The position numbers were made by a program, and so were the translations under genes. Under the pieces are notes generated by a model. It had not been told where the DNA came from. It was given only the letters and a program-made list of their open reading frames with translations, and searched no databases. From a virus (Duplodnaviria > Heunggongvirae > Uroviricota > Caudoviricetes), in the IMG/VR virus record IMGVR_UViG_2639762884_000001: a stretch of 64,000 bases of DNA; one strand, given 5' to 3'. Of the stretch, positions 1 through 64,000 are shown one piece after another (within the stretch, counting starts at the first letter, position 1; each line of letters opens with the position of its first letter).

Positions 1-136
1 AAAAACTAGTATTAAGACTATCACTTATTTAAGTGATATTGGTTGTCTGGAGATTCAGGGGGCCAGTCTAGTTGATGCCATCCAAAATATTTGATGTCGT
101 CAAATTTACGCCATCGCAACATACTGAGAGAGATAA

Positions 137-769
137 ATGAGCACGGTAGCGAAAGATCTCACAGAAGATATTCTCAATGAAATTATTGCTGGTGCAAATA
201 CCTCGCTTGAGCAACTTCTTGCGTTAGCACTGAGAGCCGAACGTCGAGACAGAAATCGTTTTTATGAACGATTACCAGGGAAACGACCAGATAGATCAGA
301 TGAAGAAGGTTGCGATATAGACTACATGGAGCCTTCAGAGATTTATCAACTTGGTAAAGATGACGGCTGGAACGCTTATCACGATGCTGTGATGAAGTTG
401 GATGAAAAAGTTAAACCTCTTTCTCGACCGGTAGATCACGGTTTCCGCGATAACTGCGAATGCTCTAGTTGCCAGACCACGGCCCGTATTTGTTCCGAAT
501 TGACAGATAAGTCCAGCCTAATCTACGAAGTTAATGTAGGCGGTAATACATGGGTCGAATGCACAAGAGCTGCATACGTAAGAGCAAAAGACAAGGGTGA
601 ATTAACCAGAGTTGTTGCCCATCACCCAAATAATGAGCTTAAAGATCACCAGATTAGAGAACTGGTGAATGAGTTGCGGGATATTGCGGTTCAGTACCAC
701 GGAACGCAGCAATTGCGGGAGAAAATTGCCAGAGCAGTGAACAACTCAATTAGATCAGAAAGTATGTAG
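137..769 (+). CDS. hypothetical protein (210 aa), Cys-containing, no recognisable domain
   Basis: Intact ORF with GAGAGAG purine tract upstream; stem-loop at 785-804 downstream. No motif recognised by eye. Confidence 0.45.
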
Positions 770-1206
770 TCAATACAATAAAATGGCCCCATTTGGATGG
801 GGCCGGTAACAACTAGCATTATGGGCGCTGGTTGACGTACTCAATGATCGCTTCGATGATTGCGAACATAGGCGGCACGATTTTGAAAAGTAAGTTAAGC
901 ACTATAGGCCTCACTTAGTTTTATCGCACCTAGCTGCAAATACCTTTGAGCTTGCCTTTGCAGTTGCAATATCTGTAGTCGCCAGATACTTACGGCACGA
1001 TTTCGAGTTAAGGTAAGGTTTTAGAGTCACCAAAAACCTGGACTTAAATCTTCTTTGAGAACAACGATGTTTGGTAAATGGTCATTATTACCTAGCATGA
1101 CGGCTCAACGTTTCTTGATGAATCCAGTACATTCGGTTAATCTTAGCTCAGTCGCCAGATACTTATGGCTCAGGAACAGAGGCGCAAACTCTGTTTCCTT
1201 TTAAAA

Positions 1207-1235
1207 AGCCCAGCCTAGTCAACTGGGCTTTTTTA
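1207..1235. terminator. bidirectional Rho-independent terminator-like hairpin
   Basis: AGCCCAG...CTGGGCT stem flanked by an A-run upstream and TTTTTT downstream. Confidence 0.7.
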
Positions 1236-1529
1236 ATGTCCGTTTTTAACCAAATGTACCCACAATACCGCAACATCAGTGTCTTGCGAATTAAGATAGG
1301 ATTTATAGAGACTATGTGCAAGTGCATAACTTTGTGGATAACTCGTAAAGGAAAAAGTGGTTTCCGCGGACATTAGTTCAGACAAGGAGTCTGGGAAAGT
1401 CAATGGGAAGTAAAAATTTGTTAAAAATAACGTTTGTTGGAATTGTATATATTTATGCCTTTCAATAGTTAGCATCTTATTAACATCTTTTTTAAGAGAT
1501 AGAGTTCAAAAATATATAGCTTCAACATA

Positions 1530-1549
1530 TACTGTATGCATATACAGTA
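1530..1549 (+). promoter_or_regulatory. LexA (SOS) box
   Basis: TACTGTATGCATATACAGTA: perfect CTGT-N8-ACAG palindrome with AT-rich spacer, 17 nt upstream of the ATG at 1566. Confidence 0.8.
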
Positions 1550-1565
1550 TTAAGAGGCGAGTATT

Positions 1566-1955
1566 ATGGGCTTCCCTTCTCCTGCGGCGGATTATGCTGA
1601 GAGCCGTATTTCTCTTGATCAGCAGATAATTAGACATCCTTCAGCGACCTACTTCATGAGGGCGGCTGATAGTCATCATCGTGAGGGAATATTGCAGGGT
1701 GCATTGCTGGTGGTCGATTCCTCACTGACTCCTGTTGATGGATCTCTTCTTGTATGTGCTCTGGATGGGGAATATCGCGTAAAAAGATACCGGAAGTATC
1801 CACGTCAGCATCTGGAGGATTTAAGAACTGGTAAGAAGGAAGCATTGCCAAAGGATGATGATGGATGCACGGGCAGCAATGCCGTGTTTGGTGTGATCAC
1901 TCACATTATCAACGACGCAAGAAGTGGCGAGTTTGATGATTGTCCTGTGATGTAG
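1566..1955 (+). CDS. UmuD'-like S24 (LexA/UmuD family) peptidase domain protein lacking the N-terminal arm
   Basis: GFPSPAADY...HPSATYF and retained Ser (AADSH) and Lys (RVKR) align with UmuD from its Cys24-Gly25 cleavage site onward; AAGAGG RBS at 1552-1557; in-frame stop at 1551-1553 prevents a longer N-terminus. Confidence 0.75.
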   Translation: MGFPSPAADYAESRISLDQQIIRHPSATYFMRAADSHHREGILQGALLVVDSSLTPVDGSLLVCALDGEYRVKRYRKYPRQHLEDLRTGKKEALPKDDDGCTGSNAVFGVITHIINDARSGEFDDCPVM

Positions 1956-1967
1956 GAGAACTGTTTA

Positions 1968-1992
1968 GGTGGTGCATTGCACCACCTTTTTA
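1968..1992 (+). terminator. Rho-independent terminator
   Basis: GGTGGTGC-ATT-GCACCACC hairpin followed by TTTTTA, between convergent umuD-like and apbC. Confidence 0.7.
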
Positions 1993-3093
1993 TCACACTG
2001 CGCGGAATGCGATTTCGCCAGGTATTACTTCACCTTGCCAATACATTTGGGCAGCAACGCGATCTGCGAGGTCACGATAAATAGCCGTAAATTCGCTATC
2101 TGGACGACTAATAACGGTTGGTGTTCCGTTATCCAGATCTTCACGAAGAGAGATATGAAGTGGCATTTGGCCTAACAACTGCGTGTTGTATTTCTCGGCC
2201 AGTTTCTGTGCGCCACCGGTGCCAAAAATTGGCTCGTGATGACCGCAGTTACTGCAAATATGCACACTCATGTTTTCGACGATACCTAGTACCGGCACTT
2301 CGACTTTTTCGAACATCACAATGCCTTTCTTCGCATCGATCAGCGCGATGTCTTGCGGCGTAGTTACCACAACCGCACCAGTTACAGGAATGTTCTGCGC
2401 CAGCGTCAATTGAATATCACCAGTGCCCGGCGGCATATCGAGAACGAGATAGTCCAGATCAGGCCACAGTGTTTCCTGCAACATCTGCATCAGCGCCTTG
2501 CTGGCCATCGGTCCACGCCACACCATTGCATTGTCGTCGGTGACCAGATAACCAATAGAGTTGGTTGCCAGGCCATGAGACATGATAGGTGCCATGTGAG
2601 TACCGTCCGGTGAGGTTGGACGTTGGTTTTCCGCGCCCAGCATGGTTGGAATTGATGGACCATAGATATCGGCATCCAAAATACCAACTTTCGCACCTTC
2701 AGCAGCCAAAGCCAGTGCCAAGTTTACTGCTGTGGACGATTTGCCTACACCGCCCTTGCCTGAGCTTACGGCGATAATATTCTTAACACCATTAATGCCT
2801 GGTTGGTTTTTGACGCGCTTAAGCGTGGCAATGTTGTACGACAGCTTCCAGTCAATAGCCTTTGCGCCAGTGATACGGAGCAGATCACCACTACATTGCT
2901 CTTTCAGGTCTTCAAAAGACTTATTCCACACGAAAGGCATGATTAGTTCGACATGCAGTGTGTCATCCATCAACGCAACATGGTGTAACGCTTTAAGCGT
3001 AGTCAGGTTGTGTTTCAGGGTTGGGTGCTGAAAATTAGCCAGCGTACCGGCTACCATTGCTCTCAGGGCATCCGGCGATTTGGACTCGCTCAT
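1993..3093 (-). CDS. apbC: Fe-S cluster carrier ATPase ApbC/Mrp
   Basis: 366-aa product nearly collinear with E. coli ApbC (Walker A SSGKGGVGKSS, CSNCGHH motif); divergent from metG as in enterobacterial chromosomes. Confidence 0.95.
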   Translation of the reverse strand: MSESKSPDALRAMVAGTLANFQHPTLKHNLTTLKALHHVALMDDTLHVELIMPFVWNKSFEDLKEQCSGDLLRITGAKAIDWKLSYNIATLKRVKNQPGINGVKNIIAVSSGKGGVGKSSTAVNLALALAAEGAKVGILDADIYGPSIPTMLGAENQRPTSPDGTHMAPIMSHGLATNSIGYLVTDDNAMVWRGPMASKALMQMLQETLWPDLDYLVLDMPPGTGDIQLTLAQNIPVTGAVVVTTPQDIALIDAKKGIVMFEKVEVPVLGIVENMSVHICSNCGHHEPIFGTGGAQKLAEKYNTQLLGQMPLHISLREDLDNGTPTVISRPDSEFTAIYRDLADRVAAQMYWQGEVIPGEIAFRAV

Positions 3094-3250
3094 CCCGTCT
3101 CCTTTATTTTAATTTGCGCAATTGTCGCCTTGTAGTGTACTCCAGCTACGACATTTAATCATTTATGAGAAATGCTGTTATCACATGGCAGACATAAGGC
3201 CATTTTGTTACTATCAAGCCCCTTTTCACTACAAAGAAGTAATGCCTACT

Positions 3251-5284
3251 ATGACCCAAGTCGCGAAGAAAATTCTGGTGACGTGCGCGCTGCCGTACGC
3301 TAACGGCTCAATCCACCTCGGCCATATGCTGGAGCACATCCAGGCTGATGTCTGGGTTCGTTACCAGCGAATGCGCGGCCACGAGGTTAATTTCATCTGT
3401 GCCGACGATGCCCACGGCACACCGATCATGCTGAAAGCACAGCAGCTTGGTATCACACCGGAACAGATGATTGGCGAAATGAGTCAGGAACACCAGACTG
3501 ATTTTGCAGGCTTTAACATCAGCTATGACAACTATCACTCGACGCACAGCGAAGAGAACCGTCAGTTGTCCGAGCTTATCTATACTCGCCTGAAAGAGAA
3601 CGGTTTTATTAAAAACCGCACCATCTCTCAGCTGTACGATCCGGAAAAAGGCATGTTCCTGCCGGACCGTTTTGTGAAAGGCACCTGCCCGAAATGTAAA
3701 GCACCGGATCAATACGGCGATAACTGTGAAGTCTGCGGCGCTACTTACAGCCCGACTGAACTGATCGAGCCGAAATCGGTAGTTTCTGGTGCTACGCCGG
3801 TAATGCGTGATTCCGAACACTTCTTCTTTGATCTGCCTTCTTTCAGCGAAATGTTGCAGGCATGGACCCGCAGCGGTGCGTTGCAGGAGCAGGTGGCAAA
3901 CAAAATGCAGGAGTGGTTTGAATCTGGCCTGCAACAGTGGGATATCTCCCGCGATGCGCCGTACTTCGGTTTTGAAATTCCGAACGCACCGGGCAAATAT
4001 TTCTACGTCTGGCTGGACGCGCCGATTGGCTACATGGGTTCCTTCAAGAATCTGTGCGACAAACGCGGCGACACTACCAGCTTCGACGAATACTGGAAGA
4101 AAGACTCCACCGCCGAGCTGTACCACTTCATCGGTAAAGATATCGTTTACTTCCACAGCCTGTTCTGGCCTGCCATGCTGGAAGGCAGCAATTTCCGCAA
4201 GCCGACCAACCTGTTTGTTCATGGCTATGTGACGGTGAACGGTGCGAAGATGTCCAAGTCTCGCGGCACCTTTATTAAAGCCAGCACCTGGCTGAATCAT
4301 TTTGACGCTGACAGCCTGCGTTACTACTACACTGCGAAACTCTCTTCGCGCATTGATGATATCGATCTCAACCTGGAGGATTTCGTTCAGCGCGTGAATG
4401 CCGATATCGTGAACAAAGTGGTTAACCTGGCCTCCCGTAATGCAGGCTTTATCAACAAGCGTTTTGACGGCGTGCTGGCAAGCGAACTGGCTGACCCGCA
4501 ACTGTACAAAACCTTTACTGATGCTGCTGAAGTGATTGGTGAAGCATGGGAAAGCCGCGAATTTGGTAAAGCGATTCGTGAAATCATGGCGCTGGCTGAT
4601 CTGGCTAACCGCTATGTCGATGAACAGGCTCCGTGGGTGGTGGCGAAGCAGGAAGGGCGCGATGCCGATCTGCAGGCGATTTGCTCTATGGGCATTAACC
4701 TGTTCCGCGTGCTGATGACGTACCTGAAACCGGTACTGCCGAAACTGACTGAACGTGCAGAAGCATTCCTGAATACAGAACTGACCTGGGATGGTATCCA
4801 GCAACCGCTGCTGGGCCATAAAGTGAATCCGTTCAAGGCACTGTATAACCGCATCGACATGAAGCAGGTTGAAGCACTGGTGGAAGCATCCAAAGAGGAA
4901 GTAAAAGCCGCTGCCGCGCCAGTAACTGGCCCACTGGCAGATGATCCGATTCAGGAAACCATCACCTTTGACGACTTCGCCAAAGTTGACCTGCGCGTGG
5001 CTCTGATTGAAAACGCGGAGTTTGTCGAAGGTTCTGACAAACTGCTTCGCCTGACGCTGGATCTCGGTGGCGAAAAACGTAATGTCTTCTCCGGCATTCG
5101 TTCCGCTTATCCAGATCCACAGGCACTGATTGGTCGTCACACCATTATGGTGGCCAACCTGGCTCCGCGTAAAATGCGCTTCGGTATCTCCGAAGGCATG
5201 GTGATGGCTGCTGGCCCCGGCGGGAAAGATATCTTCCTGTTAAGCCCGGATGCTGGTGCTAAACCAGGCCACCAGGTTAAGTAA
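3251..5284 (+). CDS. metG: methionine--tRNA ligase
   Basis: 677-aa product starting [26 protein letters not shown] (HIGH motif), KMSKS present, C-terminal tRNA-binding domain; near-identical to E. coli MetG as recalled. The track ORF start at 3122 is an upstream in-frame extension. Confidence 0.97.
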
Positions 5285-5303
5285 TTAAGCAACCATTCTT
5301 CAC

Positions 5304-5333
5304 AATGCCCGGCAATACGCTGGGCATTTTCAT
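5304..5333 (+). terminator. metG terminator hairpin
   Basis: AATGCCC...GGGCATT stem followed by a T-rich tract. Confidence 0.6.
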
Positions 5334-5445
5334 TTAGACACAATCCCTTCTGATTTACACATACCCTAAAACAATTTGTTTTCTGCCTTTTGTTGATTGA
5401 GATAATAAACCACATAAGAAAACAACTTGTTTTGGAGTGGTTTAA

Positions 5446-5745
5446 ATGTTGAACATTACCCAAGCCTACCAGGTGGCATTGATCAGCTCATCTCATACAT
5501 CAGAGGAAGATGCTCGCCGATTCATGATCGCAAGCAATGAGCTGGATTGGGTTTCACAAATTGAGTACGGTTGCATTGTCCACGCCGGGTTACAGGACGA
5601 TGACTGGAAAGATGAGTTGCGTCGATATGGTATATCCGAGGGCGCGATTGCGAACATTCAGAAAGTACTTGATGTAGGCTTTGACTCTGTACATTTTGAT
5701 TGTGGCGCACCGGTCGTTGAAGGGCTTGAGTGCTGGCAATGGTAA
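5446..5745 (+). CDS. hypothetical protein (99 aa)
   Basis: ORF with GGAG RBS; class A palindrome at 5418-5433 immediately upstream. Confidence 0.5.
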   Translation: MLNITQAYQVALISSSHTSEEDARRFMIASNELDWVSQIEYGCIVHAGLQDDDWKDELRRYGISEGAIANIQKVLDVGFDSVHFDCGAPVVEGLECWQW

Positions 5746-5781
5746 TCCGGCAATCGCTTCATACTAGATAACGGAGAATTT

Positions 5782-5967
5782 ATGCTTAAAGAAGACTCAT
5801 ATCTACTAAAGGCGCTTGAAATGCGTGGCGTTGAACCTACAGTGAAAAACGCCCACGATATCTACCTTCAGTTTTCACCGGAGCTGAAACGGCTCATAAA
5901 TCAATACGGGGTTAATGACTCAAGTGTTAAAGCGATGATAGATGATGAATTAGACCATCTTATCTAA
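5782..5967 (+). CDS. hypothetical protein (61 aa)
   Basis: ORF with ACGGAG RBS spaced 7 nt from ATG. Confidence 0.45.
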   Translation: MLKEDSYLLKALEMRGVEPTVKNAHDIYLQFSPELKRLINQYGVNDSSVKAMIDDELDHLI

Positions 5968-6119
5968 TCGTTATCCTATGATAATGGTTTCACTTTGAGA
6001 TTGTTATTTTTCATAGCCAAAGCTGATGTTTGTGGAAGGTGGATTGATAAACGGATGCGTATTTAGGTTATACAAGTGAGAAAATTGATAATATATAAAC
6101 GCGATTTTTATGTGATGGA

Positions 6120-6689
6120 ATGGATGTGATGGAAACCCAGAACCAACAAACAAAACCTCTGAATAACATTTATGCGTGGATTCTAGCGTTCATGCCTTTC
6201 TTCTTTGGAGTATTGCCGGAAGAGTATACCAATTACGCTATTATAATTGGGGGTGTAACTACCATCGGTTTGTTAGTAGCTGACAGAATGGCTCTATCGG
6301 AGTCTGGCTGTGAACCACCTTCAATTCTATGGGGGGTATTCCTCCTGCCTGTCTATCTCTGGAAGCGCGCGACTATTACAAAAGGCAGCAGAGTGCCATT
6401 TATCATAATCGTTGCGTCGCTGGCTTGGATTATCTTCATCGGCATCCCACACAAGGACGAGGTTGCTCTTGAAGAAGCAGCCTGCCCTCTCGTGACAACT
6501 ATTCTGAAAGAGAATAACGGTTCGACTGCACCAAAATGTATGAAGGTGACAATAGAGGACAAGGTGACGGATAAGTTCTATAGAGCAACGGCTACACTAG
6601 ACAATGGTAATGACATTAACATTACTCTGGAACTTACCGGTGACAGGAACTTCTACGTCCGTGTTCCAAATGTTTATCTGAACAACTAA
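6120..6689 (+). CDS. hypothetical membrane protein (189 aa)
   Basis: Several hydrophobic helices (AWILAFMPFFFGVL, IIIGGVTTIGLLV, WGVFLLPVYLW, FIIIVASLAWIIFIGI). Confidence 0.5.
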   Translation: MDVMETQNQQTKPLNNIYAWILAFMPFFFGVLPEEYTNYAIIIGGVTTIGLLVADRMALSESGCEPPSILWGVFLLPVYLWKRATITKGSRVPFIIIVASLAWIIFIGIPHKDEVALEEAACPLVTTILKENNGSTAPKCMKVTIEDKVTDKFYRATATLDNGNDINITLELTGDRNFYVRVPNVYLNN

Positions 6690-7079
6690 CGGTTGCAACT
6701 TATTGATAATGGCGGTCACAATTTGATTCTTTTCTATAAGAATCCGTTGATCGCCACTACTCCCCTTCCATACCTGCAATCATACCCTTAAATATCAATA
6801 GGTTATGGTTGTTTATACAAATAAGAAAACAACTAAATAACAGATCAACGAAACGTCAACGCTTTCACCCGATTTGGTCTAAAAAATTGATGTTTTCACA
6901 CATCACTTCTTATACCCGTAACTCTACGCAGCAGACAGCGCCACAGCGTCCAATTTTCACCACAGACGACTCAACACACCACCAACAAAAACACACGCTC
7001 AAAATCGCTCCCGTTGCGTTACATAACCATATAAACAACTTATTTTCAGGCATAACAAAACAACTAAATAACACACATG

Positions 7080-7200
7080 CCATTCCCCAAAACAACCAAC
7101 CTCTTTATGGCAGGCTACCGAAAAGACCCACCTCTTCTTCCCAGGCTACCGGACAACCAACCTAACTTTCACAGGCAATCCGAAAACATTCATACGCGCG
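7080..7200. repeat. C/A-rich direct repeats (CAGGCTACCG... units), first copy
   Basis: Units starting 7111, 7143, 7175 (caggctaccgaaaagacccacct / caggctaccggacaaccaacct / caggcaatccgaaaacattc) within a roughly 650-nt tract (about 6900-7560) almost devoid of G and T on the plus strand. Confidence 0.7.
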
Positions 7201-7757
7201 ATACCCACGATACGCCATTCCCCAAATAGCGAAGCACACCAGAATCACTGAAACCCCCAACGAAGCCTGTAACCGCAAGGTTTCTCTCAATCCCAAAAGA
7301 CACGAAACATAACAATCACGGGAAATGCCATTACCCAATACACGAATAACTACAAAAGCCTTTCACACACTCCAGACAAACAACTCAAACACAACAACGA
7401 AAGGAATCGCCCACCTGCCATTACTCCATACACAGAGAAGAACAATCACCAAAACGACGAGAACACCCCATAGAAGAACCACCGCAAAACTAACGAAACC
7501 ACATACACCGACAGAGAAAACAACACACCCAATTCACCAACAGAAATAGTCGCCGTATAGAACGTTCTGGAAGGAGTGAGCATTAACGCCTATAGAGAGG
7601 TTGAAACAGATAAAACACGAAGAAAACACAACATGTATAGCGAAGAAGCCAGGTATGTATAAGTGGGGGGGGAAGGAGGGGTGTCGCCTCCTTTTTCGTA
7701 TTTATTCAACTCCTGATTTTATCCCCCGTAACACCCCTACGGTCAGCCTCCGGTCCA

Positions 7758-7897
7758 TAAGGGAAAAGGCTGCATCCCGCTACAGAAACGGCTGGATTGC
7801 CTTCGGGGAACGGCTGGAGGTTTTCAGAGAAACGGTCGAGTTGCCTGTGTGAATTTCGGGAAAAGGTTCGATGCCGGTTCAGGAACGGCGGCGTACC
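7758..7897. repeat. iteron-like direct repeats (RGRAAMGGCTG), cluster 1
   Basis: Six copies: gggaaaaggctg 7761, agaaacggctg 7785, gggaacggctg 7806, agaaacggtcg 7827, gggaaaaggttcg 7858, aggaacggcgg 7881; spacing about 21-31 bp. Confidence 0.7.
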
Positions 7898-8231
7898 GGT
7901 ATAGCGTGAGGGAGAGTTGCGGCTGCCCACCTGTAATGTGCGGGAAGAAGAGAGGCGCTCACGTGCAGGCGGACTAACTTACCGCTGGATTCCCTCTGAA
8001 TGCCCAGCTACAGCGTAATTGTGCCAGACAGCCAACGGGTCACAATCGATTTCAGTAGGTTTTCGGGGAGATGATTATTCTGCCCACCAGCCACCTTAGG
8101 CCACTAAATCAGAATAATGTAAAAAGTGTACTCGGTACTGAACCTGAAAACTCACTGCCAAAACCACATTCACCGGAATAAAATCCTTTTTCGCCTGTGC
8201 GTTATTGCGATAATAACACCATCAAGAAAAC

Positions 8232-8582
8232 ATGTTGTTTAAGGATTGCTTTATGTTTGCAAATATCGACATCAACCAAATCAAGAAATTAACTCAAAAA
8301 GAGTTTGATCAGTTTTATGAGTTAGAAGGTTGGTCTTCCACTCTGATCAATTCGCGGTGGGTGCTTGAGCTGATGACTCGTGATGACGCACCTGCTTTGA
8401 TGATTTGCGACATGGGTGAAGATGCTGACTTTATGGATATGAGCGAATTTTGTGTGGACACATACAACCGCAGCCAGAAGTACTACTTCACATGCGATAG
8501 CGAAAATGACGTGATTTCTAAGGTCTATCTTCACCTTGTCCAGCATTGGGACGTTCAGGAGTTTCTTGAGGTATTCGCGTAA
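8232..8582 (+). CDS. hypothetical protein (116 aa; alternative start 8253 with AAGGA RBS)
   Basis: ORF; acidic Cys-containing product; hairpin 8593-8611 downstream. Confidence 0.5.
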   Translation: MLFKDCFMFANIDINQIKKLTQKEFDQFYELEGWSSTLINSRWVLELMTRDDAPALMICDMGEDADFMDMSEFCVDTYNRSQKYYFTCDSENDVISKVYLHLVQHWDVQEFLEVFA

Positions 8583-8735
8583 TCCCAACCAAAGCCAGCA
8601 TTGCTGGCTTAATTTCTCTATAGCCGCAGGGAGGAACCTGCATATCGATCATGCACCTGATCATTATGCTTTGTAGCCGTTTTCTTACTGGTATTATTTA
8701 CGCCATTGAGAAAACAAGTTGTTTACGGAGTTGTG

Positions 8736-9047
8736 ATGAAAAAATCATTGGTTCTTGGTCTGGACAAAGACCAGAAGAGAAAAGAGAAGCCTGCACTGGT
8801 TGCTCAATTAACTTTGCTAGACATCGTTGCCAATGGAACTTCTATTCGTCTGTTCCGTGAAACAGCGGTGTCTTTCGATAAAAACACCTTTACTCGTTAT
8901 GTAATGAATGTTCGTCGCCAGCGTGGAAAAGGATGGGTGGCATTTCAAAGAATGTGGCCGGAACATCAGCTCGAACTGGCCTTGATGGAAGTTAACCGCG
9001 TGGCCCAGCAAGAAATTCAGAGAGCATCAGTGATGGCAATAGCCTGA
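8736..9047 (+). CDS. hypothetical protein (103 aa)
   Basis: ATG at 8736 preceded by GGAG; class A palindrome 8711-8724 directly upstream. The track ORF starts at an upstream TTG. Confidence 0.5.
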   Translation: MKKSLVLGLDKDQKRKEKPALVAQLTLLDIVANGTSIRLFRETAVSFDKNTFTRYVMNVRRQRGKGWVAFQRMWPEHQLELALMEVNRVAQQEIQRASVMAIA

Positions 9048-9082
9048 TAATGTGCAAGTGGTAATTAGTCGACAGTACGACA

Positions 9083-9110
9083 GCCCCGCCATCCTTACGG
9101 GGCTTTTTTG
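9083..9110 (+). terminator. Rho-independent terminator
   Basis: GCCCCG...CGGGGC stem followed by TTTTTT. Confidence 0.8.
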
Positions 9111-9173
9111 TATTGTAAGTACATACTTATGATCATAGAATATAAAAATAACCAATACACTACGGAGAGTGAA

Positions 9174-9569
9174 ATGACCGTTAAACGCGAAAAACTGACA
9201 GTTGATGTTTACTATGCCTCTGAAACCGCCGAAGGTAAGAATGTGGCAAAAATCACCGTTGTTACGTACAACACCGAAACTGGTGCCGAAGTCCAGGCCA
9301 GTACGATCGTGCGTAAAGGTGATGCCTCCGGCGGCGAGTACGCGACTCAATACCAGTCCATTCTCGATGCAACTGACCCGCTGCTGCTGAAAATCGAGAA
9401 CTACTTCCGCCAGGTTGATGAAGAGGTGTTTGAAACCATGATGAATATGGTTAACACCGTATTCGCCTCCAGCCTGAACACCAGCACCACCTGGATTGGC
9501 CAGTACGGTCTGCGCATTACCTCTGGCATTCCTGCCGACACCTTAATCCCTGAAAGCGTATTCGCTTAA
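9174..9569 (+). CDS. hypothetical protein (131 aa)
   Basis: ATG at 9174 with GGAGAG RBS; terminator downstream. Confidence 0.5.
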   Translation: MTVKREKLTVDVYYASETAEGKNVAKITVVTYNTETGAEVQASTIVRKGDASGGEYATQYQSILDATDPLLLKIENYFRQVDEEVFETMMNMVNTVFASSLNTSTTWIGQYGLRITSGIPADTLIPESVFA

Positions 9570-9579
9570 TCCTCTTTAA

Positions 9580-9606
9580 ATGGCGCGCAAACCGCGCCAT
9601 TTTATT
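9580..9606 (+). terminator. Rho-independent terminator
   Basis: ATGGCGCG-CAAAC-CGCGCCAT hairpin followed by TTTATT. Confidence 0.8.
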
Positions 9607-9686
9607 ATGCCCGATAACAATTTGTTTTCTGCCTTATCTGATTTGTGAAAATGATTTCACTGAAGCAACTTAATAAGGAAACCATC

Positions 9687-10061
9687 ATGGGACTTGATAT
9701 CTATATCGAGACACAGCCTAAAAACGATCTGAATAACGAGGCATCCAGAAAGCAGGTTGCTTACTTCCGTAAGTTCAATGCGCTCGTGGGGTGGATGGAG
9801 CGCAACGTAGGTGAAGTCGAAAATTGTGAGCTTTTAGAATTAACGATGAATGACATTTGTCTTCTGAAAGCTCATTTGATGCACATAAACGAAAGCAATT
9901 GCGAAGAGTACTTGCCTACTCGGGAAGGTTTTTTCTTCGGCAGTCAGGAGTACGACGAAGGTTACTGGCATGACGTGGATAAGCTGAAAAAACTTGTGGA
10001 AGACCTGATCAGGAACCACGACTTTAACAATAACAGACTGACCTTCTGCGCCTGGTGGTAA
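9687..10061 (+). CDS. hypothetical protein (124 aa)
   Basis: ATG at 9687 with AAGGA RBS; class A palindrome at 9616-9628. Confidence 0.5.
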   Translation: MGLDIYIETQPKNDLNNEASRKQVAYFRKFNALVGWMERNVGEVENCELLELTMNDICLLKAHLMHINESNCEEYLPTREGFFFGSQEYDEGYWHDVDKLKKLVEDLIRNHDFNNNRLTFCAWW

Positions 10062-10063
10062 AT

Positions 10064-10207
10064 ATGGGCGATTTCAAGAAACGCCTGAAGGAAAGAGCCG
10101 AGATGGTCAGAAAGCAAAACGCCTCTTCTGTCATCAGATACGCAAGGCAGTTTAGTCGCAACAACAAATCAGTTGAGGAAAAGATCCTTAGCGTAATCGG
10201 TCGATAA
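10064..10207 (+). CDS. small basic hypothetical protein (47 aa)
   Basis: ATG one codon after the preceding stop, GGTGGTAA upstream; below the track size cutoff; hairpin follows. Confidence 0.3.
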   Translation: MGDFKKRLKERAEMVRKQNASSVIRYARQFSRNNKSVEEKILSVIGR

Positions 10208-10254
10208 TTATTAAGGCCATCAGCATTGGTGGCCTTAAATGACCATCCTGTTTC

Positions 10255-10345
10255 CCGCAGGCTAAAAACACCAACCTCTTACCTCCAGGCAACCGACAAA
10301 CCCACCTGTTCCCGTCCGGCTACCGCAACTTTCCACTTTGACGCC
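10255..10345. repeat. C/A-rich direct repeats, second copy
   Basis: caggctaaaaacaccaacct / caggcaaccgacaaacccacct / cggctaccgcaactttcc, paralogous to 7111-7195. Confidence 0.65.
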
Positions 10346-10411
10346 TTATTCGTACAACGATAATTAACACCAACAAGAAAACAATTTGTTATTTACGATA
10401 AGGAATTAATC

Positions 10412-10894
10412 ATGAATTTTATCGCTACTGTAAACGCACCCGCACATGGCAATATCGCTGTAACGTTCTCTGACATTGAAAAACGAGTACTTGGTGCATG
10501 GCGCGACAATGAGACGGTAGAACTGTCAGCACAAGAAAAATGCATTATTGCACGCGACATCATTGGCAATCGTCGTTACTCGCGGGTATTTGAGAAAGCG
10601 TATGTGGTAAATTCTGGATTCGGAACGTTCGTCTTTCCGGTGCGCTCCGGGCGATTCTGCCAGTCCAAGCTGATTGAGTTCGCTACGCAGATTTCTGTCT
10701 GGATTAAAACTCAATCGTCGTTCAAATTTTCCGACGATGAAGCAGTATCGCAGGGGATGCGGATCGCCAACAATGCAATTAAATGCAAAAACATTACGTA
10801 TACCGCTGGCGTTGATACATGGAAACTGTTTTGCGCTAACTTTATGTTGAATGTATACGCAAGCAACCGCATCCACATCCTTGATGGCGTGTAA
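10412..10894 (+). CDS. hypothetical protein (160 aa)
   Basis: ORF with AAGGAATTAATC ATG; class A site 10377-10390 upstream. Confidence 0.5.
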   Translation: MNFIATVNAPAHGNIAVTFSDIEKRVLGAWRDNETVELSAQEKCIIARDIIGNRRYSRVFEKAYVVNSGFGTFVFPVRSGRFCQSKLIEFATQISVWIKTQSSFKFSDDEAVSQGMRIANNAIKCKNITYTAGVDTWKLFCANFMLNVYASNRIHILDGV

Positions 10895-10940
10895 CTGAGA
10901 AGAGGGCCAGAAACGGCCCTTTCTCTATAGCCACCAGCTG

Positions 10941-11060
10941 CCGCAGGGAAATTTTCAGAGACGGCGAGGAACGTATTCATGAGCCGACGGGAAACGGCCA
11001 GGATTTTTTCGGGAAACGGCTGCATTCGCCTTTGTGTAGAAAAAACATCGGGAAGCTGGT
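10941..11060. repeat. iteron-like direct repeats (GGGAAACGGC), cluster 2
   Basis: agagacggcg 10957, gggaaacggcc 10989, gggaaacggctg 11011, gggaagctgg 11049; the ttttcagag and ggctgcat contexts match cluster 1. Confidence 0.65.
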
Positions 11061-11481
11061 GGAATCCAACCAGCGGTTGTCGGACAGGTGAGCGGGGAAA
11101 ATCATGATGACTTTCGTCGCCTGAGACATCCAGATTTCTTTCGTAGCGTAATCACATATGTGATTAAGTGGTGTGATTATGTGAAAAATCACGCGCACAT
11201 AATACGCGAGCGGATACGGAACAAAACAAAATGCCGATCCGCGCCGACAAATAAACGCGGATCATAAAGCAAGACTAAAAGCCAATGATTAACCATACTC
11301 TATAGCGCAATATAACGCGTTTTAAGCGCGTTAATGTGTTAAGTAATGGGTATGTACTGGTAAGGATATAAAATCGCGTCTATGGCGTTATTTTGGCGCT
11401 TATTTTTATGTTGTTGGAGTGAGTTAAAGACAATAAAAAACGTGCTAATGATGGCGCGTTATGGTGGGAGTATTGGAAACG

Positions 11482-11510
11482 AAAAAAGCGCCCATAGTGG
11501 GCGCTCGATT
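11482..11510. terminator. bidirectional terminator hairpin (GCGCCCA-TAG-TGGGCGC)
   Basis: Stem 11488-11494 / 11498-11504 flanked by an A-run and T-rich tract; ends the leftward operon. An identical hairpin recurs at 11983-11999. Confidence 0.75.
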
Positions 11511-11741
11511 TTATTTGTGTAAACTGATTTTAAATCCCATTTCTACAAACGCTTTTAACATTAAAAATATATCAGCGTCGTTCACGTCTGCTTTTTTTCG
11601 CTCCTGGTCGCTCAATAAGTCAATTTTGCGCGTCGTTTCATCTATAAGCTCGACTGCGCGCCCAGCGTAACCAGCGATCCCAGCGATGCGATTAACATAA
11701 TATTCGTTATGGACGTTAACGCCAGCGATAAGAACAAACAT
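11511..11741 (-). CDS. hypothetical protein (76 aa)
   Basis: ORF at the distal end of the leftward operon. Confidence 0.4.
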   Translation of the reverse strand: MFVLIAGVNVHNEYYVNRIAGIAGYAGRAVELIDETTRKIDLLSDQERKKADVNDADIFLMLKAFVEMGFKISLHK

Positions 11742-11761
11742 GATTAAGCTCCTTAAAAAAA

Positions 11762-11965
11762 TTAAATAGAATTTTGAAGTTTTCCGATTAATGCGCTTAA
11801 ACGTAAGTATTCACGTTTGCGCTTGCAATCTCGCTTGCTGTTAAGCAAATCAGAAAACGTAAAATTTAATTGGTCGCGTTGCGCGATCAAATCATCGATT
11901 AATTCCAGTTTATAAGCGCGATACTTTGCGCGATATTCCGCGCGGATCTTGTCATAGCTGACCAT
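11762..11965 (-). CDS. hypothetical basic protein (67 aa)
   Basis: Start moved to the ATG at 11965 (GGAG RBS) because the track N-terminus would be encoded by the hairpin at 11983-11999. Confidence 0.4.
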   Translation of the reverse strand: MVSYDKIRAEYRAKYRAYKLELIDDLIAQRDQLNFTFSDLLNSKRDCKRKREYLRLSALIGKLQNSI

Positions 11966-12013
11966 TTTTAAAGCTCCTTTAAAGCGCCCATAGTGGGCGC
12001 TTGATTCCATTAA

Positions 12014-12664
12014 TTACGCTTTGAAAGCATCAGCTAAATAATTGTAGAAATCATTTTTAATGAAGCGATATTGCTGAGTACCAGCTTTCGCGCTCCCAGC
12101 TCCTTTGACTTTTTCAACAAGTCCAAGACGTTCGCAAAGATTGATCAACTGGTTGGCTTGAGTATAGCCAGCGTCCAATTTAATTTCACACGCTTTTTTA
12201 GCTTCATTCATTAAATCGAAAACAGCGCCATTGGTGAACGTGTCGATCTCGTCGTTAATCATATCGATTAAAGCGAATACACGAGATCCTGACATATCAG
12301 CGATGGAATAAACGCATTTACCAGATTTAATTGATTTAACCAGATAAACCAGTTTTTCCAGAGAATAACTATTAGTCATTGCATCACGGAAAAATACTTC
12401 TGGCGCTTGTTTGCTTGCTTTAATCGCATAGTAAAAAACAGAGCATAATTTTTCGTCTTCTACAGCGTTTACAACGTTGTTGATGAAGTAAGCAAGTTTA
12501 GTGGTCGCAGCTTGCATATTTGCTTTGTCTGCTTTAGTGTGCGTACCATTTTTATAATGTTCGTTATATGTTTGAGTTGCCAGATCTGCTTTTTCGCGCA
12601 GCTCGTCGGATACAATAGATGCAGCTTCAATGATGGACTTTTTAGAAATGATAATGTTAGCCAT
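12014..12664 (-). CDS. hypothetical protein (216 aa)
   Basis: Long ORF; AT-rich promoter-like region 12665-12950 upstream. Confidence 0.55.
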   Translation of the reverse strand: MANIIISKKSIIEAASIVSDELREKADLATQTYNEHYKNGTHTKADKANMQAATTKLAYFINNVVNAVEDEKLCSVFYYAIKASKQAPEVFFRDAMTNSYSLEKLVYLVKSIKSGKCVYSIADMSGSRVFALIDMINDEIDTFTNGAVFDLMNEAKKACEIKLDAGYTQANQLINLCERLGLVEKVKGAGSAKAGTQQYRFIKNDFYNYLADAFKA

Positions 12665-12948
12665 GATAATTTTTCCTTATGTAAATTTAAAATTTATTGT
12701 CGTTAGCGTCTTCGCTTTCGACGAGTTCAATTATCGATACGCGAAAAAAGATTGCAAGTGTTTTTTTTAAAATTTTTTGCAGGGATGAAAGTCCTAGAAA
12801 TAAAAGCGAGATCGTCGAAGGTGTTCCCTAAATAAATAATCGATTCCGGCTTTAGACCTTATATATATTTAGGCTATTTGATTTGTAGATATAAAGAAGT
12901 GATGTGAAAAATAATAACCGGACTTAGCCGGTTATTAACCTTATAGAT

Positions 12949-13257
12949 TTATTGAACAGACTCTACAGCCTTACGATTGGTGTCAAATAGCGCATCAACG
13001 AACTGTGCCGATGACTCGCTAGATTCGCAATCCAACATTGCCCGTTCTTCATTTGCCACTTTCTTACACAGTTCCATATTCTCACCTATCGCTTTTCCTG
13101 CTTTTACGGCTGCCGAAAATTGATACATGCAAACTGATACATTCTGAGACGTTGAGCACACGTCATTCATCAGCGACTGAATGACAGGCTTATAGTCCAT
13201 TGCATTTGCCGCAACTGAGCAAAGTAAAAATAATGGTGGTAACAATATCGATTTCAT
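12949..13257 (-). CDS. secreted/periplasmic small protein with signal peptide
   Basis: N-terminus MKSILLPPLFLLCSVAANA is a typical Sec signal peptide; several Cys. Confidence 0.5.
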   Translation of the reverse strand: MKSILLPPLFLLCSVAANAMDYKPVIQSLMNDVCSTSQNVSVCMYQFSAAVKAGKAIGENMELCKKVANEERAMLDCESSESSAQFVDALFDTNRKAVESVQ

Positions 13258-13260
13258 AAC

Positions 13261-13863
13261 TCAAAAAGGCAAAATTCGTTCAACCCAATCGAACAAAACA
13301 ACTATTTTTCTACCGTTCTCGACACGTAGTGTAACCTGACAAGCATCTGCGCCTGCTGACACCCCCTCAATTTCACGGCCATCCGCCATGTACACCCTTA
13401 TAGATTTGTTTGCTTTATAGGCTTGGTTGCAAATTGCAAAAAAATCGCGGCGTGATGGCCGATTATCGACATAATCAGGGTGAACTGTTAATCGACCTTT
13501 GAAATCGTGAGCGATACTGTCAACCACACCTGATTCAATTGTACTAATGCGTTCAAGTGGGAGCCTTATACGATTTTCTTTGTCAAAAGGGGCTGGGCAA
13601 AGGTCAACTTTGTTGCGAGATGGCATGAGGCCATAAACGTACATGCAAAACGCCTGACCATCTTCGAGAGTGACCCTTACAGGAATTTGTTCTCTGCGCC
13701 AGAACATCAGTAGTTTTTCAACGTTAGTGTAATCTCGCGGCAAGAGTTCAGCTTGGATACCGTAGGTAATATCTTTGGTTGTCATGTCATCACAGAGTTG
13801 TTGGCAGAATGTCGATGTCACCAGAATTGCTGGTGAACACCCTGAACGCTTTTGTGTCTCCAT
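13261..13863 (-). CDS. hypothetical protein (200 aa)
   Basis: ORF; no motif recognised. Confidence 0.5.
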   Translation of the reverse strand: METQKRSGCSPAILVTSTFCQQLCDDMTTKDITYGIQAELLPRDYTNVEKLLMFWRREQIPVRVTLEDGQAFCMYVYGLMPSRNKVDLCPAPFDKENRIRLPLERISTIESGVVDSIAHDFKGRLTVHPDYVDNRPSRRDFFAICNQAYKANKSIRVYMADGREIEGVSAGADACQVTLRVENGRKIVVLFDWVERILPF

Positions 13864-14212
13864 TCTTCAGAGTCGTTTCTCGCTCTTGACGAGCGGGGTT
13901 TAGAGCACATAAACCTGCACCTTCAAGAGATGCACCCACAATTAATTCTCCGGCATTTAAATGGAAAGTCGCTTTTTCGCCTGTAGCCAGTTTTGCGACA
14001 GTTTCGCCATTGATGAAAATGGAAGCATCACATCCAGCTCCTACAAAACCTGTGTCTCTCATTACCACCAACGTAGCTGGCGCTGCGCTTTGATACTTGA
14101 ACACTTTGGCCTGCGGTGCTGGTTTGGCGTCATGGATTGATATTGGACGTGATTGGCACGCGGTAAGCATCAACACTGGTAACGTTAGTAGAGGGAGAAG
14201 CGAGTATTTCAT
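13790..14212 (-). CDS. putative lipoprotein
   Basis: MKYSLLPLLTLPVLMLTAC lipobox signal peptide from the ATG at 14212; alternative upstream start 14254 has an AGGGAG RBS. Confidence 0.55.
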   Translation of the reverse strand: MKYSLLPLLTLPVLMLTACQSRPISIHDAKPAPQAKVFKYQSAAPATLVVMRDTGFVGAGCDASIFINGETVAKLATGEKATFHLNAGELIVGASLEGAGLCALNPARQERETTLKNGDTKAFRVFTSNSGDIDILPTTL

Positions 14213-14280
14213 GTTAGTTTTAGAACAGAAAGTGAACAGTATGGGAGACTTCATCTTTGTCTCCCTAATTGATAGCGTGA

Positions 14281-14559
14281 TTATTTTAATCTGCTTAATA
14301 GCGTTTCGAGATCTTCCTTTGTCATATTAGAGTTCTCATAGATACGCATGATTTTCTCACGAGTCTTAGCGGAAGCCCCGACAGAAGATATAACCTTGTC
14401 AAAGTCGGCCATTGTCAATTGTTCCAGAATGGTATTAATGACTTCAGCCTTAGACATTTTGATATTTTTTTCTTTTAGTTTCACTTGAAACTTTCCAAGT
14501 TTGTCATTGGCCTTATCAGACAATGCTACCTGACAGTAAGTTGTTTTCTTTTCACTCAT
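14281..14559 (-). CDS. hypothetical protein (92 aa), Lys-rich
   Basis: ORF immediately downstream of the helicase gene on the minus strand. Confidence 0.45.
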   Translation of the reverse strand: MSEKKTTYCQVALSDKANDKLGKFQVKLKEKNIKMSKAEVINTILEQLTMADFDKVISSVGASAKTREKIMRIYENSNMTKEDLETLLSRLK

Positions 14560-14561
14560 AA

Positions 14562-16121
14562 CTAATCTCGTTTCAGAACTCCAAAATCGAATGCTCCATC
14601 AATAGGCAATACACCTTCTGCAAAGCCAGGTGTGGTGTCGATGATGTGTTTTCGCTCATAAGAGTGAGACAACAGGTATTTGTTGCTAATGTCAATGAAA
14701 TCAGTGATAAAACACACGTTTGCCTGATTTTTTTTGGCTCGTAAGCCACGACCGACACGCTGTCTCATTTCAACTTCTGCTTTCCCACCACCAGCAAGAA
14801 TGACCGCACCAACGCTTGGCACATCAACACCAACATCCAGAATAGTCGAGCCTATTAAAACATCTATTTCACCAGACGCTAAACTGTTCAGCTTTGCTTG
14901 CCTTGTCGTCTGGTTAGATTCCCCATAGATGAAATCAACTCTAAGACCTGACTCCTTCATCATCTCCATCAGGATTTGCCCGTGGCGTTTAAGACGAACC
15001 AGAGTCATGCAGTTGAGTGAATGTTGCTTATAAAGCAATGCCTCGCGCACTATGGCCTCGTTACGTCCCAAATTATACACGATCCCCAACTGATAAGCCT
15101 TTTGGTAGGCGGTGCTCATACCAACTCTAAAATTGAGATGTTTGTTGGCAAGTTCGGCCTTGATTCTGGCCTCGTCTGGCTTGTAGGCAACTTTATGATA
15201 AAGGAAGTACGGCTTTGCCAGAATGCCTCGATCAATCAGGTACTTTTCTGTGACTTTAATTTCAATTCGCCCGGCCACCGCCATCAGGCGCATGTTGGCT
15301 TCCGTCGAATCCTTCATGAACGGCGTGGCTGTAAGCGCCAGACGATAGTCTGCGTTCACACATAATCTGGCGATGTCATAGAAATTTGAGCCTGAAGACT
15401 CATGCGCCTCTTCCAGAATAAGAAGAGAGACACTTGAAAGGAAGCGTTTCACCAACTCCCGACGTTTGAGGTGGTAGCTTTTCTTATCTGGTGTTGCATC
15501 GCGTGGTGGTTCTTCGAGGAAACTTGCAAGAGTTTGAACTGTAGCGACGTTGATATGTCGTGATACCTGGAACTCACCCGAGCCAATGACTCCAACCTTT
15601 TGGTCTTTTAACCACGGTTCGCCATTTTTGGCGCGGTAGTCGATGGATCTCTGGAAGTTTTCGGCCATTTGAAACATCAGAACAGAGCGGGTTGTTAAAA
15701 ATAATGTCATTCGACCGATACGTGCAGCTGCTTTGCAGGCAACATTAGATTTCCCGCCACCAGTAGCGATCTGCGCAATCATCATTCCCTCTCGAACCAG
15801 TGTTTCCACAGTCTGATCCTGATACGCATAATCAGGATTGTATGGGAATGGGTTAACCGCCGGATTTGGTTTTCCAAGCGCCGGGGCTTTGTCTTTGCGG
15901 ATATGAACACATTTGATGCCCGCCTTGTTCAAGTTCGCCGCTACAGGCTTGGCAAAGCCTGCAGGGAACGAGTTTTTACTCCAGTTGAACATTGTGCTTG
16001 TGCCCTTCCAGTCGCCAGTCTCGACTTCGTAGCTCAACATCTGTTGCACCAGTTGCTTTACCTTGTCATCTGCGCCAGAAATAAGCGCATTAACTGCGTT
16101 AGATACAATCCGAACAGTCAT
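14562..16121 (-). CDS. superfamily 2 (DEAD/DEAH-type) helicase
   Basis: Walker A IATGGGKS, motif II LILEEAHE, motif III TATP, and a C-terminal helicase domain. Confidence 0.8.
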   Translation of the reverse strand: MTVRIVSNAVNALISGADDKVKQLVQQMLSYEVETGDWKGTSTMFNWSKNSFPAGFAKPVAANLNKAGIKCVHIRKDKAPALGKPNPAVNPFPYNPDYAYQDQTVETLVREGMMIAQIATGGGKSNVACKAAARIGRMTLFLTTRSVLMFQMAENFQRSIDYRAKNGEPWLKDQKVGVIGSGEFQVSRHINVATVQTLASFLEEPPRDATPDKKSYHLKRRELVKRFLSSVSLLILEEAHESSGSNFYDIARLCVNADYRLALTATPFMKDSTEANMRLMAVAGRIEIKVTEKYLIDRGILAKPYFLYHKVAYKPDEARIKAELANKHLNFRVGMSTAYQKAYQLGIVYNLGRNEAIVREALLYKQHSLNCMTLVRLKRHGQILMEMMKESGLRVDFIYGESNQTTRQAKLNSLASGEIDVLIGSTILDVGVDVPSVGAVILAGGGKAEVEMRQRVGRGLRAKKNQANVCFITDFIDISNKYLLSHSYERKHIIDTTPGFAEGVLPIDGAFDFGVLKRD

Positions 16122-16166
16122 AAACCTCTTTCCTTAGTGCCTTTTGTATGTTATTTGGCTATTATG

Positions 16167-16186
16167 ATAGGTAAGTGATTACTTAG
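16167..16186. promoter_or_regulatory. class B palindromic motif (ATAGGTAAGTgatTACTTAG)
   Basis: In the divergent intergenic region between the helicase operon and the ParB-like gene. Confidence 0.5.
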
Positions 16187-16884
16187 TGGATTGTAGCAAT
16201 AAAATGGATGTAAAAATCACGATTTTGCAGGTTGATGTTGCCAACCTTCGCCCGAATACCTGGAACACCAATTCGGTTGGTGCGCAGAATTTTGAAAAAC
16301 TGAAAGGTTCTATCGAAAAATTGGGCTTTTTTAAGCCAATTTTGGCTCGTGAACTTGAAGATGGATTTTTTGAAATCCTCGGCGGCGAACATCGCTGGCG
16401 TGCCGCTATTGAGCAAGGAATTTCAACGGTTCCAGTGCTTTCTGTGGGCAAAATTAGCGATGTCGTAGCTAAACAGATGTCACTGGTGGACAACGAGCGA
16501 TACGGTGAAGACGACCAAATCGCATTGCAACGCTTCATTGAAGAAATTCAGTCAGAACTTGACTATCAACTGTCTGAAATCGCCCCGTATGACGACGAAA
16601 TCTCGATGGTTTTAGCAAAAGAGGCGGCAATCGACCTTGAAGCACTGGAGGCGTTGTCTCGTGGTAGTGATGAGCCTGTCGATACCGACAAACGAGAGAA
16701 AACCGAACGTGTGGGGGCGGAACATCAGACCATGCGCTTCAAAGTAACTTTCGATGCGTCAGATCGTGTTGCAGAAACCATAAAAAACATCATCAAAGAG
16801 CAGGCTATTAACACCGGTAATGAAATGGAGAACGCTGGTGAGGCTCTGGTGTGGCTGGTCGACTACTACAAGGAGCGTATGTAA
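16186..16884 (+). CDS. ParB/Srx-like N-terminal domain protein 1
   Basis: ILGGEHRWRAA matches the ParB/sulfiredoxin GxxRxxA box; acidic C-terminal half. Track start is GTG; ATG at 16204 is an alternative. Confidence 0.7.
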   Translation: MDCSNKMDVKITILQVDVANLRPNTWNTNSVGAQNFEKLKGSIEKLGFFKPILARELEDGFFEILGGEHRWRAAIEQGISTVPVLSVGKISDVVAKQMSLVDNERYGEDDQIALQRFIEEIQSELDYQLSEIAPYDDEISMVLAKEAAIDLEALEALSRGSDEPVDTDKREKTERVGAEHQTMRFKVTFDASDRVAETIKNIIKEQAINTGNEMENAGEALVWLVDYYKERM

Positions 16885-17552
16885 TGACCAAAAAGTTTGA
16901 AATCGTATATCGCGACCCGGCAGATCTTATTCCCTATGAGATGAATGCCAAAAAGCATGATGAACAGCAGATCCGAGATCTAGCCGCAGCCATTAAAAAG
17001 CGCGGATTTGACCAGCCAATTACGGTCGATAAGAACGACGTAATTATTACTGGCCACGGCCGCCGTGAGGCTGCAATTTTTGCTGGACTTGAGCGCGTAC
17101 CGGTTATTGTTCGCGATGATCTCAGTGATGACGAGGTTCGTGCGAAGCGCCTTGAAGATAACCGACTTGCCAGCATTGATTACGATGCAATTAAGCTACA
17201 GAAAGAGCTTGAGTCGCTTGTTCTGGACGATATCGAGGTTTTCGGCTTTGAAGAGCGTGAGTTGAATGTTCTCGTTGGCAGCATGACAGAAGAAATGGAC
17301 ACCGACTCGCTAGTTATCGATCTTGGCGAAGAAACTAAACGACAGAAGGATGAACACACCGAGATCAGTCGTGAAGTTGCAGCGGAAGAAGTACGTGTTG
17401 TCGACGTATTGGGCTTTAAAACGCTTCCTGCTGGCTCTGCCATTGTTGTTGGTGATTTGCTTGCCCACATGGAAGAAATGACGGGAGAAAGCGGGGTAGA
17501 CGCATTTGTGGCATATGCGGAGAAGATCTCTTCCGGGGAGATGGCTGCATGA
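16884..17552 (+). CDS. ParB/Srx-like N-terminal domain protein 2
   Basis: IITGHGRREAA ParB box; AAGGAG RBS; start overlaps the preceding stop (TAATG). Confidence 0.7.
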   Translation: MTKKFEIVYRDPADLIPYEMNAKKHDEQQIRDLAAAIKKRGFDQPITVDKNDVIITGHGRREAAIFAGLERVPVIVRDDLSDDEVRAKRLEDNRLASIDYDAIKLQKELESLVLDDIEVFGFEERELNVLVGSMTEEMDTDSLVIDLGEETKRQKDEHTEISREVAAEEVRVVDVLGFKTLPAGSAIVVGDLLAHMEEMTGESGVDAFVAYAEKISSGEMAA

Positions 17553-18214
17553 GCAAATACATCATCAACGTATCGTTTCAGACACGCGTAAATAAAACCA
17601 CGCGCACGTTGGAAATCGCTGAGTCGTTCGGGCTTGGCCTGGACGAAAAAGAGTGGACGCTTTACGACAATCTGGAGCTGGAAGTGAAGCAGGGCGATGT
17701 GGTGTACATCACCGGCCAATCCGGTTCCGGCAAATCCGTTGTGCTGCGCGAGTTGCAACGACAGATGAAGGATGAAGGGCTGTCTGTAGCCTCCATCGAT
17801 GATTTTACCTTCGATAATGAGGTTAACGTCATCGATCAGTTGGGCAAAACGACCAGCGATGCGCTTGGGTTGTTATCTATGGCTGGTCTGAACGATGCAT
17901 ATCTGTTTGTTCGCAAGCCTTCTGAAATGTCAGACGGTCAGAAATATCGTCTCAAGATTGCCAAACTGATTGAGTCAGGCGCTAAAGTGTGGGCTGCTGA
18001 CGAGTTCGGTGCTGTTCTAGACCGTGTAACCGCTCAGGTTGTGGCATCTAACCTCCAGCGTGCCGCTCGAAAGGTTGGTGCGACGGTAATGGTGGCGACG
18101 ACTCACGAAGACCTGAAGAACGCGCTGCGCCCGGATATGCAGATCACCAAGCACTACAAAGAACGCGTGAAGGTGGAATATCACAATGGTAGTCATGATG
18201 AGGTTCATTTATGA
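17549..18214 (+). CDS. soluble ABC-type ATPase
   Basis: Walker A GQSGSGKS, signature-like MSDGQKYRL, Walker B VWAADEF, H-loop ATTHE; 221 aa with no transmembrane domain. Confidence 0.8.
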   Translation: MSKYIINVSFQTRVNKTTRTLEIAESFGLGLDEKEWTLYDNLELEVKQGDVVYITGQSGSGKSVVLRELQRQMKDEGLSVASIDDFTFDNEVNVIDQLGKTTSDALGLLSMAGLNDAYLFVRKPSEMSDGQKYRLKIAKLIESGAKVWAADEFGAVLDRVTAQVVASNLQRAARKVGATVMVATTHEDLKNALRPDMQITKHYKERVKVEYHNGSHDEVHL

Positions 18215-19101
18215 CGGACATCATCATTAAACGCTACCGCCCTGAAGAGTTTCCGCGTCATCTGGACTTTCTGGAGCGAATGACTGTCACAAAGGGAACT
18301 GTAGAGGACTGGCACGCTCTTAAGTCGCTTCACTACAAAACAGACGGCAAACCTTTCGCGCCAACTTACTATCGCTGCGAACTTGATGACCGTCTGGTGG
18401 GCGTCGTGGTTATGGCTTACCCGAAACTACTGCTGGCACCTCGCCACCGCATGTTTCCTAAGTTGAAACCAACCACTAATACCACCGTGGCTAACCAGTA
18501 CTGGGGTCGGTACGTGAATAACAACTTTGCGGTGATCAGTCGCTCAGTTGTGGATACTCAGTATCGTGGCGTAGGCGTCTCTTATCGAATGATTAACCTG
18601 GTTAGCAGGATGCATGACCGGCCAATCATTGAGATCCAGTCCTCGATGAGCAAATACAATCCCTTCGCCATGAAAGCAGGGTTTAAGTTCATCCGCCCTG
18701 AGCGACCGAAGAGCTATGAAAGTGCACTGCGTGTATTCCAGCGCCATTTCCGTTCCGACCCGGGTGATAACGAGGCGATCGTCAAAGAGTTGTTCGCAAT
18801 GAGCGAGTCTCGTCGTCGCCGTGCACTGCGTGATCTGGTGGCGGACTACCACAAGAACAGTTCCCTGGCAAAAGCTGGGCGGAATCGTGGCACGACGATT
18901 CAGGACATTGCCGACAGTCTGGTGGACGAGGCCAGCATTGTGAAGCTGCTCAAGGACATTCACAACCTGAGCTTTACGTCTCCGTTGTATGGTGTGTACC
19001 GAAACCCTGACTTTGGCCGTCGACTGCCTGACACGCTGCCACTGCTGGCATTCGACAAACAACCTTTGGATAAACCGTTAGAAATTGCTTTACCGGCATA
19101 A
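18211..19101 (+). CDS. GNAT-fold acetyltransferase-like protein
   Basis: Motif A QYRGVGVS (Q/R-x-x-G-x-G) and downstream NPFAMKAGFKF; roughly 120-aa C-terminal extension. Confidence 0.55.
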   Translation: MTDIIIKRYRPEEFPRHLDFLERMTVTKGTVEDWHALKSLHYKTDGKPFAPTYYRCELDDRLVGVVVMAYPKLLLAPRHRMFPKLKPTTNTTVANQYWGRYVNNNFAVISRSVVDTQYRGVGVSYRMINLVSRMHDRPIIEIQSSMSKYNPFAMKAGFKFIRPERPKSYESALRVFQRHFRSDPGDNEAIVKELFAMSESRRRRALRDLVADYHKNSSLAKAGRNRGTTIQDIADSLVDEASIVKLLKDIHNLSFTSPLYGVYRNPDFGRRLPDTLPLLAFDKQPLDKPLEIALPA

Positions 19102-19110
19102 GGATTTGCC

Positions 19111-19377
19111 ATGACGTTAACCGATAAACAAAAGGACATCATCAAAACGCTCAATCTCGGTTATGAGCGAGGTCATCTACTTGACCTGGACGAATTGCTT
19201 GAAGTTTTGCCGTACAAGACAACCAAGCAAAGTATCCAGTTCTCAATTCGCGCTCTGATAAAAAAGGGGCTGGTGGAGAAAGGGCATACGCGCCAACGCA
19301 GTGACAATCGCTATCACCGCCGAACTCTTGGGTTAACCACTTTAGGTCGAGCCAAAGCGAAGTTACTGGTGATGTAA
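19111..19377 (+). CDS. small winged-helix-like DNA-binding protein (putative regulator)
   Basis: 88 aa; helix-turn-helix-like segment TKQSIQFSIRALIKKGLVEK followed by a basic tail. Confidence 0.45.
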   Translation: MTLTDKQKDIIKTLNLGYERGHLLDLDELLEVLPYKTTKQSIQFSIRALIKKGLVEKGHTRQRSDNRYHRRTLGLTTLGRAKAKLLVM

Positions 19378-19400
19378 TCGGTCTGGGAGCTTATTTAAAG

Positions 19401-19457
19401 ACCTGCATCTGTATATATAAATAATAAGTAACTTATTAAATATATACGGAAGCAGGC
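19401..19457. repeat. 57-bp imperfect palindromic element, copy 1
   Basis: acctgcatctgtatatataaataataagtaacttattaaatatatacggaagcaggc; core ATAAGT-A-ACTTAT; near-identical copy at 51400-51455. Confidence 0.8.
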
Positions 19458-19492
19458 TTCGTAAGACATGCCAGACCTAATTAAACACCCCA

Positions 19493-19533
19493 GAAAACAA
19501 GTTGGTTAGCAGATGCAGTAAACAAGTTGTTTT
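19493..19533. promoter_or_regulatory. two class A half/full sites upstream of the small terminase gene
   Basis: gaaaacaagttgg (19493-19505) and gtaaacaagttgtttt (19518-19533). Confidence 0.5.
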
Positions 19534-19572
19534 AGAGCGCATGGACGCGCTCTGTGTGTTTTAGAGGGATCT

Positions 19573-20205
19573 ATGACGGTCGAAAAAGACGAGGTAAAAA
19601 CTCGCCTGACACCAGCGGAGTGGGCCGAAGCTGAAGCCAAATGGACGTCAGGCGAATATACACTCTCAAAGCTGGAGGAAGAGTACGGCATTCGTCGTGA
19701 AACACTCTCCAGACATTTCAAAAAGCGAGGATTAGAGAAAGGCGCGGACTCTGTTGGGAAGATGGTTCGTGAGTCTCTTAAATCTGACGCAGAGCTTCGC
19801 GCTAAAGCCCGTGCGGAAAAGATAGAAGAACGTCGTACACGTTATGACGGCTGGGCGTATGCGTTGGGGCAGATGGTGATGGTCGAAGTCACTACGGCCA
19901 AACGTGAGGGGAAGCCTTTAGGGGCGATTGAGGATTCTCTCAAGAGCTTACAGAGAGCCAGTAATACCCTTGCAAAATGCTTTGAAGTTTCGTCCAAAGC
20001 ATTGGGCATGGATCATGCGGAAAATGACGAGGAAGAAATTCCGAACCTGGTATTTGGTGAGCTTACGCCTTCCCAGGTGGCGAAATTACGTCAGGAAGAC
20101 GACGAGCCTGAAATCATCGATGACGAATTGCTTGAGACGTTGGAAGAAGAAGCTCTAAGCGAATTTGATGCGACAGATGATGGAAGTGAAGGGGAGGACG
20201 AATAA
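19573..20205 (+). CDS. terminase small subunit (putative)
   Basis: HTH-like N-terminus, basic middle, acidic C-terminus; directly precedes and overlaps the large terminase start. Confidence 0.65.
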   Translation: MTVEKDEVKTRLTPAEWAEAEAKWTSGEYTLSKLEEEYGIRRETLSRHFKKRGLEKGADSVGKMVRESLKSDAELRAKARAEKIEERRTRYDGWAYALGQMVMVEVTTAKREGKPLGAIEDSLKSLQRASNTLAKCFEVSSKALGMDHAENDEEEIPNLVFGELTPSQVAKLRQEDDEPEIIDDELLETLEEEALSEFDATDDGSEGEDE

Positions 20206-21461
20206 TGGCAATCCCGTCCTCGCTCAGTCTTGTGCAACTGCATTCTGGACAGATGAAAGTCTTCCAGTCTCCGCATCGATTTAAAGTTGTTTGTGCTGGT
20301 CGACGCTGGGGAAAATCCCGGTTGTCGATCTCCACTATTATTCGTGCGGCGGCAAAGGAAAAAAAGCAAAGGGTCTGGTATGTCGCTCCTACTTACCAGA
20401 TGGCTCGCCAGATTTTGTGGGACGATCTACAGGAAGTTCTGCCTCGTAAGTGGGTTAGGAAAAAGAACGACACCACGATGACAATCGTGTTGAAGAACGG
20501 TTCGGAGATCGCCCTCAAAGGTGCTGATAAGCCTGACACTCTACGCGGCGTAGCGTTGCATTTTGTAGTGCTTGATGAATTTCAGGATATGAAGGCTGAC
20601 ACCTGGTACAAGGTGTTACGACCTACTCTTTCATCGACACGCGGCGGTGCACTGATCATTGGTACGCCAAAAGGCTTCTCGGAATTTCACAAACTGTGGA
20701 CTATAGGCCAGAACGTAGAGCTGCAAAGAAAGGGACAGTGGAAGAGCTGGCAGTTTGTAACTGCCGATTCTCCGTTTGTGCCTACGGCGGAAATTGAAGC
20801 TGCTAAGAACGATATGGACCCGAAATCGTTCGCTCAGGAGTACCTGGCGAGCTTTGAGAACATGTCCGGGCGCGTTTACTACCCGTTCGATCGTAACGTG
20901 CATGTAAAACCGCTTCAGTTCAACCCTCGGTTGCCTATATGGGTAGGGCAGGACTTCAACATTGACCCGATGTCTTCCGTAATTTTGCAACCTCAGCCAA
21001 ATGGTGAGCTATGGGCAATTGATGAATTGGTGCTCTTTTCCTCTAACACGGCAGAGGTTTGTGATGAGCTTGAGAGACGCTTCTGGCGCTGGAAATCACA
21101 GATAACGGTATTTCCAGATCCGGCAGGTGCTTATCGCCAACATGCTCGCGGGGAGTCTGACGTCGACATATTCAAAGAGAAGGGATTCTTACGTGTCGAT
21201 TATTCGAAAAAGCACCCGCCAATTGCGGATCGTGTTAATGCTGTTAACCGAATGCTGATGACCGCATCTGGAGATATCCGGCTGTATATCGATCCGAAGT
21301 GCAAGCATTTGATTGATTCACTGGAAAAAGTCATCTACAAGCCTGGAACACGAGATATGGATAAGACAGGTGGCATTGAGCATAGTGCAGACGCATTGGG
21401 CTATCCAGTACATCGTAGGTATCCAGTCAAAAACCGTGTTATTCTTGGTGGTTCTCGATAG
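20205..21461 (+). CDS. terminase large subunit
   Basis: Walker A CAGRRWGKS, Walker B VLDEFQD, C-terminal nuclease-type acidic motifs (FPDPAG). Confidence 0.85.
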   Translation: MAIPSSLSLVQLHSGQMKVFQSPHRFKVVCAGRRWGKSRLSISTIIRAAAKEKKQRVWYVAPTYQMARQILWDDLQEVLPRKWVRKKNDTTMTIVLKNGSEIALKGADKPDTLRGVALHFVVLDEFQDMKADTWYKVLRPTLSSTRGGALIIGTPKGFSEFHKLWTIGQNVELQRKGQWKSWQFVTADSPFVPTAEIEAAKNDMDPKSFAQEYLASFENMSGRVYYPFDRNVHVKPLQFNPRLPIWVGQDFNIDPMSSVILQPQPNGELWAIDELVLFSSNTAEVCDELERRFWRWKSQITVFPDPAGAYRQHARGESDVDIFKEKGFLRVDYSKKHPPIADRVNAVNRMLMTASGDIRLYIDPKCKHLIDSLEKVIYKPGTRDMDKTGGIEHSADALGYPVHRRYPVKNRVILGGSR

Positions 21462-21478
21462 GTAAGTAATTATCTAAG
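21458..21478. promoter_or_regulatory. class B motif (ATAGGTAAGTAATTATCTAAG)
   Basis: Intergenic, 10 nt upstream of the portal ATG. Confidence 0.5.
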
Positions 21479-21487
21479 GTTATTCAA

Positions 21488-23062
21488 ATGGAATTGAACG
21501 ACAAACAAATTAAGGATCTGGTGGCGCGACGCCACCCGGAATACGAAAAGAAAAAAGAACATTGGGACTTCCTCGCCAGCACTTACGCTGGCGGGCGTGG
21601 TTGGTTTACAGACAATATCTTTCGTTACTTTAAAGAGGGAGATCAGGAGTTTAAGGAGCGAGTTGAACGTGCTTATCGCTTCAACCACACTCGTGAGGTG
21701 GTAAACCTCATCAACAAATATCTCTTTAAAGAAGACATTCATAGAAATATCGAAGAGGCACCAGAGCAGATCCGCAATTTCTGGAAACGTGCGACTCGCC
21801 AGAATGCCTCTATTGACTCATTTATGGCCGCTATTGATTTGCAGTCGTCTATTTACGGTCGCATATGGGTTGTTGTCGATAGCACGATGAGTGGTGATGT
21901 TGAGTCAGTAGCTGACGAGAAAAAGAAAGATGCTCGCGCCTACGCCTACTGGATTTCACCTCAGCAAATGCTGGATGTGGCATGGGACGACGACGGGAAT
22001 ATGTTATGGGCGTTAATTGTGGAAGTCGCTCGCGATGACGCAGATCCTTTTACTTCTACAGGTCAGGAATACCAACGTTATCGTCTGTGGACACAAAACG
22101 AGTGGTATCTGTTCCGTGAGGAAGTGAAGAAGGGCGCTGGTGGAGCAGGTCGCCGTCAGGCAAAAGTTATTTTAGAGGATAGCGGTGAGCATAATCTCGG
22201 CGTAGTTCCTGTGTTTCCTGTTGATTGTATTGGAGAAAGTGAATCACCGTATTTCAGCCCATCGTTGATCGATGATATCGCTTATCTTGATCGTGCGGTT
22301 GCAAACTATCTGTCAAACCTTGATGCCATTATTCAGGATCAGACATTTAGCCAGTTGGCTATACCAGTACAGTCGCTTTTACCTGGTGATGAAAACCACA
22401 CTAAAGTGCTTGAAATGGGCACAAAGCGAGTATTCACCTACGATTCTGAAGGTGGAAACCAGCCGTTTTATCTGTCACCAGACCCGAAACAAGCTCAGAT
22501 GATCATCACTACGATTAAGACGGTGATTAACGAAATCTACCATTCAGTTGGTGTAGCTGGTGAGCGAACGAAGCAGGACAACGCACAGGGAATCGATAAC
22601 TCATCTGGTGCCGCAAAAATGTATGACTTCCAGCGTGTAAATAGCTTGCTTGTCACAAAAGCAGAGCGTCTGGAAAGGGCTGAACGCCAAATCATGCTAC
22701 TGGTTGCGAAATGGATGGGGGTAGATCTGGACGAAGACCACTCTTTAATTGCGTATCCAGAAAGTTTCGATATTCGTGGCCTTACTGATGAATTTTCTGT
22801 TGCCGAGAAACTGTCATTACTTCAGGCACCGGACTCTGTACGTCGTCACCAGATGGAAATGCTTATTGAGAAGATTTTCCCGAACATTACTGAGGCGATG
22901 AAAAAGGAATTTGATAAAGATCTCTTGAATTTTCCTCCAAAAAATGATCTAAATACCCTTGAAAATAAGTCAGTACTTACTTATGATCGTGGTGCAGCCC
23001 AAGAAAGCGGGCAAGATCAACCCCGAGGGAATGGGGACTCATCTACTCAAGAGAACGAGTGA
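21488..23062 (+). CDS. portal protein
   Basis: 524-aa protein directly after the large terminase; size, position and acidic C-terminus typical of portals. Confidence 0.75.
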   Translation: MELNDKQIKDLVARRHPEYEKKKEHWDFLASTYAGGRGWFTDNIFRYFKEGDQEFKERVERAYRFNHTREVVNLINKYLFKEDIHRNIEEAPEQIRNFWKRATRQNASIDSFMAAIDLQSSIYGRIWVVVDSTMSGDVESVADEKKKDARAYAYWISPQQMLDVAWDDDGNMLWALIVEVARDDADPFTSTGQEYQRYRLWTQNEWYLFREEVKKGAGGAGRRQAKVILEDSGEHNLGVVPVFPVDCIGESESPYFSPSLIDDIAYLDRAVANYLSNLDAIIQDQTFSQLAIPVQSLLPGDENHTKVLEMGTKRVFTYDSEGGNQPFYLSPDPKQAQMIITTIKTVINEIYHSVGVAGERTKQDNAQGIDNSSGAAKMYDFQRVNSLLVTKAERLERAERQIMLLVAKWMGVDLDEDHSLIAYPESFDIRGLTDEFSVAEKLSLLQAPDSVRRHQMEMLIEKIFPNITEAMKKEFDKDLLNFPPKNDLNTLENKSVLTYDRGAAQESGQDQPRGNGDSSTQENE

Positions 23063-23083
23063 TAAGTAACAAAAGGAATTTTT

Positions 23084-23971
23084 ATGAATCTGTGGCAAAT
23101 GCTTTTGGCCCGTCGTGGTCTGATGGATGTCGCTGAAGCGCATGAGCGTGGAGGCGCTGGCGGTGTAGCTGCTGATAATGAGCAGAGTACACAAGATCCT
23201 GACAAACAGGGTGAACAAAAAGAGCAGCCGAAGGGCGATGACGAATACGCTGGCATGACTCAGGAAGAGTTACTGGCCGAACTTCGTAAAACCAAGAAAG
23301 CTGGTGCTGAACTGCTGAAGGAGAACATGAAGCGCAAAGAGAAAGAGCGCACATTGGCCGATCAGCTTGCTCAGTACGGTGATATCGATCCGGCTCGTGC
23401 TCGCCAGCTTTTAGAAGCTGAACAGGCCGCAGAAAACGCACGTCGTGAGGCGGAGCAAGCTGAACTGGAGCGTCGTGGTGAGTTCGATGCTGTTAAAAAA
23501 CAGATGATCGAAGCACACCAGGCAGAGCTGGCACAGCGTGACGAACGTTATGCAGCACTGGAAAGTGAAAACGCATCACTGAAATCTCAATTAGTCGAGA
23601 TGACCGTGGGCGCTTCCTTCAGTAACTCTCTCTTCCTACGTGACAAAGTTCTGATGACCCCGGCAAAAGCCCGCGTGATCTACGGTTCTCATTTTGAAGT
23701 GGGTGAAGACGGTAGCGTAGTGGGTTATGACAAACCGGCAGGTCACAAAGAACGAGCTGTTCTGGTTGACGGTGAAGGTAAGCCGTTGCCGTTTGAATCC
23801 GCGATTGAACGCATTGTGCGGGCAGATCCGGAAGCTGACGCATTGATGCGTAGCGAAGCCAAGCAGGGTGTAGGCTCACATTCCAAATCGACCTACACAA
23901 TATCCCAACCGAAGAACAAGTCGACTATGGATAAGTTGGCCTCCGGTCTGGGGAAAATTGGACTTAAGTAA
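23084..23971 (+). CDS. head scaffolding protein (putative)
   Basis: Charged, Ala/Glu/Gln-rich predicted coiled coil between portal and capsid genes. Confidence 0.6.
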   Translation: MNLWQMLLARRGLMDVAEAHERGGAGGVAADNEQSTQDPDKQGEQKEQPKGDDEYAGMTQEELLAELRKTKKAGAELLKENMKRKEKERTLADQLAQYGDIDPARARQLLEAEQAAENARREAEQAELERRGEFDAVKKQMIEAHQAELAQRDERYAALESENASLKSQLVEMTVGASFSNSLFLRDKVLMTPAKARVIYGSHFEVGEDGSVVGYDKPAGHKERAVLVDGEGKPLPFESAIERIVRADPEADALMRSEAKQGVGSHSKSTYTISQPKNKSTMDKLASGLGKIGLK

Positions 23972-23996
23972 CATCTAAATCAAAGGGAATTGATAG

Positions 23997-24872
23997 ATGC
24001 CATTACTGCGTGAAGAAGCTGAAAAGCTGTCTAACAACGAACTTGAACAGGGTGTGATCGAAACTATCATCGATCGCGATGACCTGTTTGCCATCCTGCC
24101 TTTTATGAAAATTAATTCAAAGGCATATCTGTACAACCGTGAAAAAACGCTGAGTGAAGCTACCTTCATCGACGTTAACGACACCATCCCTGAAGGTGCA
24201 GCAACCTTCGAAGAATGCGTTGCGAAACTGCGTATTCTGGCTGGTGACGTAGACGTTGATAAATTCCTGGCGACCACTATGGCCGACACCAACAACCAGT
24301 TGGCTATTCAGGTTCGTCAGAAAGTTAAAGGTCTGGCTCGTGCGTTCCGTCGCAACCTGATTTTGGGTGACTCCAGCTCCAACAACAAGGCGTTTGACGG
24401 CATTCCACGCCTGATGCACGCAGATCAGAAGATCGATATCGCCGGTGCATCTATGACTTTCTCTATGTTCGACGAACTGGTCGATGCGGTGAAAGATCTT
24501 GGTGCTGACTGCATCATGATGCGTTCAGAGCACCTGCGTGCTTATCGTGCGCTGCTGCGTACAGTAAACGTAGGTCCGTCTGAAATCATGATGGAGAACT
24601 TTGGTCGTCCGATGCTGTGTCATAACGGCGTTCCGTTCATCATCAACGACTTCATCCCGACCGATGCTGGCAAAGCAAGCATCTACTGCCTGCATCTGTC
24701 AGAAGAGAACGGCGTTACTGGTCTGTATGGCGGCGATAACGCAGGTATCGTTGTTGAAAACATTGGTACTGTACAGAACAAAGACGCAGTACGTACCCGT
24801 GTGAAGTGGTACTGCTCTCTGGCGAATAAGCATGATAAGGCTATCGCTGCACTGACCAATGTAAAAATTTAA
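23997..24872 (+). CDS. major capsid protein (putative)
   Basis: 291-aa ORF after the scaffold, followed by a strong terminator; call is by position and size. Confidence 0.65.
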   Translation: MPLLREEAEKLSNNELEQGVIETIIDRDDLFAILPFMKINSKAYLYNREKTLSEATFIDVNDTIPEGAATFEECVAKLRILAGDVDVDKFLATTMADTNNQLAIQVRQKVKGLARAFRRNLILGDSSSNNKAFDGIPRLMHADQKIDIAGASMTFSMFDELVDAVKDLGADCIMMRSEHLRAYRALLRTVNVGPSEIMMENFGRPMLCHNGVPFIINDFIPTDAGKASIYCLHLSEENGVTGLYGGDNAGIVVENIGTVQNKDAVRTRVKWYCSLANKHDKAIAALTNVKI

Positions 24873-24883
24873 TCAGTGTAGTA

Positions 24884-24899
24884 GATAAGTAGTTATCTA
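24884..24899. promoter_or_regulatory. class B-related palindrome (AGATAAGTAGTTATCT)
   Basis: Between the capsid stop and its terminator. Confidence 0.4.
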
Positions 24900-24906
24900 T
24901 GTTAAA

Positions 24907-24932
24907 GGGTGGGCTATACGCCCACCCTTTTT
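24907..24932 (+). terminator. Rho-independent terminator
   Basis: GGGTGGGC-TATAC-GCCCACCC followed by TTTTT. Confidence 0.85.
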
Positions 24933-24945
24933 GTAGGAGCGAGAA

Positions 24946-25866
24946 ATGCCAGAACAAAAGATGAAGATTACGGAAGAGGCATTTTCGGATTTTACGGGGC
25001 ATATGTGCCGTGCCGGATTTACCAATTCTATCTCCGATGAACCTTTAACCGAGCGGCAACAAAGTCAGCTATCTGCTTGTTTGCAGGCGGTTCCCCTCTC
25101 CCAATCCGTAAACATAACCCCGGCTTCACCGTCAGTTTTGGTTGGGAAAACTGTTCAACTTAGTGCAGGTATTAGTATGGGTAAGAGTGCCAGTTCATTC
25201 ACCTGGAAGTCAGCAAATGACCAAATTGCAACCGTTAACGGCACTGGATTAGTAACTGGCGTAGCACCAGGCAAAGTAAAAATTACTGCAACTGATCAGG
25301 AAACCCAGCTTTCCGCTTCAGTGGAAGTCACCGTAAATCCGGTAGCCGTTCAATCCGTAACGGTAACGCCAGAATCAACGTCTGTTGAGAAAGGGAAATC
25401 AGTCAGTCTGAAAGCGAATGTTCAGCCGTCAAATGCGACGAATAAGGCTGTTACCTGGTCTTCCAAAAATGAAGATAAGGCAACGGTAGACCAGAGCGGG
25501 AACGTTACTGGTGTAGAAGTTGGCACTGCGACGATTGAGATCGTTTCCCAAGATGGCAGCAAAAAGGCAACTGCAACGGTGGAAGTAACTGCGCCTGTTG
25601 TGGCTGTTACCGGCGTCGAAATCGACCCAAATAGCACAACCGTTGAGGCAAACAAAACTGTTCAGCTGACCGCAAATGTCGAGCCGGCAGGAGCAACAAA
25701 TAAAACCGTTACTTGGGAATCCAAAAATACCGAGTTTGCAACGGTGGATAGCGAAACCGGTGTTGTAACTGGCGTTGCGGCTGGTACTGCCACAATCGAG
25801 GTTACTACCCAAGATGGTAGCCACAAAGCGACAGCGACCGTAGAAGTCACTGCTGCACAGGAATAA
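24946..25866 (+). CDS. Ig-like (BIG2-type) repeat protein, probable capsid decoration
   Basis: Three tandem roughly 90-aa segments (...ATVD..G.VTGV..G.A.I...) typical of bacterial Ig-like group 2 domains. Confidence 0.6.
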   Translation: MPEQKMKITEEAFSDFTGHMCRAGFTNSISDEPLTERQQSQLSACLQAVPLSQSVNITPASPSVLVGKTVQLSAGISMGKSASSFTWKSANDQIATVNGTGLVTGVAPGKVKITATDQETQLSASVEVTVNPVAVQSVTVTPESTSVEKGKSVSLKANVQPSNATNKAVTWSSKNEDKATVDQSGNVTGVEVGTATIEIVSQDGSKKATATVEVTAPVVAVTGVEIDPNSTTVEANKTVQLTANVEPAGATNKTVTWESKNTEFATVDSETGVVTGVAAGTATIEVTTQDGSHKATATVEVTAAQE

Positions 25867-25910
25867 TCAATATTGGGCGGCGAAAGCCGCCCATGTAGAG
25901 AGAAAGCGTT

Positions 25911-26345
25911 ATGAAACCAGCAAAAATTGTTTTATTAGAACCGCAATTTTCCGGTTATTCGGGAATGCTGTGTGGCGTTCAGTTCGAGAACGGGGTATCC
26001 GTAGCGGAGTTGCCTTTTATCGATCAGCAGAGGATTTGTGCTTCAATGCGAGCGTCAACAGTAGAGGGCAAAAATGTTTCTCCGTCTGCCGCATACAGTG
26101 ATCGTGGTGAATTGACAGCAGACCTGATTACCGAGCCAGCAGCGCCTGACATTGTGCCAATGAAACGTGGGACACCAGATGAACCGGCCAAACAGATCCA
26201 GACTTTCACACGAGAAGAGCTGGAGTCAATTGCAGACAACGAAGGTATTGCCGGTCTACGTGTGATTGGTAATCAGGTTGGTGTCAAAGCGAAAGGAATT
26301 GTCGAAATGATTGACGGCATCCTGAAAGCACAAGGCGGTGAGTAA
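25911..26345 (+). CDS. hypothetical virion morphogenesis protein
   Basis: ORF within the head/neck gene block; function by position only. Confidence 0.4.
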   Translation: MKPAKIVLLEPQFSGYSGMLCGVQFENGVSVAELPFIDQQRICASMRASTVEGKNVSPSAAYSDRGELTADLITEPAAPDIVPMKRGTPDEPAKQIQTFTREELESIADNEGIAGLRVIGNQVGVKAKGIVEMIDGILKAQGGE

Positions 26346-27178
26346 TGGCGCAGATCGACTCGTATCGTAGCGGTGAAGCTGTTTCTCTTTCATTTGCCTT
26401 CAACGTGCTGGATATCGAATCTGCCACCTACACAGTAAAGGACAGCACCGGGGCTATTCTCGTTGATGGCGAGCCGCTAGAAATTACCAGCGGTCAAATG
26501 TCGATTCCGGTTGTCGTGTCGGCTGAATATAACCAGCTCTCTGAGAAAGAGCGAGATCTGCGGTACGTCATTGTGAAGGCTGTTGCATCGGGTCTGACGC
26601 ATGAAGAGCGGCAAATGTATGTTCTGCTGAATAGTTTTGAACTGTCGATACCAGAACAGTCGTTTGCAACTGTCGCTGATGCTCAAATGCAGGCGATCGA
26701 TATGCTGAATGGGGACACTTTGCTGTCGGATGGTGAAGGCTTAATGCGCAAGCGTCTCATTGAGGCTACCAGACGAATTAAAACTTTACCGTTCTCAATC
26801 CGCAAAATTCTACGTATCGACTTTGACCGATACGATCGCCCTCAAAATATGCTGAATGTGTATGACATTCCGTGGGGAGCAGATGGAGCGTACCGGCATG
26901 ATTTAGTCGATTGGGAAAAGATGACGCAGGAGAAGTTTGAAGAGTTCCCTGACTACTTCAAAGAAGCGTTGATGCTTGCCGTTGTCAACGAAGCGTGTGA
27001 GATCGCAAATGGCAATGATGTAGCCGCAGCACGAGAGGATGGCATTTTGTCAGAGTCCATCGGTGAAACAACCAACATGTACCGTACCGGTAAAGCTGCA
27101 AACGTGCATGTGGCTCGTAGTACCTGGCGCTTGCTGGTCAGTTACATCAACAACCGTATGATTGTTCGCCGTGCGTAA
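26345..27178 (+). CDS. hypothetical virion morphogenesis protein
   Basis: ORF overlapping the upstream stop (ATGG), typical translational coupling. Confidence 0.4.
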   Translation: MAQIDSYRSGEAVSLSFAFNVLDIESATYTVKDSTGAILVDGEPLEITSGQMSIPVVVSAEYNQLSEKERDLRYVIVKAVASGLTHEERQMYVLLNSFELSIPEQSFATVADAQMQAIDMLNGDTLLSDGEGLMRKRLIEATRRIKTLPFSIRKILRIDFDRYDRPQNMLNVYDIPWGADGAYRHDLVDWEKMTQEKFEEFPDYFKEALMLAVVNEACEIANGNDVAAAREDGILSESIGETTNMYRTGKAANVHVARSTWRLLVSYINNRMIVRRA

Positions 27179-27257
27179 CGCCAGTCGCATTATTTACTTT
27201 TGGTCTAAAGGGTTTTTGGTCAGTAATGAGAGCGACCGACAACAACAGGGAGAGAGC

Positions 27258-27602
27258 ATGAATATTTCATGGCAAACAGAAATTGCGATCTACCGCTTTG
27301 GCGCAAAGAACGTTTACGGGGAGGCGCAATTACAATTCGTCAGGAAGACGAATGTCGGCGTGGTTAAGTTCGAACAGAGTAATGAGAAATCGTCAGTTCG
27401 TGCTGATAGCTCTGGTAGTCGTGGTAAGGCGAGTCTGGAGCTGTTTGATGCTGTGTTAGTTGTCCCTTTAGAAGCGGCTGTACAACTTGATGATGTACTG
27501 ATCCTTGAAGGTCAAAAATTAAAGGTGTCCAGTGTTCATCGCCGCTGGGGGCTACGAGGAAGACCTGGGCATCTTGAAGTAGGGGCGAATATATGGGTCT
27601 GA
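27258..27602 (+). CDS. hypothetical head-tail connector-region protein
   Basis: ATG at 27258 with GGGAGAGAGC RBS; the track ORF extends upstream from 27162. Confidence 0.4.
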   Translation: MNISWQTEIAIYRFGAKNVYGEAQLQFVRKTNVGVVKFEQSNEKSSVRADSSGSRGKASLELFDAVLVVPLEAAVQLDDVLILEGQKLKVSSVHRRWGLRGRPGHLEVGANIWV

Positions 27603-28066
27603 AATACGATGCGCATCAGTTCAAACGTGCGGGGAATCGACTCAACAACAGCCAGAAAGCATTTAAGCGATATCTTATTCGGGACATGGAAAAGCTGGCG
27701 CGTTTGGTTGAGCGTCTCAGCCGTGCAATGGCCCCGCTGGAAACCGGATCTCTGGAGACAGCCATCTTTGCCAGGGTGATTAAAGAAGGTTATTCAGGGC
27801 TGCGCATTGAGCTTTCTGTGTCTGGAGCAAAACCACGTCAGGGGCATCCGGGCGTAGAAGTAGGTGACTATGCTAAGTACATGGAGCTGGGTAAATACCG
27901 ACTCGGTTATCTTTCTCGAATGAAGAACGTGACAAACCCACCAATTGCCGGTGTTAAACCTCGTGTTGGGCCGCACTTTCTGGAAAGAGCGGTGGAAATT
28001 AGCGAGAAGCAGTTCTCAGAAGCGATTCTTGAGGCTGCCAGAAAAGCCGGTTTTACGAGAGGTTAA
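27593..28066 (+). CDS. hypothetical head-tail joining-region protein
   Basis: ORF overlapping neighbours in the neck module. Confidence 0.4.
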   Translation: MGLKYDAHQFKRAGNRLNNSQKAFKRYLIRDMEKLARLVERLSRAMAPLETGSLETAIFARVIKEGYSGLRIELSVSGAKPRQGHPGVEVGDYAKYMELGKYRLGYLSRMKNVTNPPIAGVKPRVGPHFLERAVEISEKQFSEAILEAARKAGFTRG

Positions 28067-28067
28067 T

Positions 28068-28451
28068 GTGTTTATTGAAGCGTTTGCAAGTTTGATGCAG
28101 AAGGCAAAGATTGGCACGGTCGGGACTGACATTTTCTGTCACTACTTGCCTGCCAATGTGAAATCTGGCGTCCTGCTTATTAACCCAAATACCGGTATCA
28201 GCATCGATCATGAGCTACAGGGCTTTTATCACGAATCATTCACAATCATTGTGCGTGGTTCGTCAATTACTACGACGGTTGAGAAAGCCAATAAAATCAT
28301 TGAGATGTTTCCAGTAGAGGAAACGGAATCTGGTGGTGTTTATTTTCGACTTGTACGACCGATGGCGATGCCAATCATTTATCCCAAAAATGATGGGGCA
28401 TTAATAGAAGCAGGCATTCCTGTTGAATTTGCTGGCTATTTATTGAATTAA
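28068..28451 (+). CDS. hypothetical tail completion-region protein
   Basis: GTG at 28068 preceded by GAGAGG; the track ORF from 27945 overlaps the previous gene. Confidence 0.4.
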   Translation: MFIEAFASLMQKAKIGTVGTDIFCHYLPANVKSGVLLINPNTGISIDHELQGFYHESFTIIVRGSSITTTVEKANKIIEMFPVEETESGGVYFRLVRPMAMPIIYPKNDGALIEAGIPVEFAGYLLN

Positions 28452-28455
28452 GTTA

Positions 28456-28476
28456 ATCGGTAAGTATATACTTACT
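28456..28476. promoter_or_regulatory. class B motif (ATCGGTAAGTATATACTTAC)
   Basis: Upstream of the tail tube gene; perfect TAAGTA-TA-TACTTA. Confidence 0.5.
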
Positions 28477-28525
28477 ATTAGCGCAATGAATGCGTAGAAT
28501 TAACGGAAAAAGGAGTTTTCCATCA

Positions 28526-29272
28526 ATGTCTAATACCCATGTAAAAAACATCAAACTTGGTGCCTGTAAGGTGTCGTTTGGTGGTGTGGATTTGGGTTAC
28601 ACCAAAGGTGGTGTTCAGGTTGAAGTAGCCACTGAAACGCTGAAAGTCACCGTCGATCAGTTGGGGCAGACCGTAATTTCCGAATTAGTTCAGGGGCGCA
28701 ACATTACCATCACCGCGCCTCTGGCTGAGTCTGTACTCCAAAACATGGTTGACCTGATGCCTGGTTCTACTCTGAGCGAAGATGACAACTCTGTCACGAT
28801 CACATCTGCACAGGGCGTTAACCTGATTGATGTGGCGAAGGAGCTGGTTCTGACTCCGCAGGACACCACCGACTATGTGTTGACCATCCCGAAAGCGGCA
28901 ACCGCGGGCAACTTCACTATGACCTACCAGTCTGATGATGTTCGTGTGTTCTCTGTTCAGTTCAGCGCATACCCGGATGATGAAGGCGTTCTGGGCAAAA
29001 TGAGCGGTCCTAAACCGGTAAAAACTGTGTCGATCTCACCGGAATCTCCAACCGTAAAAGCTGGAGAAACTGTGCAACTGACAGCCGAAATCACTCCAGC
29101 TGATGCCGCAGACAAAACCGGTGTTTGGGAATCCGAAGACCAGGAAAAGGCCACGGTAGATCAAACGGGTCTGGTACGTGGTGTGGCGCAGGGTTCTACA
29201 AATATCTCCTTCACCAGCAATAGCGGTGGTAAGAAGGCAACTAAGTCAGTAACGATTAACCCCGCAGATTAA
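28526..29272 (+). CDS. major tail (tube) protein with C-terminal Ig-like domain
   Basis: ATG at 28526 with AGGAG RBS; C-terminal 80 aa resemble the BIG2-type repeats of 24946..25866, analogous to the Ig-like C-terminus of lambda gpV. Confidence 0.7.
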   Translation: MSNTHVKNIKLGACKVSFGGVDLGYTKGGVQVEVATETLKVTVDQLGQTVISELVQGRNITITAPLAESVLQNMVDLMPGSTLSEDDNSVTITSAQGVNLIDVAKELVLTPQDTTDYVLTIPKAATAGNFTMTYQSDDVRVFSVQFSAYPDDEGVLGKMSGPKPVKTVSISPESPTVKAGETVQLTAEITPADAADKTGVWESEDQEKATVDQTGLVRGVAQGSTNISFTSNSGGKKATKSVTINPAD

Positions 29273-29327
29273 TCAGTAATTAAGCAGAGGCTCAGGATGG
29301 GCCTCTCTTTTAAAAGGATTTTAACCA

Positions 29328-29645
29328 ATGACCAAATTACTCGATCTCGATTCCATTCTGCCTCCGAAGAAAAGCATCAAATTTGGCGGTCAGGAATATC
29401 CCATCGTTGAAATGACGGTAGGTCTGTTCGTTTCCATCAAGCAGATGGAAGGTAAAGATCTCATGAACATGTCTCCTGTTGAGCAAGTGACAGCTTATGC
29501 AGATCTGGTTCGTAAGGTTATCCCTTCAGTACCTGACGAAGTTCTTGAAAAACTGACTGTTCCGCAACTCCAGCAGATCTTCACCTTCGCTATGGAAGTG
29601 ATTGATGAAGAAAACGAAAAAGCGGCTGGCGAAGGGGCAAAGTAA
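29328..29645 (+). CDS. tail assembly chaperone (gpG-like, putative)
   Basis: Small acidic protein between tube and tape-measure genes. Confidence 0.5.
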   Translation: MTKLLDLDSILPPKKSIKFGGQEYPIVEMTVGLFVSIKQMEGKDLMNMSPVEQVTAYADLVRKVIPSVPDEVLEKLTVPQLQQIFTFAMEVIDEENEKAAGEGAK

Positions 29646-29725
29646 TTTCCCGCGATGAATCCGGGACAAGGACCGTCTCAATAGATCTCGGATTCTATTT
29701 CAGTCGTGTAGTTGCTCACTACGCC

Positions 29726-29995
29726 GTGTCGCCATTAGAGCTACTGAACGTTCCTCTCACGATGTTCTGGATGCTCAGTCGCAATATAGACCGTCTGCGT
29801 GCGGAAGAGGATGTCCGCAACTTACAAGTCGCTCGTGCGTCCCAGGCGGATGGCGAGGCTGTGAAGGCGTTCATGGAGGGTTTGCAACTCAGGATTGGAA
29901 GACCAGTCGTAACAGATAAAGTCTACGATCCAAGCCAGGATAAGGCAGACCCTGACGCCAAAGAGCAACTGATGCAAATATTTGGCAGAGGATGA
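29726..29995 (+). CDS. hypothetical protein in the chaperone position (gpT-like?)
   Basis: ORF in the -1 frame relative to 29328..29645 but separated from it by stops; ends at the tape-measure start. Confidence 0.35.
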   Translation: MSPLELLNVPLTMFWMLSRNIDRLRAEEDVRNLQVARASQADGEAVKAFMEGLQLRIGRPVVTDKVYDPSQDKADPDAKEQLMQIFGRG

Positions 29996-30002
29996 CAAGG
30001 GA

Positions 30003-33000
30003 ATGTCACAAAACGTAGAGTTTATCCTGTCGCTGGAAGACAAACAGTTTACAGCGTCAATCGATCGTGCGGGGAAACTGCTTACTCGATTTGGTGAGCA
30101 GGTAACAAAGCCTGCTCAAAAAATCCAAACCTTTGAACGCTCTTTGGGTTCGGTCGCCCGTATCATTGGCGTTCTGGAAAGCAAGCTCGATTCTACGGCA
30201 GATAAACTACAGGATGTAGCTGCCGGTTTTGAGCTTGCTTCAGATGCTACGCGTAAAATGCGTGGCAACATCACCAGCCTCAATTCTGGCCTTAAAGCCC
30301 TGATTGAGCGCGTCGATACGACAACTTCTTCAGTAGATAAACTCACCGCGTCATTACGTAAAGTGCAATCAGAGCTAAATGATTTCTCTGATTGGGCGAC
30401 CTATGCAAGCAAAAGCGCAAGCCGCTTTGGTACGGAGGTCAAAGAAGCCTCTGTGTCCGTGAGTGGCATGAATACGCGCCTTAATACCACGACGAAGCGA
30501 CTCAGTAATTGGGGTGTCACAACGAGTCAGGCTGCCGAGGGACTGAAAAAGGTTCGTGAGCAGATGGACGAAGTTATCGGACGTCAGCAACTGATTAGCA
30601 AGCCGGTACGCGTTCGTACATCTGGAAGTGGCGATGGTGGTAGCGGGCGGCGTAGCGGCGCTTCTGGCCATAGCGGTAAAAGTAACGAAGGAGGTATGTT
30701 CTCTGGCCTTCGTGGCAACATTTTCCTGCTTGGCGAGATCGGAGATGCAGCAAGAACGGTTACTGACATCATGTTTGGGTGGCAGAAGCCTATTGTTGAA
30801 GCTGCGGCCGAAATGGAACGTATGCGGGTGATGCTTCGAGGGTTGAATAAGGAGAAGTCCAACCCGGGCCAGGCTGCCGCTGATGATATGAAGTACATCG
30901 TAGACATGGCTCAAAATGCGCCGTTCGCGATGCAGGCGTTAACAGACTCCTTCGTGAAGTTTCGTTCTGCTGGCTTAGATCCAACCGATGGTTCTCTGAA
31001 GGCGCTGGTGGACTCCGTTGCTCGTTTTGGTGGTGATAGTGAGCTGTTGAAACGTGCGGCTGTGGCCGTTCAGCAGATGTCCGGTAAGGGCGTTGTGTCA
31101 ATGGAAGAGCTACGTCAGCAATTAGGTGAAGCCGTTCCTAACGCGATGCAGGCAATGGCAGACGCCGCAGGCATCACTATGGGGGAACTGACTAAAGCCG
31201 TTGCCAGCGGTACGGTTGAGGCAAAACAGGCGTTGTCTCTGATGTTTGTTGGTCTGCGTGCGGAGAATGAGAACGCAGCGAAAGACATGATGCAAACCTA
31301 CACAGGTGCGCTGGCGCAACTTCAGACGTCATTCACGTTATTTGCTGATCGGGTTGGTCAGGCCGGATATCTGGATTCTCTATCGAAGGGGATGAAAGAA
31401 CTGGCTTCAATCATGAATAGCGCCGAAGGGATTTCGTTTGCCAATTCTTTAGGTTCGGGGTTAACAACGGCAATCGATGGGTTGCGTCAGCTTGCTCAAT
31501 GGTTAGCAAAGAACCAAGAGCTGGTAATTAATCTCGGTAAGGTCGTGGCCGCGATGGTTGCGTTCAAACTGATGCGAGCAGGGATCATGGGGGTAGTTGG
31601 CGCTGGGAGCCAGATGGTTAGCACCTTTGCCACGATGGCGACCGCCATACAGACTCCATTTAACCTCGGCGCTACAGCAGTAACCCGATTCAATCGTGCG
31701 GCACGTATGGGGCTGGCTCCGATCCCCTCTCTTATTTTCGCCATCCGTGGGGCGATTACGGGGCTTAAAGGCGCTTTTGCTGGATTAACGGCGTTCATTG
31801 CAGCAAACCCTATAGGGGCAGCATTTACAGTTGCCACTGTAGCTGTTGCTGGCCTAATCACGTACATGACCATGCTCCGCAGCGAAACTTCAAAGGTCGT
31901 TGACGAGATTAGGAAAATACCAGAGGCGATGACGGCGGCCAAACGTGCACAAATGGCCGACCGCGCAGAAAAGCTCGAAAAGCAGATTCTTGCTGATCAA
32001 CGAGCATTAAAAACTGGTGAGGGTGTTAATTACGTATCTAACTCTGCCGGTGTTATTACTCACAAAGAGTCGAAGGCTGACATCGAAGCACGCCTGAAAA
32101 AAAATCAGGAAGAGTATCAAAAGATAACCGGCACGATAGCTCTTGGTGACGGCGCTGTAGCAAAGCGTTTGGCTAAAGAGGCTGCCGAATCTCAGATTGA
32201 GAAAATTCGAGCGGAAAACCAGATTTTTGCGGCAACATTCGTGAAAGCCCGGCAGGAGGCTCTGGACAAGATCCAGAAAATCAATGATGACGGTTCACTT
32301 TCAGATGACGAAAAGAACAAGCTATTGGCACCGTTACGTGAAACGGTAAACAAAAGCTATCTGGAGCCTGCGCAAAAACTGGTTGATTCACTTTCTTCTC
32401 GTAAGAATGCCACCGAGAAGCAAATAGCGACTCTTAATGATCAGCTTGAAAAAGCCAAAAAGGATGGAAATACCGAGCAAATCCAGAAACTGCAAGGCAG
32501 TATCCGTGGTTATCAGGAGCATTTGGAAGCCGTTGCTCAGGAGCTGACTCAGGCAGAGTTCGAGAGAGATAACGCTGCCAAAACTGGTAAGGGCGTAATG
32601 TCAAACCAGGGGACTGTTCTTGGGTTAGGTACAACTGATAAAGCTGCTCAGAAGGCGTTGGCGCAATATATGCGAAACCAGATGGATTCTGCGACTTATC
32701 AGCGTACTTTGCCTGACGGCACTCCGATGATGGACTTCGAAGGTAAGCCGATTATTGGGCCTAAACAACTCAAGACGCAGCTTAATTTGCAGAAAGCATC
32801 CAGCGCCAGCTCTCTGGAGAAAATGAGCGATGAAGAGCGTGCCGCAGCCATTGCTGCACTAACTAAAGCTCGTGAACAGGATGCAGCAGCTGCCGAGAAA
32901 GCAGCCCAACGATCAGCTAACGCCTCGCAGCGTGCGGCCAAGAAGGAACAGGCAGCGCAACAGAAACTGGCAGCCGGATACCAGAAGGCTCTGGACAAAG

Positions 33001-34574
33001 CCGATCAGCTTATGGGGCAAATGGGTGAAAGCTCTAAGGCTACGGTATCGTTTGATCAGTCTCTTCGCGATACAACGAAATCGCTGACAGATTTGGCTAA
33101 TGCGGTTCCTAACGAGTTCATCACTCAAGAGATGATCGACAAGGCGAAAAAACGTCTTGAGGACCTCAAAAATGCGACACCTGAATATCGCGAGATGTTT
33201 AATCGCCGCAATGTTGAGCAGATGATCTCCACTTGGGCACCGGAGGCGGATTCCATTATTAGTGCTGGCTATACGCCGTCTCGCGAAGAGAAAGTTGCTG
33301 ATTTCGAAGACACCTACAACCGCAATCTCAAAGCGTTGATAGAACTTCGTGATAAGGCGTCTGATCCTAAAGTCGTGGCGCTTTATACAAAGAAAATCAA
33401 TCAACTGATTGCTGCTGGCAATACCGCGCTTATTAAAGAGACGGGGACTGCGACGCAGAAGTTGGCACTGGAATACGAAAACTTGGCAGAGCAGATCGAA
33501 AGCACCTGGACTGATTTGTTTAGTGGCTTAACTGATGTCCTGACTGATTTCGTTATTAACGGGAAGATGAGCTTCTCCAGCCTATCTCAGTCCATTTTGA
33601 AAGATATCACCAATATGGTCGTGAAGTCGCAAATCACGCTGCCTCTAATGAACATGTTGGGGATGGGAACCACCGCAGCTGGTAGTTCACAGAGTGGCAA
33701 TTTGCTCACTGGAGTTGCTTCTGCCGTTGCCAATCAAGGTGTACGAATGGGCAACACTGTTAATGGCGACAAGTCGGTAGGAGAAGCCACGAAGGAGACG
33801 TCCAGTTCGGTAACTGGATTGGGGCAAACAACACAGCAGACCACCAGCGCAATTGGCACAGCAACAAATGCGATTGGTAGCTGGGTATCGGGGCTATTTG
33901 ATAGCACCGAAGCCAAAGATGCTGAGACAAAAGCAGTGAAGGACTCCATCTTCTCGATGCAGAACCTCAGCTCTGTTACCGGCGCTCTGTCTGCCGCGTT
34001 TGCAATGCTTGGAGCTAATGCTTCCGGCTCTGGTAATAAGTGGTTGAATTTCGGCGCGACAGTTGCATCTGGTTTGGTTTCAGTATGGGCTGGTGGTGGA
34101 TTCGATGGATTGATGTCCGGTTCTTCTGGCTCAACTTCCGGGTTCAACAATCTGACCAGTTCTGCTGCCGATGGCACGAATGGTATTCCTGCAATTCCGA
34201 AGTTTGCAAATGGTGGCATATTCGGAAAAGACGGCGTGATCCCGCTCCGGGCATACCAGAAAGGCGGTATCGCCAACTCACCTCAATTGGCGTTGTTTGG
34301 GGAAGGCGATATGAATGAGGCGTATGTTCCATTGCCTGATGGTCGAACAATCCCTGTAACGCTCAGTACCGATGGTATGAGTGGAGGAGGAAATGTTCTT
34401 TCTCCGGTATCAATTGAGATCAACGTCCATAGTGACGGTAGCACAACTGAATCCGGCGATACAGAAAGCATATGGAACAATGCCGCTCAACGGATGAAAG
34501 CAATCGCGCTTGAGACTATCGCTCAAGAGAAACGCCCTGGCGGATCACTCAACCCAAACACTCAACGTAACTAA
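30003..34574 (+). CDS. tail tape measure protein
   Basis: About 1520 aa, helical Ala/Gln/Lys-rich with hydrophobic central segments; position before the M/L/K/I/J homologues. The ATG at 30003 is preferred over the track TTG at 29982. Confidence 0.9.
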   Translation: MSQNVEFILSLEDKQFTASIDRAGKLLTRFGEQVTKPAQKIQTFERSLGSVARIIGVLESKLDSTADKLQDVAAGFELASDATRKMRGNITSLNSGLKALIERVDTTTSSVDKLTASLRKVQSELNDFSDWATYASKSASRFGTEVKEASVSVSGMNTRLNTTTKRLSNWGVTTSQAAEGLKKVREQMDEVIGRQQLISKPVRVRTSGSGDGGSGRRSGASGHSGKSNEGGMFSGLRGNIFLLGEIGDAARTVTDIMFGWQKPIVEAAAEMERMRVMLRGLNKEKSNPGQAAADDMKYIVDMAQNAPFAMQALTDSFVKFRSAGLDPTDGSLKALVDSVARFGGDSELLKRAAVAVQQMSGKGVVSMEELRQQLGEAVPNAMQAMADAAGITMGELTKAVASGTVEAKQALSLMFVGLRAENENAAKDMMQTYTGALAQLQTSFTLFADRVGQAGYLDSLSKGMKELASIMNSAEGISFANSLGSGLTTAIDGLRQLAQWLAKNQELVINLGKVVAAMVAFKLMRAGIMGVVGAGSQMVSTFATMATAIQTPFNLGATAVTRFNRAARMGLAPIPSLIFAIRGAITGLKGAFAGLTAFIAANPIGAAFTVATVAVAGLITYMTMLRSETSKVVDEIRKIPEAMTAAKRAQMADRAEKLEKQILADQRALKTGEGVNYVSNSAGVITHKESKADIEARLKKNQEEYQKITGTIALGDGAVAKRLAKEAAESQIEKIRAENQIFAATFVKARQEALDKIQKINDDGSLSDDEKNKLLAPLRETVNKSYLEPAQKLVDSLSSRKNATEKQIATLNDQLEKAKKDGNTEQIQKLQGSIRGYQEHLEAVAQELTQAEFERDNAAKTGKGVMSNQGTVLGLGTTDKAAQKALAQYMRNQMDSATYQRTLPDGTPMMDFEGKPIIGPKQLKTQLNLQKASSASSLEKMSDEERAAAIAALTKAREQDAAAAEKAAQRSANASQRAAKKEQAAQQKLAAGYQKALDKADQLMGQMGESSKATVSFDQSLRDTTKSLTDLANAVPNEFITQEMIDKAKKRLEDLKNATPEYREMFNRRNVEQMISTWAPEADSIISAGYTPSREEKVADFEDTYNRNLKALIELRDKASDPKVVALYTKKINQLIAAGNTALIKETGTATQKLALEYENLAEQIESTWTDLFSGLTDVLTDFVINGKMSFSSLSQSILKDITNMVVKSQITLPLMNMLGMGTTAAGSSQSGNLLTGVASAVANQGVRMGNTVNGDKSVGEATKETSSSVTGLGQTTQQTTSAIGTATNAIGSWVSGLFDSTEAKDAETKAVKDSIFSMQNLSSVTGALSAAFAMLGANASGSGNKWLNFGATVASGLVSVWAGGGFDGLMSGSSGSTSGFNNLTSSAADGTNGIPAIPKFANGGIFGKDGVIPLRAYQKGGIANSPQLALFGEGDMNEAYVPLPDGRTIPVTLSTDGMSGGGNVLSPVSIEINVHSDGSTTESGDTESIWNNAAQRMKAIALETIAQEKRPGGSLNPNTQRN

Positions 34575-34616
34575 CTATCGACTGCCCCGACCGGGGCAGT
34601 CTCACAAGGATGTGAG

Positions 34617-34952
34617 ATGGAAAGACAAACGTTTAATTGGTATCCAGATTACGAATCTGAAAAAAGCGTAAAACCGAATGTAACGGTACTTAATTTTGGT
34701 GATGACTACGAGCAGCGACAGGCTCAAGGTCTTAATCGTATTAAAGAAGAATGGTCGTTAACCTTTACCAGATCATACAACGAAATTAATGCAATCGATG
34801 ACTTCCTGACTGAGCGAGCAGGCGTTGAGTCGTTCTATTGGGTTAATCCAAGAGGAAAACGGATTGTAGTTGTATGTGACAGTCATACGGTCAAGCGATA
34901 TCAGGGGTACTGTGTCTTAACAGCTACATTCAGACAAGTATTTGAGGCTTAA
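34617..34952 (+). CDS. minor tail protein, lambda gpM-like
   Basis: 111 aa; pattern FGDDY...R...GLN... similar to lambda M (FGDGYSQRAPAGLN) by recall. Confidence 0.8.
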   Translation: MERQTFNWYPDYESEKSVKPNVTVLNFGDDYEQRQAQGLNRIKEEWSLTFTRSYNEINAIDDFLTERAGVESFYWVNPRGKRIVVVCDSHTVKRYQGYCVLTATFRQVFEA

Positions 34953-34980
34953 GTATCTAGATAAGTAAGTACTAATTTAC
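34948..34980. promoter_or_regulatory. tandem class B motifs (CTTAAGTATCTAGATAAGTAAGTACTAATTTAC)
   Basis: Intergenic spacer between the M-like and L-like genes. Confidence 0.45.
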
Positions 34981-35034
34981 TATCATTGTGGCGCTGACAG
35001 GATGTTAGCGCCTACTTATTTCAAGGATGAAACA

Positions 35035-35733
35035 ATGGGAATTAAAGCTGATATTCAGAGCTTATCTCCCTCTGCACTCATTGAGTTGTTCGTACTGGAT
35101 ATGTCGAACACAACTTCAGGGGGGAAGCTATTCTTCCACGCCGGAACAAACGAACTGATGCAACCGGTCGTCTGGCAAGGAGTGACATACGAGCCGTGGC
35201 CAATCAAAGCATCAGGCTTTGACAAAACTGGCCAGGGAACGTTGCCACGTCCAAAAATTCAGGTATCGAACTTTGCCGGAACTGTCTCTGCGGAAGTTCA
35301 GGCAAACGACGATCTTGTTGGCTGCCGCATTATTCGCAAGATGACGCTGGCTCGCTTCCTCGATGCCGTTAATTTTAAAGACGGCAACCCAACAGCAGAT
35401 CCAAACCAACATTTCCCGGATGAAATGTGGTTTATCGAACAGAAAACTCTCGAAACTCATCAGGTTGTCGAGTTTGAATTGTCCAGTGTGTTCGATTTGA
35501 TGGGGGTGCAACTGCCGTATCGTCAGATCATTAAAAACACCTGCCCGTGGAAATACCGAGGGCCAGAATGCGGCTATACCGGTCCATATTTCGACAAAAA
35601 TAACCAGCAGACGTCTATGTCTGGTGCGGATTACTGCACAAAACGTTATGACGCCTGTAATGCGCGTCGGAATTATTTTGCCGACGGTGTGATCCATTTT
35701 GGCGGATTTATTGGAGCTACGCGGTATGGGTAA
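35035..35733 (+). CDS. minor tail protein, lambda gpL-like
   Basis: RFLDAVNF and C-terminal Cys cluster CPWKYRGPECGY...C..RYDAC match lambda L motifs by recall; ATG at 35035 with AAGGA RBS. Confidence 0.9.
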   Translation: MGIKADIQSLSPSALIELFVLDMSNTTSGGKLFFHAGTNELMQPVVWQGVTYEPWPIKASGFDKTGQGTLPRPKIQVSNFAGTVSAEVQANDDLVGCRIIRKMTLARFLDAVNFKDGNPTADPNQHFPDEMWFIEQKTLETHQVVEFELSSVFDLMGVQLPYRQIIKNTCPWKYRGPECGYTGPYFDKNNQQTSMSGADYCTKRYDACNARRNYFADGVIHFGGFIGATRYG

Positions 35734-36523
35734 TAAAGCAATCCCTGAGCTTGGCTCTGACGTTATGCAGCAAATCTATCTCTGCGCCATAAATCGCTAC
35801 CCTAATGAAGCGTGTGGCTTTCTGGTTAGAACTAATGGCGACAAATATCGCTTTATGGAAGCGCGGAATGTTTCGGAGAACCCGCAGAACACTTTTGTAA
35901 TGCACGTTGACGACATTATGGCGGCAGAGGATGCGGGTGATGTTATCGCAATCTGGCATTCACATACTGATGAATCAGCAGAAGCATCTGATGCCGATCG
36001 TGCAGGCTGCGAAGCGACGGAAGTTCCGTGGATGATTCTGGCTATTCGCAAGAATGTTGAGGGAGATGCCCCTTTCCATTTTAGCGAGATGAATGTGATC
36101 ACACCTGATGGTTTCGAAATGCCATACCTGGGCAGACCGTATGTATTTGGCGTATTCGATTGCTGGATGTTGTGTCGGGACTATTTGAAGCGTGAGTTTA
36201 ACGTCGAACTAAACCCGAACGCACACCTGCATATTCCATCGTGGTACACCGGCGATAACGACATTCTCGACCAGAACTACCGAAACGAAGGATTGGTACG
36301 GCTTGCGCCCGGAACAGAACCTCAACGTGGGGACATCTTCTTTATCCAATACGGGAAAATGCCCGACCACTGCGCGGTTTATATCGGCGATGGAATGATT
36401 CTTCATCACCAGATCGACCGCCTTAGTTGTCGTGCTTATTACGGCGGAATGTATCAGAAACATACGACGCATCACTTGCGTCACAGAGACTTGCTCAAGG
36501 GAGATGAGACGTGTCTGAGTTAG
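35726..36523 (+). CDS. tail assembly protein, lambda gpK-like (MPN/JAMM plus NlpC/P60)
   Basis: NEACGF...WHSHT JAMM-like motif and a C-terminal Cys/His papain-like region; ATG at 35726. Confidence 0.85.
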   Translation: MGNKAIPELGSDVMQQIYLCAINRYPNEACGFLVRTNGDKYRFMEARNVSENPQNTFVMHVDDIMAAEDAGDVIAIWHSHTDESAEASDADRAGCEATEVPWMILAIRKNVEGDAPFHFSEMNVITPDGFEMPYLGRPYVFGVFDCWMLCRDYLKREFNVELNPNAHLHIPSWYTGDNDILDQNYRNEGLVRLAPGTEPQRGDIFFIQYGKMPDHCAVYIGDGMILHHQIDRLSCRAYYGGMYQKHTTHHLRHRDLLKGDETCLS

Positions 36524-37104
36524 TTCATGTGCAGCTTGGCGGCCCTATGGCCAAACATTTTGGCCGCCACTGGCATCTAAAGGTGCGCAATACAAAACAG
36601 GCTCTGGATTTAATTGAGGCCAACAAGCCTGGGTTTAAAGCATGGATGAAGCGCAATATCAAAACCTATGACCGTTACCACATCCAGATCACCAATAAAC
36701 AGGGCCACAAGTGGTCTGTTGACGAAAGTGAATATCAGATGATGGGGCAGTCTGACAACATTGCCAAAATCCGCATTACACCTGTTCCGCGAGGAAGCGG
36801 TGGATCTGCTTTTGGGTGGTTTCAGACGGTAGTAGGGGCCGCTTTGTTGGTTGTATCGGCGGTAGTGATGCCTGCTTTAGCACCTCTCGGTTTGTCACTG
36901 ATGATGGGCGGCATATCACAAATCATATCGCCGCAAGCCACTAACGAAAGTGTGAGACAGGCAGATAACTCGAACTCTTATTATTTCGACGGCCCTCAAA
37001 ATACAGAAAACCAGGGCAACCCAGTACAACTTATCTATGGCGAGGAAATTCTGGTTGGCTCACAGGTTGTGAGTTCTTCAATCACGATTGACCAGCTAAT
37101 GTAA
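36511..37104 (+). CDS. tail assembly protein, lambda gpI-like
   Basis: Central hydrophobic Gly/Ala-rich stretch and C-terminal LIYGEEILVGSQVVS resembling lambda I VLYGEMRVGSRVVS; GTG start with AAGGGA RBS. Confidence 0.8.
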   Translation: MSELVHVQLGGPMAKHFGRHWHLKVRNTKQALDLIEANKPGFKAWMKRNIKTYDRYHIQITNKQGHKWSVDESEYQMMGQSDNIAKIRITPVPRGSGGSAFGWFQTVVGAALLVVSAVVMPALAPLGLSLMMGGISQIISPQATNESVRQADNSNSYYFDGPQNTENQGNPVQLIYGEEILVGSQVVSSSITIDQLM

Positions 37105-37121
37105 ACAAGGATTTTTTGAAC

Positions 37122-40100
37122 ATGGAACAGTTCAAGAAGAAAAAGCTACCGCTGTTTATTGCCGGTGCGGGTGGTAAAAAAAGCAGCAAAAGCTCCAGCC
37201 GTACACCGGTTGAAGCCGACGATACCGTAAATTCTCGTGCAATGGCCGCTATCCTCGATCTTCTTGGGGAAGGGGTAATTGGCGGCTTAGTAAATGGCGC
37301 AAGATCTATTTTTATCGACGATCTGCCGATTGTAAATGAAGACGGTTCCTCCAACTTCAGCGGAATCACATGGGATTTTCGCGACGGTTCGCAAGACCAA
37401 ACTCCAATGTCTGGCTTTGATTTCGTTGAAACGCCTAAATCCGTCAATATCCAGTTAAAAAAAACACATTATGTAACGGTTTCAATCGATAACGATGAAG
37501 CTGATCGGGTTCGTGTCATCATGAAGTTTCCTTCTTTGCGAAGCATAGATAAAAAAACTGGTGACACGAACGGTACGACTGTTGAGTACAAGTTCCAGAT
37601 AGCAAATGGCGACTCAACATTTGTAGATGTGGTCGCGGAAGGTGAAAAAAGCGTTGGCATTAAGCTAACAGCAAAGAAGACCGGCGTTTATTACCGTAGC
37701 TACGAGCTGAAGCTGCCTAAGCCTGGACGCGCATACAAGGTTCGTGTAGTCCGTATTACCGATGATAACAGTAGCCAGTATCTCTATAACGATACATGGG
37801 TGGATTCAATCGGGGAAATTGTCGATACACCGATGAACTATCCAAACTCTGTTTTGGTTGGATTGAAGGTAAACTCTGAGCAATTCGGCAGCACCATGCC
37901 ATCTCGCTCTTATCTGGTGCGTGGCCTAAAAATTCGAGTACCTTCAAACTATAACGAGTCCAGTAACACTTACGCTGGGGTATGGGATGGCACTTTTAAG
38001 CTGTTGTCTTCTTCGAACCCCGCGTGGATTCTCTTTGATTTGCTGACCAATGCTCGATATGGCCTTGGTCAGTATGTGTCGGAATCTATGATTGACCTTG
38101 GCCAGTTGTACCAGATTGGTCGATATTGTGACGAAGAGGTCGATGATGGCTTTGGTGGCAAAGAGAAACGCTTTGCAATCAATACGCAGATCACCAGTCG
38201 ACAGGACGCATACCGACTAATTCAGGATATTGCTGGAGCATTCCGCGGCATGGTGTTTTGGGCTGGTGGGATGGTTAACATCATGCAGGATAGCCCATCA
38301 GATCCGGTAATGATGTTTACCAACTCTAACGTCAAAGATGGATTGTTTACCTATAAAGGTTCTGCGCGTAAAGATCGCCCATCCGTTGCGCTCGTAACCT
38401 ACAACAACAAGGAGGACGGTTATAAGCAAAACATCGAGTACGTTGAAGATCAGGACGCAATGCGCCGTTATGGTGAGCGTAAGACAGAAGTCGTAGCATT
38501 TGGCTGTACAAGCCGAGGGCAGGCTCACCGAGTTGGTTTGTGGCTTTTATATACCGCCAGAATGGAGTCGGATGTAATTACATTTACTGCCGGCTTAGAC
38601 GCGTCATTTCTGATGCCTGGTGAAACCGTTCTGATTCAGAACAAATATCGCGCAGGCAAACGTAACTCAGGTCGAATTGTGGCGTTTACCAAAAACAGCG
38701 TCACACTCGATGCGCCTGTTTCGTTAGCCAAAGGCGGCTGCTTTATTCGAATACTGAATCAGGAAGGCAAAATCGTTGAACGCGATGTTCTTGAAACTGG
38801 CGAAAATATAACAAAAGTTACGTTTTCAAAATCCCTGTCTTCGGCTGAAACGCCTGTTTTGAACGGCGTCTGGACTATTACAGAACCAGACCTCGAACCT
38901 ATGCGCGTTCGCATCGTTAACATCGCGCAGGGGGAAACGCCGGGTAGCTTTGACATCACCGCTGTTGAGAACAATCCGTCTAAATATGAGGCGATCGACA
39001 ATGGTGCAACGCTTATCCCGCAAAATACGACGGTATTGGACCCGACTTACTCCAAGCCGTCTAATTTGCAAATCACCGAAGGGACTTATCTCTCAAGCCC
39101 TGGCAACCTGTCAGTAAAACTGACTGCAACATGGGAAGGGAAATCTCCAGAGTATTGGATCAGTTGGCGACGTTCTGATGAAAACAATGTATCGAACTGG
39201 CAATCGGCGCGTGTAACCGAAGAGCAATACGAAATCGTTAATGTTGCGGAGAATGGACGCTACGACTTCCAGCTGTATGCGGTTTCATTCAACGGTAAAA
39301 AAACAGAGATTATCAGTACCGTTTATCAGGTGCTGGGCACAATGACACCGCCAGATGCCCCAACGTCATTAACGGCCGTTGGAGACTATCGTAATGTGAT
39401 ACTGAATTGGGTTAATCCAGATTCGGTAGACCTTGATCACATTAATGTTTACGCATCCCAGACCAACAATCTGGATACGGCGAAACTGATCGCAGAGTCT
39501 GCAAGCACCACCTTTACACATGCTGGTCTTGGGGATAGCGAAACGTGGTATTACTGGGTTCGAGCATCGAACAAGCGAGGTATGTTAAGTCCTCCGAACT
39601 CAAACTTGGGTACAGAGGCGACAACTCGCGATGTACTGTCGTTCCTGACTGGCAAAATTACATCTTCCGAGCTTGGTCAGGCTCTGCTTGAGGACATCAA
39701 CAGCAAAGCCTCTCAAGAAGCAGTTGACGAGTTAAATGAGCATATCAACCAGAGCGTCGAATCTTTGGAGGGGTCGGTAAACGACGTTAAGGAAGATATA
39801 GCTGAATTAGATAAGCAGTTCAGCGATAACCTCGCGGATTTTGAAATAAAATTCAACGAGCGTAGCGATGCTTTGGAGAACGCACAAACCGAGCTTAAAG
39901 GTGAGGTTTCGGCAACGATCGACAAGGTCAATGAAGCGTTTGAAAAAATTGATGCTACTGATGCTGCAATTGTTGAAATCGAAAACACCGTATCTGAACA
40001 CGATAAAGCTCTCGCTAATACAGTCGAGGCAATAAAGGCTGCAAGAGATGAAGCGGCGGCTCTTATTGCTAAGGAAAGCGAGGCTCGTGTTGAAGGCGAT

Positions 40101-41849
40101 GCTGCAAACGCTAAACAACTGGAAGTGTTGCAGTCAACGGTAGAGGAAAGCTCCGCTGCCGTTGAAGAAATGAAAAAGACGGTTGCAGAGGTCGATCGTG
40201 CAAGTGCAGAACTGACTACGAACATTGAGGCGTTAGCCAAAACAAATATTGACCTGGCTCTTCGTCAAGATGAAGACCAGCACAAGCAGATGGTCAATAA
40301 CGCGAAGATCGCAACAACACAGAAAACCTTTGCTGATGATATGTCTGCAATGGCCACGAAGGTTGAGGAAATTCGCGTAGAAATTGGCGAAGACATTAAG
40401 GCCAGTATTCTGGAAGAGTCCACCGCTCGTGCCGATGGCGATGAAGCGTTGGCAAAGCGTGTCACTCAGCTGCAATCTAAGTTTGAAGGAGATATCAGCG
40501 CGGCGATTAGTACAGAGCAGGAGGCTCGTACATCTGCCGATGAAGCTCTGACGACACAGATCACTCAGCTTGAGTCGAAAGTAAGCAACGATATCGTCGC
40601 AGCTATTAAGGAAGAGCAAGAAGCCCGAGCAACGGAAGATTCGGCTCTGGCAAGCCAGATCACCCAACTTCAGGCAAAGGTTGATGATGATATTTCTGCT
40701 GCAATACGTAGTGAGCAGGAGGCCCGAGCAAGCGGGGACTCTGCGTTAGCCAAACAAATAAACCAGCTTCAGTCAAAGGTTGACGGTGATATATCCGCGG
40801 CCATCACTCAGGAGCAGGAGGCCAGAGCAAGTGCTGACCAGGCGCTCTCACGAGAAATTAACAGCCTGCGAGCACAAACCGGAACTGATATTGCCGCAGC
40901 GGTTGCTGTAGAGACAAAAGCAAGGACTGATGCCGATAGTGCATTGTCTACCCAGATTACGTCTCTTACAGCAAAAGCTAATGATCTCGAGGCGTCTCTT
41001 GCCAGAGAAACAACGGCTCGTGCAGATGGTGATACCGCTTTAACAAAAGAGGTTTCAAGTTTAAAAGCACAGACAGCGAAAGATATTAGTGCGGCCGTTG
41101 CAGTTGAAACGCAGGCTCGAACTGATGCTGACTCGGCGTTGTCGTCTCAGATCACCAAGCTGACCTCTCAATACAAAGAGGATATTAAAGCGGCTGTAGC
41201 AACCGAAACGAAAACGCGTACAGAGCAAGATGCTGCATTGGCGACTCAAATCACAAACTTAGAGTCTCAAACGGCAGCCAACATTTCCGCGGCGGTCACA
41301 ACTGAAACGACAGCGAGAACGCAGGCAGATAATGCTCTGAGTGGGCGAATCGATACTCTGAAAGCAGAGGTGGATGGAAATACCGCGACAATTCAACAGC
41401 AGGCAACAGCTATTGCTGATACCAACAAAAAAGTGTCAACCGCGTGGACGTTGAAAATGGAGACTTCAACGAGCGGAGGGCAGAAGTATGTTGCCGGTAT
41501 TGCGCTTGGTATTGACACCACTGGGCTATCTCAGTTTTTGGTTCAGGCGGACAGGTTTGGTTTGGTCAACTCTGTTAACGGGAAGATCACAACGCCATTT
41601 GTTATCGAAAACAGTATCGCCTATATGAATGGAGCGTATATCAAGGATGGCACAATCACCAATGCAAAAGTAGGCGATCTGCAATCTACCAATTTTGTTA
41701 GCGGTAGATCTGGATGGCGGTTCGGCAAAAATGGAACGCTTGAGATCAACGGTAATAGCGGCGGCAATGGGCGATTGGTTATAAATGGTCAGCGGATTGA
41801 CGTTTATGACGATAACAACGTCCTACGAGTAAGAATTGGCCGTCTGTGA
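37122..41849 (+). CDS. tail tip / host-specificity protein, lambda gpJ-like, with a long inserted coiled-coil repeat array
   Basis: Several blocks match lambda J by recall (GQYCDEEVDDGFGG, FGCTSRGQAHRVGLWLL, FLTGKITSSELG, GGQKYVAGIALGI...SQFLVQADRFG); residues about 1090-1420 are roughly 28-aa repeats. Confidence 0.9.
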   Translation: MEQFKKKKLPLFIAGAGGKKSSKSSSRTPVEADDTVNSRAMAAILDLLGEGVIGGLVNGARSIFIDDLPIVNEDGSSNFSGITWDFRDGSQDQTPMSGFDFVETPKSVNIQLKKTHYVTVSIDNDEADRVRVIMKFPSLRSIDKKTGDTNGTTVEYKFQIANGDSTFVDVVAEGEKSVGIKLTAKKTGVYYRSYELKLPKPGRAYKVRVVRITDDNSSQYLYNDTWVDSIGEIVDTPMNYPNSVLVGLKVNSEQFGSTMPSRSYLVRGLKIRVPSNYNESSNTYAGVWDGTFKLLSSSNPAWILFDLLTNARYGLGQYVSESMIDLGQLYQIGRYCDEEVDDGFGGKEKRFAINTQITSRQDAYRLIQDIAGAFRGMVFWAGGMVNIMQDSPSDPVMMFTNSNVKDGLFTYKGSARKDRPSVALVTYNNKEDGYKQNIEYVEDQDAMRRYGERKTEVVAFGCTSRGQAHRVGLWLLYTARMESDVITFTAGLDASFLMPGETVLIQNKYRAGKRNSGRIVAFTKNSVTLDAPVSLAKGGCFIRILNQEGKIVERDVLETGENITKVTFSKSLSSAETPVLNGVWTITEPDLEPMRVRIVNIAQGETPGSFDITAVENNPSKYEAIDNGATLIPQNTTVLDPTYSKPSNLQITEGTYLSSPGNLSVKLTATWEGKSPEYWISWRRSDENNVSNWQSARVTEEQYEIVNVAENGRYDFQLYAVSFNGKKTEIISTVYQVLGTMTPPDAPTSLTAVGDYRNVILNWVNPDSVDLDHINVYASQTNNLDTAKLIAESASTTFTHAGLGDSETWYYWVRASNKRGMLSPPNSNLGTEATTRDVLSFLTGKITSSELGQALLEDINSKASQEAVDELNEHINQSVESLEGSVNDVKEDIAELDKQFSDNLADFEIKFNERSDALENAQTELKGEVSATIDKVNEAFEKIDATDAAIVEIENTVSEHDKALANTVEAIKAARDEAAALIAKESEARVEGDAANAKQLEVLQSTVEESSAAVEEMKKTVAEVDRASAELTTNIEALAKTNIDLALRQDEDQHKQMVNNAKIATTQKTFADDMSAMATKVEEIRVEIGEDIKASILEESTARADGDEALAKRVTQLQSKFEGDISAAISTEQEARTSADEALTTQITQLESKVSNDIVAAIKEEQEARATEDSALASQITQLQAKVDDDISAAIRSEQEARASGDSALAKQINQLQSKVDGDISAAITQEQEARASADQALSREINSLRAQTGTDIAAAVAVETKARTDADSALSTQITSLTAKANDLEASLARETTARADGDTALTKEVSSLKAQTAKDISAAVAVETQARTDADSALSSQITKLTSQYKEDIKAAVATETKTRTEQDAALATQITNLESQTAANISAAVTTETTARTQADNALSGRIDTLKAEVDGNTATIQQQATAIADTNKKVSTAWTLKMETSTSGGQKYVAGIALGIDTTGLSQFLVQADRFGLVNSVNGKITTPFVIENSIAYMNGAYIKDGTITNAKVGDLQSTNFVSGRSGWRFGKNGTLEINGNSGGNGRLVINGQRIDVYDDNNVLRVRIGRL
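40380..41380 (+). repeat. tandem roughly 84-bp coding repeats inside the J-like gene
   Basis: About 11 units encoding DISAAI..EQEARASADEAL..QITQLQSKV.. variants. Confidence 0.8.
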
Positions 41850-41880
41850 TGGTGGAAAAAAAATTTTATATCGGTAAAAA

Positions 41881-41899
41881 TAGGTAAGTATTTACTTAG
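41881..41899. promoter_or_regulatory. class B motif (TAGGTAAGTATTTACTTAG)
   Basis: Perfect TAAGTA-TT-TACTTA palindrome upstream of the tail fibre gene. Confidence 0.55.
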
Positions 41900-41942
41900 T
41901 TGCGGACAAGGATAACCCGCCAAATCAAGGAGCATATTCAAC

Positions 41943-44900
41943 ATGTGGTACAGGGAAGGTACTATCACATTTACACAGGGTAGCAATACTCTGGTTGGGG
42001 CAGGGACAGCCTGGAACGTAACAGCTAATGGTGTGTTGCCGGGGATGATCGTCATTGGCCCCGACAATAAGCTGTATGAGATCAAGCGCGTAATAAGCGA
42101 TACGAATATTGTTCTCTCAGAACCTTATACCGGCGAAACTCAGTCTGAGGTTCCGTGCCGAATCATTACGACCTATGAAGGCGACTTAACACAGTTTAGC
42201 GCGCGCTTTACTGCGCTAATGTCGCGTATGTCGGCTGATTCCAAGTCCATGCGCAGTTGGTTGACTGCGCTGGATGAGGTGACAATCGAGCGTGAAGACG
42301 GTACAGAAGTGACCGTTAAGCCGCTGATACAGATTGTCAACGAGCACAACGAAAACGTTGAGTGGTATAAAAATAACACCGACGCGATTGACGCTGCTGG
42401 CGACAAAGCTCGTGAGGCGGCGGCCAGTGCTGCCGCAGCAGCAGAAAGCGCCAATACCGCTGGAGAAAAAGCCTCTCAAGCGTCTCAAAGTGCATCCGCT
42501 GCAGAGTCCTCAAAAAGCGCGGCGGCCACCAGTGCCGGTGCCGCGAAAACGTCTGAAACGAATGCTGCAGCGTCACAAAAATCTGCAGCCACTTCTGCAT
42601 CCACCGCGACCACGAAGGCGTCAGAAGCTGCCACCTCAGCCCGGGATGCGGCGGCCTCAAAAGAGGCAGCGAAATCATCAGAAACGAGCGCAGCCTCGAG
42701 CGCCAGTAATGCCGCTTCCTCGGCAACGGCGGCAGGAAATTCCGCGAAGGCGGCAAAAACGTCCGAGACGAACGCCAGGTCTTCTGAAACGGCAGCGGGA
42801 CAGAGCGCCTCAGCTGCGGCAGGCTCAAAAACAGCGGCTGCATCATCTGCCAGTGCCGCGTCAACAAGTGCCGGGCAGGCCTCAGCCAGTGCCACCGCCG
42901 CCGGAAAATCGGCAGAAAGCGCCGCATCATCCGCTTCAACAGCCACAACGAAGGCTGGCGAAGCCACTGAACAGGCCAGCGCAGCAGCGAGGTCAGCTTC
43001 CGCAGCGAAGACATCCGAAACGAACGCGAAAGCGTCGGAAACCCGTGCAGAATCCTCAAAAACGGCAGCCGCATCGTCCGCCAGTTCGGCAGCGTCATCG
43101 GCATCATCTGCGTCTGCTTCAAAAGATGAGGCGACCAGACAGGCGTCAGCAGCGAAGGGCAGCGCCACGACGGCATCCACGAAAGCAACAGAGGCGGCAG
43201 GCAGTGCGACGGCAGCATCTCAGAGCAAAACTGCTGCTGAATCCGCTGCGACCCGTGCGGAAGCTGCTGCTGATCGTGCTGAAGAGATTGCCGGTGCAGT
43301 TGCGATGGAAGACGCAAGCCTTACAACTAAAGGTGTTGTGAAACTTAGCAGTGCTGTCGATAGCACCAGTGAATCGCTGGCCGCAACGCCAAAAGCAGTT
43401 AAGGCCGCATATGATAATGCTGAAAAAAGACTACAGAAGGATCAGAATGGTGCTGATATCCCAGACAAGGGCCGCTTCCTGAGTAACATTAATGTTTACA
43501 GCAAAGGTGAAGTGGATAAGAAAAAGGGGATGCGAAAATACACTTTCTCTGCTCCTGCAAATGCAGTAAGCGGTAAGTGGTATCCTGTAGTCTTTCGCCG
43601 AACTGGTGGTGGCACAGATGAATTAGCCTCACGAGTGGTTATCACCACTTATTCCTCAGCTGGCGGATACGCTATGAATAATTGTGAGTTTAATGGTTTT
43701 GTTATGCCGGGCGGTTGGTCTGATCGCGGTTCATATGCTGTTGGTTTTTTCTCAATATATTCAACCGTTGAACGATCTATACACTCGATTATCGCAAGCG
43801 TGAAAGATGATGATTTGTGTAGTGTATTTTACGTTGAGACAAGAGCATTCCCTATCCAGATTTTTGCTGAGGAAGGATTAAATGTGATTGTTCCAACGGC
43901 TGATTATGCAGTTGGTCAAACCACTTATAAGTGGGGGGCCACTGATCCTTTATCAGAAAGTACGAATGCACAGATAATTTTGGACTTTAAAAATGGACGA
44001 GGTTATTACTGTTCACATCCATTTATTTCAAGTCTTTCAGGAAATGCTGCTACAGCAACGAAATTACAGACGGCAAGATCTATCGGTGGAGTTGGTTTCG
44101 ACGGTTCTGCCAATATTAATCTTCCAGGTGTAAACACTACGGGTAATCAGAACACCACTGGTAATGCCGCAACTGCTACAAAACTACAGACGGCAAGAAC
44201 TATCGGCGGCGTGAGCTTTGATGGTACTGCAAATATTAATTTGCCAGGTGTTAATACGACTGGTAATCAGAATACAACAGGTAATGCGGCTACTGCTACG
44301 AAGTTGCAGACTGCGCGTACTATTAATGGGGTGTCGTTTGACGGTTCGGCAAATATTTCCTTGTCACCAGCAAATATAGGTTGCCCAGCATCTCCTACTG
44401 GTTGGTTAACTACAGGAAGTAATGGCGGAGCAATAACAACAGCCCAGTTAGTGACGTTATTGCAAAATAATGGAGCCTTTAACACAAAGGCATGGATTGC
44501 TCGATGTGCGTGGGCCTATGCCAATAGCGCAACCATACCAAATAGTGAAACTGGTTGTGGCGTTATTCCATTGGCAGGAGCTGTTATAGAAGTATTTAAT
44601 AACGGTAGTAGTTCAAATAATTATACGATCCGCATAACAACGGCCACAACGACAAGTGTTTCCGGTGCTCTCACTAATGCGGAGTTTATCTATGTATTTA
44701 ATGGCACAGATTATTCTCCAGGATGGCGAAGAGTATATAACACGAAAAACAAACCAACAGCCTCTGATGTCGGTGCATTACCTCTTACCGGTGGTACATT
44801 ATCTGGAGGTTTGACATCTTCTGGCGAGATCATTTCAAAATATGCAAATGGTTTCCGCATTGCTTACGGTAGCTTTGGGTTCTTTATCCGTAATGATGGA

Positions 44901-45980
44901 TCGAACACATATTTCATGCTAACAGCATCAGGAGACACATTAGGTTCATGGAACGGTTTGCGACCTATTACAATTAATAATACCAGCGGTGCTGTATCAA
45001 TTGGTAATGGACTAAATGTGACTGGTGGCGTAAATGGTAGTTTGAACGGTAATGCTTCAACAGCTACGAAGTTGCAAACAGCGAGAAACATCAATGGTGT
45101 TAAGTTTGATGGCTCAGGCGATATCAACATTAATACATTGGTATCTCGTGGCCGAGTTACGGCGTTAAGCGGTTCTACTCAAGGTACTGCTGGCATTCAA
45201 ATGTACGAGGCGTACAACAATAGCTACCCGACCACGTATGGCAACGTATTGCACATGAAAGGTGCGAGTGCTGCTGGTGAGGGCGAGTTGCTTATTGGCT
45301 GGAGTGGTACGAGCGGTGCACATGCGCCGGTTTTCATTCGCTCCAGAAGAGATACCACTGATGCGGCATGGTCAGCGTGGGCGCAGGTATATACCGCTAA
45401 GGATTCAATCCCTGGTGTGAATACAACCGGTAATCAGAATACTACTGGTAATGCCGCAACAGCCACAAAATTGCAGACAGCAAGGAAAATTGCTGGTGTG
45501 GCGTTTGATGGCTCTGCCGATATAACTTTGACTGCGGCTAACCTTAATGCTTACACGAAAACAGAGGTAACAAACCTTCTAAGTTCCTATGTGAAGAGCA
45601 GTGCTCTTCCAAGCATGACTGTGCGAACTTCCTCTGTTTCAGGTGGGGATATGGGCATGAGCTTGTCCGCATTCATTAGCCACCTAAAATCAAATGGGGC
45701 GTTTAGCAAAAGTTATTGGATTGGCTTTGGCGATGCTATGGGATTCAATGCTGGCAGTATCAACAATATAACGGGATTTGGTGCTGTAGAATTAGCAGAA
45801 TCTATAATCGAAGTTTTTAATCTACCTAACGGTGATTATACAATTCGTTTAACAACGTCACATAAAGCTGACTACGGTGGAGTTACAAACGCAATCCTCG
45901 TTTATCACTACCGTAGTAATAGAAGTCCGTCAGGTCAATGGCTGAAATTTGCAGGTACTGTTGGGGCAACAAGTAACTGA
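41943..45980 (+). CDS. side tail fibre protein
   Basis: 1345 aa; long Ala/Ser/Thr-rich low-complexity stalk (about 42400-43300) and repeated GNQNTTGNAATATKLQTAR-I-GV-FDGSANINL units typical of phage tail-fibre repeats. Confidence 0.8.
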   Translation: MWYREGTITFTQGSNTLVGAGTAWNVTANGVLPGMIVIGPDNKLYEIKRVISDTNIVLSEPYTGETQSEVPCRIITTYEGDLTQFSARFTALMSRMSADSKSMRSWLTALDEVTIEREDGTEVTVKPLIQIVNEHNENVEWYKNNTDAIDAAGDKAREAAASAAAAAESANTAGEKASQASQSASAAESSKSAAATSAGAAKTSETNAAASQKSAATSASTATTKASEAATSARDAAASKEAAKSSETSAASSASNAASSATAAGNSAKAAKTSETNARSSETAAGQSASAAAGSKTAAASSASAASTSAGQASASATAAGKSAESAASSASTATTKAGEATEQASAAARSASAAKTSETNAKASETRAESSKTAAASSASSAASSASSASASKDEATRQASAAKGSATTASTKATEAAGSATAASQSKTAAESAATRAEAAADRAEEIAGAVAMEDASLTTKGVVKLSSAVDSTSESLAATPKAVKAAYDNAEKRLQKDQNGADIPDKGRFLSNINVYSKGEVDKKKGMRKYTFSAPANAVSGKWYPVVFRRTGGGTDELASRVVITTYSSAGGYAMNNCEFNGFVMPGGWSDRGSYAVGFFSIYSTVERSIHSIIASVKDDDLCSVFYVETRAFPIQIFAEEGLNVIVPTADYAVGQTTYKWGATDPLSESTNAQIILDFKNGRGYYCSHPFISSLSGNAATATKLQTARSIGGVGFDGSANINLPGVNTTGNQNTTGNAATATKLQTARTIGGVSFDGTANINLPGVNTTGNQNTTGNAATATKLQTARTINGVSFDGSANISLSPANIGCPASPTGWLTTGSNGGAITTAQLVTLLQNNGAFNTKAWIARCAWAYANSATIPNSETGCGVIPLAGAVIEVFNNGSSSNNYTIRITTATTTSVSGALTNAEFIYVFNGTDYSPGWRRVYNTKNKPTASDVGALPLTGGTLSGGLTSSGEIISKYANGFRIAYGSFGFFIRNDGSNTYFMLTASGDTLGSWNGLRPITINNTSGAVSIGNGLNVTGGVNGSLNGNASTATKLQTARNINGVKFDGSGDININTLVSRGRVTALSGSTQGTAGIQMYEAYNNSYPTTYGNVLHMKGASAAGEGELLIGWSGTSGAHAPVFIRSRRDTTDAAWSAWAQVYTAKDSIPGVNTTGNQNTTGNAATATKLQTARKIAGVAFDGSADITLTAANLNAYTKTEVTNLLSSYVKSSALPSMTVRTSSVSGGDMGMSLSAFISHLKSNGAFSKSYWIGFGDAMGFNAGSINNITGFGAVELAESIIEVFNLPNGDYTIRLTTSHKADYGGVTNAILVYHYRSNRSPSGQWLKFAGTVGATSN

Positions 45981-46100
45981 TTTAGACATTATTTATATGG
46001 CTGTGAGGTTTAAAATGCGATCTCACAGCCGCAATCATAGGGATATATTAGTGAGTTACTAGATACGAATTTGAACAGCCGTTAAACGGCATATGCATAG

Positions 46101-46120
46101 ATAGGTAAGTATGTACCTAT
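46101..46120. promoter_or_regulatory. class B motif (ATAGGTAAGTATGTACCTAT) with adjacent TATAAT
   Basis: Intergenic, upstream of the putative lysis cassette. Confidence 0.5.
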
Positions 46121-46182
46121 AATTGAAAGGAGAAGTGTGATATAAATCCGCCATCCCGATTTGACTTTTCATGGAGGAAAAT

Positions 46183-46506
46183 ATGTCGAACGAGATGGCG
46201 GGCGTTACAACAGAGCAAGTTGAGCGTATTGCCGCGATCGTTGCTCGGGAGGTTGTTGGTAAATTAGGTAAAGAGCTACGTGAAGAAATTGGCCAGGAGG
46301 TCAATGATCAGCTGAAAACCTACTTTGGTGATATGACCCCGGCGCAACATAGTATTCAACACTCCAATCTGGACAAACTCCTTAACCGGTTAGATTCCAT
46401 CTCCAGTGGGTTCTTTGGCGGCATTGTTTCTAAAATAACGTCGTTCATTATTACTGCACTGCTTTTGGGGTTAGCCGCGTATGGCGTAAAAAATGGACTG
46501 CAATAA
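46183..46506 (+). CDS. small membrane protein with C-terminal transmembrane helix (holin candidate)
   Basis: ATG at 46183 with GGAGGA RBS; C-terminal ITSFIITALLLGLAAYGV; position ahead of the spanin genes. Confidence 0.4.
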   Translation: MSNEMAGVTTEQVERIAAIVAREVVGKLGKELREEIGQEVNDQLKTYFGDMTPAQHSIQHSNLDKLLNRLDSISSGFFGGIVSKITSFIITALLLGLAAYGVKNGLQ

Positions 46507-46519
46507 CAGGAGATCAAGG

Positions 46520-47212
46520 ATGAAGACTCCGAGAGGCATTCGTAATAATAACCCCGGTAATCTTGATAAAGGATCACCGTGGCAAGGTCTGGTTGCGAAT
46601 CCAGACGAACCGCGCTTTTGCACGTTTAAAGACCCTGTTTGGGGGATTCGTGCGCTGGCGGTGACTCTAATTACCTACCACGACAAACGTCGCGCAAAAG
46701 ACGGCTCAAGTATCGATACCATTCGTGAAGTTATTGAACGTTGGGCACCGCCGAATGAAAACAATACTGACGCCTACATTAATGAGGTGTCTAAAGCCGT
46801 TGGTGTAACCGCAGACATGATCATCGATCTGCATGATTACGACATCCTTCGACCTTTGGTTGAGGCAATCATTCGCCATGAGAATGGGCGAGGTCCGCTA
46901 AAAACGCTGAACACCTGGTATGCGGCAGAAGTTATTGAGGAAGGTCTGCGTCGAGCTGGCGTCGTTAAGCCGGTGAAAACCGTGAAGGCTGTTCCTGTAA
47001 CTAAAGAAACCGCAGGCGCAACTGTCACAGCAGGTATTGGTCTGGCGCAGCTGGCCGATGTTATGCAGCAGGTTTCCGCTGCTATGGATAAAGCACAAGG
47101 TCATATCTCTAGCGGGGATACAGTACGCATCATCTTCGGTATTGCCACTATTGTTGTGGCAGGATTCATTGCCTGGTCGCAGGTAAGAAAACACCAGAAA
47201 GGGATGGTCTAA
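46520..47212 (+). CDS. putative cell-wall-acting (endolysin-like) protein with C-terminal membrane segment
   Basis: N-terminal GIRNNNPGNL...W motif (domain family not firmly recalled), C-terminal hydrophobic helix; call is mostly positional. Confidence 0.35.
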   Translation: MKTPRGIRNNNPGNLDKGSPWQGLVANPDEPRFCTFKDPVWGIRALAVTLITYHDKRRAKDGSSIDTIREVIERWAPPNENNTDAYINEVSKAVGVTADMIIDLHDYDILRPLVEAIIRHENGRGPLKTLNTWYAAEVIEEGLRRAGVVKPVKTVKAVPVTKETAGATVTAGIGLAQLADVMQQVSAAMDKAQGHISSGDTVRIIFGIATIVVAGFIAWSQVRKHQKGMV

Positions 47213-47213
47213 T

Positions 47214-47465
47214 ATGCTAGGCAGCCTGATGACAAAGCTAAAAGTTGCTTTGATTACGCTGGCTGCCGTTCTTTTCGTTCTTGTCGGCGCTTACACGATG
47301 GGCGGAAATGCGGCGCGACGAGCAATGGAAGAGAAGGCAAAACAGGAAGACAGAAAACGACTTCAAAGCACAGTGGATGTCAAAAATGAAACGGTTAATG
47401 AAGTGCGGCAAAAAGATGCCTCTGGTGTTCATCGCGAGCTGTTTGATAAATGGGTGCGTGATTAA
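47214..47465 (+). CDS. i-spanin (Rz-like) candidate
   Basis: N-terminal transmembrane helix followed by a charged helical periplasmic region; an o-spanin-like ORF is nested in another frame. Confidence 0.55.
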   Translation: MLGSLMTKLKVALITLAAVLFVLVGAYTMGGNAARRAMEEKAKQEDRKRLQSTVDVKNETVNEVRQKDASGVHRELFDKWVRD

Positions 47466-47613
47466 GACGCAGGCTCCAGGCGTGCTATTCTGCGATGCTG
47501 CAAATCCTATCTATGTGAGTAGAGAGGATTTTATGACTGAGGAAACGGAGCGACAGTTGCTTATCCACAATACGATAGGTGAAAGGCTGTGTGAGTGGGG
47601 GCACCTGAACTGA
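47386..47613 (+). CDS. o-spanin (Rz1-like) lipoprotein candidate, overlapping and extending beyond the i-spanin gene
   Basis: MKRLMKCGKKMPLVFIASC signal peptide with IASC lipobox; starts inside 47214..47465 in a different frame. Confidence 0.5.
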   Translation: MKRLMKCGKKMPLVFIASCLINGCVIKTQAPGVLFCDAANPIYVSREDFMTEETERQLLIHNTIGERLCEWGHLN

Positions 47614-47837
47614 GTCGATGATTGATGAGTGGTCTCAGTTTACCTTTTATCCTAAAGATGGCATCTTCACTCATATACACGCCTGTTCACTCAAGCTCAT
47701 GTTGAATCATTTAGTAATTTGATGTAGATTTATTAGGCATCCACGTAAGTGGACACATACAGGCTACGCATCCTCGTAGCCTTCAACCCCGAGAGGGGTG
47801 CCGCAATGACACTTGTGTTAACGGCTAAGGTGGACAC

Positions 47838-48221
47838 ATGCTGAACGAGAAACGTTCTATACAAACTATTCGCGATTGCACGAGTATTATCGAGACTCAT
47901 GTGCTGAATCAGCACAAGCTTGAAGTACGTAAGCTCAATAATGACGCTATTGAACCGGAAGACTCACGCTTCATCGTTACCTTCAAAGACGATGTTGAGC
48001 GCGCTGGTGCAAGCGTGAAGCCATTAGCTGAAGCAATTTACCTGAATGGTCGTGTTCGTTTTGTAGTCAAGCCAGCTAAACAGTACCCTGAGCTGTCTCG
48101 TTTTATCGAGGCTTTTTCGGAGGTTATTGAACATTCTATTCGCCGCTTCTTACGCAATCATGGTAGCATTGTCAGCACGGTTAAGGCTGATGATTCTGCT
48201 ACAAAATGGCTCCTACACTAG
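47838..48221 (+). CDS. hypothetical protein (127 aa)
   Basis: ORF; upstream region carries direct repeats GTGGACACAT at about 47748 and 47826. Confidence 0.45.
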   Translation: MLNEKRSIQTIRDCTSIIETHVLNQHKLEVRKLNNDAIEPEDSRFIVTFKDDVERAGASVKPLAEAIYLNGRVRFVVKPAKQYPELSRFIEAFSEVIEHSIRRFLRNHGSIVSTVKADDSATKWLLH

Positions 48222-48958
48222 ATAGCGCATATTCAAAAGATCTAAGCGAGTTTCCTCATAAAGGGGAGACTCGTGTTGTTCGTTTTGGCTTTCTTATCAA
48301 TGAAGCCTCCCTCTATAAAATCTCAGAAATTGAAATCATTGAACCAGAAGATGACATTTGCCTGTATGTCTCTATGGAACGTGTAGGTGCGCGCGACCAA
48401 GGCGACCTGAGCGAATTCATCTTAGATCGAGCGGATGAAGATGCCCCTGAAGAAGAGATTATCAAAGAGGTGCTCCAGTCCGGGCTTCTGGACGAAAACA
48501 AAAATACGATCGCTGGTAGGATAGCTCTGCGTGAATATAGTTTTGTTGAAGACGGTAATGAGATCGAATGTTACCAGGTAGCCGGTGTCGAAACTGTCAG
48601 AGAGCGTCGTCAGCGAGGATTGTGTCACCGTACCTATCTCTTTCTTCTTCATTGGTATGAGCATTTAGTCTGCGACGATACACAAACCATTCCTGGTGCT
48701 AAGATCTGGGCAGGGCCTCTCATGCGAACCGGCGATGTGCGTATATACAATGCCAAAACAGAAACGTTCGAGGATGTGTTAGGTGAGTACGGGATGGGGA
48801 AAGAAACCGGATTTTTGCCGTGGAACAGAGGATTGTTGCTTGATGCAGAGTTAAGCTCTTGGCTCCCAAACAAAGTGCAAGTTAACGTTCAGAAATTTAT
48901 CGTACTTATCATCTCCCGCAAAACAAGAACTCCAGTAGGTTTATACCTAAAAGATTAA
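48206..48958 (+). CDS. hypothetical protein (250 aa)
   Basis: ORF overlapping the upstream gene end; strong terminator downstream. Confidence 0.5.
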   Translation: MAPTLDSAYSKDLSEFPHKGETRVVRFGFLINEASLYKISEIEIIEPEDDICLYVSMERVGARDQGDLSEFILDRADEDAPEEEIIKEVLQSGLLDENKNTIAGRIALREYSFVEDGNEIECYQVAGVETVRERRQRGLCHRTYLFLLHWYEHLVCDDTQTIPGAKIWAGPLMRTGDVRIYNAKTETFEDVLGEYGMGKETGFLPWNRGLLLDAELSSWLPNKVQVNVQKFIVLIISRKTRTPVGLYLKD

Positions 48959-48976
48959 AAATCAGGCGACTTTGGT
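48954..48976. terminator. bidirectional Rho-independent terminator
   Basis: AGGCGAC-TTTG-GTCGCCT flanked by AAAAA and TTTTT. Confidence 0.85.
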
Positions 48977-49083
48977 CGCCTTTTTGTTAACAGCCATTGA
49001 TTCTCGCCTAAAAATTCTAAGGCAGCACCTACCATTTAACCTTTACACCACAGCCGTAGGCATTTAGGCTATATCACATATAA

Positions 49084-49099
49084 GAAAACAAGTTGTTTC
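49084..49099. promoter_or_regulatory. class A palindrome (GAAAACAAGTTGTTTC)
   Basis: 35 nt upstream of the ParA-like gene. Confidence 0.55.
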
Positions 49100-49133
49100 A
49101 GACGATAATTATATACGCAAAGGGAACTCTCCA

Positions 49134-49802
49134 ATGACCAAGATCTTTGTGGTTGGCGGCACAAAGGGCGGGCCTGGCAAATCCACCGTTGCCCAGCAAA
49201 TTGCCGTTTGCCTGAAAGTCAAAAAGAAGAAGAAGGTTTATATCACCGATATAGATATTCAGCGCACGACAACGAGCTGGTGTGAAGACCGTCGACAGAA
49301 CGAAGATCTTGAGCTGATTCCTTTTGCATACGTTCAAGATGACATCATTAAGCACCTAAAATCGCTTCAGGGTAGAGCTGAGTATGTAGTGGTAGATGCT
49401 GGTGGCTTTGACTCCGAAATTCAGCGACAAGCGATGCTGATGGCCGACGTTATCATTATCCCGCTGCGTCCTAAGCGTCGTGATTTGAAATCTTTACGTG
49501 ACATCGATCCTATTATCGACAATGTTCGCAATGTAAACGACAAAGTGAAAGTCCGCGCGGTCATGAACCAATGCCCGGCTTTGCCATCACAAGTGTCTCG
49601 CATTCTAGCGGCTAAAGAGATTGTCGAGACGTTTGGCATCGAGTCTGCGCCAGTCAATCTATATAACCGCAACGTCTATGATGATGCGGAAGAGTCTGGT
49701 CGTTCTATCTTTGAAATGACCGGTAGCGAGCGCGACAAAAAGGCGGAAGCCGAGTTTGAAGAATTTGTAGATTATCTGTTGAGTCTGGAGGAAGAAGAAT
49801 AA
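49134..49802 (+). CDS. ParA/MinD-family partition ATPase (small type)
   Basis: Deviant Walker A GGTKGGPGKST, VVVDAGG Walker B-like region; 222 aa. Confidence 0.8.
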   Translation: MTKIFVVGGTKGGPGKSTVAQQIAVCLKVKKKKKVYITDIDIQRTTTSWCEDRRQNEDLELIPFAYVQDDIIKHLKSLQGRAEYVVVDAGGFDSEIQRQAMLMADVIIIPLRPKRRDLKSLRDIDPIIDNVRNVNDKVKVRAVMNQCPALPSQVSRILAAKEIVETFGIESAPVNLYNRNVYDDAEESGRSIFEMTGSERDKKAEAEFEEFVDYLLSLEEEE

Positions 49803-50161
49803 TGTCCATGAAAATGGGTGACCTAGCAAAGCGCAAAGAGCCTGATGCACCGGCTAAGAACACAACTCCTTTGCGCCAACCAATCAGACCACAGGGACGC
49901 CCGACTCGTGGCAAAGAGAAAATTAAAAGCCGCACGATGTCACTGGAAGACGAATACTTCGAACTGCTGGAGATGATGAAGTTCATCCCTCGCTTCGAGA
50001 AGTTCACCCGTTCTGACGTGATTCGCGCAGCCATTTTCCATCTGGCAGAGAAGTCACCGCAGGAAATCGAGGACATCGTGAAACTTAACGAGGCGATCAC
50101 TGCTGCCGATGTCACGATGCGTACCGATGAAATTAAACGCGAGTTAATGAAGAAAGGTTGA
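49802..50161 (+). CDS. small partition-associated DNA-binding protein (ParG/ParB-like, putative)
   Basis: 119 aa, basic disordered N-terminus and helical C-terminus; translationally coupled to the ParA-like gene (TAATG). Confidence 0.5.
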   Translation: MSMKMGDLAKRKEPDAPAKNTTPLRQPIRPQGRPTRGKEKIKSRTMSLEDEYFELLEMMKFIPRFEKFTRSDVIRAAIFHLAEKSPQEIEDIVKLNEAITAADVTMRTDEIKRELMKKG

Positions 50162-50221
50162 TATAAATCTCTAAGGCTGGTCTGCATTGGACAGCCTTAG
50201 AAATATTTCGTTCTATGAAAG

Positions 50222-51295
50222 CTATTCGTAGTTAAGCTCACCGAACAGACTGAACATCAAGTCACCATCCAAAATTTCAAAGGGCAACTCGACATACTCA
50301 TCCTTATGTCTCGGAATTGCGTTGCCGTCGTTAGGGGCATTCTTGGTATAACCTTTTACATGTTTACCGTTTTCTTTTGTATACGGCAGCACGACAATTC
50401 GACCGTGATTTTTTGAAATGATAGTTCCTTCTTTCCAGAGCGTATTGCCTCTTGAGGTGGTTTCGCTTTCGCTAGCAACTTTAACACTCCAACCTACCTG
50501 ATTTTTGTCCTCAAACCAGAAAACAAAGTTGCCAACAACCAGTACCTTTTGCCCATTCCTGAGAGCTTCATCCAGCATTCTTTTTACGCTGGCGAGTTGC
50601 AGTAACCGGTTAGCACGCGGCAGAAGCATTGAGCGAATAGTCGCTTTTGTTTTTCCCCAATGTGCAGCGCCTGATAAACCAAAACCTCTGGCTATGCGTT
50701 CTTGGTAGCAGATCTTCGCTGTCTTAGCTTTGTTGTTATATGAACATTCCCAAGTGTTAGGAGCAACGAGTTGAAGTGAAACTTGGAATTTGGGAAGAAA
50801 AACAAAATGTAAGTAAGGCATCTCGCTTAGCACGTCAAAAAGGGGTTGACGCAAAGTTTCGTAATCTGGGTTAATTATTAACTCATTTAATGTCACTCGC
50901 GGATCGTTGGCGTGTGCCTTAATTGCTTCGTTGAGCATTATATGCTCTTCATCCATGAGACGTGATTTGGCTTTGAGTGCTTTGTCAACTTTCAAACGCA
51001 ATGACTTCTTTTGAAACATAGATAGAGGAAGTTTTTCAATGTCAAAGCTCACGTTTTTATTCAGCTCTAATGCCGCTTTTCTTGCTTCAGGATAGTTATC
51101 GTAGTCGTCATCAAAAGCGTGGTTTGGCATACCACGATCAACATATCGCCGATACCAAGCAAGGGTTCCATCATTACGGAGTTTCAGACAGAACATCGAC
51201 CATTTATTCCGTTCATATTTAGGCTGAGGCCAAAAAGCCAGTTCGGGAAGGCCATATCCTGGAAGTCTATTCATGCGCATGGTGACAATATCCAC
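50222..51295 (-). CDS. hypothetical protein (357 aa)
   Basis: Long ORF convergent with the partition genes; no motif recognised. Confidence 0.5.
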   Translation of the reverse strand: MDIVTMRMNRLPGYGLPELAFWPQPKYERNKWSMFCLKLRNDGTLAWYRRYVDRGMPNHAFDDDYDNYPEARKAALELNKNVSFDIEKLPLSMFQKKSLRLKVDKALKAKSRLMDEEHIMLNEAIKAHANDPRVTLNELIINPDYETLRQPLFDVLSEMPYLHFVFLPKFQVSLQLVAPNTWECSYNNKAKTAKICYQERIARGFGLSGAAHWGKTKATIRSMLLPRANRLLQLASVKRMLDEALRNGQKVLVVGNFVFWFEDKNQVGWSVKVASESETTSRGNTLWKEGTIISKNHGRIVVLPYTKENGKHVKGYTKNAPNDGNAIPRHKDEYVELPFEILDGDLMFSLFGELNYE

Positions 51296-51399
51296 GAGGC
51301 TAAAACACTGATTCTAACATGATCTCCCTTGATAAATCTGTCAATGACATAGCATCTGGGGTTGGAGTCAAATTATGTTGTTCTTGGTATCCATTAGGA

Positions 51400-51455
51400 G
51401 CCTGTTTCTGTATATAAATAATAAGTAACTTATTAAATATATACGGAAGCAGGTC
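51400..51455. repeat. 57-bp imperfect palindromic element, copy 2
   Basis: gcctgtttctgtatataaataataagtaacttattaaatatatacggaagcaggtc; copy of 19401-19457. Confidence 0.8.
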
Positions 51456-51536
51456 TTTTAAAAGACACCACCAGACCAACTCCCTTCCGTTTTCACTTCC
51501 AAAAACTGACACCAGTCGCTATCATCCGCTCATTGT

Positions 51537-51557
51537 GATAAGTAAGTAACTACCTAC
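51537..51557. promoter_or_regulatory. class B motif (GATAAGTAAGTAACTACCTAC)
   Basis: Immediately upstream of 51561. Confidence 0.45.
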
Positions 51558-51560
51558 CAG

Positions 51561-52310
51561 GTGAGCCACATGAGCCAAATCTTTTTCGATACCATCGACA
51601 ACGACCAGTACGACTTCATGACAGAGTGGAATACCGCTGTTATGGACAAGTGGGTCGCTGAAAACATTGGTTTGTCGCGCTGTAAAGACGAGGCTGAACT
51701 CTTCGAGACGAAGTGGTTTGATTACCGCGACATGCATCCTCTGATGGCCACCTGTCTATTTACGGAGGCATACAAACGTCAGTACTCAAATATCATGCTG
51801 ACGCACGGTCGCGAACACTTTGAAACAGCTCCGTTCACCACCGGGTTAAAACGCCTGCCTTATCAGGAGTTGTCGACTGCCAATAAAACGTCGCTATGGA
51901 AAGCACGCCAGTTTGCTGACCGCTATTGCTGCTCATACGACTACTTTATCTCCACCGTTCTTTCCGCAGCTGCACGACGACTGTGGGACAAGCTGCCGCG
52001 TCCGCAGCATTTGTGGCAGCCAGAACTGATTGAGATATTTGAAGATAAATTAGCCAGACGCGCAACAACCCGTCTGGATGACTCTCTGGTTAGCTTTAAG
52101 CATATGGGAGACATGCAGTTCAACCCGATTCAGGAAAGCTATTTTGAGTGGATTCTGGAGCGTTTACGCGCCATCCCCCGCAGCAAGCGCATACGCGCAA
52201 TTTTCTCCGCTATCTGGCTAATGGAAATCGTTCCAGAGCGCCTTATTTCCGCCCACTTTCCAGAAGAACTGGAAGAAGCACGGCGGTTTATTGATCCCCT
52301 ATCTAATTAA
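51561..52310 (+). CDS. hypothetical protein (about 246 aa) at the head of the replication gene block
   Basis: Track start is GTG 51561; ATG at 51570 is an alternative. Confidence 0.5.
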   Translation: MSHMSQIFFDTIDNDQYDFMTEWNTAVMDKWVAENIGLSRCKDEAELFETKWFDYRDMHPLMATCLFTEAYKRQYSNIMLTHGREHFETAPFTTGLKRLPYQELSTANKTSLWKARQFADRYCCSYDYFISTVLSAAARRLWDKLPRPQHLWQPELIEIFEDKLARRATTRLDDSLVSFKHMGDMQFNPIQESYFEWILERLRAIPRSKRIRAIFSAIWLMEIVPERLISAHFPEELEEARRFIDPLSN

Positions 52311-52320
52311 CTAATACTAG

Positions 52321-52334
52321 AAAACAATTTGTTT
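52321..52334. promoter_or_regulatory. class A palindrome (AAAACAATTTGTTT)
   Basis: 20 nt upstream of the DnaB-like helicase ATG. Confidence 0.55.
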
Positions 52335-52353
52335 AAAAAACAAAGGAAAGCAC

Positions 52354-53694
52354 ATGACCGAACTTTGCCATACAGGACGCGGGCTGTCCGAAGAGTTTGA
52401 TGAAGATTTCCAGAACAGACTGACGGCATATTTTTGTCGTGATCACGAGTTTCTTACTCGTGCGGGAGATCTGGTTGTGCCTAGCCAATTTGCCAATGCG
52501 GCCAATGCCATATTGGTTAATATGGTTTCGGGCTATTACCGTATGTACAAGAGCGCGCCCTCTTCATCTGCAATTCTGGATATGCTTAAGCGTGCGAAAC
52601 GCGATAAGACTATCCGTGAGGAACTATTCGCCGATGTTGTTGCTGCGTTTAAGCGCATCCTTGCAGAAAAATTGTCCGATACCTCGTACATGGTTGACCA
52701 GGTATCAACCTTCGCAAAAAGCGTAGCGTTTGATGATGCTCTGATTAAGGCTGCTGAACTGAAAGAGAAAGGCGACTTTCAGGGGGCGATGGCAATCATG
52801 GCCAAGGTTCAGCAGATTGGATCGAACGAAGCGACCGGAATCTATGACTACTACACCTCCGCAAGTGAGCGATTGAAAGCGCGTGAATATGAGGCTTCAG
52901 AGGAGTATGTGCCAAACAGCATTACAACTGGACTCCCTCTGCTCGATAGGTTGTTGTACCAAAAAGGCTGGGCGAAGCGTGAAATGGTGCTCTTCATGGG
53001 GTTCGCTAAATCCGGTAAATCGACCGCAATGGGTGAGTTTTCCATAAACGCAACGCTTGCTGGCTACAATGTTCTGTATCTCTCGCTGGAGGTTCACACC
53101 ACCATTTTATCCGACCGTTTTGATGCAAGATTGTCGGAGACAGAAATGTCCAAGCTAGTGGAACGGCGCGATGAGGTTCATCGTAAGTTGGCAGAGTTGG
53201 GAGCCACGAAGGGGATTGGTAGTTTGTGGGTGGTTGAGCGTCCGTCAGGAAGTATGTCACCGGCAGATCTGGACCGTATGCTTAACAGCATGAAAGCCAA
53301 CGGCATGGTGCCTGACATGGTTGTTGTCGACTACGCAGATTTGATGCGTGCCAGTTATGACCTTCGTGATGATCGCGCCAACATTCGTAGTATCTACACC
53401 GATTTACGTGCTCTTTATGACAAACATAACGTTGCTGGAATCACGGCATCGCAGACAAACCGTGAAGGTGGCGCGTCAGAAGTTGCCACAATGATGCACG
53501 CCGCCGACAACATCGAAAAAGTACGTATTGCTGACCTGGTAATAACGATCAACAAAACCGAAGAAGAAGAAGCGAAAGGAGAGGCTCGTCTCTACTTTGC
53601 TGGTTCACGTAACCAGCAGGGAGGGATCAGCATTCGCGTTAAACAAAACCTCGAACAAATGCGCTTCATTGAGCGAATCTTAGACGTTACCTAA
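52354..53694 (+). CDS. DnaB-family replicative helicase
   Basis: RecA-like C-terminal domain with Walker A GFAKSGKST, VVDYADLM, SQTNREG; N-terminal helical domain. Confidence 0.85.
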   Translation: MTELCHTGRGLSEEFDEDFQNRLTAYFCRDHEFLTRAGDLVVPSQFANAANAILVNMVSGYYRMYKSAPSSSAILDMLKRAKRDKTIREELFADVVAAFKRILAEKLSDTSYMVDQVSTFAKSVAFDDALIKAAELKEKGDFQGAMAIMAKVQQIGSNEATGIYDYYTSASERLKAREYEASEEYVPNSITTGLPLLDRLLYQKGWAKREMVLFMGFAKSGKSTAMGEFSINATLAGYNVLYLSLEVHTTILSDRFDARLSETEMSKLVERRDEVHRKLAELGATKGIGSLWVVERPSGSMSPADLDRMLNSMKANGMVPDMVVVDYADLMRASYDLRDDRANIRSIYTDLRALYDKHNVAGITASQTNREGGASEVATMMHAADNIEKVRIADLVITINKTEEEEAKGEARLYFAGSRNQQGGISIRVKQNLEQMRFIERILDVT

Positions 53695-53775
53695 AAAATA
53701 AGCGTGGAGAACACCTCCACGCTTGATTCATTGGTGAAACAACTTTTCTTTTGCCAAACCACAAAAGAAAAACAC

Positions 53776-54957
53776 ATGAGCCTTTATGTTATATCAACAT
53801 TTAGGTTGGTCACAATATTGCCTGTTAAAAGTGGAATTATCGTGAGCGAGCTGAAAGAGCTAATTACCGAATTAGATTTTGAACAATGGTTGGACACTGA
53901 AGGTATCGTTTATCGACGTGGAGGCGTGAGTGCTCGCGGTCGTGAAGTGAATATCAAGGAGTGTCCGGTATGCGGCAGCTCCAACTGGAAGGTATATTTC
54001 AATCTGACCAGTGGCGTCGGCAAATGCTTCGCTGGTGATCATCCCGAAGAGATTCAGTTCAATAAGCTGGTCTTCCTCAAGCACTACAGCGGTAAATCAC
54101 GACGACAGTTCGAGGAATATGTGCAGAACGCTCTTCTTTCCCAGGGGTGGGCACCAAAGAAAGAAGAGATAGTGCTTACAAGCACAGTCGAGTTAGAGGG
54201 ACCACTTGCACTCCCTCGTCATTACGAACTTCCTATAGATGGCCGTCTTCCAGACTATCTGGTTGAACGAAACATATCGCCTGAAATGGCAAAGTATTTT
54301 GACCTACGATACTGCGTCGAAGGCAAGCACGCTTATGTAGATCCGTATACAGATCAGGTAAAAGGACAGATATTCGATATGCGAGTACTGATACCGGTTT
54401 ACGATCTGGATGGGGTAATGAAGACATTTCAGGGACGAGACATTACCGGTACAGCAGACCGCCGCTACCTCTTTCCTATGCAGCTTCCAGCTTCAGGTAA
54501 GTTTCTCTACAACGGCCATAATGCAGTTGGCAAACAGACTGTAGTTGTCTGTGAGGGGGCGTTCGATGTTATGGGAGTTAAACGAGCTATTTTTGACGAA
54601 GAAACATTACGTGATTACGTGGAACCAATAGGAACGTTCGGGATGCATCTATCTGGCAACACCACTCAGGATGCAGAAGATCAGCTGGGCGCGTTCCTGA
54701 CGCTCAAGGCGCGTGGATTACGTAATGTGATCATGATGTGGGATAGTGAAAAGCAAGCTATACGCAACACTATGGCCGCAGCCAGGCGACTCACAAGTAT
54801 TGGTCTTAATGTCAAAGTTGCGTGTTTGGGCGAGGAAGGACTCGACCCCGGCGATGCGACACCGGGGCAGATTATCAAAGCCTACTATTGCGCAAAACCT
54901 TATTCACGACAGCTTGAACTCTTAAGCAAGGTGAAAGGCATTGCAGCACTAGTTTGA
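53776..54957 (+). CDS. DNA primase (zinc-finger plus TOPRIM)
   Basis: CPVCGSSNW...GKCFAGDH zinc ribbon and VVVCEGAFD TOPRIM-like motif; the start is uncertain (track 53704). Confidence 0.75.
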   Translation: MSLYVISTFRLVTILPVKSGIIVSELKELITELDFEQWLDTEGIVYRRGGVSARGREVNIKECPVCGSSNWKVYFNLTSGVGKCFAGDHPEEIQFNKLVFLKHYSGKSRRQFEEYVQNALLSQGWAPKKEEIVLTSTVELEGPLALPRHYELPIDGRLPDYLVERNISPEMAKYFDLRYCVEGKHAYVDPYTDQVKGQIFDMRVLIPVYDLDGVMKTFQGRDITGTADRRYLFPMQLPASGKFLYNGHNAVGKQTVVVCEGAFDVMGVKRAIFDEETLRDYVEPIGTFGMHLSGNTTQDAEDQLGAFLTLKARGLRNVIMMWDSEKQAIRNTMAAARRLTSIGLNVKVACLGEEGLDPGDATPGQIIKAYYCAKPYSRQLELLSKVKGIAALV

Positions 54958-56094
54958 ACCAGTATTAGTCACATACACATTGACCGAAAATGATTTAACT
55001 TCTGTATTGAAGTTGTCAGTCATTACCGCGAGGTAGGCATTCTTGGTATCTCTGAATTGCTTCAGGATGATTTGAACGTTATCGGTGCAAACAAACGAGG
55101 TAGCCAGATTGCCTCCTTTCTCTGAAAAATCCTTCAGGAAGGTGCAGTCAACTTTGCCATCATTAGCGGTGAAGGTAGCATCATCACCCTGCCAGGTAAA
55201 TGTAGCGTTAACGCCCTTATCAATGGATTTAGCAATAAGTCGCTGGGTGGCGGATTTTGTTTTGGCTTTGGAAGCCGGCGCTCGATATTTGCCGCTTTCT
55301 TTCAGTTCTGCAATGTAATCGCAGCCTCTTTTTTCTCCTTTATCGCAAGCAGTCTGATAAAGGTCGGCTGCTTTTTTATAGTCCTTTTTTACACCTTCCC
55401 CATTCTCATACATAATGCCAAGATTGGTTATGGCGTCGGCGTTTCCAAGTTCCGCTGCCTTTTTATACCACTTAACTGCTTCTGCATCATTGCGTTTAAC
55501 GCCTAACCCATCATCGTATAGTATTCCTAATCCTATCATAGCTTCTGAACTGCCTTGGTCTGCCGCCTTTTTGTAATAAGTAAAAGCCTTTTTATAATTC
55601 TTTTTAACGCCTTTACCATATTGGTAATACGCCCCAAGAACTGAAGTTGCTTTAACATACCCGGCATCAGAGGCTAGTTTGAAGTATTTAATGGCGAGTG
55701 CATGATCTACTTTACCAAGCATCCCCTTTTGATAAATAGCACCAAGATTGTTGTAGGCTCTACCTTCACGAGCATCCCCCGCAAGTTTGTAGTACTCAAC
55801 AGCTTTATTTAGGTCTTTATCTACACCCTCGCCAAATGTGTACATAACTCCAAGTGCATAATATGCTACTTTATCTCCCTTTTCTGCAGCTAGATCAATC
55901 CACTTCTTGGCCTCAACTACATCCTTATCAAAACCATTGACACCATCAAAATAATTTGTACCTAACTCACTTTGTGCTGCGGTATCCCCTGCGGTAGCGG
56001 CTTCTATCAGCGTTTGTTTATTGTCTGCGTTAACGAATCCAGAGTTAAAAAGCAAAGTTAATGCCAGCAACGATGAAGATTTTATGTATTTCAT
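54949..56094 (-). CDS. secreted Sel1-like repeat (SLR/TPR-like) protein
   Basis: Signal peptide MKYIKSSSLLALTLLFNSGFVNA; at least eight roughly 36-aa repeats of type A..Y.KAA.QG...A...LG..Y..G.GV.KD. Confidence 0.75.
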   Translation of the reverse strand: MKYIKSSSLLALTLLFNSGFVNADNKQTLIEAATAGDTAAQSELGTNYFDGVNGFDKDVVEAKKWIDLAAEKGDKVAYYALGVMYTFGEGVDKDLNKAVEYYKLAGDAREGRAYNNLGAIYQKGMLGKVDHALAIKYFKLASDAGYVKATSVLGAYYQYGKGVKKNYKKAFTYYKKAADQGSSEAMIGLGILYDDGLGVKRNDAEAVKWYKKAAELGNADAITNLGIMYENGEGVKKDYKKAADLYQTACDKGEKRGCDYIAELKESGKYRAPASKAKTKSATQRLIAKSIDKGVNATFTWQGDDATFTANDGKVDCTFLKDFSEKGGNLATSFVCTDNVQIILKQFRDTKNAYLAVMTDNFNTEVKSFSVNVYVTNTGSN

Positions 56095-56327
56095 GTTTTT
56101 TTTTCTGTTGATATAGGATGAACAGTTTAGACGCGGCAAGCGTCAAGTGTGCGAAAAAGGGTACTTAAATTTAGTTAATATGTCAGCTTTGTTGATTTAG
56201 TTTAAGGTCGGTAAAGTTACTGGGAAACTAATAACCATAAGAAATAGTACGCCATTTAATTATTGTGGCACTGCTCGTGTTTTGATTAACTAATACCTGC
56301 GATAAATATAAATAAAGGGAAGCCAAC

Positions 56328-56741
56328 ATGAGCAAAAATAAGCTGATTTTAACAGGAGCTTTATTGTCTTTGTTTGCTTTAGTGGGGTGTAAGCCTACAG
56401 ACGAGAAGGCTATTGCTCTGGGCCAACAAGCAATTGCGGATGATATGAAAGATCCCACGTCGGTGATGTTTAGGAAAGATAAGTTTGTCAGGACTGATCA
56501 TGACGATGGGAGTGTGACAGGCTTTGTGTGCGGAGAATTGAACGCCAAAAATGGCTTTGGTGCATACGTGGGCTATCACTCATATGTTGTTGAACTCGAA
56601 ATGAAACCAAAGGGCATGTTTTCGAAAGGGGTGGTATACAAAATCCTATCGAAGTCGTTGGCACCTAATGATCCTCATGACTTACAGCGTTATAAGCAGG
56701 TCTACAGAAAGATGTGCAACAGTGAGGCTGTAGCTCATTAA
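56328..56741 (+). CDS. putative lipoprotein
   Basis: MSKNKLILTGALLSLFALVGC lipobox signal peptide; AAAGGGAAG RBS. Confidence 0.6.
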   Translation: MSKNKLILTGALLSLFALVGCKPTDEKAIALGQQAIADDMKDPTSVMFRKDKFVRTDHDDGSVTGFVCGELNAKNGFGAYVGYHSYVVELEMKPKGMFSKGVVYKILSKSLAPNDPHDLQRYKQVYRKMCNSEAVAH

Positions 56742-56804
56742 TGGTGAATGCCGGGCAGACTATAAGCCCGGCATCTTCGTATAGGGAACTATTGCGCCTA
56801 AAAT

Positions 56805-56825
56805 GATAAGTAGATACATACTTAG
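56805..56825. promoter_or_regulatory. class B motif (GATAAGTAGATACATACTTAG)
   Basis: Intergenic, upstream of 56867. Confidence 0.45.
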
Positions 56826-56866
56826 TTTTTTGTAAGAATACTTTCATCTGTTAGCTAGGAGTTGGT

Positions 56867-57643
56867 ATGAAAGACGAAATTCAGAAATTGGCCTGTGACA
56901 TCATTGATAAAACAGGTTTAGAAATCAGCGAGGGCAGTCGACTAGACATCATTGGAAAGGCCGTCAATACAGCAATGAATCATATCGCTGCTCGTATGGA
57001 CGAGATCCCGCTACCAGGGTTGCCTTATCTGAAAGTTGAGTTACACGTATGGGGCGAACCTTCTTGTGCACGGCGTTCTGCATTAGTTGTTTTTATTAGC
57101 AAAGAAAACCCGCTCAGTCTTAAAGTGCAGGTTGGAGCATGGCTTGATGGCAGAGTGATCTACACAAATACCGTTTTTTGTCTTTCAAACGACGAAACTA
57201 TTGAAGCGGCCATTCAAGAAGCAGTTCTAGCAATGCGCAGCAGCGGTTTGATGAAGAATAACTACGAAGAGTACTTGCGTTCGATAAGTGGTGAAAAGAC
57301 ATTATCTCTGAAAGCAGATTTCGTTACCCCGAAAAATCTGTTGGAAGTTTTGATTAATAAAGGGGCTAATAGTGCCGTAAATGTAATCAGAGAGAGTGAA
57401 TACGCGTCTCTTTGGGATATGTGCAAAAGCCAGTTGGATCTTGTGCATATCGTTGTTGATGCGGGGAAGGCTTGTGATGGCGTAATGGCGGAATTTGCTG
57501 GGAAGATGGTCAGGATTGCTAACGAATTACCGATGATTAAGCAAGAGGCTAAATCATACGCCACCAATCATATCACAGAGCTTCTTGCCCCTTATCGCTT
57601 AGAAAGCGATCAGCGCAAGATGATTAGCTGGGGAAGTTGGTAA
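56867..57643 (+). CDS. hypothetical protein (258 aa)
   Basis: ORF with GGAG RBS. Confidence 0.5.
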   Translation: MKDEIQKLACDIIDKTGLEISEGSRLDIIGKAVNTAMNHIAARMDEIPLPGLPYLKVELHVWGEPSCARRSALVVFISKENPLSLKVQVGAWLDGRVIYTNTVFCLSNDETIEAAIQEAVLAMRSSGLMKNNYEEYLRSISGEKTLSLKADFVTPKNLLEVLINKGANSAVNVIRESEYASLWDMCKSQLDLVHIVVDAGKACDGVMAEFAGKMVRIANELPMIKQEAKSYATNHITELLAPYRLESDQRKMISWGSW

Positions 57644-57675
57644 GCTCTCTGTGTGTCGTTTTTTACGCAAATAAT

Positions 57676-57688
57676 GATAGGTAAGCAC
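57676..57688. promoter_or_regulatory. class B half motif (GATAGGTAAGCAC)
   Basis: Intergenic, upstream of 57711. Confidence 0.35.
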
Positions 57689-57710
57689 AAGATTATTTCT
57701 GGCGGTAATT

Positions 57711-58181
57711 GTGAAAGCTGATTTGTCAAAAATCCCTTCTATTTCAGGAAATAACGGTTATTCACTTCGTTGTGAGGAAGTAAAGATAAACGGTGAGTCG
57801 GCATATTGCAGCTATTCCGTTTGCCAGCACACCATTCTTGCCTTCAAAGAAAACCGTCTTCCTCGAACTTCTTTCCAGTCGTGCGCAACCGCTATTAAAG
57901 CAGGCAAATGCAAGGCGTTAAAAATGATGGTTGAAGAGATTCGTAAAGGAGAATCTCTGTATTTCGAAGATATGACCGCACTCATTAAGGAGGTTGAAGA
58001 ACGGAATAAACAAGCCAGAACTATAAAACGAAAACGTGACAGTGTAACGATTAGTAGCATGGTTAAGAAGAGCGCCACATCACAAACAGCGATCACTGAC
58101 GTGTATGCGGCGTTGCTTGAAGAAACAACAAAAGAAACACATGAGCAAATCGATCAACATATGGAGGCAAAACAACAATGA
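57711..58181 (+). CDS. hypothetical protein (156 aa)
   Basis: GTG-start ORF; Cys-containing N-terminus and Lys-rich C-terminus. Confidence 0.45.
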   Translation: MKADLSKIPSISGNNGYSLRCEEVKINGESAYCSYSVCQHTILAFKENRLPRTSFQSCATAIKAGKCKALKMMVEEIRKGESLYFEDMTALIKEVEERNKQARTIKRKRDSVTISSMVKKSATSQTAITDVYAALLEETTKETHEQIDQHMEAKQQ

Positions 58182-59500
58182 AAAAGTTGATCGCACTTAA
58201 GCATAAGCTGGACGAAATGAAAGCTATGGGAACCAATGCAAAAAAAGAGGCATTGGCCAACATGGATGACTTTGAACAAAGCATGGTTTCATTGATGCTC
58301 AACCCTTTCATCCGTTTTGGGGTAAAGAAATACAAAGTGGCAGAGCCGCTTAGTGAGTCCGTCCCAAGTGACGAAAAAGCCATTGATGTACTGAATAAGC
58401 TGGCCTCTCGCGAGCTGACGGGGAACGCAGCAATAGCAGCTGTTGAGTCTATCGTGGCGTCAATGTGCGCCGATGGGCAGGACGTGTTCCGTCGTTTCCT
58501 CTTAAAAGACCCGAAAGCAGGTGTTGGGATTAGCCTATGCAACAAGGTTTTTGAAAATCCCATTCCGAAATTCGAGGTGCAGCTGGCGTCACCGTATAAA
58601 GAAAAAGGCGACAAATACCCCTTCAAGCCAAATCCTAAAGCAAAATGGCCGATGATTGGCAGTCTTAAGCTCGATGGTTTGCGAGTAATTTGCGAGGTTA
58701 TTGTTGACGAGGAAGAGGTTAACTTCCTTTCTCGTACTGGTAATCCAATCACGTCTCTCGATCACCTAAAGCCAGCAATGCTCGAATTAGGCAAACTTTC
58801 AGGCCACAAACACATCTTCTTCGATGGTGAAGGAACAGCCGGTTCATTTAACCAGTCTGTATCTGCATTGCGCAAAAAGAACGTGCAGGCAATTGGCGCT
58901 ATTTATCATGTTTTCGACTTCTTCCTACCGGAATGGCGGGCACAGGCTAAATCCAAAGAGTATGCAAAGACAGGTATGAAGCTGAAAGAGCGCCTGGCTA
59001 TGCTGGTGGCGTTGTTTAAAAACGATCGCAGTGAAGGCTACGCACAAGACATTCACCTGCATCCGTTCTATATCATCCATAGCCACGAAGATTTCATCGA
59101 ACGCTTCATGAAACGCCTAGACGATAACGAAGAAGGGGAGATGGGCAAAGATCCGAACTCTGTTTACGAGTTTAAACGTACCCGCAGCTGGTGGAAGTTA
59201 AAAGACGAAGATTCAGAAGATGGTGAAATTATCGACTTTGAGCCGGGCGACCCGGACTCTGGTTTTGCCAACACGCTTGGAAAAATTGTTATTCGCCTTG
59301 AAAACGGTGTGATTGTTCGTGCGAGCGGCATTAAGCATAAATATCTGGACGAGATCTGGAACAACAAAGAGAAGTACCGTGGTCGTATTGTCGAGGTTCA
59401 TTGTCACGAGAAAACGCCGGATGGCAGCTTACGCCACCCACGACTGAAATGGCCGCGTTGCTTACGCGATACAGAAGATCGAATCGGAGATAAAGAATGA
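58178..59500 (+). CDS. ATP-dependent DNA ligase
   Basis: Adenylation motif I SLKLDGLRV (KxDG), FFDGE, and WWKLK motif V. Confidence 0.8.
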   Translation: MKKLIALKHKLDEMKAMGTNAKKEALANMDDFEQSMVSLMLNPFIRFGVKKYKVAEPLSESVPSDEKAIDVLNKLASRELTGNAAIAAVESIVASMCADGQDVFRRFLLKDPKAGVGISLCNKVFENPIPKFEVQLASPYKEKGDKYPFKPNPKAKWPMIGSLKLDGLRVICEVIVDEEEVNFLSRTGNPITSLDHLKPAMLELGKLSGHKHIFFDGEGTAGSFNQSVSALRKKNVQAIGAIYHVFDFFLPEWRAQAKSKEYAKTGMKLKERLAMLVALFKNDRSEGYAQDIHLHPFYIIHSHEDFIERFMKRLDDNEEGEMGKDPNSVYEFKRTRSWWKLKDEDSEDGEIIDFEPGDPDSGFANTLGKIVIRLENGVIVRASGIKHKYLDEIWNNKEKYRGRIVEVHCHEKTPDGSLRHPRLKWPRCLRDTEDRIGDKE

Positions 59501-59676
59501 TGCTCGGCTGGATGATTGCATTTTTAGCAGTTGGTTTTTTCATAGGTATTGTGGTGATGTCCAGTTGCATCAATGACTACATTAAAAGCGGTGTTATAGA
59601 AAGACGCGGTCGTATTTATCGCATTGTAGAAATAACCAACACCCAGAAGGAGATTAAGGATGATCGTATTAAGTAA
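59497..59676 (+). CDS. small single-pass membrane protein (59 aa)
   Basis: ATG overlapping the ligase stop; hydrophobic N-terminus; paralogous to 59872..60024. Confidence 0.35.
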   Translation: MMLGWMIAFLAVGFFIGIVVMSSCINDYIKSGVIERRGRIYRIVEITNTQKEIKDDRIK

Positions 59677-59875
59677 ACGGGAGAAGGAAACGCTTCATGA
59701 AATCAGTAAGTGGCCGGAGTTCCCTGAGTACTGGAAGCCTAAAACGCGAGCTAAGTTAGAGCGTTTAGGGTTGGTTGCAAACGTTTCTGAAACGTGGTGT
59801 TCGGCCAACTACCAGTTAACTGATAAAGGGAAAGTATTGCTACAGCAATTAGTAGAATCAGGAGTGTTAAAATGA
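59660..59875 (+). CDS. hypothetical protein (71 aa)
   Basis: AAGGAG RBS; overlaps both neighbours by a few codons. Confidence 0.4.
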   Translation: MIVLSKREKETLHEISKWPEFPEYWKPKTRAKLERLGLVANVSETWCSANYQLTDKGKVLLQQLVESGVLK

Positions 59876-60024
59876 TTCCATACATCTCATTAGCTTTTAT
59901 GGGTGGCTTCCTTATCGGCTTCGGCATCTGTCGTGATTTAATTAAGCAGGAACTTAAAACCAAAACACTGTGCATCGGAAAGCGTGTGTATCGGGTAGTT
60001 CATGAAACAAAGGTGAAAAAATGA
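59872..60024 (+). CDS. small single-pass membrane protein (50 aa)
   Basis: AGGAG RBS; shares the transmembrane helix and GKRVYRVVHET tail (compare RRGRIYRIVEIT) with 59497..59676. Confidence 0.35.
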   Translation: MIPYISLAFMGGFLIGFGICRDLIKQELKTKTLCIGKRVYRVVHETKVKK

Positions 60025-60311
60025 GCAATTTAACTTCTTGGGAATGGTGGTTGGCCACCTATTTCTTAGCGGCCGGAGTCGCATTCGCCTTTTACGTAGG
60101 TCAGTTAGTCGTAAAACTGTTGCTGATTAAATTTGCTAGTCATAAACGTATCGATGATGGTCTGTGGCGTCTTGGCACCCTGGTGGAAACTCGCTACGGG
60201 CAACTTAAGGAGAACGAAACCATTACTATCCAGGCGAAACGATTCACTGCCACCATCACAAGAACACCTAGTCGTAGAGTGGCCTTGATCAAAAAAGTCA
60301 CAACCGAATAA
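60021..60311 (+). CDS. small membrane protein (96 aa)
   Basis: ATGA overlap with the upstream gene; hydrophobic N-terminal helix. Confidence 0.45.
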   Translation: MSNLTSWEWWLATYFLAAGVAFAFYVGQLVVKLLLIKFASHKRIDDGLWRLGTLVETRYGQLKENETITIQAKRFTATITRTPSRRVALIKKVTTE

Positions 60312-60320
60312 AAACATCAT

Positions 60321-60342
60321 GATAAGTATTTACTTACTTATC
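60321..60342. promoter_or_regulatory. class B motif (GATAAGTATTTACTTACTTATC)
   Basis: Directly after the 60311 stop, at the start of the structured noncoding region. Confidence 0.45.
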
Positions 60343-61086
60343 TTTTATGTATAAGATGACTTTGTTTTCGTTGAGACGCGACTGTTTGAACTTAAATACA
60401 AGTGCAAACGAAGAAGTCTATCTGGCAGTAGCCTAATAAGCCAAACACCAGCGAGGTCAGTTTCCAGCCTCGTTACCGAAATGGGACACACTGAGCGAGT
60501 GTGATTGCAGAACGCAGGAGGGAACATTCATGTTCCCTCCGATGAAGTAACAGAATGGGCGGTTGGTATATTTTCAACTCCATATGACTCCCGGATTCTT
60601 AGCCACTGACCGCCCATCCTGTTACGTCATTTTGTTCAATTATGTCGTTTATACTGGGTTAAAAAGCGGCGACGTAGCCCGGCTGGTATGGTTAGCCAGC
60701 ACACAACGTTGAGGCCATTACATTTTTATCAATTCTAAGGTTCTATTCACAGAGATACCGGCGAGCGTTGATATGTAACATGTTGGGCAAACATTCAATC
60801 GGAGTAGTGGCCTCAACGTTGTGAAGACAGGATTGTTGTGTAGGTTTAACCACTGTTGCCATTGGTGCCTGTTTTCACAACAAATGATTCCATACATCAC
60901 ATTGTATAAATTACAAAGTAGGTGCTGTCCTCAAAAACATCATCTACTTAAAGATTTTGCCTACTATTGAGCGAAGTCGAAAGCGTCTGGCACTAACGAA
61001 AAGTGCAAGTAGCGGTGCGTTTCCTGGCAGAAACTAAACCGTCGCGATTGGCACTGTTGAGTAATAAATACTGGCAGTGTCGAATT

Positions 61087-61161
61087 GATGGTGTAGCTCA
61101 GCGGTAGAGCAGTTGGCTGTTAACCAACTGGTCGGTGGTTCGAATCCACCCACCATCGCCA
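61087..61161 (+). tRNA. tRNA-Asn (anticodon GUU)
   Basis: Acceptor GATGGTG/CACCATC, D-arm TAGCTCAGCGGTAGAGCA, anticodon arm GTTGG-CTGTTAA-CCAAC, T-arm GGTGGTTCGAATCCACC; genomically encoded CCA. Confidence 0.85.
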
Positions 61162-61166
61162 ATTTA

Positions 61167-61253
61167 GGAGAGTTAGTCCGTAGAGGTAGCGGGGTAGACT
61201 GTAAATCTACTGTCATTGCGACTCGGGTGGTTCGACTCCATCACTCCCCACCA
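61167..61253 (+). tRNA. tRNA-Tyr-like (anticodon GUA), class II
   Basis: Anticodon arm GTAGA-CTGTAAA-TCTAC, T-loop TTCGACT, variable arm; acceptor stem has one mismatch; ends in CCA. Confidence 0.55.
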
Positions 61254-61257
61254 AATT

Positions 61258-61333
61258 GCCGGTTTAGCTCAGTTGGTAGAGCGCCTGCCTTGTAAGCAGG
61301 ATGTCAGCGGTTCGAGTCCGTTAACCGGCACCA
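61258..61333 (+). tRNA. tRNA-Thr (anticodon UGU)
   Basis: Acceptor GCCGGTT/AACCGGC, D-arm GCTCAGTTGGTAGAGC, anticodon arm CCTGC-CTTGTAA-GCAGG, T-loop TTCGAGT; CCA. Confidence 0.8.
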
Positions 61334-61557
61334 ATACAACGATAAGATCATTACGGTTAATCGTCGTTCATGTGCACAATGACTGGTCGAAAGGTAGTGA
61401 TCTTACCGTTGTGGTGGATTCGCAGACTGATGCGATAGCTTTCTTGGATGTTAGGGAAATGCGGCCGCAAATCTTCCCTTTCGCGAGCGGTGATCGTCCG
61501 TAGTCCTAATTGGCTGCACCGTATGCCGGAGATTCAGTACCGGCTATCACAACGGCC

Positions 61558-61644
61558 GGAGAGTAGGGAGCATGGTGCTCAAGCGGTCTTGAAAACCGTC
61601 CCATTGCGCAAGCGATGATGGTTCGATTCCATTACTCTCCGCCA
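61558..61644 (+). tRNA. tRNA-Ser-like (anticodon UGA), class II
   Basis: Acceptor GGAGAGT/ACTCTCC, anticodon arm GCGGT-CTTGAAA-ACCGT, long variable arm, T-loop TTCGATT; CCA; D-arm atypical. Confidence 0.55.
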
Positions 61645-61800
61645 GACACAGCGTTGAGCGGTTTGGCCTTTTAATCAACTCGATTAAGACTCCGCTAACA
61701 TAAACCAGACCGCTCAACGCTGTGATAGACAATTACGGCAGACGTTCTTAACCATAGCTTGCTAACATCCTAGCAACACTTTTTTTTCAGCGCAAAATTC

Positions 61801-61822
61801 AAAGGGGCTTCGGCCCCTTTTT
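61801..61822. terminator. bidirectional Rho-independent terminator (UUCG tetraloop)
   Basis: AAAGGGGC-TTCG-GCCCCTTTTT. Confidence 0.85.
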
Positions 61823-61829
61823 GGCTGGG

Positions 61830-63050
61830 TTAATTAAAACCGAATGAATTAAGTTCTGCTTTGAATTTATCGACCATTTTTTCAACTTCGTTTACAATTG
61901 CGTGAATCTCTTCGTCTTTTCTCGGATTAGAATTGAGGTCAAAATATGCCTTATATAAGGCATATTTTGACAAGCTTCCTTCAATATTTTCAGAGAAAAT
62001 ATTGGTACGACCATCAGTTAATAAGATATCAGCAGATCGGGAATTTAAATTATATTTATAGTAAATCTTTATTAGTCTGCTTATCTCTTTTTCATTCTTG
62101 ATTACCCTCTGTCTTTTACCAGCAATATTAAGACTCCAGCCTACATAACTAGTCAGATCGGAATTAAACTTACACACTTCCGCATCAGCTTTTTCCATAT
62201 TTAGATTAATATTATTTCTCATGTGTAGCGGTAATTCGTTGAATTTTTGCTGTAAATGCTGTTTGCAGGGATTGTTGTAAGACCACAGAATTGCGAACGT
62301 AGCTCTTTGCATCCGGGTATTCAGATCGATGTTAAAGTTCTCACGATCACGAATCATTTCATCTACATAAAACTCTACAGCTTTTCGGTATTCTTTGTTA
62401 AAGATCTCGGTAACATACATTTCTAAATAATGGACTTTCGAGATTGCCTCATCAAAAAAAAGCTCACTCTCAAAGAAGTTGTATTTATTTAAGAGATTAG
62501 AAAGTCTACTTAAGTCATAGGTTTTATTATTTTCAATATTAAGACCAAAAATGGCAATTAACAGACTTACTTTATGATTAATACTGCTACGTAATTGAGC
62601 TATATAAATTCTCTTTTCATCTTCTGCTGATGACAGTAGATAAAACTCTTTATCTAAATAATTTAAAATTAGAATTATGTGATTTACATATTTAATGTAA
62701 ATAGGTTGTTTTGTTACATAATAATAAATGCTTTTGATGGAATTAATGCTCAATTTCGTATTAAACTCTTTGTCATTCAACAAAGTGTTATTTACGTCCT
62801 CAAGTAATTTATCATGTTGCTCTAGTAATATTCCGTACCATTCTTTAAAAGAGGCTTTTTTCATTTCAAGAAGTGAATCTGCCGTTAATTGTGTTGCCTT
62901 CATTGCAGCTTTTGCACTATTTCTTGCCTCATAAGCAGCCCAAGCAGTAACAAAAGTAGCAAGTGAACCTATAGCCTCTTTGTATTCTTTAGCCACATCC
63001 CAAAAAATAATAGTTATTACACACAATATGAGAATTAATATTAAAGGCAT
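61830..63050 (-). CDS. AT-rich orphan protein with N-terminal transmembrane helix (406 aa)
   Basis: Low-G+C Lys/Asn/Ile/Tyr-rich ORF; N-terminus MPLILILILCVITIIFW; opposite in orientation to its neighbours and bracketed by terminators. Confidence 0.6.
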   Translation of the reverse strand: MPLILILILCVITIIFWDVAKEYKEAIGSLATFVTAWAAYEARNSAKAAMKATQLTADSLLEMKKASFKEWYGILLEQHDKLLEDVNNTLLNDKEFNTKLSINSIKSIYYYVTKQPIYIKYVNHIILILNYLDKEFYLLSSAEDEKRIYIAQLRSSINHKVSLLIAIFGLNIENNKTYDLSRLSNLLNKYNFFESELFFDEAISKVHYLEMYVTEIFNKEYRKAVEFYVDEMIRDRENFNIDLNTRMQRATFAILWSYNNPCKQHLQQKFNELPLHMRNNINLNMEKADAEVCKFNSDLTSYVGWSLNIAGKRQRVIKNEKEISRLIKIYYKYNLNSRSADILLTDGRTNIFSENIEGSLSKYALYKAYFDLNSNPRKDEEIHAIVNEVEKMVDKFKAELNSFGFN

Positions 63051-63256
63051 GTTATCTATATCGTTAGTTAATTTTGAACATAAATGATACTTAGTCCACC
63101 GCTAAATTTCATCAAATTTGATAATTTTCTTGACGATCATGTCTCAAAATTATTTATACTTGGCATATTTGAGATATATAATAATAGGTAATAACACACC
63201 TATCACATTTAAGCATCAACAAGATAAATTACGGACCCAGACCAGAAAGGAAACTA

Positions 63257-63505
63257 ATGAGAAATATACTTATCTACGGACGAGATAACTGCTCATACTG
63301 CAAACGTGCGGTCGAGCTGGCGAAGAAACTAAAGGGACATGGCTACGGTGATTATGAGTACATCGACATCACCACTGCCGGTATCGATAAGGAAAAACTT
63401 AGCGAAATTGTTGGTAAACCGGTAGAGACTATCCCCCAGGTGCTGATCGATGGCCAGCCGATTGGCGGATACACAGAACTGGCTGCATACGTCAGCACCC
63501 TCTGA
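63257..63505 (+). CDS. glutaredoxin (GrxA/NrdC-like)
   Basis: CSYC active site in GRDNCSYCKRAVELAKKL and GKPVETIPQVLIDGQPIGGYTELAAYV align with E. coli Grx1 as recalled; GGAAAC RBS. Confidence 0.85.
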   Translation: MRNILIYGRDNCSYCKRAVELAKKLKGHGYGDYEYIDITTAGIDKEKLSEIVGKPVETIPQVLIDGQPIGGYTELAAYVSTL

Positions 63506-63509
63506 TTTT

Positions 63510-63535
63510 AACGGCTCACAGGAGCCGTTTTTTAT
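63510..63535 (+). terminator. Rho-independent terminator
   Basis: AACGGCTC-ACAGG-GAGCCGTT followed by TTTTTT. Confidence 0.85.
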
Positions 63536-63717
63536 TCCCACCAAACTCACACCTGTTTCCATTAAAATTCAAAAAACAACGCCTGAATGATTCCATACCT
63601 ACTATGTATGGAATCATTGCTGAAAATGAGTTACTTTTACTCTTGATCCTATAAGAATCTATGCCTAATATACTGTTTACTTATACAGTGCATCGGCGTA
63701 ACTCGGTGATTGTCATA

Positions 63718-64000
63718 TGAAAAATAGCTTTGACAGAGCACGCGCTGCGGAGAACACCTCAAAAGAGGCGATAGAGTATCTCGAAAGAGCATCTCAAATG
63801 CAGGCCGTTATGATCTCCCAGGTCAGCAATGACATGAGATTCTCGGACGCATTCATGTTATTCACTCGCTTATCTCTGCTGATAACCAGACGTCGGCCAG
63901 AGATCGCTGTTCATTGTATTTTGATACATGTTTTGCCGCACATTGCCGATGTAAAAGTAAGTGACATTAATAGGTTCATGGTGAACCAACTGGTCAACCC
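63718..64000 (+). CDS. hypothetical protein, 5' part only (runs off window end)
   Basis: ATG at 63718 opens a frame with no stop through 64000; not in the track because it is incomplete. Confidence 0.35.

Follow-up and report, generated by a model that had tools for sequence, protein, structure and literature searches.

The closest known relatives of the protein on which this analysis turns are the FljA proteins encoded in Salmonella fljBA, by pBSSB1 fljA(z66) and in E. coli flk/flm-type loci. FljA(z66) has been shown experimentally to block translation of fliC (PMC2652032), and every characterised member of the family acts on fliC mRNA (PMC2652032; bioRxiv 10.1101/2025.10.27.684867). The homologue described here lies within a stretch of 64,000 nucleotides (the window), which is an E. 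coli phage-plasmid of the SSU5/pHCM2/pMT1 type; plasmid CP056300.1 is 99.9% identical to the window and SSU5 80%, and phage Cyrano is 93–99% identical to it outside the FljA gene. The original prediction saw in the leftward gene cluster of this element a block of distinct composition and a possible island for exclusion or defence. We find instead that the cluster is a conserved segment of the backbone, in which the genes for the helicase, p92, the FljA homologue and p216 form a core common to more than 800 SSU5-type plasmids. It is mostly ordinary backbone with a single moderately interesting orphan regulator, the FljA homologue. Our main reading, to which we give a probability of roughly one half, is that of a backbone segment made of two leftward units, with the FljA homologue probably acting as an RNA repressor whose target is important to the element itself.

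All eight minus-strand reading frames predicted between 16121 and 11511 are present at the coordinates given, with three start codons that need comment (Table 1). The run of genes is thus real, but it is not the one leftward operon that had been proposed, because a third terminator (12937-12912; -12.6 kcal/mol, z -4.6), missed at first and lying directly after the gene for the 102-aa protein, cuts it into two. Unit 1, which ends at this terminator, comprises the genes for the helicase, p92, the lipoprotein, the FljA homologue and the secreted 102-aa protein, and it is tightly packed, with gaps of 2–4 nt at three of its four junctions (p92 starts 2 nt past the helicase stop). Its promoter is presumed to lie in the intergenic region between the helicase gene and the first ParB-like gene, where a TAATCAC motif can be read at 16175-16181; no strong sigma-70 consensus was found in 16122..16203. 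Unit 2 consists of p216, p67 and p76 and ends at a terminator (-15.5 kcal/mol, z -4.1) that is invariant in SSU5, pMT1 and Klebsiella relatives. It would be driven from its own AT-rich promoter region, the spacer 12665-12948 (G+C 0.313), which holds a promoter-like TTGCAA-N16-GATAAT at 12757-12730 5' of p216.

Table 1. Coordinates of genes and non-coding features of the leftward cluster and its flanks
Feature	Position	Strand	Remarks
Divergent intergenic region, helicase / first ParB-like gene	16122..16203	.	Presumed unit 1 promoter region
SF2 DNA helicase, 519 aa	14562..16121	-	ResIII/DEAD + Helicase_C; Pfam, phrog_16; core gene
p92, Lys-rich, 92 aa	14281..14559	-	phrog_1466 (function unknown); core gene
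Outer-membrane-type lipoprotein, variable slot 1	13790..14254	-	Lipobox LTAC; phrog_890, E 1e-51; accessory
Orphan FljA-family protein, 174 aa	13261..13785	-	PF03614; two tandem Sm/Hfq-like domains predicted; raw ORF to 13863
Secreted Cys-containing protein, 102 aa, variable slot 2	12949..13257	-	phrog_9536 (function unknown); accessory
Intrinsic terminator, unit 1 end	12912..12937	-	10-bp stem then UUUUU
AT-rich spacer upstream of p216	12665..12948	-	31% G+C; promoter-like site
p216, core protein, 216 aa	12014..12664	-	Model: N-terminal long-helix domain, C-terminal winged helix-turn-helix
Hairpin copy 2, between p216 and p67	11982..12002	-	Intercistronic stem-loop or weak attenuator; no U tract
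p67, small charged protein, 67 aa	11762..11965	-	phrog_6145; insertion/deletion difference vs Cyrano
p76, small protein	11511..11741	-	phrog_1585; insertion/deletion difference vs SSU5
Intrinsic terminator, unit 2 end	11486..11506	-	Hairpin copy 1 then U6
Conserved non-coding region between convergent genes	10895..11485	.	Further hairpins, CGGGAAACGGC repeats, 16-bp palindrome

The terminator of unit 2 carries one copy of the duplicated 17-bp hairpin GCGCCCATAGTGGGCGC, which occurs exactly twice, against a chance expectation of 0.01 matches. The first copy is at 11488-11504, as had been noted, and the second at 11984-12000, one position from the 11983-11999 given before. Both fold at about -15 kcal/mol, and a U6 tract follows the first copy only; the second runs into UUUAAAGGAG, the ribosome-binding site of p67, and because it lacks a U tract we regard it as an intercistronic stem-loop or weak attenuator. 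The operator-like palindrome described near 11150-11200 is also there, as AATCACATATGTGATT at 11150-11165 with two extra TGTGATTA half-sites within 35 bp. It is conserved in the closest relatives only, and the window holds three perfect 16-bp palindromes where 1.0 +/- 1.0 are expected, so that a single one is not beyond chance. An Rfam search of 10895..11485 gave no match, and the small reading frames in this region do not keep their frame among relatives. The description of the cluster as a lower-G+C segment holds for 11511-14559 (0.402 against a window mean of 0.462, sd 0.045 per 500 bp), including p92 (0.358) and p216 (0.379), but not for the helicase gene, which at 0.47 is average.

The helicase was correctly recognised as a member of superfamily 2 (Pfam ResIII and DEAD, E 1e-14; Helicase_C, E 6e-13; phrog_16 DNA helicase, E 5e-93). 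Its gene is present in 1002 plasmids, and the protein is 72–100% identical across the enterobacterial SSU5-type relatives examined. Among proteins of known structure it comes closest to XPBII, RAD25 and T4 UvsW, repair and recombination helicases, a kind of homology that the original prediction had itself named as speaking against an island; an XPB/UvsW-like SF2 DNA helicase would most likely serve the recombination-dependent DNA metabolism of the element. The neighbouring p92, which has no match in Pfam or the PDB, possibly binds DNA, as a ribbon-helix-helix-like pattern recognised by eye would suggest. The p216 family is confined to SSU5-type elements, and no full-length structural analogue was found in the PDB or BFVD. 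The 82-aa frame that follows is really p67, of 67 residues; we place its start downstream because the upstream extension holds the hairpin. The label "MIT family metal ion transporter" attached to p67 is not credible, as a hydrophobic segment is absent. The DNA at 11759-11970, which encodes p67, is missing from L002, L016, L008 and L015, and the presence of p76 varies between relatives.

The two envelope proteins were also called correctly. The lipobox L-T-A-C and the phrog_890 match identify the lipoprotein, which has in addition a weak Pfam match to DUF2846. Its start is ambiguous between 14254, which has a good Shine-Dalgarno sequence, and 14212 (140 aa), which PGAP/RefSeq uses in relatives; both yield the same mature protein, and the PHROG match reaches neither. 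An A-N-A cleavage site can be read in the translation of the 102-aa protein. Both genes are accessory, being found in 9 and 4, respectively, of the 14 relatives examined, and may, as had been suggested, serve in exclusion. Among phages the secreted protein occurs in SSU5-type records only. Genes for homologues of the lipoprotein are inserted in other temperate phages, lambdoid ones as well as those of Pseudomonas and Vibrio (in lambdoid phage mEp390, between tail genes), and such recurrence in unrelated temperate phages is expected of envelope-acting lysogenic-conversion or exclusion genes. The two are interchangeable cargo in slots on either side of the FljA gene, and their products plausibly act at the cell envelope.

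Between these slots, what had been listed as a 200-aa unknown is a 174-aa member of the FljA family (PF03614, 276 bits, with the cut-off at 24). The raw frame, 13261-13863, overlaps the lipoprotein gene, and the true start is almost certainly 13785, because PGAP uses it on the 99.9%-identical plasmid, homologues begin MTITDITYG, and the Pfam match sets in at residue 31. With two tandem Hfq/Sm-like domains in its predicted structure, the protein is presumed to be an RNA-binding translational repressor. It is kept in ~100% of SSU5-type plasmids, with FljA-bearing and helicase-bearing plasmids numbering 345/346 in Klebsiella, 229/228 in Escherichia, 92/92 in Enterobacter and 62/62 in Yersinia. 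Klebsiella and Y. pestis are classically non-motile. The gene is under purifying selection (dN/dS 0.07–0.20), and it is the most divergent gene common to the window element and Cyrano, whose allele is 78% identical; dS between the two is 0.10 for the helicase and 1.26 for FljA, and two Klebsiella elements with a helicase dS of 0.017 differ in FljA by a dN of 0.21. The alleles, deeply divergent and each under purifying selection, have been exchanged between backbones that are themselves nearly identical. When the window was searched for sequence resembling the fliC leader, the only match was one of 15 nt, inside p92 and not conserved in relatives.

Expression figures come from Cyrano, in which the gene order around FljA as well as the allele differs. 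In LF82 lysogens the normalised counts are 46 for the helicase, 114 for p92 (CYRAN_117, the top-expressed gene of the cluster) and 18 for FljA, against a background of about 5, and FljA rises from log2 4.2 to 7–8 (8–16 fold) in cell-culture medium and macrophages (PMC9928086 Table S1). By analogy, unit 1 would be transcribed during the plasmid life of the element. The homologues of p216 and p76 stay at background level in lysogens (PMC9928086 Table S1), and the silence of the former points to a separately controlled unit.

Most likely the FljA homologue, like other FljA proteins, prevents the translation of one particular mRNA by binding its 5' leader. We favor a target of importance to the element, either one of its own mRNAs or a conserved mRNA of the host, because the gene is core, is kept in non-flagellate hosts and exists as swapped ancient alleles; repression of host flagellin in flagellated hosts could be an additional or alternative activity. 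All experimentally characterised FljA proteins repress fliC, and the N-terminal motif is common to the flagellin-linked proteins. Host fliC may thus be the real and only target, in which case retention in Klebsiella reflects host switching. Such lysogenic conversion of motility, in which the homologue would bind the host fliC leader and lower flagellin, possibly only under host-associated conditions, is a tentative alternative and the closest surviving form of the exclusion idea. A lysogen would lose the receptor of flagellotropic phages, be less recognised by TLR5/NLRC4 or save energy, and the lipoprotein and periplasmic protein would add exclusion at the envelope. The strong family membership, the shared motif and the induction in Cyrano lysogens agree with it, as does the fact that most host genera are flagellated (Escherichia, Salmonella, Enterobacter, Citrobacter, Cronobacter). 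Against this, retention is as complete in Klebsiella (345/346) and Y. pestis (62/62), the gene is universal whereas the true accessory genes of the locus are patchy, and no flagellin gene is linked to it, unlike in each characterised case. S. Typhi strains with pHCM2, moreover, still type as H:d. LF82, although it carries Cyrano, has flagella, and these help it to invade (PMC4009794).

The allele pattern could also be read as that of an immunity or incompatibility module, in which the FljA protein would repress, in an allele-specific way, the translation of some essential or lytic gene of SSU5-type elements; a resident would silence an incoming relative with the same allele, and frequency-dependent selection would preserve the deep diversity of alleles. 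A core gene that is expressed in the plasmid state in Cyrano, and whose ancient alleles are shuffled in the manner typical of phage immunity regions, fits this picture. We nevertheless consider it improbable, as a scan for small patches diverging with the FljA allele picked out no co-varying operator or target, Cyrano already encodes, at other loci, an HTH repressor of conventional type (CYRAN_45) as well as a LexA-like S24 peptidase, and the pattern could equally reflect hitch-hiking with the neighboring accessory slots, which are recombination hot spots. Least probable is an anti-phage island with the helicase as motor and the small proteins, lipoprotein and secreted protein as effectors or sensors. 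The block is partly lower in G+C and variable in gene content, and the helicase does match PADLOC models for PbeA (79 bits), type IV restriction helicases, DpdF and others, as well as the NCBIfam dnd restriction helicase domain. These matches cover only the generic SF2 core and fall far under the family cut-offs (59.6 bits versus 600 for TIGR04095), and PADLOC, run on all eight proteins, finds no defence system and no partner genes, the other seven matching no model. The average composition, conservation and backbone position of the helicase gene and its repair-type relatives argue in the same direction, and the neighboring proteins are, by predicted fold, regulators.

The homologue and the flagellin-linked FljA proteins share PF03614, equal length, colinear full-length identity of 34–37% (34% to one of them), the N-terminal DI[TS]YG..AE.WPR[DE]Y and the C-terminal FDWV.RI, and a fold of two Sm domains in tandem, as predicted, agrees with the post-transcriptional action on fliC mRNA that is known for the family. 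In contrast, the window gene has neither flagellin gene nor invertase beside it, sits in the helicase operon of a phage-plasmid, is universal in its plasmid family, non-flagellate hosts included, and belongs to a clade of its own (at least 53% identity within, ~35% to the flagellin-linked clade). From Hfq-type proteins, which form hexameric rings of single domains, it differs in carrying two Sm-like domains on one chain. The p216 model recalls winged-helix regulators (ArsR/MarR, TubR) but lacks sequence similarity to them and has a long N-terminal helical domain. The lipoprotein resembles the moron lipoproteins of temperate phages and the exclusion lipoproteins (T5 Llp, Cor, TraT) in being a small outer-membrane-type product of an optional gene, yet it matches no characterised exclusion family in Pfam, PHROGs or PADLOC, and its gene in the window lacks a separate promoter and terminator. 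The helicase shares with T4 UvsW and XPB-RAD25 the ResIII/DEAD plus Helicase_C architecture, although these matches are weak (35–50 bits, far under NCBIfam equivalog cut-offs) and its N-terminal ~95 residues match nothing; Cyrano's annotators named the gene UvsW, and that genome holds a T4-like recombination set of UvsY-, gp32-, RecA- and SbcCD-like genes.

The 174-residue product of the fourth gene in the cluster is a homologue of FljA, the repressor of phase-1 flagellin. It matches the corresponding Pfam family, PF03614, at 275.8 bits against a gathering threshold of 24, over profile positions 1-170 of 170, and its residues 5-171 are 34% identical (E = 1e-32) to the "phase-1 flagellin repressor" of the Salmonella linear plasmid p11-5006.1, whose gene stands behind a flagellin gene. 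The family is tiny, with 28 clusters at 50% identity among 1.84 billion representative proteins. Experiments on a related protein, FljA(z66), showed that it keeps fliC mRNA from being translated (PMC2652032). We found no sequence-related solved structure, and an AlphaFold2 model (pLDDT 82, pTM 0.79) is built of two modules in tandem, with a helix and five strands in each. This predicted tandem Sm-like fold would fit an RNA-binding translational repressor. We consider it likely, with a probability of about 0.8, that the FljA homologue is a sequence-specific protein of this type.

The element that carries it is an SSU5-type phage-plasmid, as judged from its plasmid and phage identities. The 5.6 kb around the cluster is 99.9% identical to the E. 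coli plasmid pRHBSTW-00849_2 (CP056300.1; 110 kb, IncFIB, non-mobilizable). The cluster DNA is 95-98% identical, over alignable parts, to the Escherichia phages CMS-2020a, PhiR41_1, and Cyrano (the last resident in E. coli LF82) and ∼80% identical to Salmonella phage SSU5, and related regions occur in 781 PLSDB plasmids, including pHCM2 of S. Typhi, pMT1 of Y. pestis, and many Klebsiella plasmids. Within this family the FljA homologue is a core gene. The numbers of plasmids with FljA and with the helicase match in each genus (345 versus 346 in Klebsiella, 229 versus 228 in Escherichia, 92 versus 92 in Enterobacter, and 62 versus 62 in Yersinia), and thus retention is complete even in classically non-motile genera. 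Among plasmids, 153 from Acinetobacter carry a helicase 42% identical to that of the window and presumably represent a distant SSU5-like group, yet a tblastn search with FljA returned no Acinetobacter record, so the FljA gene seems specific to the enterobacterial branch. Only six loci came from a scan of a genome collection for FljA relatives. Two of them belong to metagenome bins assigned to "Bacillota" and look like enterobacterial phage-plasmid DNA that was binned wrongly. Sequences of SSU5 type, the FljA homologue among them, are found in bins labeled Bacillota and Candidatus Fimivivens (loci L008 and L009) and in a Gemella morbillorum protein record (P0079) that seems to be a chimera; mis-binning of, or contamination by, enterobacterial phage-plasmid DNA is the probable cause.

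The gene is under purifying selection (dN/dS 0.07-0.20), and its alleles are ancient and have been exchanged between near-identical backbones. Between the window's element and Cyrano, dS is 0.10 for the helicase, 0.31 for p216 (the 216-residue protein of the second transcription unit), 1.08 for p92 (the 92-residue protein), and 1.26 for FljA; in two Klebsiella elements whose helicases differ by a dS of only 0.017, the FljA alleles have a dN of 0.21 and saturated dS. The module replaced at the DNA level includes both accessory slots, so cargo exchange, through the recombination it drives, may account for part of the allele pattern.

On the target of the presumed repressor, we slightly favor a function important for the element itself over repression of host fliC, the main rival. 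Every characterized family member acts on fliC, and the homologue shares with the flagellin-linked clade the N-terminal motif DI[TS]YG..AE.WPR[DE]Y, both of which speak for host flagellin. As a sole target, however, fliC is difficult to reconcile with universal retention of the gene in Klebsiella and Y. pestis, with its core status, with its lack of a partner flagellin, and with the fact that the Cyrano-bearing strain LF82 is flagellated (PMC4009794); our slight preference for an element-serving role rests on these four points. A much more specific proposal, that the protein is a phage-plasmid regulator of a new kind, an Hfq-like, allele-specific translational repressor of the element's lysis-lysogeny decision, copy number, or immunity against relatives, we regard as speculative and rather unlikely; if it were true, FljA, the flagellar phase-variation repressor, would have arisen by domestication of a mobile-element regulator, or the derivation would run the other way.

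Attempts to identify the target by sequence were unsuccessful. When the window was searched with the 5′ UTR and early coding region of E. coli fliC, a 15-nt exact match within the p92 gene was found (E = 0.005), corresponding to the start of the fliC coding region, AAGTCATTAATACCA; we rejected it as chance, as it is present in the near-identical relative alone. A co-varying operator was sought by comparing the window and the rest of CP056300.1 with Cyrano, and no other deeply divergent homologous segment was found; fine-scale divergent patches are numerous, too many for interpretation.

The eight minus-strand ORFs (16121-11511) are all present as originally described, two of them with later starts (see table). 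They are best read as two transcription units. Unit 1 comprises the helicase, p92, the lipoprotein, the FljA homologue, and a secreted 102-residue protein, with spacings of 2 nt between helicase and p92, 26 nt with a Shine-Dalgarno sequence between p92 and the lipoprotein, 4 nt between the lipoprotein and FljA, and 3 nt between FljA and the secreted protein; a terminator that the original prediction had not listed follows directly. Between this terminator and p216 lie 284 nt of 31% G+C DNA that include a promoter-like site; p216 is followed, in order, by an intercistronic hairpin, the small genes p67 and p76, and a strong terminator. The 17-nt hairpin reported to occur twice does so, in exactly two copies where 0.01 would be expected, with the second displaced by one nucleotide from its predicted position; this copy runs on into the p67 ribosome-binding site and, with UUU only, lacks the U tract of an intrinsic terminator. 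The lower G+C content ascribed to the whole segment is seen in 11511-14559 (0.402) and in the spacer before p216 (0.313), but the helicase, at 0.47, is at the average (window, 0.462).

Coordinates of features in and around the cluster and elsewhere in the window
Feature	Position	Strand	Details
FljA homologue gene	13261-13785	minus	start almost certainly 13785, 174 aa; first read as 200 aa
p67 gene	11762-11965	minus	true start 11965, 67 aa; first read as 82 aa
Lipoprotein start	14254 or 14212	minus	14254, good ribosome-binding site; 14212, PGAP/RefSeq choice in relatives; mature protein identical
Small cassette, p67	11759-11970	minus
Small cassette, p76	11506-11771	minus
Intrinsic terminator, end of unit 2	11506-11486	minus	9-bp stem, -15.5 kcal/mol, then U6
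Intrinsic terminator after 102-aa gene	12937-12912	minus	-12.6 kcal/mol, then U5
Second hairpin copy	12002-11982	minus	stem present, UUU only
17-nt repeat, first copy	11488-11504
17-nt repeat, second copy	11984-12000		first placed at 11983-11999
Module replaced at DNA level	12951-14306
fliC 15-nt match in p92	14430-14444
Conserved non-coding region	10895-11485		∼600 bp, between convergent genes
Hairpin in non-coding region	11264-11235		G+C-rich, -18 kcal/mol
Three CGGGAAACGGC repeats	10907-11020
16-bp palindrome	11150-11165		adjacent half-sites
TAATCAC, helicase upstream region	16175-16181
TAATCAC, just past p92 stop	14277-14283
TAATCAC, palindrome region	11149-11179
ParB/ATPase gene set	16204-19101	plus	between helicase and terminase genes
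Mosaic or indel segments versus Cyrano	43420-45400; 47593-49027; 54942-56806; 61163-63568

Published RNA-seq of Cyrano-bearing LF82 (PMC9928086 Table S1) supports two units. In overnight LB, normalized counts are 46 for the helicase, 114 for p92, 18 for FljA, 5.9 for p216, and 5.0 for p76, against a local background of ∼5, and the FljA homologue rises from a log2 value of 4.2 to 7-8 in cell-culture medium and inside macrophages. Because the gene order flanking FljA differs in Cyrano, these data are supporting rather than direct evidence for the window's element.

The original prediction of an exclusion or defense island does not hold for the cluster as a whole, which is backbone: apart from the lipoprotein and the secreted protein, its genes look like DNA-metabolism and regulatory functions, homology of the kind that the prediction itself had named as counting against it. 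The helicase has SF2 motor domains (Pfam ResIII/DEAD, E = 1e-14; Helicase_C, E = 6e-13) and matches phrog_16, "DNA helicase." Its nearest solved structures are XPBII, RAD25, and T4 UvsW (E = 5e-8 for the last in the PDB, covering the C-terminal domain only). It is thus like XPB/UvsW-type helicases in its motor domains, but there is no equivalog-level match to XPB, RAD25, or UvsW, all NCBIfam equivalog cut-offs being far out of reach (50 bits versus 610 for the XPB model NF045503). The most economical reading is an accessory recombination or repair helicase, since Cyrano also encodes UvsY-, gp32-, RecA-, SbcCD-, and RuvC-like proteins together with a primase and a separate "DNA Helicase." Searching the eight proteins against PADLOC-DB v2 revealed no complete set of defense-system components. 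Only the helicase matched significantly, to PbeA (79 bits) and more weakly to a type IV restriction enzyme, DpdF, and others; the PbeA assignment was rejected, as the similarity is generic to the helicase core. The other seven gave nothing significant, six being without any match and p92 having two marginal ones (E = 0.006-0.008).

An exclusion role is possible for the lipoprotein and the secreted protein, which we view as plausible envelope-acting cargo. The signal peptide of the former ends, as read from the translation, in the lipobox MKYSLLPLLTLPVLMLTA-C, in agreement with the pattern [LVI][ASTVI][GAS]C. The protein matches phrog_890, "lipoprotein," and has homologues of 28-46% identity in lambdoid phages, temperate Pseudomonas phages, and Vibrio anguillarum phages; in phage mEp390, a gene of this family is inserted between tail genes. 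The secreted protein has a signal peptide and several cysteines and, among phage records, is confined to SSU5-type elements. Searches of Pfam, PHROGs, NCBIfam, and PADLOC matched neither protein to the exclusion families Llp, Cor, TraT, Sie, or Imm. Beyond the FljA homologue, the cluster reads as ordinary backbone plus interchangeable envelope cargo.

Profile searches of the PDB and Pfam with p92 gave no match and no detectable family, and a pattern resembling a ribbon-helix-helix is only an impression from its sequence; p216 had nothing significant in BFVD. p67 is labeled "MIT family metal ion transporter" in RefSeq SSU5 and in PHROG 6145, which looks like a propagated annotation error because the protein is short, highly charged, and without a hydrophobic segment. 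p67 and p76 behave as alternative small cassettes, p67 being absent in Cyrano-type relatives and p76 in SSU5-type relatives, and the window's element carries both. They have similar ribosome-binding contexts (TTTAAAGGAGCTT and TTTTAAGGAGCTT) and are flanked by the repeated hairpin, which could drive their gain and loss by recombination.

Downstream of the cluster, the non-coding region is well conserved from SSU5 to pMT1 and the Klebsiella elements and contains several G+C-rich hairpins. An RNA gene is one possibility; another is a DNA site, for instance an origin or a centromere-like site. Consensus folding of 10895-11520 in six sequences gave several hairpins with weak covariation (covariation term -2.0 kcal/mol), and an Rfam scan of 9-17 kb gave sub-threshold chance matches only. 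The operator-like palindrome noted there is present, but one per 64 kb is expected by chance, and it is kept in the closest relatives only. Small ORFs beside it were discarded as genes, their frame not being conserved and one being interrupted in SSU5. Its half-site, TAATCAC, was likewise rejected as a shared operator element because it is not enriched window-wide (12 sites versus 8.2 expected); the local cluster of three alone is notable, and a shared operator is a guess.

Genome-wide, the remaining DNA in common with Cyrano is 87-99% identical, above 93% nearly throughout. Four other mosaic or indel segments, covering the distal tail-fiber region and a number of accessory slots, are where the SSU5-type family usually varies; in Cyrano, toxin-antitoxin genes adjoin the slot behind the lysis genes. 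Most annotated genes in Cyrano (loci L020, L021, and L002) share one strand, with some six blocks on the opposite strand, the helicase-to-p76 cluster among them. The others are mostly lysogeny-expressed (toxin-antitoxin pairs, a putative repressor, a MinD-like protein), and RepA is encoded on that strand too. Between the helicase and terminase genes lie two genes for ParB N-terminal-domain proteins, an ABC-type ATPase, and a 296-residue protein that is, in the Cyrano annotators' description, a fusion of an ATPase with an acetyltransferase-like domain. None of these genes is expressed in Cyrano lysogens, and where they lie points to packaging or DNA processing, not plasmid partition, as their role.

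Database records already exist for the element and its genes, and the SSU5 GenBank record labels the FljA gene "putative repressor of phase 1 flagellin"; full-text literature searches turned up no article connecting FljA with SSU5, pHCM2, pMT1, or phage-plasmids in general. What we add is the predicted tandem Sm-like fold, the core status of the gene irrespective of host motility, the allele-swapping pattern, and an interpretation, for the cluster, of the published expression data from Cyrano. SSU5/pHCM2/pMT1-type phage-plasmids are very frequent in clinical Enterobacterales; some of them carry resistance genes, and one is the Y. pestis virulence plasmid pMT1. The regulation of these phage-plasmids is almost unstudied, and a universally kept, lysogen-expressed FljA-type repressor offers a concrete, testable handle on it. 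Should the protein control the element's own life cycle, an Sm-like translational repressor would have been put to a novel use. Should it instead modulate host flagellin in hundreds of clinical lineages, it would bear on motility, innate immune recognition, and H-serotyping.

Characterized fljA genes share an operon with an fljB-type alternative flagellin gene, usually with an invertible promoter, whereas the homologue here stands apart from both: neither the cluster nor its flanks contain a flagellin or invertase gene, in the window or in 14 relatives. The lipoprotein and secreted protein differ from morons in that they sit within an operon, with 3-26-nt spacers and a terminator after the secreted protein gene only, rather than each having its own flanking promoter and terminator. 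They are nevertheless like morons in their variable presence in close relatives (9/14 for the lipoprotein and 4/14 for the secreted protein) and, for the lipoprotein, in occurring in unrelated phages.

Follow-up and report, generated by a model that had tools for sequence, protein, structure and literature searches.

Comparison across viral genomes identifies a four-gene cluster of an SSU5-like E. coli phage-plasmid as one version of a widespread three-component virus module, which consists of a ParB-fold protein, an ABC ATPase and a GNAT-fold protein. The cluster lies in a stretch of 64,000 nucleotides (here called the window), which shares 99.6% identity with phage Cyrano. Its arrangement is conserved at 41-47% protein identity and recurs as gene fusions in other lineages. 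It is therefore far beyond chance, and this conservation marks the four genes as a real functional unit. A full-text literature search found no paper on a ParB-ABC-GNAT module.

A preliminary description, based on the DNA alone, had presented the cluster as a four-gene combination unmatched among characterised systems. This stands in so far as no PADLOC family corresponds to it and it is not a partition set. However, the components are three, and the four-gene form reflects a duplication of ParB in the SSU5 lineage rather than a unique combination. In addition, all four genes already belong to PHROGs (723, 930, 293 and 886).

Gene layout and surroundings

All four open reading frames were recovered on the + strand with the overlapping stops and starts described before; adjacent pairs share 1, 4 and 4 nt (Table 1). 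The sizes initially given for the ABC ATPase and the GNAT protein agree with the ORF coordinates, and the cluster is indeed followed by genes for a TerS-like protein and the large terminase. For ParB2, the ORF call reaches back to a GTG at 16851, while the true start is the annotated ATG.

Table 1. Positions of the module genes and neighbouring features in the window
Feature	Position	Strand	Remarks
UvsW/DEAD-type helicase	14562-16121	-	Pfam ResIII/DEAD/Helicase_C; divergent; context
ParB1	16186-16884	+	GTG start, 232 aa; ATG at 16204 used in Cyrano annotation
ParB2	16884-17552	+	ATG start, 222 aa, annotated and conserved
ABC ATPase	17549-18214	+	221 aa; Pfam ABC_tran, phrog_293
GNAT-fold protein	18211-19101	+	296 aa
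Winged-helix-like protein	19111-19377	+	88 aa; phrog_900 1.9e-45; weak LexA_DNA_bind, Lrs14/Sta1
Non-coding gap, module to TerS	19378-19572		conserved
AT-rich palindrome	19402-19456		inside the gap
Direct repeats	19491-19507 and 19516-19532		inside the gap
Terminator-like hairpin	19533-19554		inside the gap; stands between module and TerS
TerS-like DNA-binding protein	19573-20205	+	phrog_867 2e-100; Cyrano 'Terminase small subunit'; context
Large terminase TerL	20205-21461	+	Pfam Terminase_6N, PHROG TerL
ParA-type ATPase	49134-49802		32 kb from the ParBs; 119-aa partner without Pfam match

The helicase is the conserved left neighbour in the SSU5/Nickie/RHEph10 lineage (loci L003-L005, L007-L009 and L100). 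On the other side, the small protein encoded after the GNAT gene is co-conserved in the SSU5/Nickie lineage only (L003-L005, L007 and L008); it may be a fifth module member or a regulator. Relatives keep a gap of 134-334 bp between the module and TerS, and the SSU5 and Cyrano records are linearised between positions 19439 and 19440, within the palindrome. The gap is a candidate packaging or regulatory site. TerL adjoins ABC-GNAT in 39 of 80 IMG/VR viral loci and is at most three genes away in 47. The ParA/ParG module that had been placed at 49134-50161 is borne out for its ParA-type ATPase, but its partner could not be assigned in Pfam.

Sequence features of the four proteins

Both ParB proteins pass the curated gathering cut-off of Pfam ParB_N (PF02195, 26.3 bits), ParB1 with 49.9 bits (3.3e-13) and ParB2 with 35.0 bits (1.5e-8), and they match phrog_723 (2e-79) and phrog_930 (1e-112), respectively. 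The previously noted motifs ILGGEHRWRAA and IITGHGRREAA are present in the translations. Each protein carries a GxxRxxA and an ENxxR-like box (GGEHRWRAA and VDNERYG in ParB1, TGHGRREAA and LEDNRLA in ParB2), in which G, H/R, R and N are invariant across two ParB family alignments. On these grounds, both belong to the ParB/Srx (ParB-CTPase fold) superfamily, with a predicted NTP-binding N-domain. A Pfam search at E<=0.1 detected HTH_ParB in neither, in agreement with the preliminary remark that an obvious HTH is absent.

ParB1 aligns with Spo0J/ParB/Noc entries of the PDB at E 1e-9 to 1e-7, an alignment that is reliable for the N-domain only. In the AF2 model, residues 10-101 are folded, 102-189 have a pLDDT below 50 and 189-231 form two helices with a pLDDT of 76-90. 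ParB1 is composed of a ParB/Srx N-domain, an acidic disordered linker and a conserved C-terminal beta-alpha-alpha domain of ~50 aa; a small conserved C-terminal domain does exist in the ParBs. ParB2 is a full-length paralogue of ParB1 (hhalign between the family alignments, 99.2%, 206 columns) and represents the type that adjoins or is fused with ABC-GNAT in other viruses. For instance, p24 of Streptococcus phage phiNIH1.1 is closer to ParB2 (3e-24 vs 7e-7). The N-domain of ParB2 most resembles that of ParB-methyltransferase fusions (phrog_498, 5e-32; PADLOC MTase_II, 2.9e-17).

The ABC ATPase matches Pfam ABC_tran (PF00005) with 50.1 bits (5.8e-13; cut-off 25 bits) and phrog_293 at 6e-59. Walker A (GQSGSGKS), signature (MSDGQKYR), Walker B (AADEF) and H-loop (TTHEDL) are intact, and their columns are invariant in the family alignment. 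It is a soluble protein of the transporter-NBD class, with E~1e-13 to NBDs in the PDB.

In the GNAT protein, a core of about residues 20-165 with the GNAT fold is followed by a family-specific helical/beta extension (170-296). The acyl-CoA pyrophosphate-binding motif (R/Q-x-x-G-x-G/A) reads YRGVGVS, in which R119 and G122 do not vary among 27 sequences; it recurs as RGIGLG in fused relatives and as QGIGLG in Orf25 of P335. The window protein misses the Pfam GNAT gathering threshold (Acetyltransf_10, E=0.037, 14.4 bits vs a cut-off of 23.6), and some fused relatives reach E 1e-5 with a Pfam GNAT model. The catalytic motifs are invariant across the split and fused sets alike. Structural neighbours comprise many protein N-acetyltransferases (RimI, Naa10/50/60/80) and a diamine N-acetyltransferase. 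The window protein resembles Mom no better than it does dozens of protein and small-molecule acetyltransferases.

Split and fused forms in other viruses

Profile searches yielded 865 relatives of the GNAT protein, and the longer ones among the matches listed are almost all fusions of an N-terminal ABC and a C-terminal GNAT domain. Among distant relatives, these are typically single chains of 440-500 aa. In about 65 fused proteins, a match to the window ABC (1e-40 to 1e-63) is followed by one to the window GNAT (1e-10 to 1e-24). These matches show that the two genes encode, in split form, a family whose members usually consist of one polypeptide. Source annotations name homologues of both proteins COG2401/'MK0520' type, and MAGs of Bathyarchaeota and Thaumarchaeota encode close relatives of the fused form. 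The likeness to this type, traced through annotation names and fused homologues, is that both domains are shared and their order is identical. Unlike it, the window encodes the domains in separate, translationally coupled genes, its GNAT carries the C-terminal extension of ~130 aa, and two ParB paralogues precede the pair. Our searches found no functional data for the COG2401/'MK0520' family.

The preliminary description had suggested profile and co-occurrence searches, and these find the ParB-ABC-GNAT linkage kept in other phage lineages, both as adjacency and as fusions. Synteny at 41-47% identity extends to Ectothiorhodospira, marine, Pseudomonas, Rhizobium, Xanthomonas and Chitinibacter relatives. 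A ParB2-type gene lies immediately 5' of ABC(-GNAT) in unrelated phages infecting Streptococcus, Lactococcus, Gordonia, Arthrobacter, Leptospira and Pasteurella (among them phiNIH1.1, P335, BiggityBass, EastWest, LE3 and Pmp13), and ParB also directly precedes it in one planctomycete genome. A thaumarchaeal provirus has the reversed order, with ParB after ABC-GNAT, and three loci (L065, L070 and L085) encode ParB-Zn ribbon-ABC-GNAT fusions as single proteins. That ParB is linked to ABC-GNAT is established, at the level of gene organisation, by the triple fusions and by adjacent genes in six or more unrelated groups of phages. ParB is not an obligatory partner, since on most archaeal-virus-like contigs ABC-GNAT adjoins TerL and no ParB is close by.

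Further hosts of phages with the module fall into at least four bacterial groups (Firmicutes, Actinobacteria, a spirochaete and Bacteroidetes), beside archaeal viruses, and 757 plasmid records of PLSDB carry the module, with Klebsiella, E. coli, Yersinia and Salmonella among them. Firmicutes phages have a shortened GNAT of 89-126 aa. There are also PolB-ABC-GNAT fusions, and in Enterococcus phage 9184 the pair comes after the DNA polymerase. Two unrelated phages have, after ABC-GNAT, a gene resembling formyltransferases, which are likewise N-acylating, and phiNIH1.1 has an ASCH (PUA-like) gene after the pair. In relatives, small variable ORFs interrupt the module.

Possible function

Comparative evidence favours a DNA-directed role, which is made a candidate by the position of the unit beside TerL and, in some viruses, next to a DNA polymerase or in one chain with it. 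We tentatively propose that the module could be an NTP/ATP-gated acyltransferase working on phage DNA ahead of packaging, which seems quite possible, if short of probable. ParB1 and ParB2, with the N-domain for NTP, the acidic linker and a small C-terminal domain for dimerisation or DNA binding, would load on replicated phage DNA. The ABC ATPase would be recruited or activated by ParB2, and its ATP-driven dimerisation would position the GNAT domains on the DNA. The GNAT would then transfer the acyl group of an acyl-CoA to an amino group, most likely of a DNA base, so that the genome would be marked or protected just before packaging by TerS/TerL.

Several known systems offer parallels. In one of them, a DNA thymine dioxygenase becomes active on dsDNA through a phage ParB that has no domain for DNA binding (PMC13229309). 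This 5mYOX-ParB likewise has an NTP-binding N-domain, a C-terminal domain and no obvious HTH, its gene adjoins the enzyme gene near the terminases, and it is required for action on dsDNA (PMC13229309). Its enzyme, however, is an Fe/2OG dioxygenase, whereas the partner in the window is ABC-GNAT, with two ParB paralogues and an extra ATPase. DpdB and DndB are ParB-like components of DNA-modification systems, in which a ParB-like NTPase is paired with a DNA-modifying enzyme and, in Dnd, also with the ABC ATPase DndD (PMC12839542, PMC10853773). Catalysis differs, by a transglycosylase and by PAPS-reductase-like sulfur insertion, and DndD is an SMC-like ABC protein with a coiled coil, in contrast to the compact transporter-type NBD of the window. 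Dpd and Dnd are also linked to host defence, while the module is virus-encoded and terminase-linked. ParB-methyltransferase fusions (phrog_498, PADLOC MTase_II) share the ParB2-like N-domain and typically sit upstream of the terminase, as in Javan prophages; the window has no methyltransferase domain, its candidate enzyme being the GNAT in trans together with the ABC ATPase. The ParB fold is also known from fusions with methyltransferases and with an acetyltransferase (PMC12704722). In the present module, the ParB fold is genetically coupled to ABC-GNAT by adjacency and fusion, and DNA is a candidate substrate of the GNAT.

Among GNATs, Mom of phage Mu is a DNA adenine modifier that is not known to need ParB or ABC partners; the window GNAT has no Pfam or PHROG match to Mom. 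TmcA/NAT10 are P-loop ATPase-coupled GNATs that make N4-acetylcytidine in RNA, TmcA acetylating a tRNA cytidine. They share with the proposed enzyme an ATP-hydrolysing P-loop domain and a GNAT that acts on a nucleic-acid base. By analogy, the module may follow the same logic as ParB-assisted DNA modification and ATPase-coupled nucleic-acid GNATs. That ParB-ABC-GNAT is a virus-wide DNA N-acylation machine, writing an acyl (e.g. acetyl) mark immediately before packaging, is a bolder idea that we consider unlikely. If true, such a machine would be at work in bacterial and archaeal tailed viruses, as well as in pHCM2/pMT1-type phage-plasmids of Salmonella Typhi, Yersinia and Klebsiella. We found no report of base modification in SSU5-like phages in the searchable literature. 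Counting against a DNA-acylation reading are also the non-obligatory ParB, the reduced GNAT of Firmicutes phages and the generic likeness to Mom; moreover, the hairpin separates the module from TerS, and adjacency to the terminase equally fits a role in packaging.

In such a packaging role, the ParBs would mark or process the packaging site or concatemer, and ABC-GNAT would acetylate a protein (terminase, portal or a DNA-bound nucleoid-associated protein) rather than DNA. The tight position beside TerL in bacterial and archaeal viruses, the protein N-acetyltransferases among the structural neighbours and the conserved gap, with the palindrome that holds the linearisation point of both the SSU5 and the Cyrano record, would all suit this. 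Yet some members are beside or fused to a DNA polymerase or far from the terminase (Enterococcus 9184, P0210, Nonlabens P12024S, Arthrobacter EastWest), the SSU5-like phages already encode a TerS-like protein, and we found no known precedent for a requirement for an acetyltransferase in packaging, which leaves a packaging accessory a doubtful explanation. An anti-defence or host-takeover role is rather improbable. Here, the acetyltransferase would be gated by ATP and inactivate either a signalling nucleotide or a host protein of immunity or regulation, with the ParBs as NTP-binding sensors or NTPases. In conflicts, ParB/Srx proteins serve as nucleases and NTPases (PMC12839542, PMC10853773), and ParB-fold fusions are enriched in prophages, with an anti-defence role suggested for them (PMC12704722). 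ABC ATPases of conflict systems are commonly coupled to effectors, as a sensor or as a source of energy, and the small ORFs inside the module vary among relatives. Anti-defence genes, however, are usually variable accessory genes, whereas the module genes hold a fixed position, are deeply and vertically conserved as core genes of ~100-120 kb siphoviruses and lie beside TerL in archaeal viruses. Among PADLOC models, the GNAT has no match, the ParBs match only the MTase_II N-domain and the ABC ATPase only generic P-loop/ABC families; by this measure, the module is not a known defence system.

Less probable still is an acyl target other than DNA in the form of RNA, aminoacyl-tRNA or a small molecule (e.g. 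polyamines, or nucleotides for DNA condensation). The established tRNA acetylation by TmcA, the ASCH gene in phiNIH1.1, the polyamine acetyltransferases among GNATs with a diamine N-acetyltransferase as structural neighbour, and formyltransferase-like neighbours, which recall Met-tRNA formyltransferase and PurN, would point this way. But the ParB, terminase and DNA polymerase partners all handle DNA, and domain searches revealed no tRNA- or RNA-binding domain in the ABC ATPase or GNAT. Finally, the database names 'ParB-like partition protein' and 'ABC transporter', together with the plasmid-prophage nature of the replicon, evoke a plasmid partition/maintenance set or a transporter 'moron', which is very improbable. 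We rejected an ABC transporter, as ORFs and Pfam reveal no permease or membrane protein in the operon and, in the architectures examined, the ABC relatives are fused to GNAT, ParB or PolB but never to a TMD. Canonical ParABS ParBs were likewise rejected: the N-terminal fold and the GxxRxxA motif are shared, but HTH_ParB and an adjacent ParA are lacking, the neighbours being a helicase and the ABC ATPase, with the ParA-type ATPase encoded elsewhere. A plasmid-partition set is also ruled out by the presence of the module in phages that integrate or are no plasmids (Streptococcus pyogenes prophages, Lactococcus P335, Gordonia, Leptospira, Pasteurella).

Taken together, the module is carried by hundreds of phage-plasmids of clinical Enterobacteriaceae, by phages of further bacteria and by archaeal viruses. 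It adds putative acyltransferases to the enzyme classes assisted by ParB-fold NTPases, beside methyltransferases, dioxygenases and transglycosylases. Its few components, in split and fused forms, allow direct tests in E. coli. Should a packaging protein be the substrate, the module would constitute a new regulatory step in terminase-driven packaging. If the substrate is DNA, it would write a new type of genome mark, with a bearing on restriction evasion, host range in phage therapy and sequencing artefacts.

Gene layout, source element and the ParB paralogues

The four ORFs reported in the preliminary description, two ParB/Srx genes followed by an ABC ATPase gene and a GNAT gene, are all found in the window as described, and their junctions overlap by 1, 4 and 4 nt.

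Genes and intergenic features in and around the ParB-ABC-GNAT module (window positions)
Feature	Position	Strand	Remark
UvsW-type helicase		-	upstream of ParB1, divergent
ParB1	16186-16884	+	alternative ATG at 16204
ParB2	from 16884	+	start is ATG 16884 rather than GTG 16851
ABC ATPase	17549-18214	+	
GNAT-like protein	18211-19101	+	
Winged-helix-like protein (wHTH)	19111-19377	+	88 aa
Gap	19378-19572		195 bp, between wHTH and small terminase genes
AT-rich palindrome	19402-19456		in gap
Nested palindrome	19414-19446		in gap
Direct repeats	19491-19507 and 19516-19532		in gap
Terminator-like hairpin	19533-19554		in gap, with T-run
Small-terminase-like protein (TerS)	19573-20205	+	
Large terminase (TerL)	20205-21461	+	portal gene next

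The window derives from an SSU5-like phage-plasmid of E. coli. Its 2.9-kb module region matches ∼110-kb E. coli plasmids at 100% identity, with 99.6% for Escherichia phage Cyrano and 85.6% for Salmonella phage SSU5. In PLSDB, 757 plasmids carry the region, with Klebsiella (292), Escherichia (218), Enterobacter (91), Yersinia (62) and Salmonella (49) as carrier genera. Elsewhere in the window, positions ∼800-4100 correspond to Cyrano CYRAN_99 and CYRAN_100 (record 89738-93029), annotated there as a MinD-like ATPase and a full-length methionyl-tRNA synthetase, the latter an unusual phage-plasmid cargo.

The gap in front of TerS may contain a cos/pac site or a late promoter. Distant relatives retain a gap of 134-334 bp at this place, and the GenBank records of SSU5 and Cyrano are linearised within the palindrome, between 19439 and 19440. 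A repeat search within the module found no convincing parS-like sites, except for this intergenic palindrome.

ParB1 and ParB2 both pass the Pfam threshold for ParB_N and contain the GxxRxxA box and an ENxxR-like box, while neither matches HTH_ParB in Pfam. They are paralogues over their full length (hhalign 99.2%, 206 columns), and alignments reveal one architecture for both families, in which the N-domain is followed by an acidic linker of low conservation and a C-terminal domain of ∼50 residues that is conserved. In an AF2 model of ParB1, the N-domain is folded, the linker (102-189) has low confidence, and a conserved 'RFKV' segment is followed by two confident C-terminal helices. This beta-alpha-alpha element may serve in dimerisation or DNA binding as a ribbon-helix-helix-like domain, which we put forward as a suggestion only, because the model stems from a shallow alignment and is only moderately confident (pLDDT 60.9). 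The viral contig L085 encodes a 461-aa ParB (4508-5893, minus strand) that resembles ParB1 (GEHRWRAA) and possesses a genuine HTH_ParB and a Cys-rich C-terminal region; its gene is divergent from a ParB-ABC-GNAT fusion. This HTH_ParB protein suggests that ParB1-type proteins provide DNA binding where they are present.

A role in plasmid partition can be rejected, since the module has neither an HTH nor a ParA, a separate ParA-type locus exists, and the module also occurs in integrating and non-plasmid phages. For this separate locus (49134-50161), proposed earlier as a ParA/ParG-type pair, the first half holds, as 49134-49802 encodes a ParA/MipZ-type ATPase. Its 119-aa partner (49802-50161) has no Pfam match and is thus only putatively a ParG.

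Domain identities and conserved catalytic motifs of the ABC ATPase and GNAT proteins

The ABC ATPase passes the ABC_tran threshold with all catalytic motifs intact, and its closest solved relatives are transporter nucleotide-binding domains, at only E∼1e-13. The GNAT-like protein lies near the Pfam detection limit (E 0.037) and ends in a family-specific C-terminal extension of ∼130 residues; no close solved structure was found for it (best E 0.98). A homologue search with the ABC protein returned only near-identical enterobacterial clusters. The fused forms were revealed by an IMG/VR scan and by a GNAT-family profile search against 1.84 billion representative proteins, which yielded 865 relatives. 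Among the matches listed, longer relatives outside the SSU5-like clade are nearly all 440-500 aa in length, with the GNAT region as their C-terminal half. Their N-terminal half matches the window ABC ATPase at E 1e-40 to 1e-63, far better than any transporter does, and the Walker A, signature, Walker B and GNAT motifs are invariant in 26 fused proteins. PHROG 11143 (357 aa) likewise matches both halves. The ABC ATPase and the GNAT-like protein are two halves of one enzyme family, split into separate genes here. Homologues of both window proteins are named 'ABC-type ATPase with predicted acetyltransferase domain' or 'MK0520' in their sources, and the family is the uncharacterised COG2401 type.

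An annotation as ABC transporter or 'moron' can be discarded, as no permease accompanies it and relatives have the ABC fused to soluble enzyme domains such as GNAT. In the genome scan, loci L094-L102 were relevant, and those from L103 onward were ordinary ABC transporters. CYRAN_75, which Cyrano carries as a second 'ABC transporter', is unrelated to the window ABC ATPase.

The junction between ABC and GNAT is a hotspot for insertions. An extra 84-aa ORF is present here in SSU5 and Klebsiella relatives (SSU5_128; L002 7994-8248), and other relatives have one to three small ORFs (Phage_gp49_66, RyR-domain, DUF2829; L003 6961-7999, L008 5393-5895). In the window, the two genes overlap directly, without an inserted ORF. 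In the fused protein P0162, the ABC domain is interrupted by an intein (Hint plus LAGLIDADG).

Genetic linkage of ParB, ABC and GNAT and their location near terminase or polymerase

In a lineage of ∼105-120-kb siphoviruses, the order helicase (minus strand), ParB1, ParB2, ABC, zero to three small variable ORFs, GNAT, wHTH, gap, TerS, TerL and portal is kept at 41-47% identity. Its members include SSU5, Pseudomonas nickie, Rhizobium RHEph10, Stenotrophomonas and Xanthomonas phages, and elements in Ectothiorhodospira, Chitinibacter and marine samples. Within this lineage, the shared order could reflect vertical inheritance alone. The decisive evidence that ParB belongs to the unit comes from unrelated viruses, in which a ParB2-type gene lies directly 5' of ABC(-GNAT) and the terminase usually follows shortly downstream. 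This is the case in Streptococcus phiNIH1.1 (p24 ParB2-type, p25 ABC, an unannotated GNAT fragment, an ASCH gene, TerL), Lactococcus P335 (Orf23 ParB, Orf24 ABC, Orf25 mini-GNAT, TerS, TerL), Gordonia BiggityBass (gp1 ParB, gp2 ABC-GNAT, gp3, gp4 terminase), Arthrobacter EastWest (gp74, gp75), Leptospira LE3 (gp16, gp17, TerL), Pasteurella Pmp13 (ParB, ABC-GNAT, TerS, TerL) and a planctomycete genome. A thaumarchaeal provirus has the order ABC-GNAT, ParB, one ORF, TerL. In three viral contigs (L065, L070, L085), ParB, a Zn ribbon, ABC and GNAT form one protein of 666-692 aa, whose domain order equals the gene order of the window; in L085, a 168-aa ORF, a TerL closely related to that of the window (E∼1e-121) and a portal gene follow. 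A conserved link of ParB to ABC and GNAT is supported by adjacency in unrelated viruses and by triple fusions, the latter predicting contacts among ParB2, ABC and GNAT.

In phiNIH1.1, the GNAT fragment is an 89-aa ORF (L010 5783-6052) between p25 and p26 (ASCH-domain) that contains QGVGLG. Orf25 of P335 (126 aa; L179 4633-5013), annotated 'unknown', belongs to the same family.

Of 80 IMG/VR loci that a search with the fused family retrieved, 39 have TerL directly next to the pair and 47 have it at most three genes away, counts which are lower bounds because terminases with inteins may be among the large neighbours. The neighbouring TerL ORFs of L021 and L060 measure 825 and 989 aa, about twice the normal size, and may contain inteins. 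The closest cellular matches of the 80 loci are Bathyarchaeota and Thaumarchaeota MAGs. As these loci are mutually related, independent support is given by the number of distinct lineages with the link between ParB2-type gene and ABC(-GNAT).

Two metagenomic proteins, P0210 and P0182 (1260 aa and 791 aa), are single chains in which a family B DNA polymerase is joined to ABC and GNAT, and in Enterococcus phage 9184 (L180 3905-5346) the ABC gene follows the real DNA polymerase gene. ORF024 of this phage, annotated as a second 'DNA polymerase', is the GNAT half. Directly 3' of ABC-GNAT, one Gordonia phage and one Porphyromonas phage carry a formyltransferase-like gene, which represents a second N-acylating enzyme recurrently tied to the module. 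BiggityBass gp3 (L011 1823-2473), annotated 'tRNA-methyltransferase', is formyltransferase-like (Pfam Formyl_trans_N 7e-10), and the unrelated Porphyromonas phage008a has its homologue at the same place (L177 ∼5086-5559; jackhmmer 2.6e-47).

Proposed mechanism and alternative roles

We tentatively place the module among ParB-assisted and ATPase-coupled nucleic-acid-modifying systems, with a component set that is uncharacterised. Full-text literature searches found neither the module nor a function for the ABC-GNAT family described; an earlier in-silico mention may exist. As a tentative model, the GNAT would acylate an amino group, most plausibly that of a DNA base, with the assistance of ParB and ABC. 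Here, the ParB paralogues would load onto replicated phage DNA in an NTP-dependent manner and ParB2 would engage the ABC ATPase. ATP-driven dimerisation of the latter would then position the GNAT, and acylation would take place ahead of packaging.

Nucleic acid is acetylated by ATPase-coupled GNATs such as TmcA, which provides one precedent for this module logic. Further precedents involve ParB: thymine dioxygenase action on dsDNA requires a phage ParB without a DNA-binding domain (PMC13229309), ParB folds are known fused to methyltransferases and to an acetyltransferase (PMC12704722), and some DNA-modification systems include a ParB-like component, as DpdB and DndB show (PMC12839542, PMC10853773).

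The acylation model has weak points. ParB is missing near most archaeal-virus copies of ABC-GNAT, the GNAT half is reduced to a minimal form in the Firmicutes phages phiNIH1.1 and P335, and a terminator-like hairpin lies between module and TerS in the window. A function as packaging accessory or in protein acetylation is conceivable, if doubtful. That the module acts as an anti-defence effector seems improbable; for a catalogued defence system, PADLOC gave nothing specific. We consider it quite improbable that the target is RNA or a small molecule. For the Mom-like enzyme proposed earlier, membership in the Mom family finds no support beyond the generic GNAT fold, and Mom is one among many GNAT structural neighbours. 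If DNA acylation by the module were demonstrated, it would constitute a new class of viral genome mark.

Follow-up and report, generated by a model that had tools for sequence, protein, structure and literature searches.

A dispersed 22-bp dyad in an SSU5-like phage-plasmid as a candidate operator of a CI-type repressor

The 64,000-nucleotide stretch of viral DNA analysed here (IMG/VR record IMGVR_UViG_2639762884_000001, hereafter the window) carries a palindrome that recurs in its intergenic spacers, and the question is which protein reads it and with what effect. The initial annotation had placed the palindrome in the structural and late region and had proposed a late promoter or the site of a late activator. 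Judged by sequence identity, the window is an SSU5-like phage-plasmid: the E. coli phage-plasmids CMS-2020a and Cyrano are closest to it (98.5-98.9 % identity), and Salmonella phage SSU5 is 81 % identical.

The dyad and its sites in the window

The motif unit is a 22-bp dyad, (G/A)ATA(G/A)GTAAGT-ACTTAC(C/T)TAT(C/T), in which the central hyphen separates the half-sites. The 14-bp pattern of the initial annotation, TAAGTANNTACTTA, is enriched in the window (four exact matches with 0.00 expected, and 24 matches with at most two mismatches with 1.8 expected), but it covers less than the full unit. When non-overlapping sites scoring above 14 were sought with a symmetric half-site matrix, with block shuffles as the null, 13 were found in the window, compared to 0.24 expected and a maximum of 2 in the shuffles. 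Of these, 12 are intergenic, non-coding DNA being 13.3 % of the window (binomial p = 3.5e-10), and the motif is rare within genes. A phage-specific regulatory DNA motif, as initially suggested, is supported; no description of it was found in the searchable literature.

All 11 sites listed initially are real and were recovered at the coordinates given or a few bases away. The first, GATAGGTAAGT-GATTACTTAGT (16166-16187, score 22.7), lies in the divergent spacer between a UvsW-like helicase gene (minus strand) and the first ParB_N gene (plus strand), with its centre 27 nt from the start codon, and has orthologues in Cyrano (105106) and Klebsiella pJN2-26 (34778). The next, GATAGGTAAGT-AATTATCTAAG (21457-21478, score 23.3), includes the stop codon of TerL as well as the Shine-Dalgarno sequence of the portal gene; it is centred 20 nt from the portal ATG and forms a conservation island in the alignment of the window with SSU5 and Klebsiella. 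An overlooked site in the 3' end of the portal gene, AATAAGTCAGT-ACTTACTTATG (22964-22985), occupies the spacer of a sigma-70-like promoter, TTGAAA (22959) - 17 nt - TATGAT (22987), upstream of the scaffold-like and major capsid protein (MCP) genes, and is kept in SSU5 (3543) and Klebsiella (42092). The site that had been placed at 24884 has its true centre 4 nt further to the left; it is AGTAGATAAGT-AGTTATCTATG, also written GTAGATAAGT-AGTTATCTAT (24880-24901), 18 nt past the MCP stop codon and directly followed by an intrinsic terminator (24907-24931, GGGTGGGC-TATAC-GCCCACCC-TTTTT). The order of stop codon, site and terminator is the same in SSU5 and Klebsiella, and a hairpin follows the corresponding site in the Acinetobacter and Sinorhizobium elements. 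Between the tail-completion and tube genes, AATCGGTAAGT-ATATACTTACT (28455-28476) overlaps the spacer and -10 of TTGAAT (28443) - 18 nt - TATACT (28472). The supposed tandem at 34948-34980, which separates the M-like from the L-like minor tail gene, is one site, GATAAGTAAGT-ACTAATTTACT (34960-34981, score 24.4), with a stray TAAGTA before it. Two more sites, AATAGGTAAGT-ATTTACTTAGT (41879-41900, score 24.0) and GATAGGTAAGT-ATGTACCTATA (46100-46121, score 21.5), separate the J-like tail tip from the tail fibre gene and the tail fibre from the holin gene, respectively.

The described placement in short spacers before portal, tube, L-like, fibre and lysis genes was confirmed, but the motif is not restricted to the structural and late region. 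The sites beginning at 51537, 56805 and 57676 precede the replication module, that at 60321 precedes a tRNA cluster, and in complete relatives sites also occur between recombination and nucleotide-metabolism genes. GATAAGTAAGT-AACTACCTACC (51537-51558), before hyp31, the DnaB-like helicase and the primase, starts 12 nt past the -10 of a conserved sigma-70-like promoter, TTCCAA (51497) - 17 nt - TATCAT (51525), and covers approximately +5 to +26. GATAAGTAGAT-ACATACTTAGT (56805-56826, score 20.1) lies upstream of the hyp34 gene, which comes after the primase gene in relatives. What had been taken for a full site at 57676-57688 is a single good half-site, GATAGGTAAGC, with a degenerate right half (57676-57697; left 13.5, right 1.5), centred 12 nt upstream of the start of the hyp35/ligase operon. 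The best site in the window, GATAAGTATTT-ACTTACTTATC (60321-60342, score 27.6), includes the -35-like TTTACT (60329) of a conserved promoter with TAAGAT (60352-60357) as its -10, upstream of the tRNAs (61087-61330). The degenerate AATAGGTAATA-ACACACCTATC upstream of the glutaredoxin gene (63183-63204, score 16.3), which keeps only the outer arms, ATAGGT...ACCTAT, had also been missed. The accessory region holds the weak partial GTATTGTAAGT-ACATACTTATG (9110-9131, score 11.5), which matches the 14-bp pattern exactly and lacks the outer arm on one side.

Conservation and symmetry of the site

Complete relatives contain 20-32 sites each, including sites in replication, recombination and nucleotide-metabolism operons. 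Early- or middle-type operons preceded by the dyad, in these relatives and in the window itself, include those of helicase-primase, ligase, uvsY/gp32, recA, sbcCD, nrdAB, thyX and dam. Cyrano has 20 sites scoring above 19 (0 expected), of which 19 are intergenic, and all are beside plus-strand lytic genes. None of the Cyrano sites above 14 lies beside minus-strand genes or beside plus-strand genes reported to be expressed in the LF82 lysogen (PMC9928086), the exceptions to this avoidance being a half-site 170 nt before CYRAN_81 and a sub-threshold copy of the core before CYRAN_45. Position is conserved among related phages, as orthologous junctions in SSU5 and Klebsiella pJN2-26 carry the dyad as conserved islands in otherwise diverged spacers. 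The geometry of the motif is preserved in elements from Salmonella, Klebsiella, Pectobacterium (a variant motif), Acinetobacter (32 variant sites) and Sinorhizobium (19 sites in 49.5 kb of a plasmid with 60 % GC).

The left half and the mirror image of the right half have almost the same base frequencies, and this extends to the flanks. At the variable pair 5/18 the combinations A-T, A-C, G-T and G-C occur 13:13:13:13, arm pairing counts are equal for the two strands (463 and 452), and no covariation was found between the arms, the half-sites varying independently. Of 63 sites, 41 have a TAnnnT hexamer at the downstream end and 38 have one at the mirror position upstream; together with the mirror symmetry this near equality means that the motif has no direction. 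Mirror-identical half-sites that vary independently indicate, on sequence grounds, a site for a dimeric DNA-binding protein and argue against both an RNA hairpin and a directional promoter.

Candidate binding proteins

Our preferred reading, to which we give roughly an even chance, is that the sites are dispersed operators or roadblock sites for a dimeric regulator of the element, the most likely candidate being its CI-type XRE-HTH repressor. The repressor gene, CYRAN_45 in Cyrano, is expected by synteny beside the integrase gene, about 1 kb past the window's right edge. Upstream of it, in both Cyrano and Klebsiella, the core of the motif is the sole palindrome with arms that reach 6 bp or more. 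In Cyrano and S. Typhi pHCM2 this core directly follows a promoter reading into the repressor gene (TTTACA - 16 nt - TAATAT), and a site or half-site is found upstream of the homologous gene in Sinorhizobium and a second Klebsiella lineage. The repressor's recognition helix appears to track the motif variants in a comparison of six elements: it is GYKNANNLSLIKSGK in both Cyrano and pHCM2, whose repressors are 66 % identical overall and whose motif is the same, KNQN in Sinorhizobium, with the motif core unchanged, SSHN in Pectobacterium and NQN, without the lysine, in Acinetobacter, both of which have variant motifs. We infer the identity of the binding protein from this covariation and from position, and likewise that binding would repress. 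Expression of the repressor in the lysogen is 10x the local background (PMC9928086). The FljA-family protein of the element (13261-13863, minus strand) was also considered as a binder and was rejected, the Acinetobacter element having the motif and no detectable FljA homologue.

Several observations speak against the operator reading. The copy before the repressor gene is incomplete, lacking the outer ATA on one side, and falls below the scan threshold (6.3 in Cyrano, 12.3 in Klebsiella); moreover, a lytic-cycle regulator could bind the repressor promoter equally well, as lambda Cro does. Late structural operons also carry sites, and most temperate phages do not repress these directly. In five of eight recognisable promoters the -10 is at the right end of the site (+18 to +21), which could be read as a preferred geometry, and the Acinetobacter and Sinorhizobium relatives have a sigma-factor gene, so that part of the lytic programme would be expressed there from phage-directed promoters. 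Finally, with a shared motif every one of the E. coli, Salmonella and Klebsiella elements would have to be homoimmune, an uncommon situation for immunity repressors.

The main rival, which we regard as unlikely, is that the dyad is bound in the lytic cycle by a phage-encoded activator of promoters lacking a -35 before every lytic operon, the copy at the repressor gene serving to shut the repressor off. A possible binder is the 88-aa winged-helix-like protein (phrog_900) encoded just upstream of TerS (19111-19377, plus strand), acting in the manner of P1 Lpa; in P1, a late promoter consists of a -10 hexamer together with an inverted repeat at around -22. Most sites indeed have no good -35, the best sigma-70 match most often has its -10 at +18 to +21, and the downstream TAnnnT would suit such a role. 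The structural region has fewer sigma-70-like promoters than expected (10 compared to 22.5), and three of the eight on the plus strand there overlap sites. The phrog_900 gene is conserved and syntenic in all lineages examined, and phage-specific promoter elements typically show deep motif conservation. However, TAnnnT is about as frequent on the mirrored side, and the same dyad precedes early- and middle-type operons. An activator would normally require a fixed geometry, whereas the register of the dyad to recognisable sigma-70-like promoters varies: it may cover the -35, fill the spacer or follow +1 closely (at +5 in one case), with an overall range of -17 to +31. In Cyrano, 20 intergenic sites face a plus-strand gene, and seven of these are centred only 11-27 nt from the start codon; there, and where the TerL stop codon lies inside the site, no room is left for a promoter and leader, a -10 at the downstream end of the site leaving no leader at all. 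Intrinsic terminators directly follow two conserved sites, several overlapped promoters have a good -35 with a 17-nt spacer and so need no activator, and a core copy lies just past the promoter of the repressor gene. The recognition helix of phrog_900, moreover, is unchanged in Pectobacterium despite the different inner motif and differs in Sinorhizobium despite the same motif.

It is improbable, in our estimate, that the sites recruit a DNA-organising or silencing protein instead of a classical transcription factor, whether a ParB_N protein in the manner of KorB with its OB sites or, in enterobacteria, SlmA, the nucleoid-occlusion factor of the host. KorB has 12 palindromic sites across RK2, and the first site is directly followed by the genes of two ParB_N proteins (16204-16884 and 16851-17552), which all lineages examined have kept; they are candidates by gene position alone. 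Strict intergenic placement suggests a connection of the sites with transcription. The Pectobacterium host should possess SlmA, but a critical SlmA position is altered in the Pectobacterium motif; conversely, the motif is kept in the elements of Acinetobacter and Sinorhizobium, hosts that to our knowledge lack SlmA. The best conserved positions, T3 (63 of 63 sites) and A4 (59 of 63), lie outside the SlmA 12-mer. High-affinity SlmA sites follow the rule GT(R)AG(Y)-(R)CT(Y)AC, with G, T, A and G required at positions 1, 2, 4 and 5, any purine at 3 and any pyrimidine at 6, and the inner 12 bp of our consensus, GTAAGT-ACTTAC, comply with it (PMC3020112); the E. coli SlmA-binding sequence is GTGAGTACTCAC. 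Perfect 12-mers of this type, read off the site lists, number four in Klebsiella pJN2-26 and three in SSU5, but the 13 window sites include no perfect match, and E. coli SlmA sites are reported outside promoter regions (PMC3020112).

The idea that the palindromes act as transcript hairpins in termination, processing or translational control is very improbable and already largely refuted: the sites do lie in transcribed spacers, some abutting ribosome-binding sites, and the element encodes a FljA-family protein (PF03614, E = 1.7e-82) that might bind them, Salmonella FljA being described as acting on fliC mRNA, but A-C mismatches are as frequent as G-U pairs, predicted folds are weak (-1.4 to -8.3 kcal/mol), inconsistent in register and mostly within the shuffle range, the stem is not G+C-rich, the U tract is absent, the distance from site to start codon ranges from 11 to 139 nt, and no Rfam family matched.

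Proposed dispersed operators and the lysogenic state

As dispersed operators, the sites would by analogy resemble the P1 C1 regulon and the stoperators of mycobacteriophage L5. P1 is likewise a plasmid-prophage, whose master repressor C1 controls many operators around the genome and not one immunity region. The C1 operators are asymmetric 17-mers that act on early functions and on lpa, the gene of the late activator, the late operons having a separate promoter class, whereas here one symmetric site precedes early-type and late operons alike. The CI operators of lambda, P22 and 434 share with our sites the dyad symmetry, recognition by a dimer of HTH domains (here the predicted mode) and a copy at the repressor's own promoter. 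Lambdoid operators, however, are clustered at OL and OR beside the immunity genes and diverge quickly between phages, whereas here 20-32 copies are spread over ~100 kb and the core is kept from gamma- to alphaproteobacterial elements. In IncP plasmids KorB and KorA provide coordinated silencing of many operons, with a palindromic operator occurring about 12 times in intergenic regions; operator sequence and length differ, and the genes concerned here are phage lytic genes.

With L5 and cluster A phages the repressor gp71 binds a short site with more than 20 copies across the prophage genome, located in promoter regions and short intergenic spaces of early and late operons and proposed to halt initiation and elongation, respectively (PMC9283540). 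A single site dispersed over early and late operons is common to both systems. The L5 sites are asymmetric 13-mers, functional in a single orientation and bound by a monomer with two DNA-binding domains (PMC9283540), whereas those described here are 22-bp perfect dyads without orientation, the candidate is a small XRE-HTH protein unrelated to gp71, and the elements are plasmid-prophages of Proteobacteria.

We anticipate that, while the element persists as a plasmid (lysogenic state), the dyad at nearly every lytic-operon junction would be bound by the repressor. A dyad that overlaps a promoter (at the -35, in the spacer or at +1 to +26) would block initiation, and a dyad without a promoter would act as a roadblock to read-through from plasmid-maintenance genes transcribed in the lysogen. 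The core copy just past the repressor gene's own promoter would allow autoregulation. The CI-type repressor was found in 865 plasmids and in 9 of 13 SSU5-like phage records; among the 13 it is absent from both SSU5 records, the 84-kb MK422451 and a 4.6-kb fragment record. The integrase gene is also missing from SSU5, which is in this way similar to D29, a lytic relative of L5 that has lost the repressor and is described as derived by deletion from a temperate parent (PMC5712189). If the repressor were lost or inactivated, all lytic modules would be predicted to be released.

The 22-bp dyad and its genomic placement

Between positions 20000 and 44000 the window shares 98.5% identity with Escherichia phage CMS-2020a and 98.9% with phage Cyrano, the plasmid-prophage of E. 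coli LF82; identity is lower with PhiR41_1 (~92%), Salmonella phage SSU5 (81%) and Klebsiella phage-plasmids (78%). The gene map was obtained by placing the Cyrano proteins on the window. An accessory region and a minus-strand gene block (1-16.1 kb) precede a plus-strand array at 16.2-47.6 kb, which contains two ParB_N genes, a small winged-helix gene and the genes for TerS, TerL, portal, capsid, tail, fibre and lysis. The replication module (hyp31, helicase, primase, ligase) spans 51.6-60.3 kb, the parA operon lies between it and the array, and three tRNAs are found at 61087-61330. The two ParB_N-domain proteins, together with an ABC-type ATPase and an ATPase/acetyltransferase-like protein, are products of the operon at 16204-19101, which has a divergent UvsW-like helicase gene on one side and the small winged-helix gene on the other. 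This operon is present in all lineages from Enterobacterales to Sinorhizobium and is distinct from the parA partition locus at 49134-50161. ORFs without a Cyrano counterpart (12949-13257, 47838-48958, 50222-51295, 54949-56139 and 61830-63050) mark variable cargo slots of the element, and the one at 54949-56139 is a minus-strand Sel1-repeat gene inserted between the primase and hyp34 genes. Homologues of the portal protein occur in 966 PLSDB plasmids, among them S. Typhi pHCM2 and ~100-kb Y. pestis plasmids such as pMT1. Antibiotic-resistance genes are reported from members of the group (PMC9600943).

A symmetric half-site matrix, iterated on the complete Cyrano genome, yielded a 22-bp dyad, (G/A)ATA(G/A)GTAAGT|ACTTAC(C/T)TAT(C/T), with the family consensus GATAGGTAAGTACTTACCTATC, and A/T-rich flanks carry the dyad symmetry out to ~30 bp. 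The window contains 13 sites scoring >14, compared to 0.24 in shuffled sequences. The initial annotation had described a palindrome family of the 14-bp pattern TAAGTA-NN-TACTTA, which is indeed enriched (4 exact copies against 0 expected, 24 with at most two mismatches against 1.8 expected). The family is thus real, but its unit is the 22-bp dyad. All sites listed at that stage are present, with corrections: the centre of 24880-24901 was moved by 4 nt, 57676 is only a half-site, the supposed tandem is a single site, and two sites, 22964-22985 (inside the portal gene) and 63183-63204, had been overlooked. Equal frequency in coding DNA, which had been named as an outcome that would refute the initial reading, is not what is seen: 12 of the 13 sites are non-coding, although non-coding DNA makes up 13.3% of the window (p = 3.5e-10).

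Site numbers are similarly high elsewhere, with 20-24 in Cyrano, 22 in SSU5, 21 in Klebsiella and 32 in Acinetobacter. A scan of the complete Cyrano genome gave 20 sites scoring >19 (none in shuffles), of which 19 are intergenic. The initial annotation had described the family in the structural and late region, and sites do precede the genes for portal, scaffold/capsid, tube, L, fibre and holin, but they are not confined to these. Other sites precede hyp31/helicase, ligase, sbcD, nrdA, thyX, dam and the ParB_N operon, follow primase, recA and RNase H, or separate uvsY from gp32, and replication, recombination and nucleotide-metabolism genes are among those they adjoin. They are dispersed over the whole genome, not clustered in one immunity region. 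In Cyrano the site centre is 11-139 nt from the next start codon and the site 6-171 nt from the previous stop codon; one site contains the TerL stop codon.

The genes adjoining Cyrano sites are all on the plus (lytic) strand. Genes expressed in the LF82 lysogen comprise the TA systems, the parA operon and CYRAN_40, 43, 45, 99, 102, 109 and 117 (PMC9928086). In the Cyrano scan no scored site adjoined minus-strand genes or lysogen-expressed plus-strand genes, with two exceptions, a half-site 170 nt before CYRAN_81 and a sub-threshold copy of the core before CYRAN_45.

The position of the sites is conserved in relatives, which had been proposed as a check. Orthologous junctions in SSU5 and Klebsiella pJN2-26 carry the same dyad, several times as a perfect 22-bp palindrome, and in spacer alignments the dyads form conserved islands beside ribosome-binding sites and terminators. 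Four more distant members were examined. Acinetobacter pCFSAN093706 has 32 sites with the half-sites TTATTAGTAAGC and GCTTACTAATAT, and Sinorhizobium pLM21S1 (60% G+C) has 19 sites in 49.5 kb with the half-sites TGTAAGTAAGT and ACTTACTTACA and invariant TAAGTAA. Pectobacterium Drgb1 has the variant TAnGTAT...ATACnTA, and a second Klebsiella lineage has GATAAGTAA(A/G)(T/C). All four retain the 22-bp geometry as well as T3, G6, T7 and A8 in each half. Retention of an A+T-rich dyad in a plasmid of 60% G+C indicates a many-site regulatory code strongly frozen in evolution.

Relation of the sites to promoters and terminators

The most likely explanation of the sites is that they are dispersed operators and roadblocks for a CI-type repressor, to which we give an even chance. 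In the plasmid state, repressor dimers would sit on the dyads and block initiation where these overlap promoters, while dyads elsewhere would stop read-through, for example from the constitutive parA operon into the replication module at 51537. The repressor would autoregulate its own gene, and once it left the sites every lytic module would become accessible.

The packaging, head and tail region (16000-35999) contains 10 sigma-70-like matches, under half of the 22.5 +/- 4.6 found in shuffles, and three of the eight plus-strand sigma-70-like promoters of 16-36 kb overlap sites. Some sites overlap such promoters and others have no promoter nearby, the register of the best match varying from -17 to +31. 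At the conserved promoters that can be recognised, the site lies in the spacer of 22959 TTGAAA - 17 nt - TATGAT 22987, over the spacer and -10 of 28443 TTGAAT - 18 nt - TATACT 28472, over the -35 of 60329 TTTACT - 17 nt - TAAGAT 60357 (before the tRNAs), and just past the start at 51497 TTCCAA - 17 nt - TATCAT 51525, where it begins 12 nt later.

The initial annotation found the palindromes consistent with a phage-specific late promoter or activator site. The distance to the -10 element is not fixed, as the range of registers shows, and the sites have no built-in direction: in 63 sites from Cyrano, SSU5 and Klebsiella pJN2-26, aligned along the direction of transcription, 41 carry a -10-like TAnnnT hexamer on the downstream side and 38 carry one at the mirrored place upstream. 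Neither are the sites restricted to late (structural, lysis) operons. We consider a role as activator sites or lytic promoters rather unlikely; sites at any register, even without a promoter, are better fitted by a repressor or roadblock than by an activator.

TTG-like hexamers become more frequent 11-17 nt before the sites, specifically on the plus strand and in all lineages. This candidate directional -35 signal was discounted, since the TGA stop codons of upstream genes can account for it. A phage sigma factor or RNA polymerase reading the site was likewise rejected: phmmer and a two-sequence profile detected no sigma-like gene in Cyrano, and a perfect dyad is not what a sigma factor reads. 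A small sigma-factor-like protein is encoded in the Acinetobacter (8507-9172) and Sinorhizobium (6449-7090) elements, between the MoxR-like ATPase gene and dnaE, and its gene is followed by one for a Cys-rich protein; no sigma-like gene was detectable in the enterobacterial elements, at the MoxR-dnaE position or elsewhere.

Two conserved sites, after the capsid gene and between ruvC and nrdA, are directly followed by an intrinsic terminator. The order stop codon, dyad, terminator after the major capsid gene (window 24870-24931) is kept in SSU5 and Klebsiella, and enteric members repeat it between ruvC and nrdA (Cyrano 67882-67940). In Acinetobacter and Sinorhizobium, too, the capsid stop codon is followed by the site and then by a hairpin.

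Palindromes of other kinds were also observed. A long element of 53-55 bp, CCTG(C/T)(A/T)TCTGTATATA(TA)AATAATAAGTAACTTATTAAATATATACGGAAGCAGG, with the octamer TATAAATA in each copy, occurs twice in the window, just upstream of TerS (~19402-19456) and upstream of the replication module (~51401-51453), and a third copy follows dam in Cyrano, SSU5 and Klebsiella. Pectobacterium has TATAAATA-containing elements at the TerS and replication-module positions, and Sinorhizobium has a long palindrome with a motif-like centre upstream of TerS. These long palindromes may serve as the actual promoters of the operons, as terminators working in both directions or as signals for replication or packaging. Outside the dyad family there are four further near-perfect palindromes, at 16-40 (ACTATCACTTA-TT-TAAGTGATATT), at 11146-11168 (halves CGTAATCACAT and ATGTGATTAAG), with 14-bp arms at 61937-71 (GTCAAAATATGCCT-TATATA-AGGCATATTTTGAC) and with 13-bp arms at 63585-63618, near the presumed integrase end. 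One of these four may be the 'class A' element of the initial annotation.

Candidate binding proteins

Five candidate binders were compared: an FljA-family protein, the 88-aa winged-helix-like phrog_900, the pair of ParB_N proteins, host SlmA and a CI-type XRE-HTH protein. The comparison is suggestive of the last, encoded beside the integrase (CYRAN_45 in Cyrano), as the candidate with most support. CYRAN_45 is expressed in the LF82 lysogen (PMC9928086). The protein was found in 865 plasmids. Of 13 SSU5-like phage records, 9 have it; the four without it are the two of SSU5, MK422451 (84 kb) and a fragment of 4.6 kb. In Cyrano and Klebsiella the region before its gene contains a single palindrome with arms of at least 6 bp, the motif core TGGTAAGTnCTTACCGATAT, which in Cyrano and pHCM2 comes immediately after TTTACA - 16 nt - TAATAT oriented towards the gene. 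The homologous genes of Sinorhizobium and of the second Klebsiella lineage, too, have a site or half-site upstream. Helix 3 is GYKNANNLSLIKSGK in both Cyrano and pHCM2 at an overall identity of 66%, and KNxN is kept in Sinorhizobium, where the motif is the same. The helix is altered where the motif varies (SSHN in Pectobacterium; NQN, with the lysine missing, in Acinetobacter), a covariation seen across six elements only. A match to a CI-like protein on a Thauera plasmid belongs to a conjugative plasmid and is not relevant.

A Pfam scan of the CI-type protein found no S24 domain, so induction by DNA damage would have to bypass repressor self-cleavage. Ciprofloxacin is reported to induce Cyrano (PMC9928086). 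The window contains a canonical LexA box, TACTGTATGCATATACAGTA, at 1528-1547, 19 nt upstream of an S24-peptidase (UmuD/LexA-like) gene (1566-1955), which would place at least one gene of the element under direct SOS control.

SSU5 is without a block of ~3.7 kb at ~42600-42760, corresponding to Cyrano 39300-43100. The block, partly present in Klebsiella, holds glutaredoxin, integrase, the CI-type repressor and the following small genes. SSU5 thus has the appearance of a temperate phage-plasmid that lost its repressor by deletion, much like mycobacteriophage D29, which is described as having arisen by deletion from a temperate parent (PMC5712189).

The FljA-family protein (13261-13863, minus strand; PF03614, E = 1.7e-82, 'repressor of phase-1 flagellin') has a weak Hfq/Sm-like match in its C-terminal half. 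Of the 13 SSU5-like phage records searched, 12 encode it (65-99% identity), and it is kept in all enteric members. A possible likeness to the fliC leader was given no weight. Attractive by its repressor annotation and enteric conservation, this protein is nevertheless an unlikely binder: no homologue is detectable in the motif-bearing Acinetobacter element, and it is not among the genes expressed in the LF82 lysogen (PMC9928086). The gene for phrog_900 (19111-19377, plus strand) is syntenic in every lineage examined, but Pectobacterium combines an unchanged putative recognition helix with a differing motif, and Sinorhizobium a changed helix with an unchanged motif.

An architectural role, with the sites bound by a ParB-like protein or by SlmA, we regard as improbable. 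The two ParB_N proteins are tied to the sites by gene position alone. The high-affinity rule for SlmA is GT(R)AG(Y)(R)CT(Y)AC (PMC3020112). Consensus positions 6-17, GTAAGT-ACTTAC, satisfy this rule, and perfect SlmA-type 12-mers (GTAAGTACTTAC) were read, for example, at 14620, 40579 and 44025 in Klebsiella pJN2-26 and likewise at a few SSU5 sites. None of the 13 window sites, however, fits the rule on both halves, the most invariant bases, T3 and A4, fall outside the 12-mer, and the Pectobacterium variant alters a critical A. As far as we know, the Acinetobacter and Sinorhizobium hosts have no SlmA, and the motif is nonetheless present in their elements. Host SlmA was rejected as primary binder on these grounds.

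Symmetry of the sites and comparison with known repressor systems

In the alignment of 63 sites the left half and the mirrored right half have near-equal base counts at every position, ten flanking positions included. At the only strongly variable pair, 5/18, the combinations A-T, A-C, G-T and G-C each occur 13 times. With G-U allowed, pairing counts are the same for the two transcripts, 463 of 590 for the plus strand and 452 of 590 for the minus strand. The predicted RNA hairpins (-1.4 to -8.3 kcal/mol) are weak, inconsistent in register and mostly within the range of shuffles; Rfam gave no family match, no compensatory changes between the arms were detected among the aligned sites, and these lack the G+C-rich stem and U tract of a terminator. 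The absence of covariation, the equal pairing on both strands and the weak folds indicate that the halves are selected independently for sequence, not for pairing. Independent mirror halves are what a symmetric protein dimer bound to double-stranded DNA leaves behind. An RNA-level role of the palindromes as hairpin, terminator or translational operator, to which the variable distance to the start codon is a further objection, is very improbable.

The closest precedent for dispersed operators bound by a CI-type repressor is the operator/stoperator system of mycobacteriophage L5, in which one site likewise occurs 20 or more times per prophage genome, in promoter regions and short intergenic spaces (PMC9283540). 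In L5 a monomer binds asymmetric sites that depend on orientation (PMC9283540), whereas the sites described here are mirror-symmetric with half-sites varying independently, as for a dimer. Dyad symmetry and a copy at the repressor promoter are shared with lambdoid CI operators, as would be the predicted binding by an HTH dimer, but those operators are clustered in one immunity region and the present sites are genome-wide. Further analogies are the dispersed C1 operators of P1 and the KorA/KorB regulon of IncP plasmids.

The many-site prophage repressor regulon is a known kind of system; its symmetric 22-bp version, in a very widespread family of Gram-negative phage-plasmids and conserved in two proteobacterial classes, appears to be new. 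The searchable literature yielded no description of the motif or of SSU5-like/pHCM2 regulation, and in the literature searched we found no account of how SSU5-like elements silence ~80 kb of lytic genes.

We see only a slim chance for a broader proposal, a symmetric Gram-negative stoperator counterpart in which one repressor dimer would serve ~20-30 junctions with a code shared from Enterobacterales to Rhizobiales, combined with a double use by SlmA. If it were true, pHCM2, the ~100-kb Y. pestis plasmids and hundreds of E. coli and Klebsiella plasmids would be mutually immune. In enterobacteria the sites would double as high-affinity SlmA-binding sequences, and lytic amplification would feed nucleoid occlusion and block division.

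SSU5-like phage-plasmids are very common. The 22-bp code and the candidate repressor offer a predicted regulon for them, make cross-genus immunity directly testable, would explain why SSU5 acts as a lytic phage, and may provide a handle to induce or cure these plasmids.
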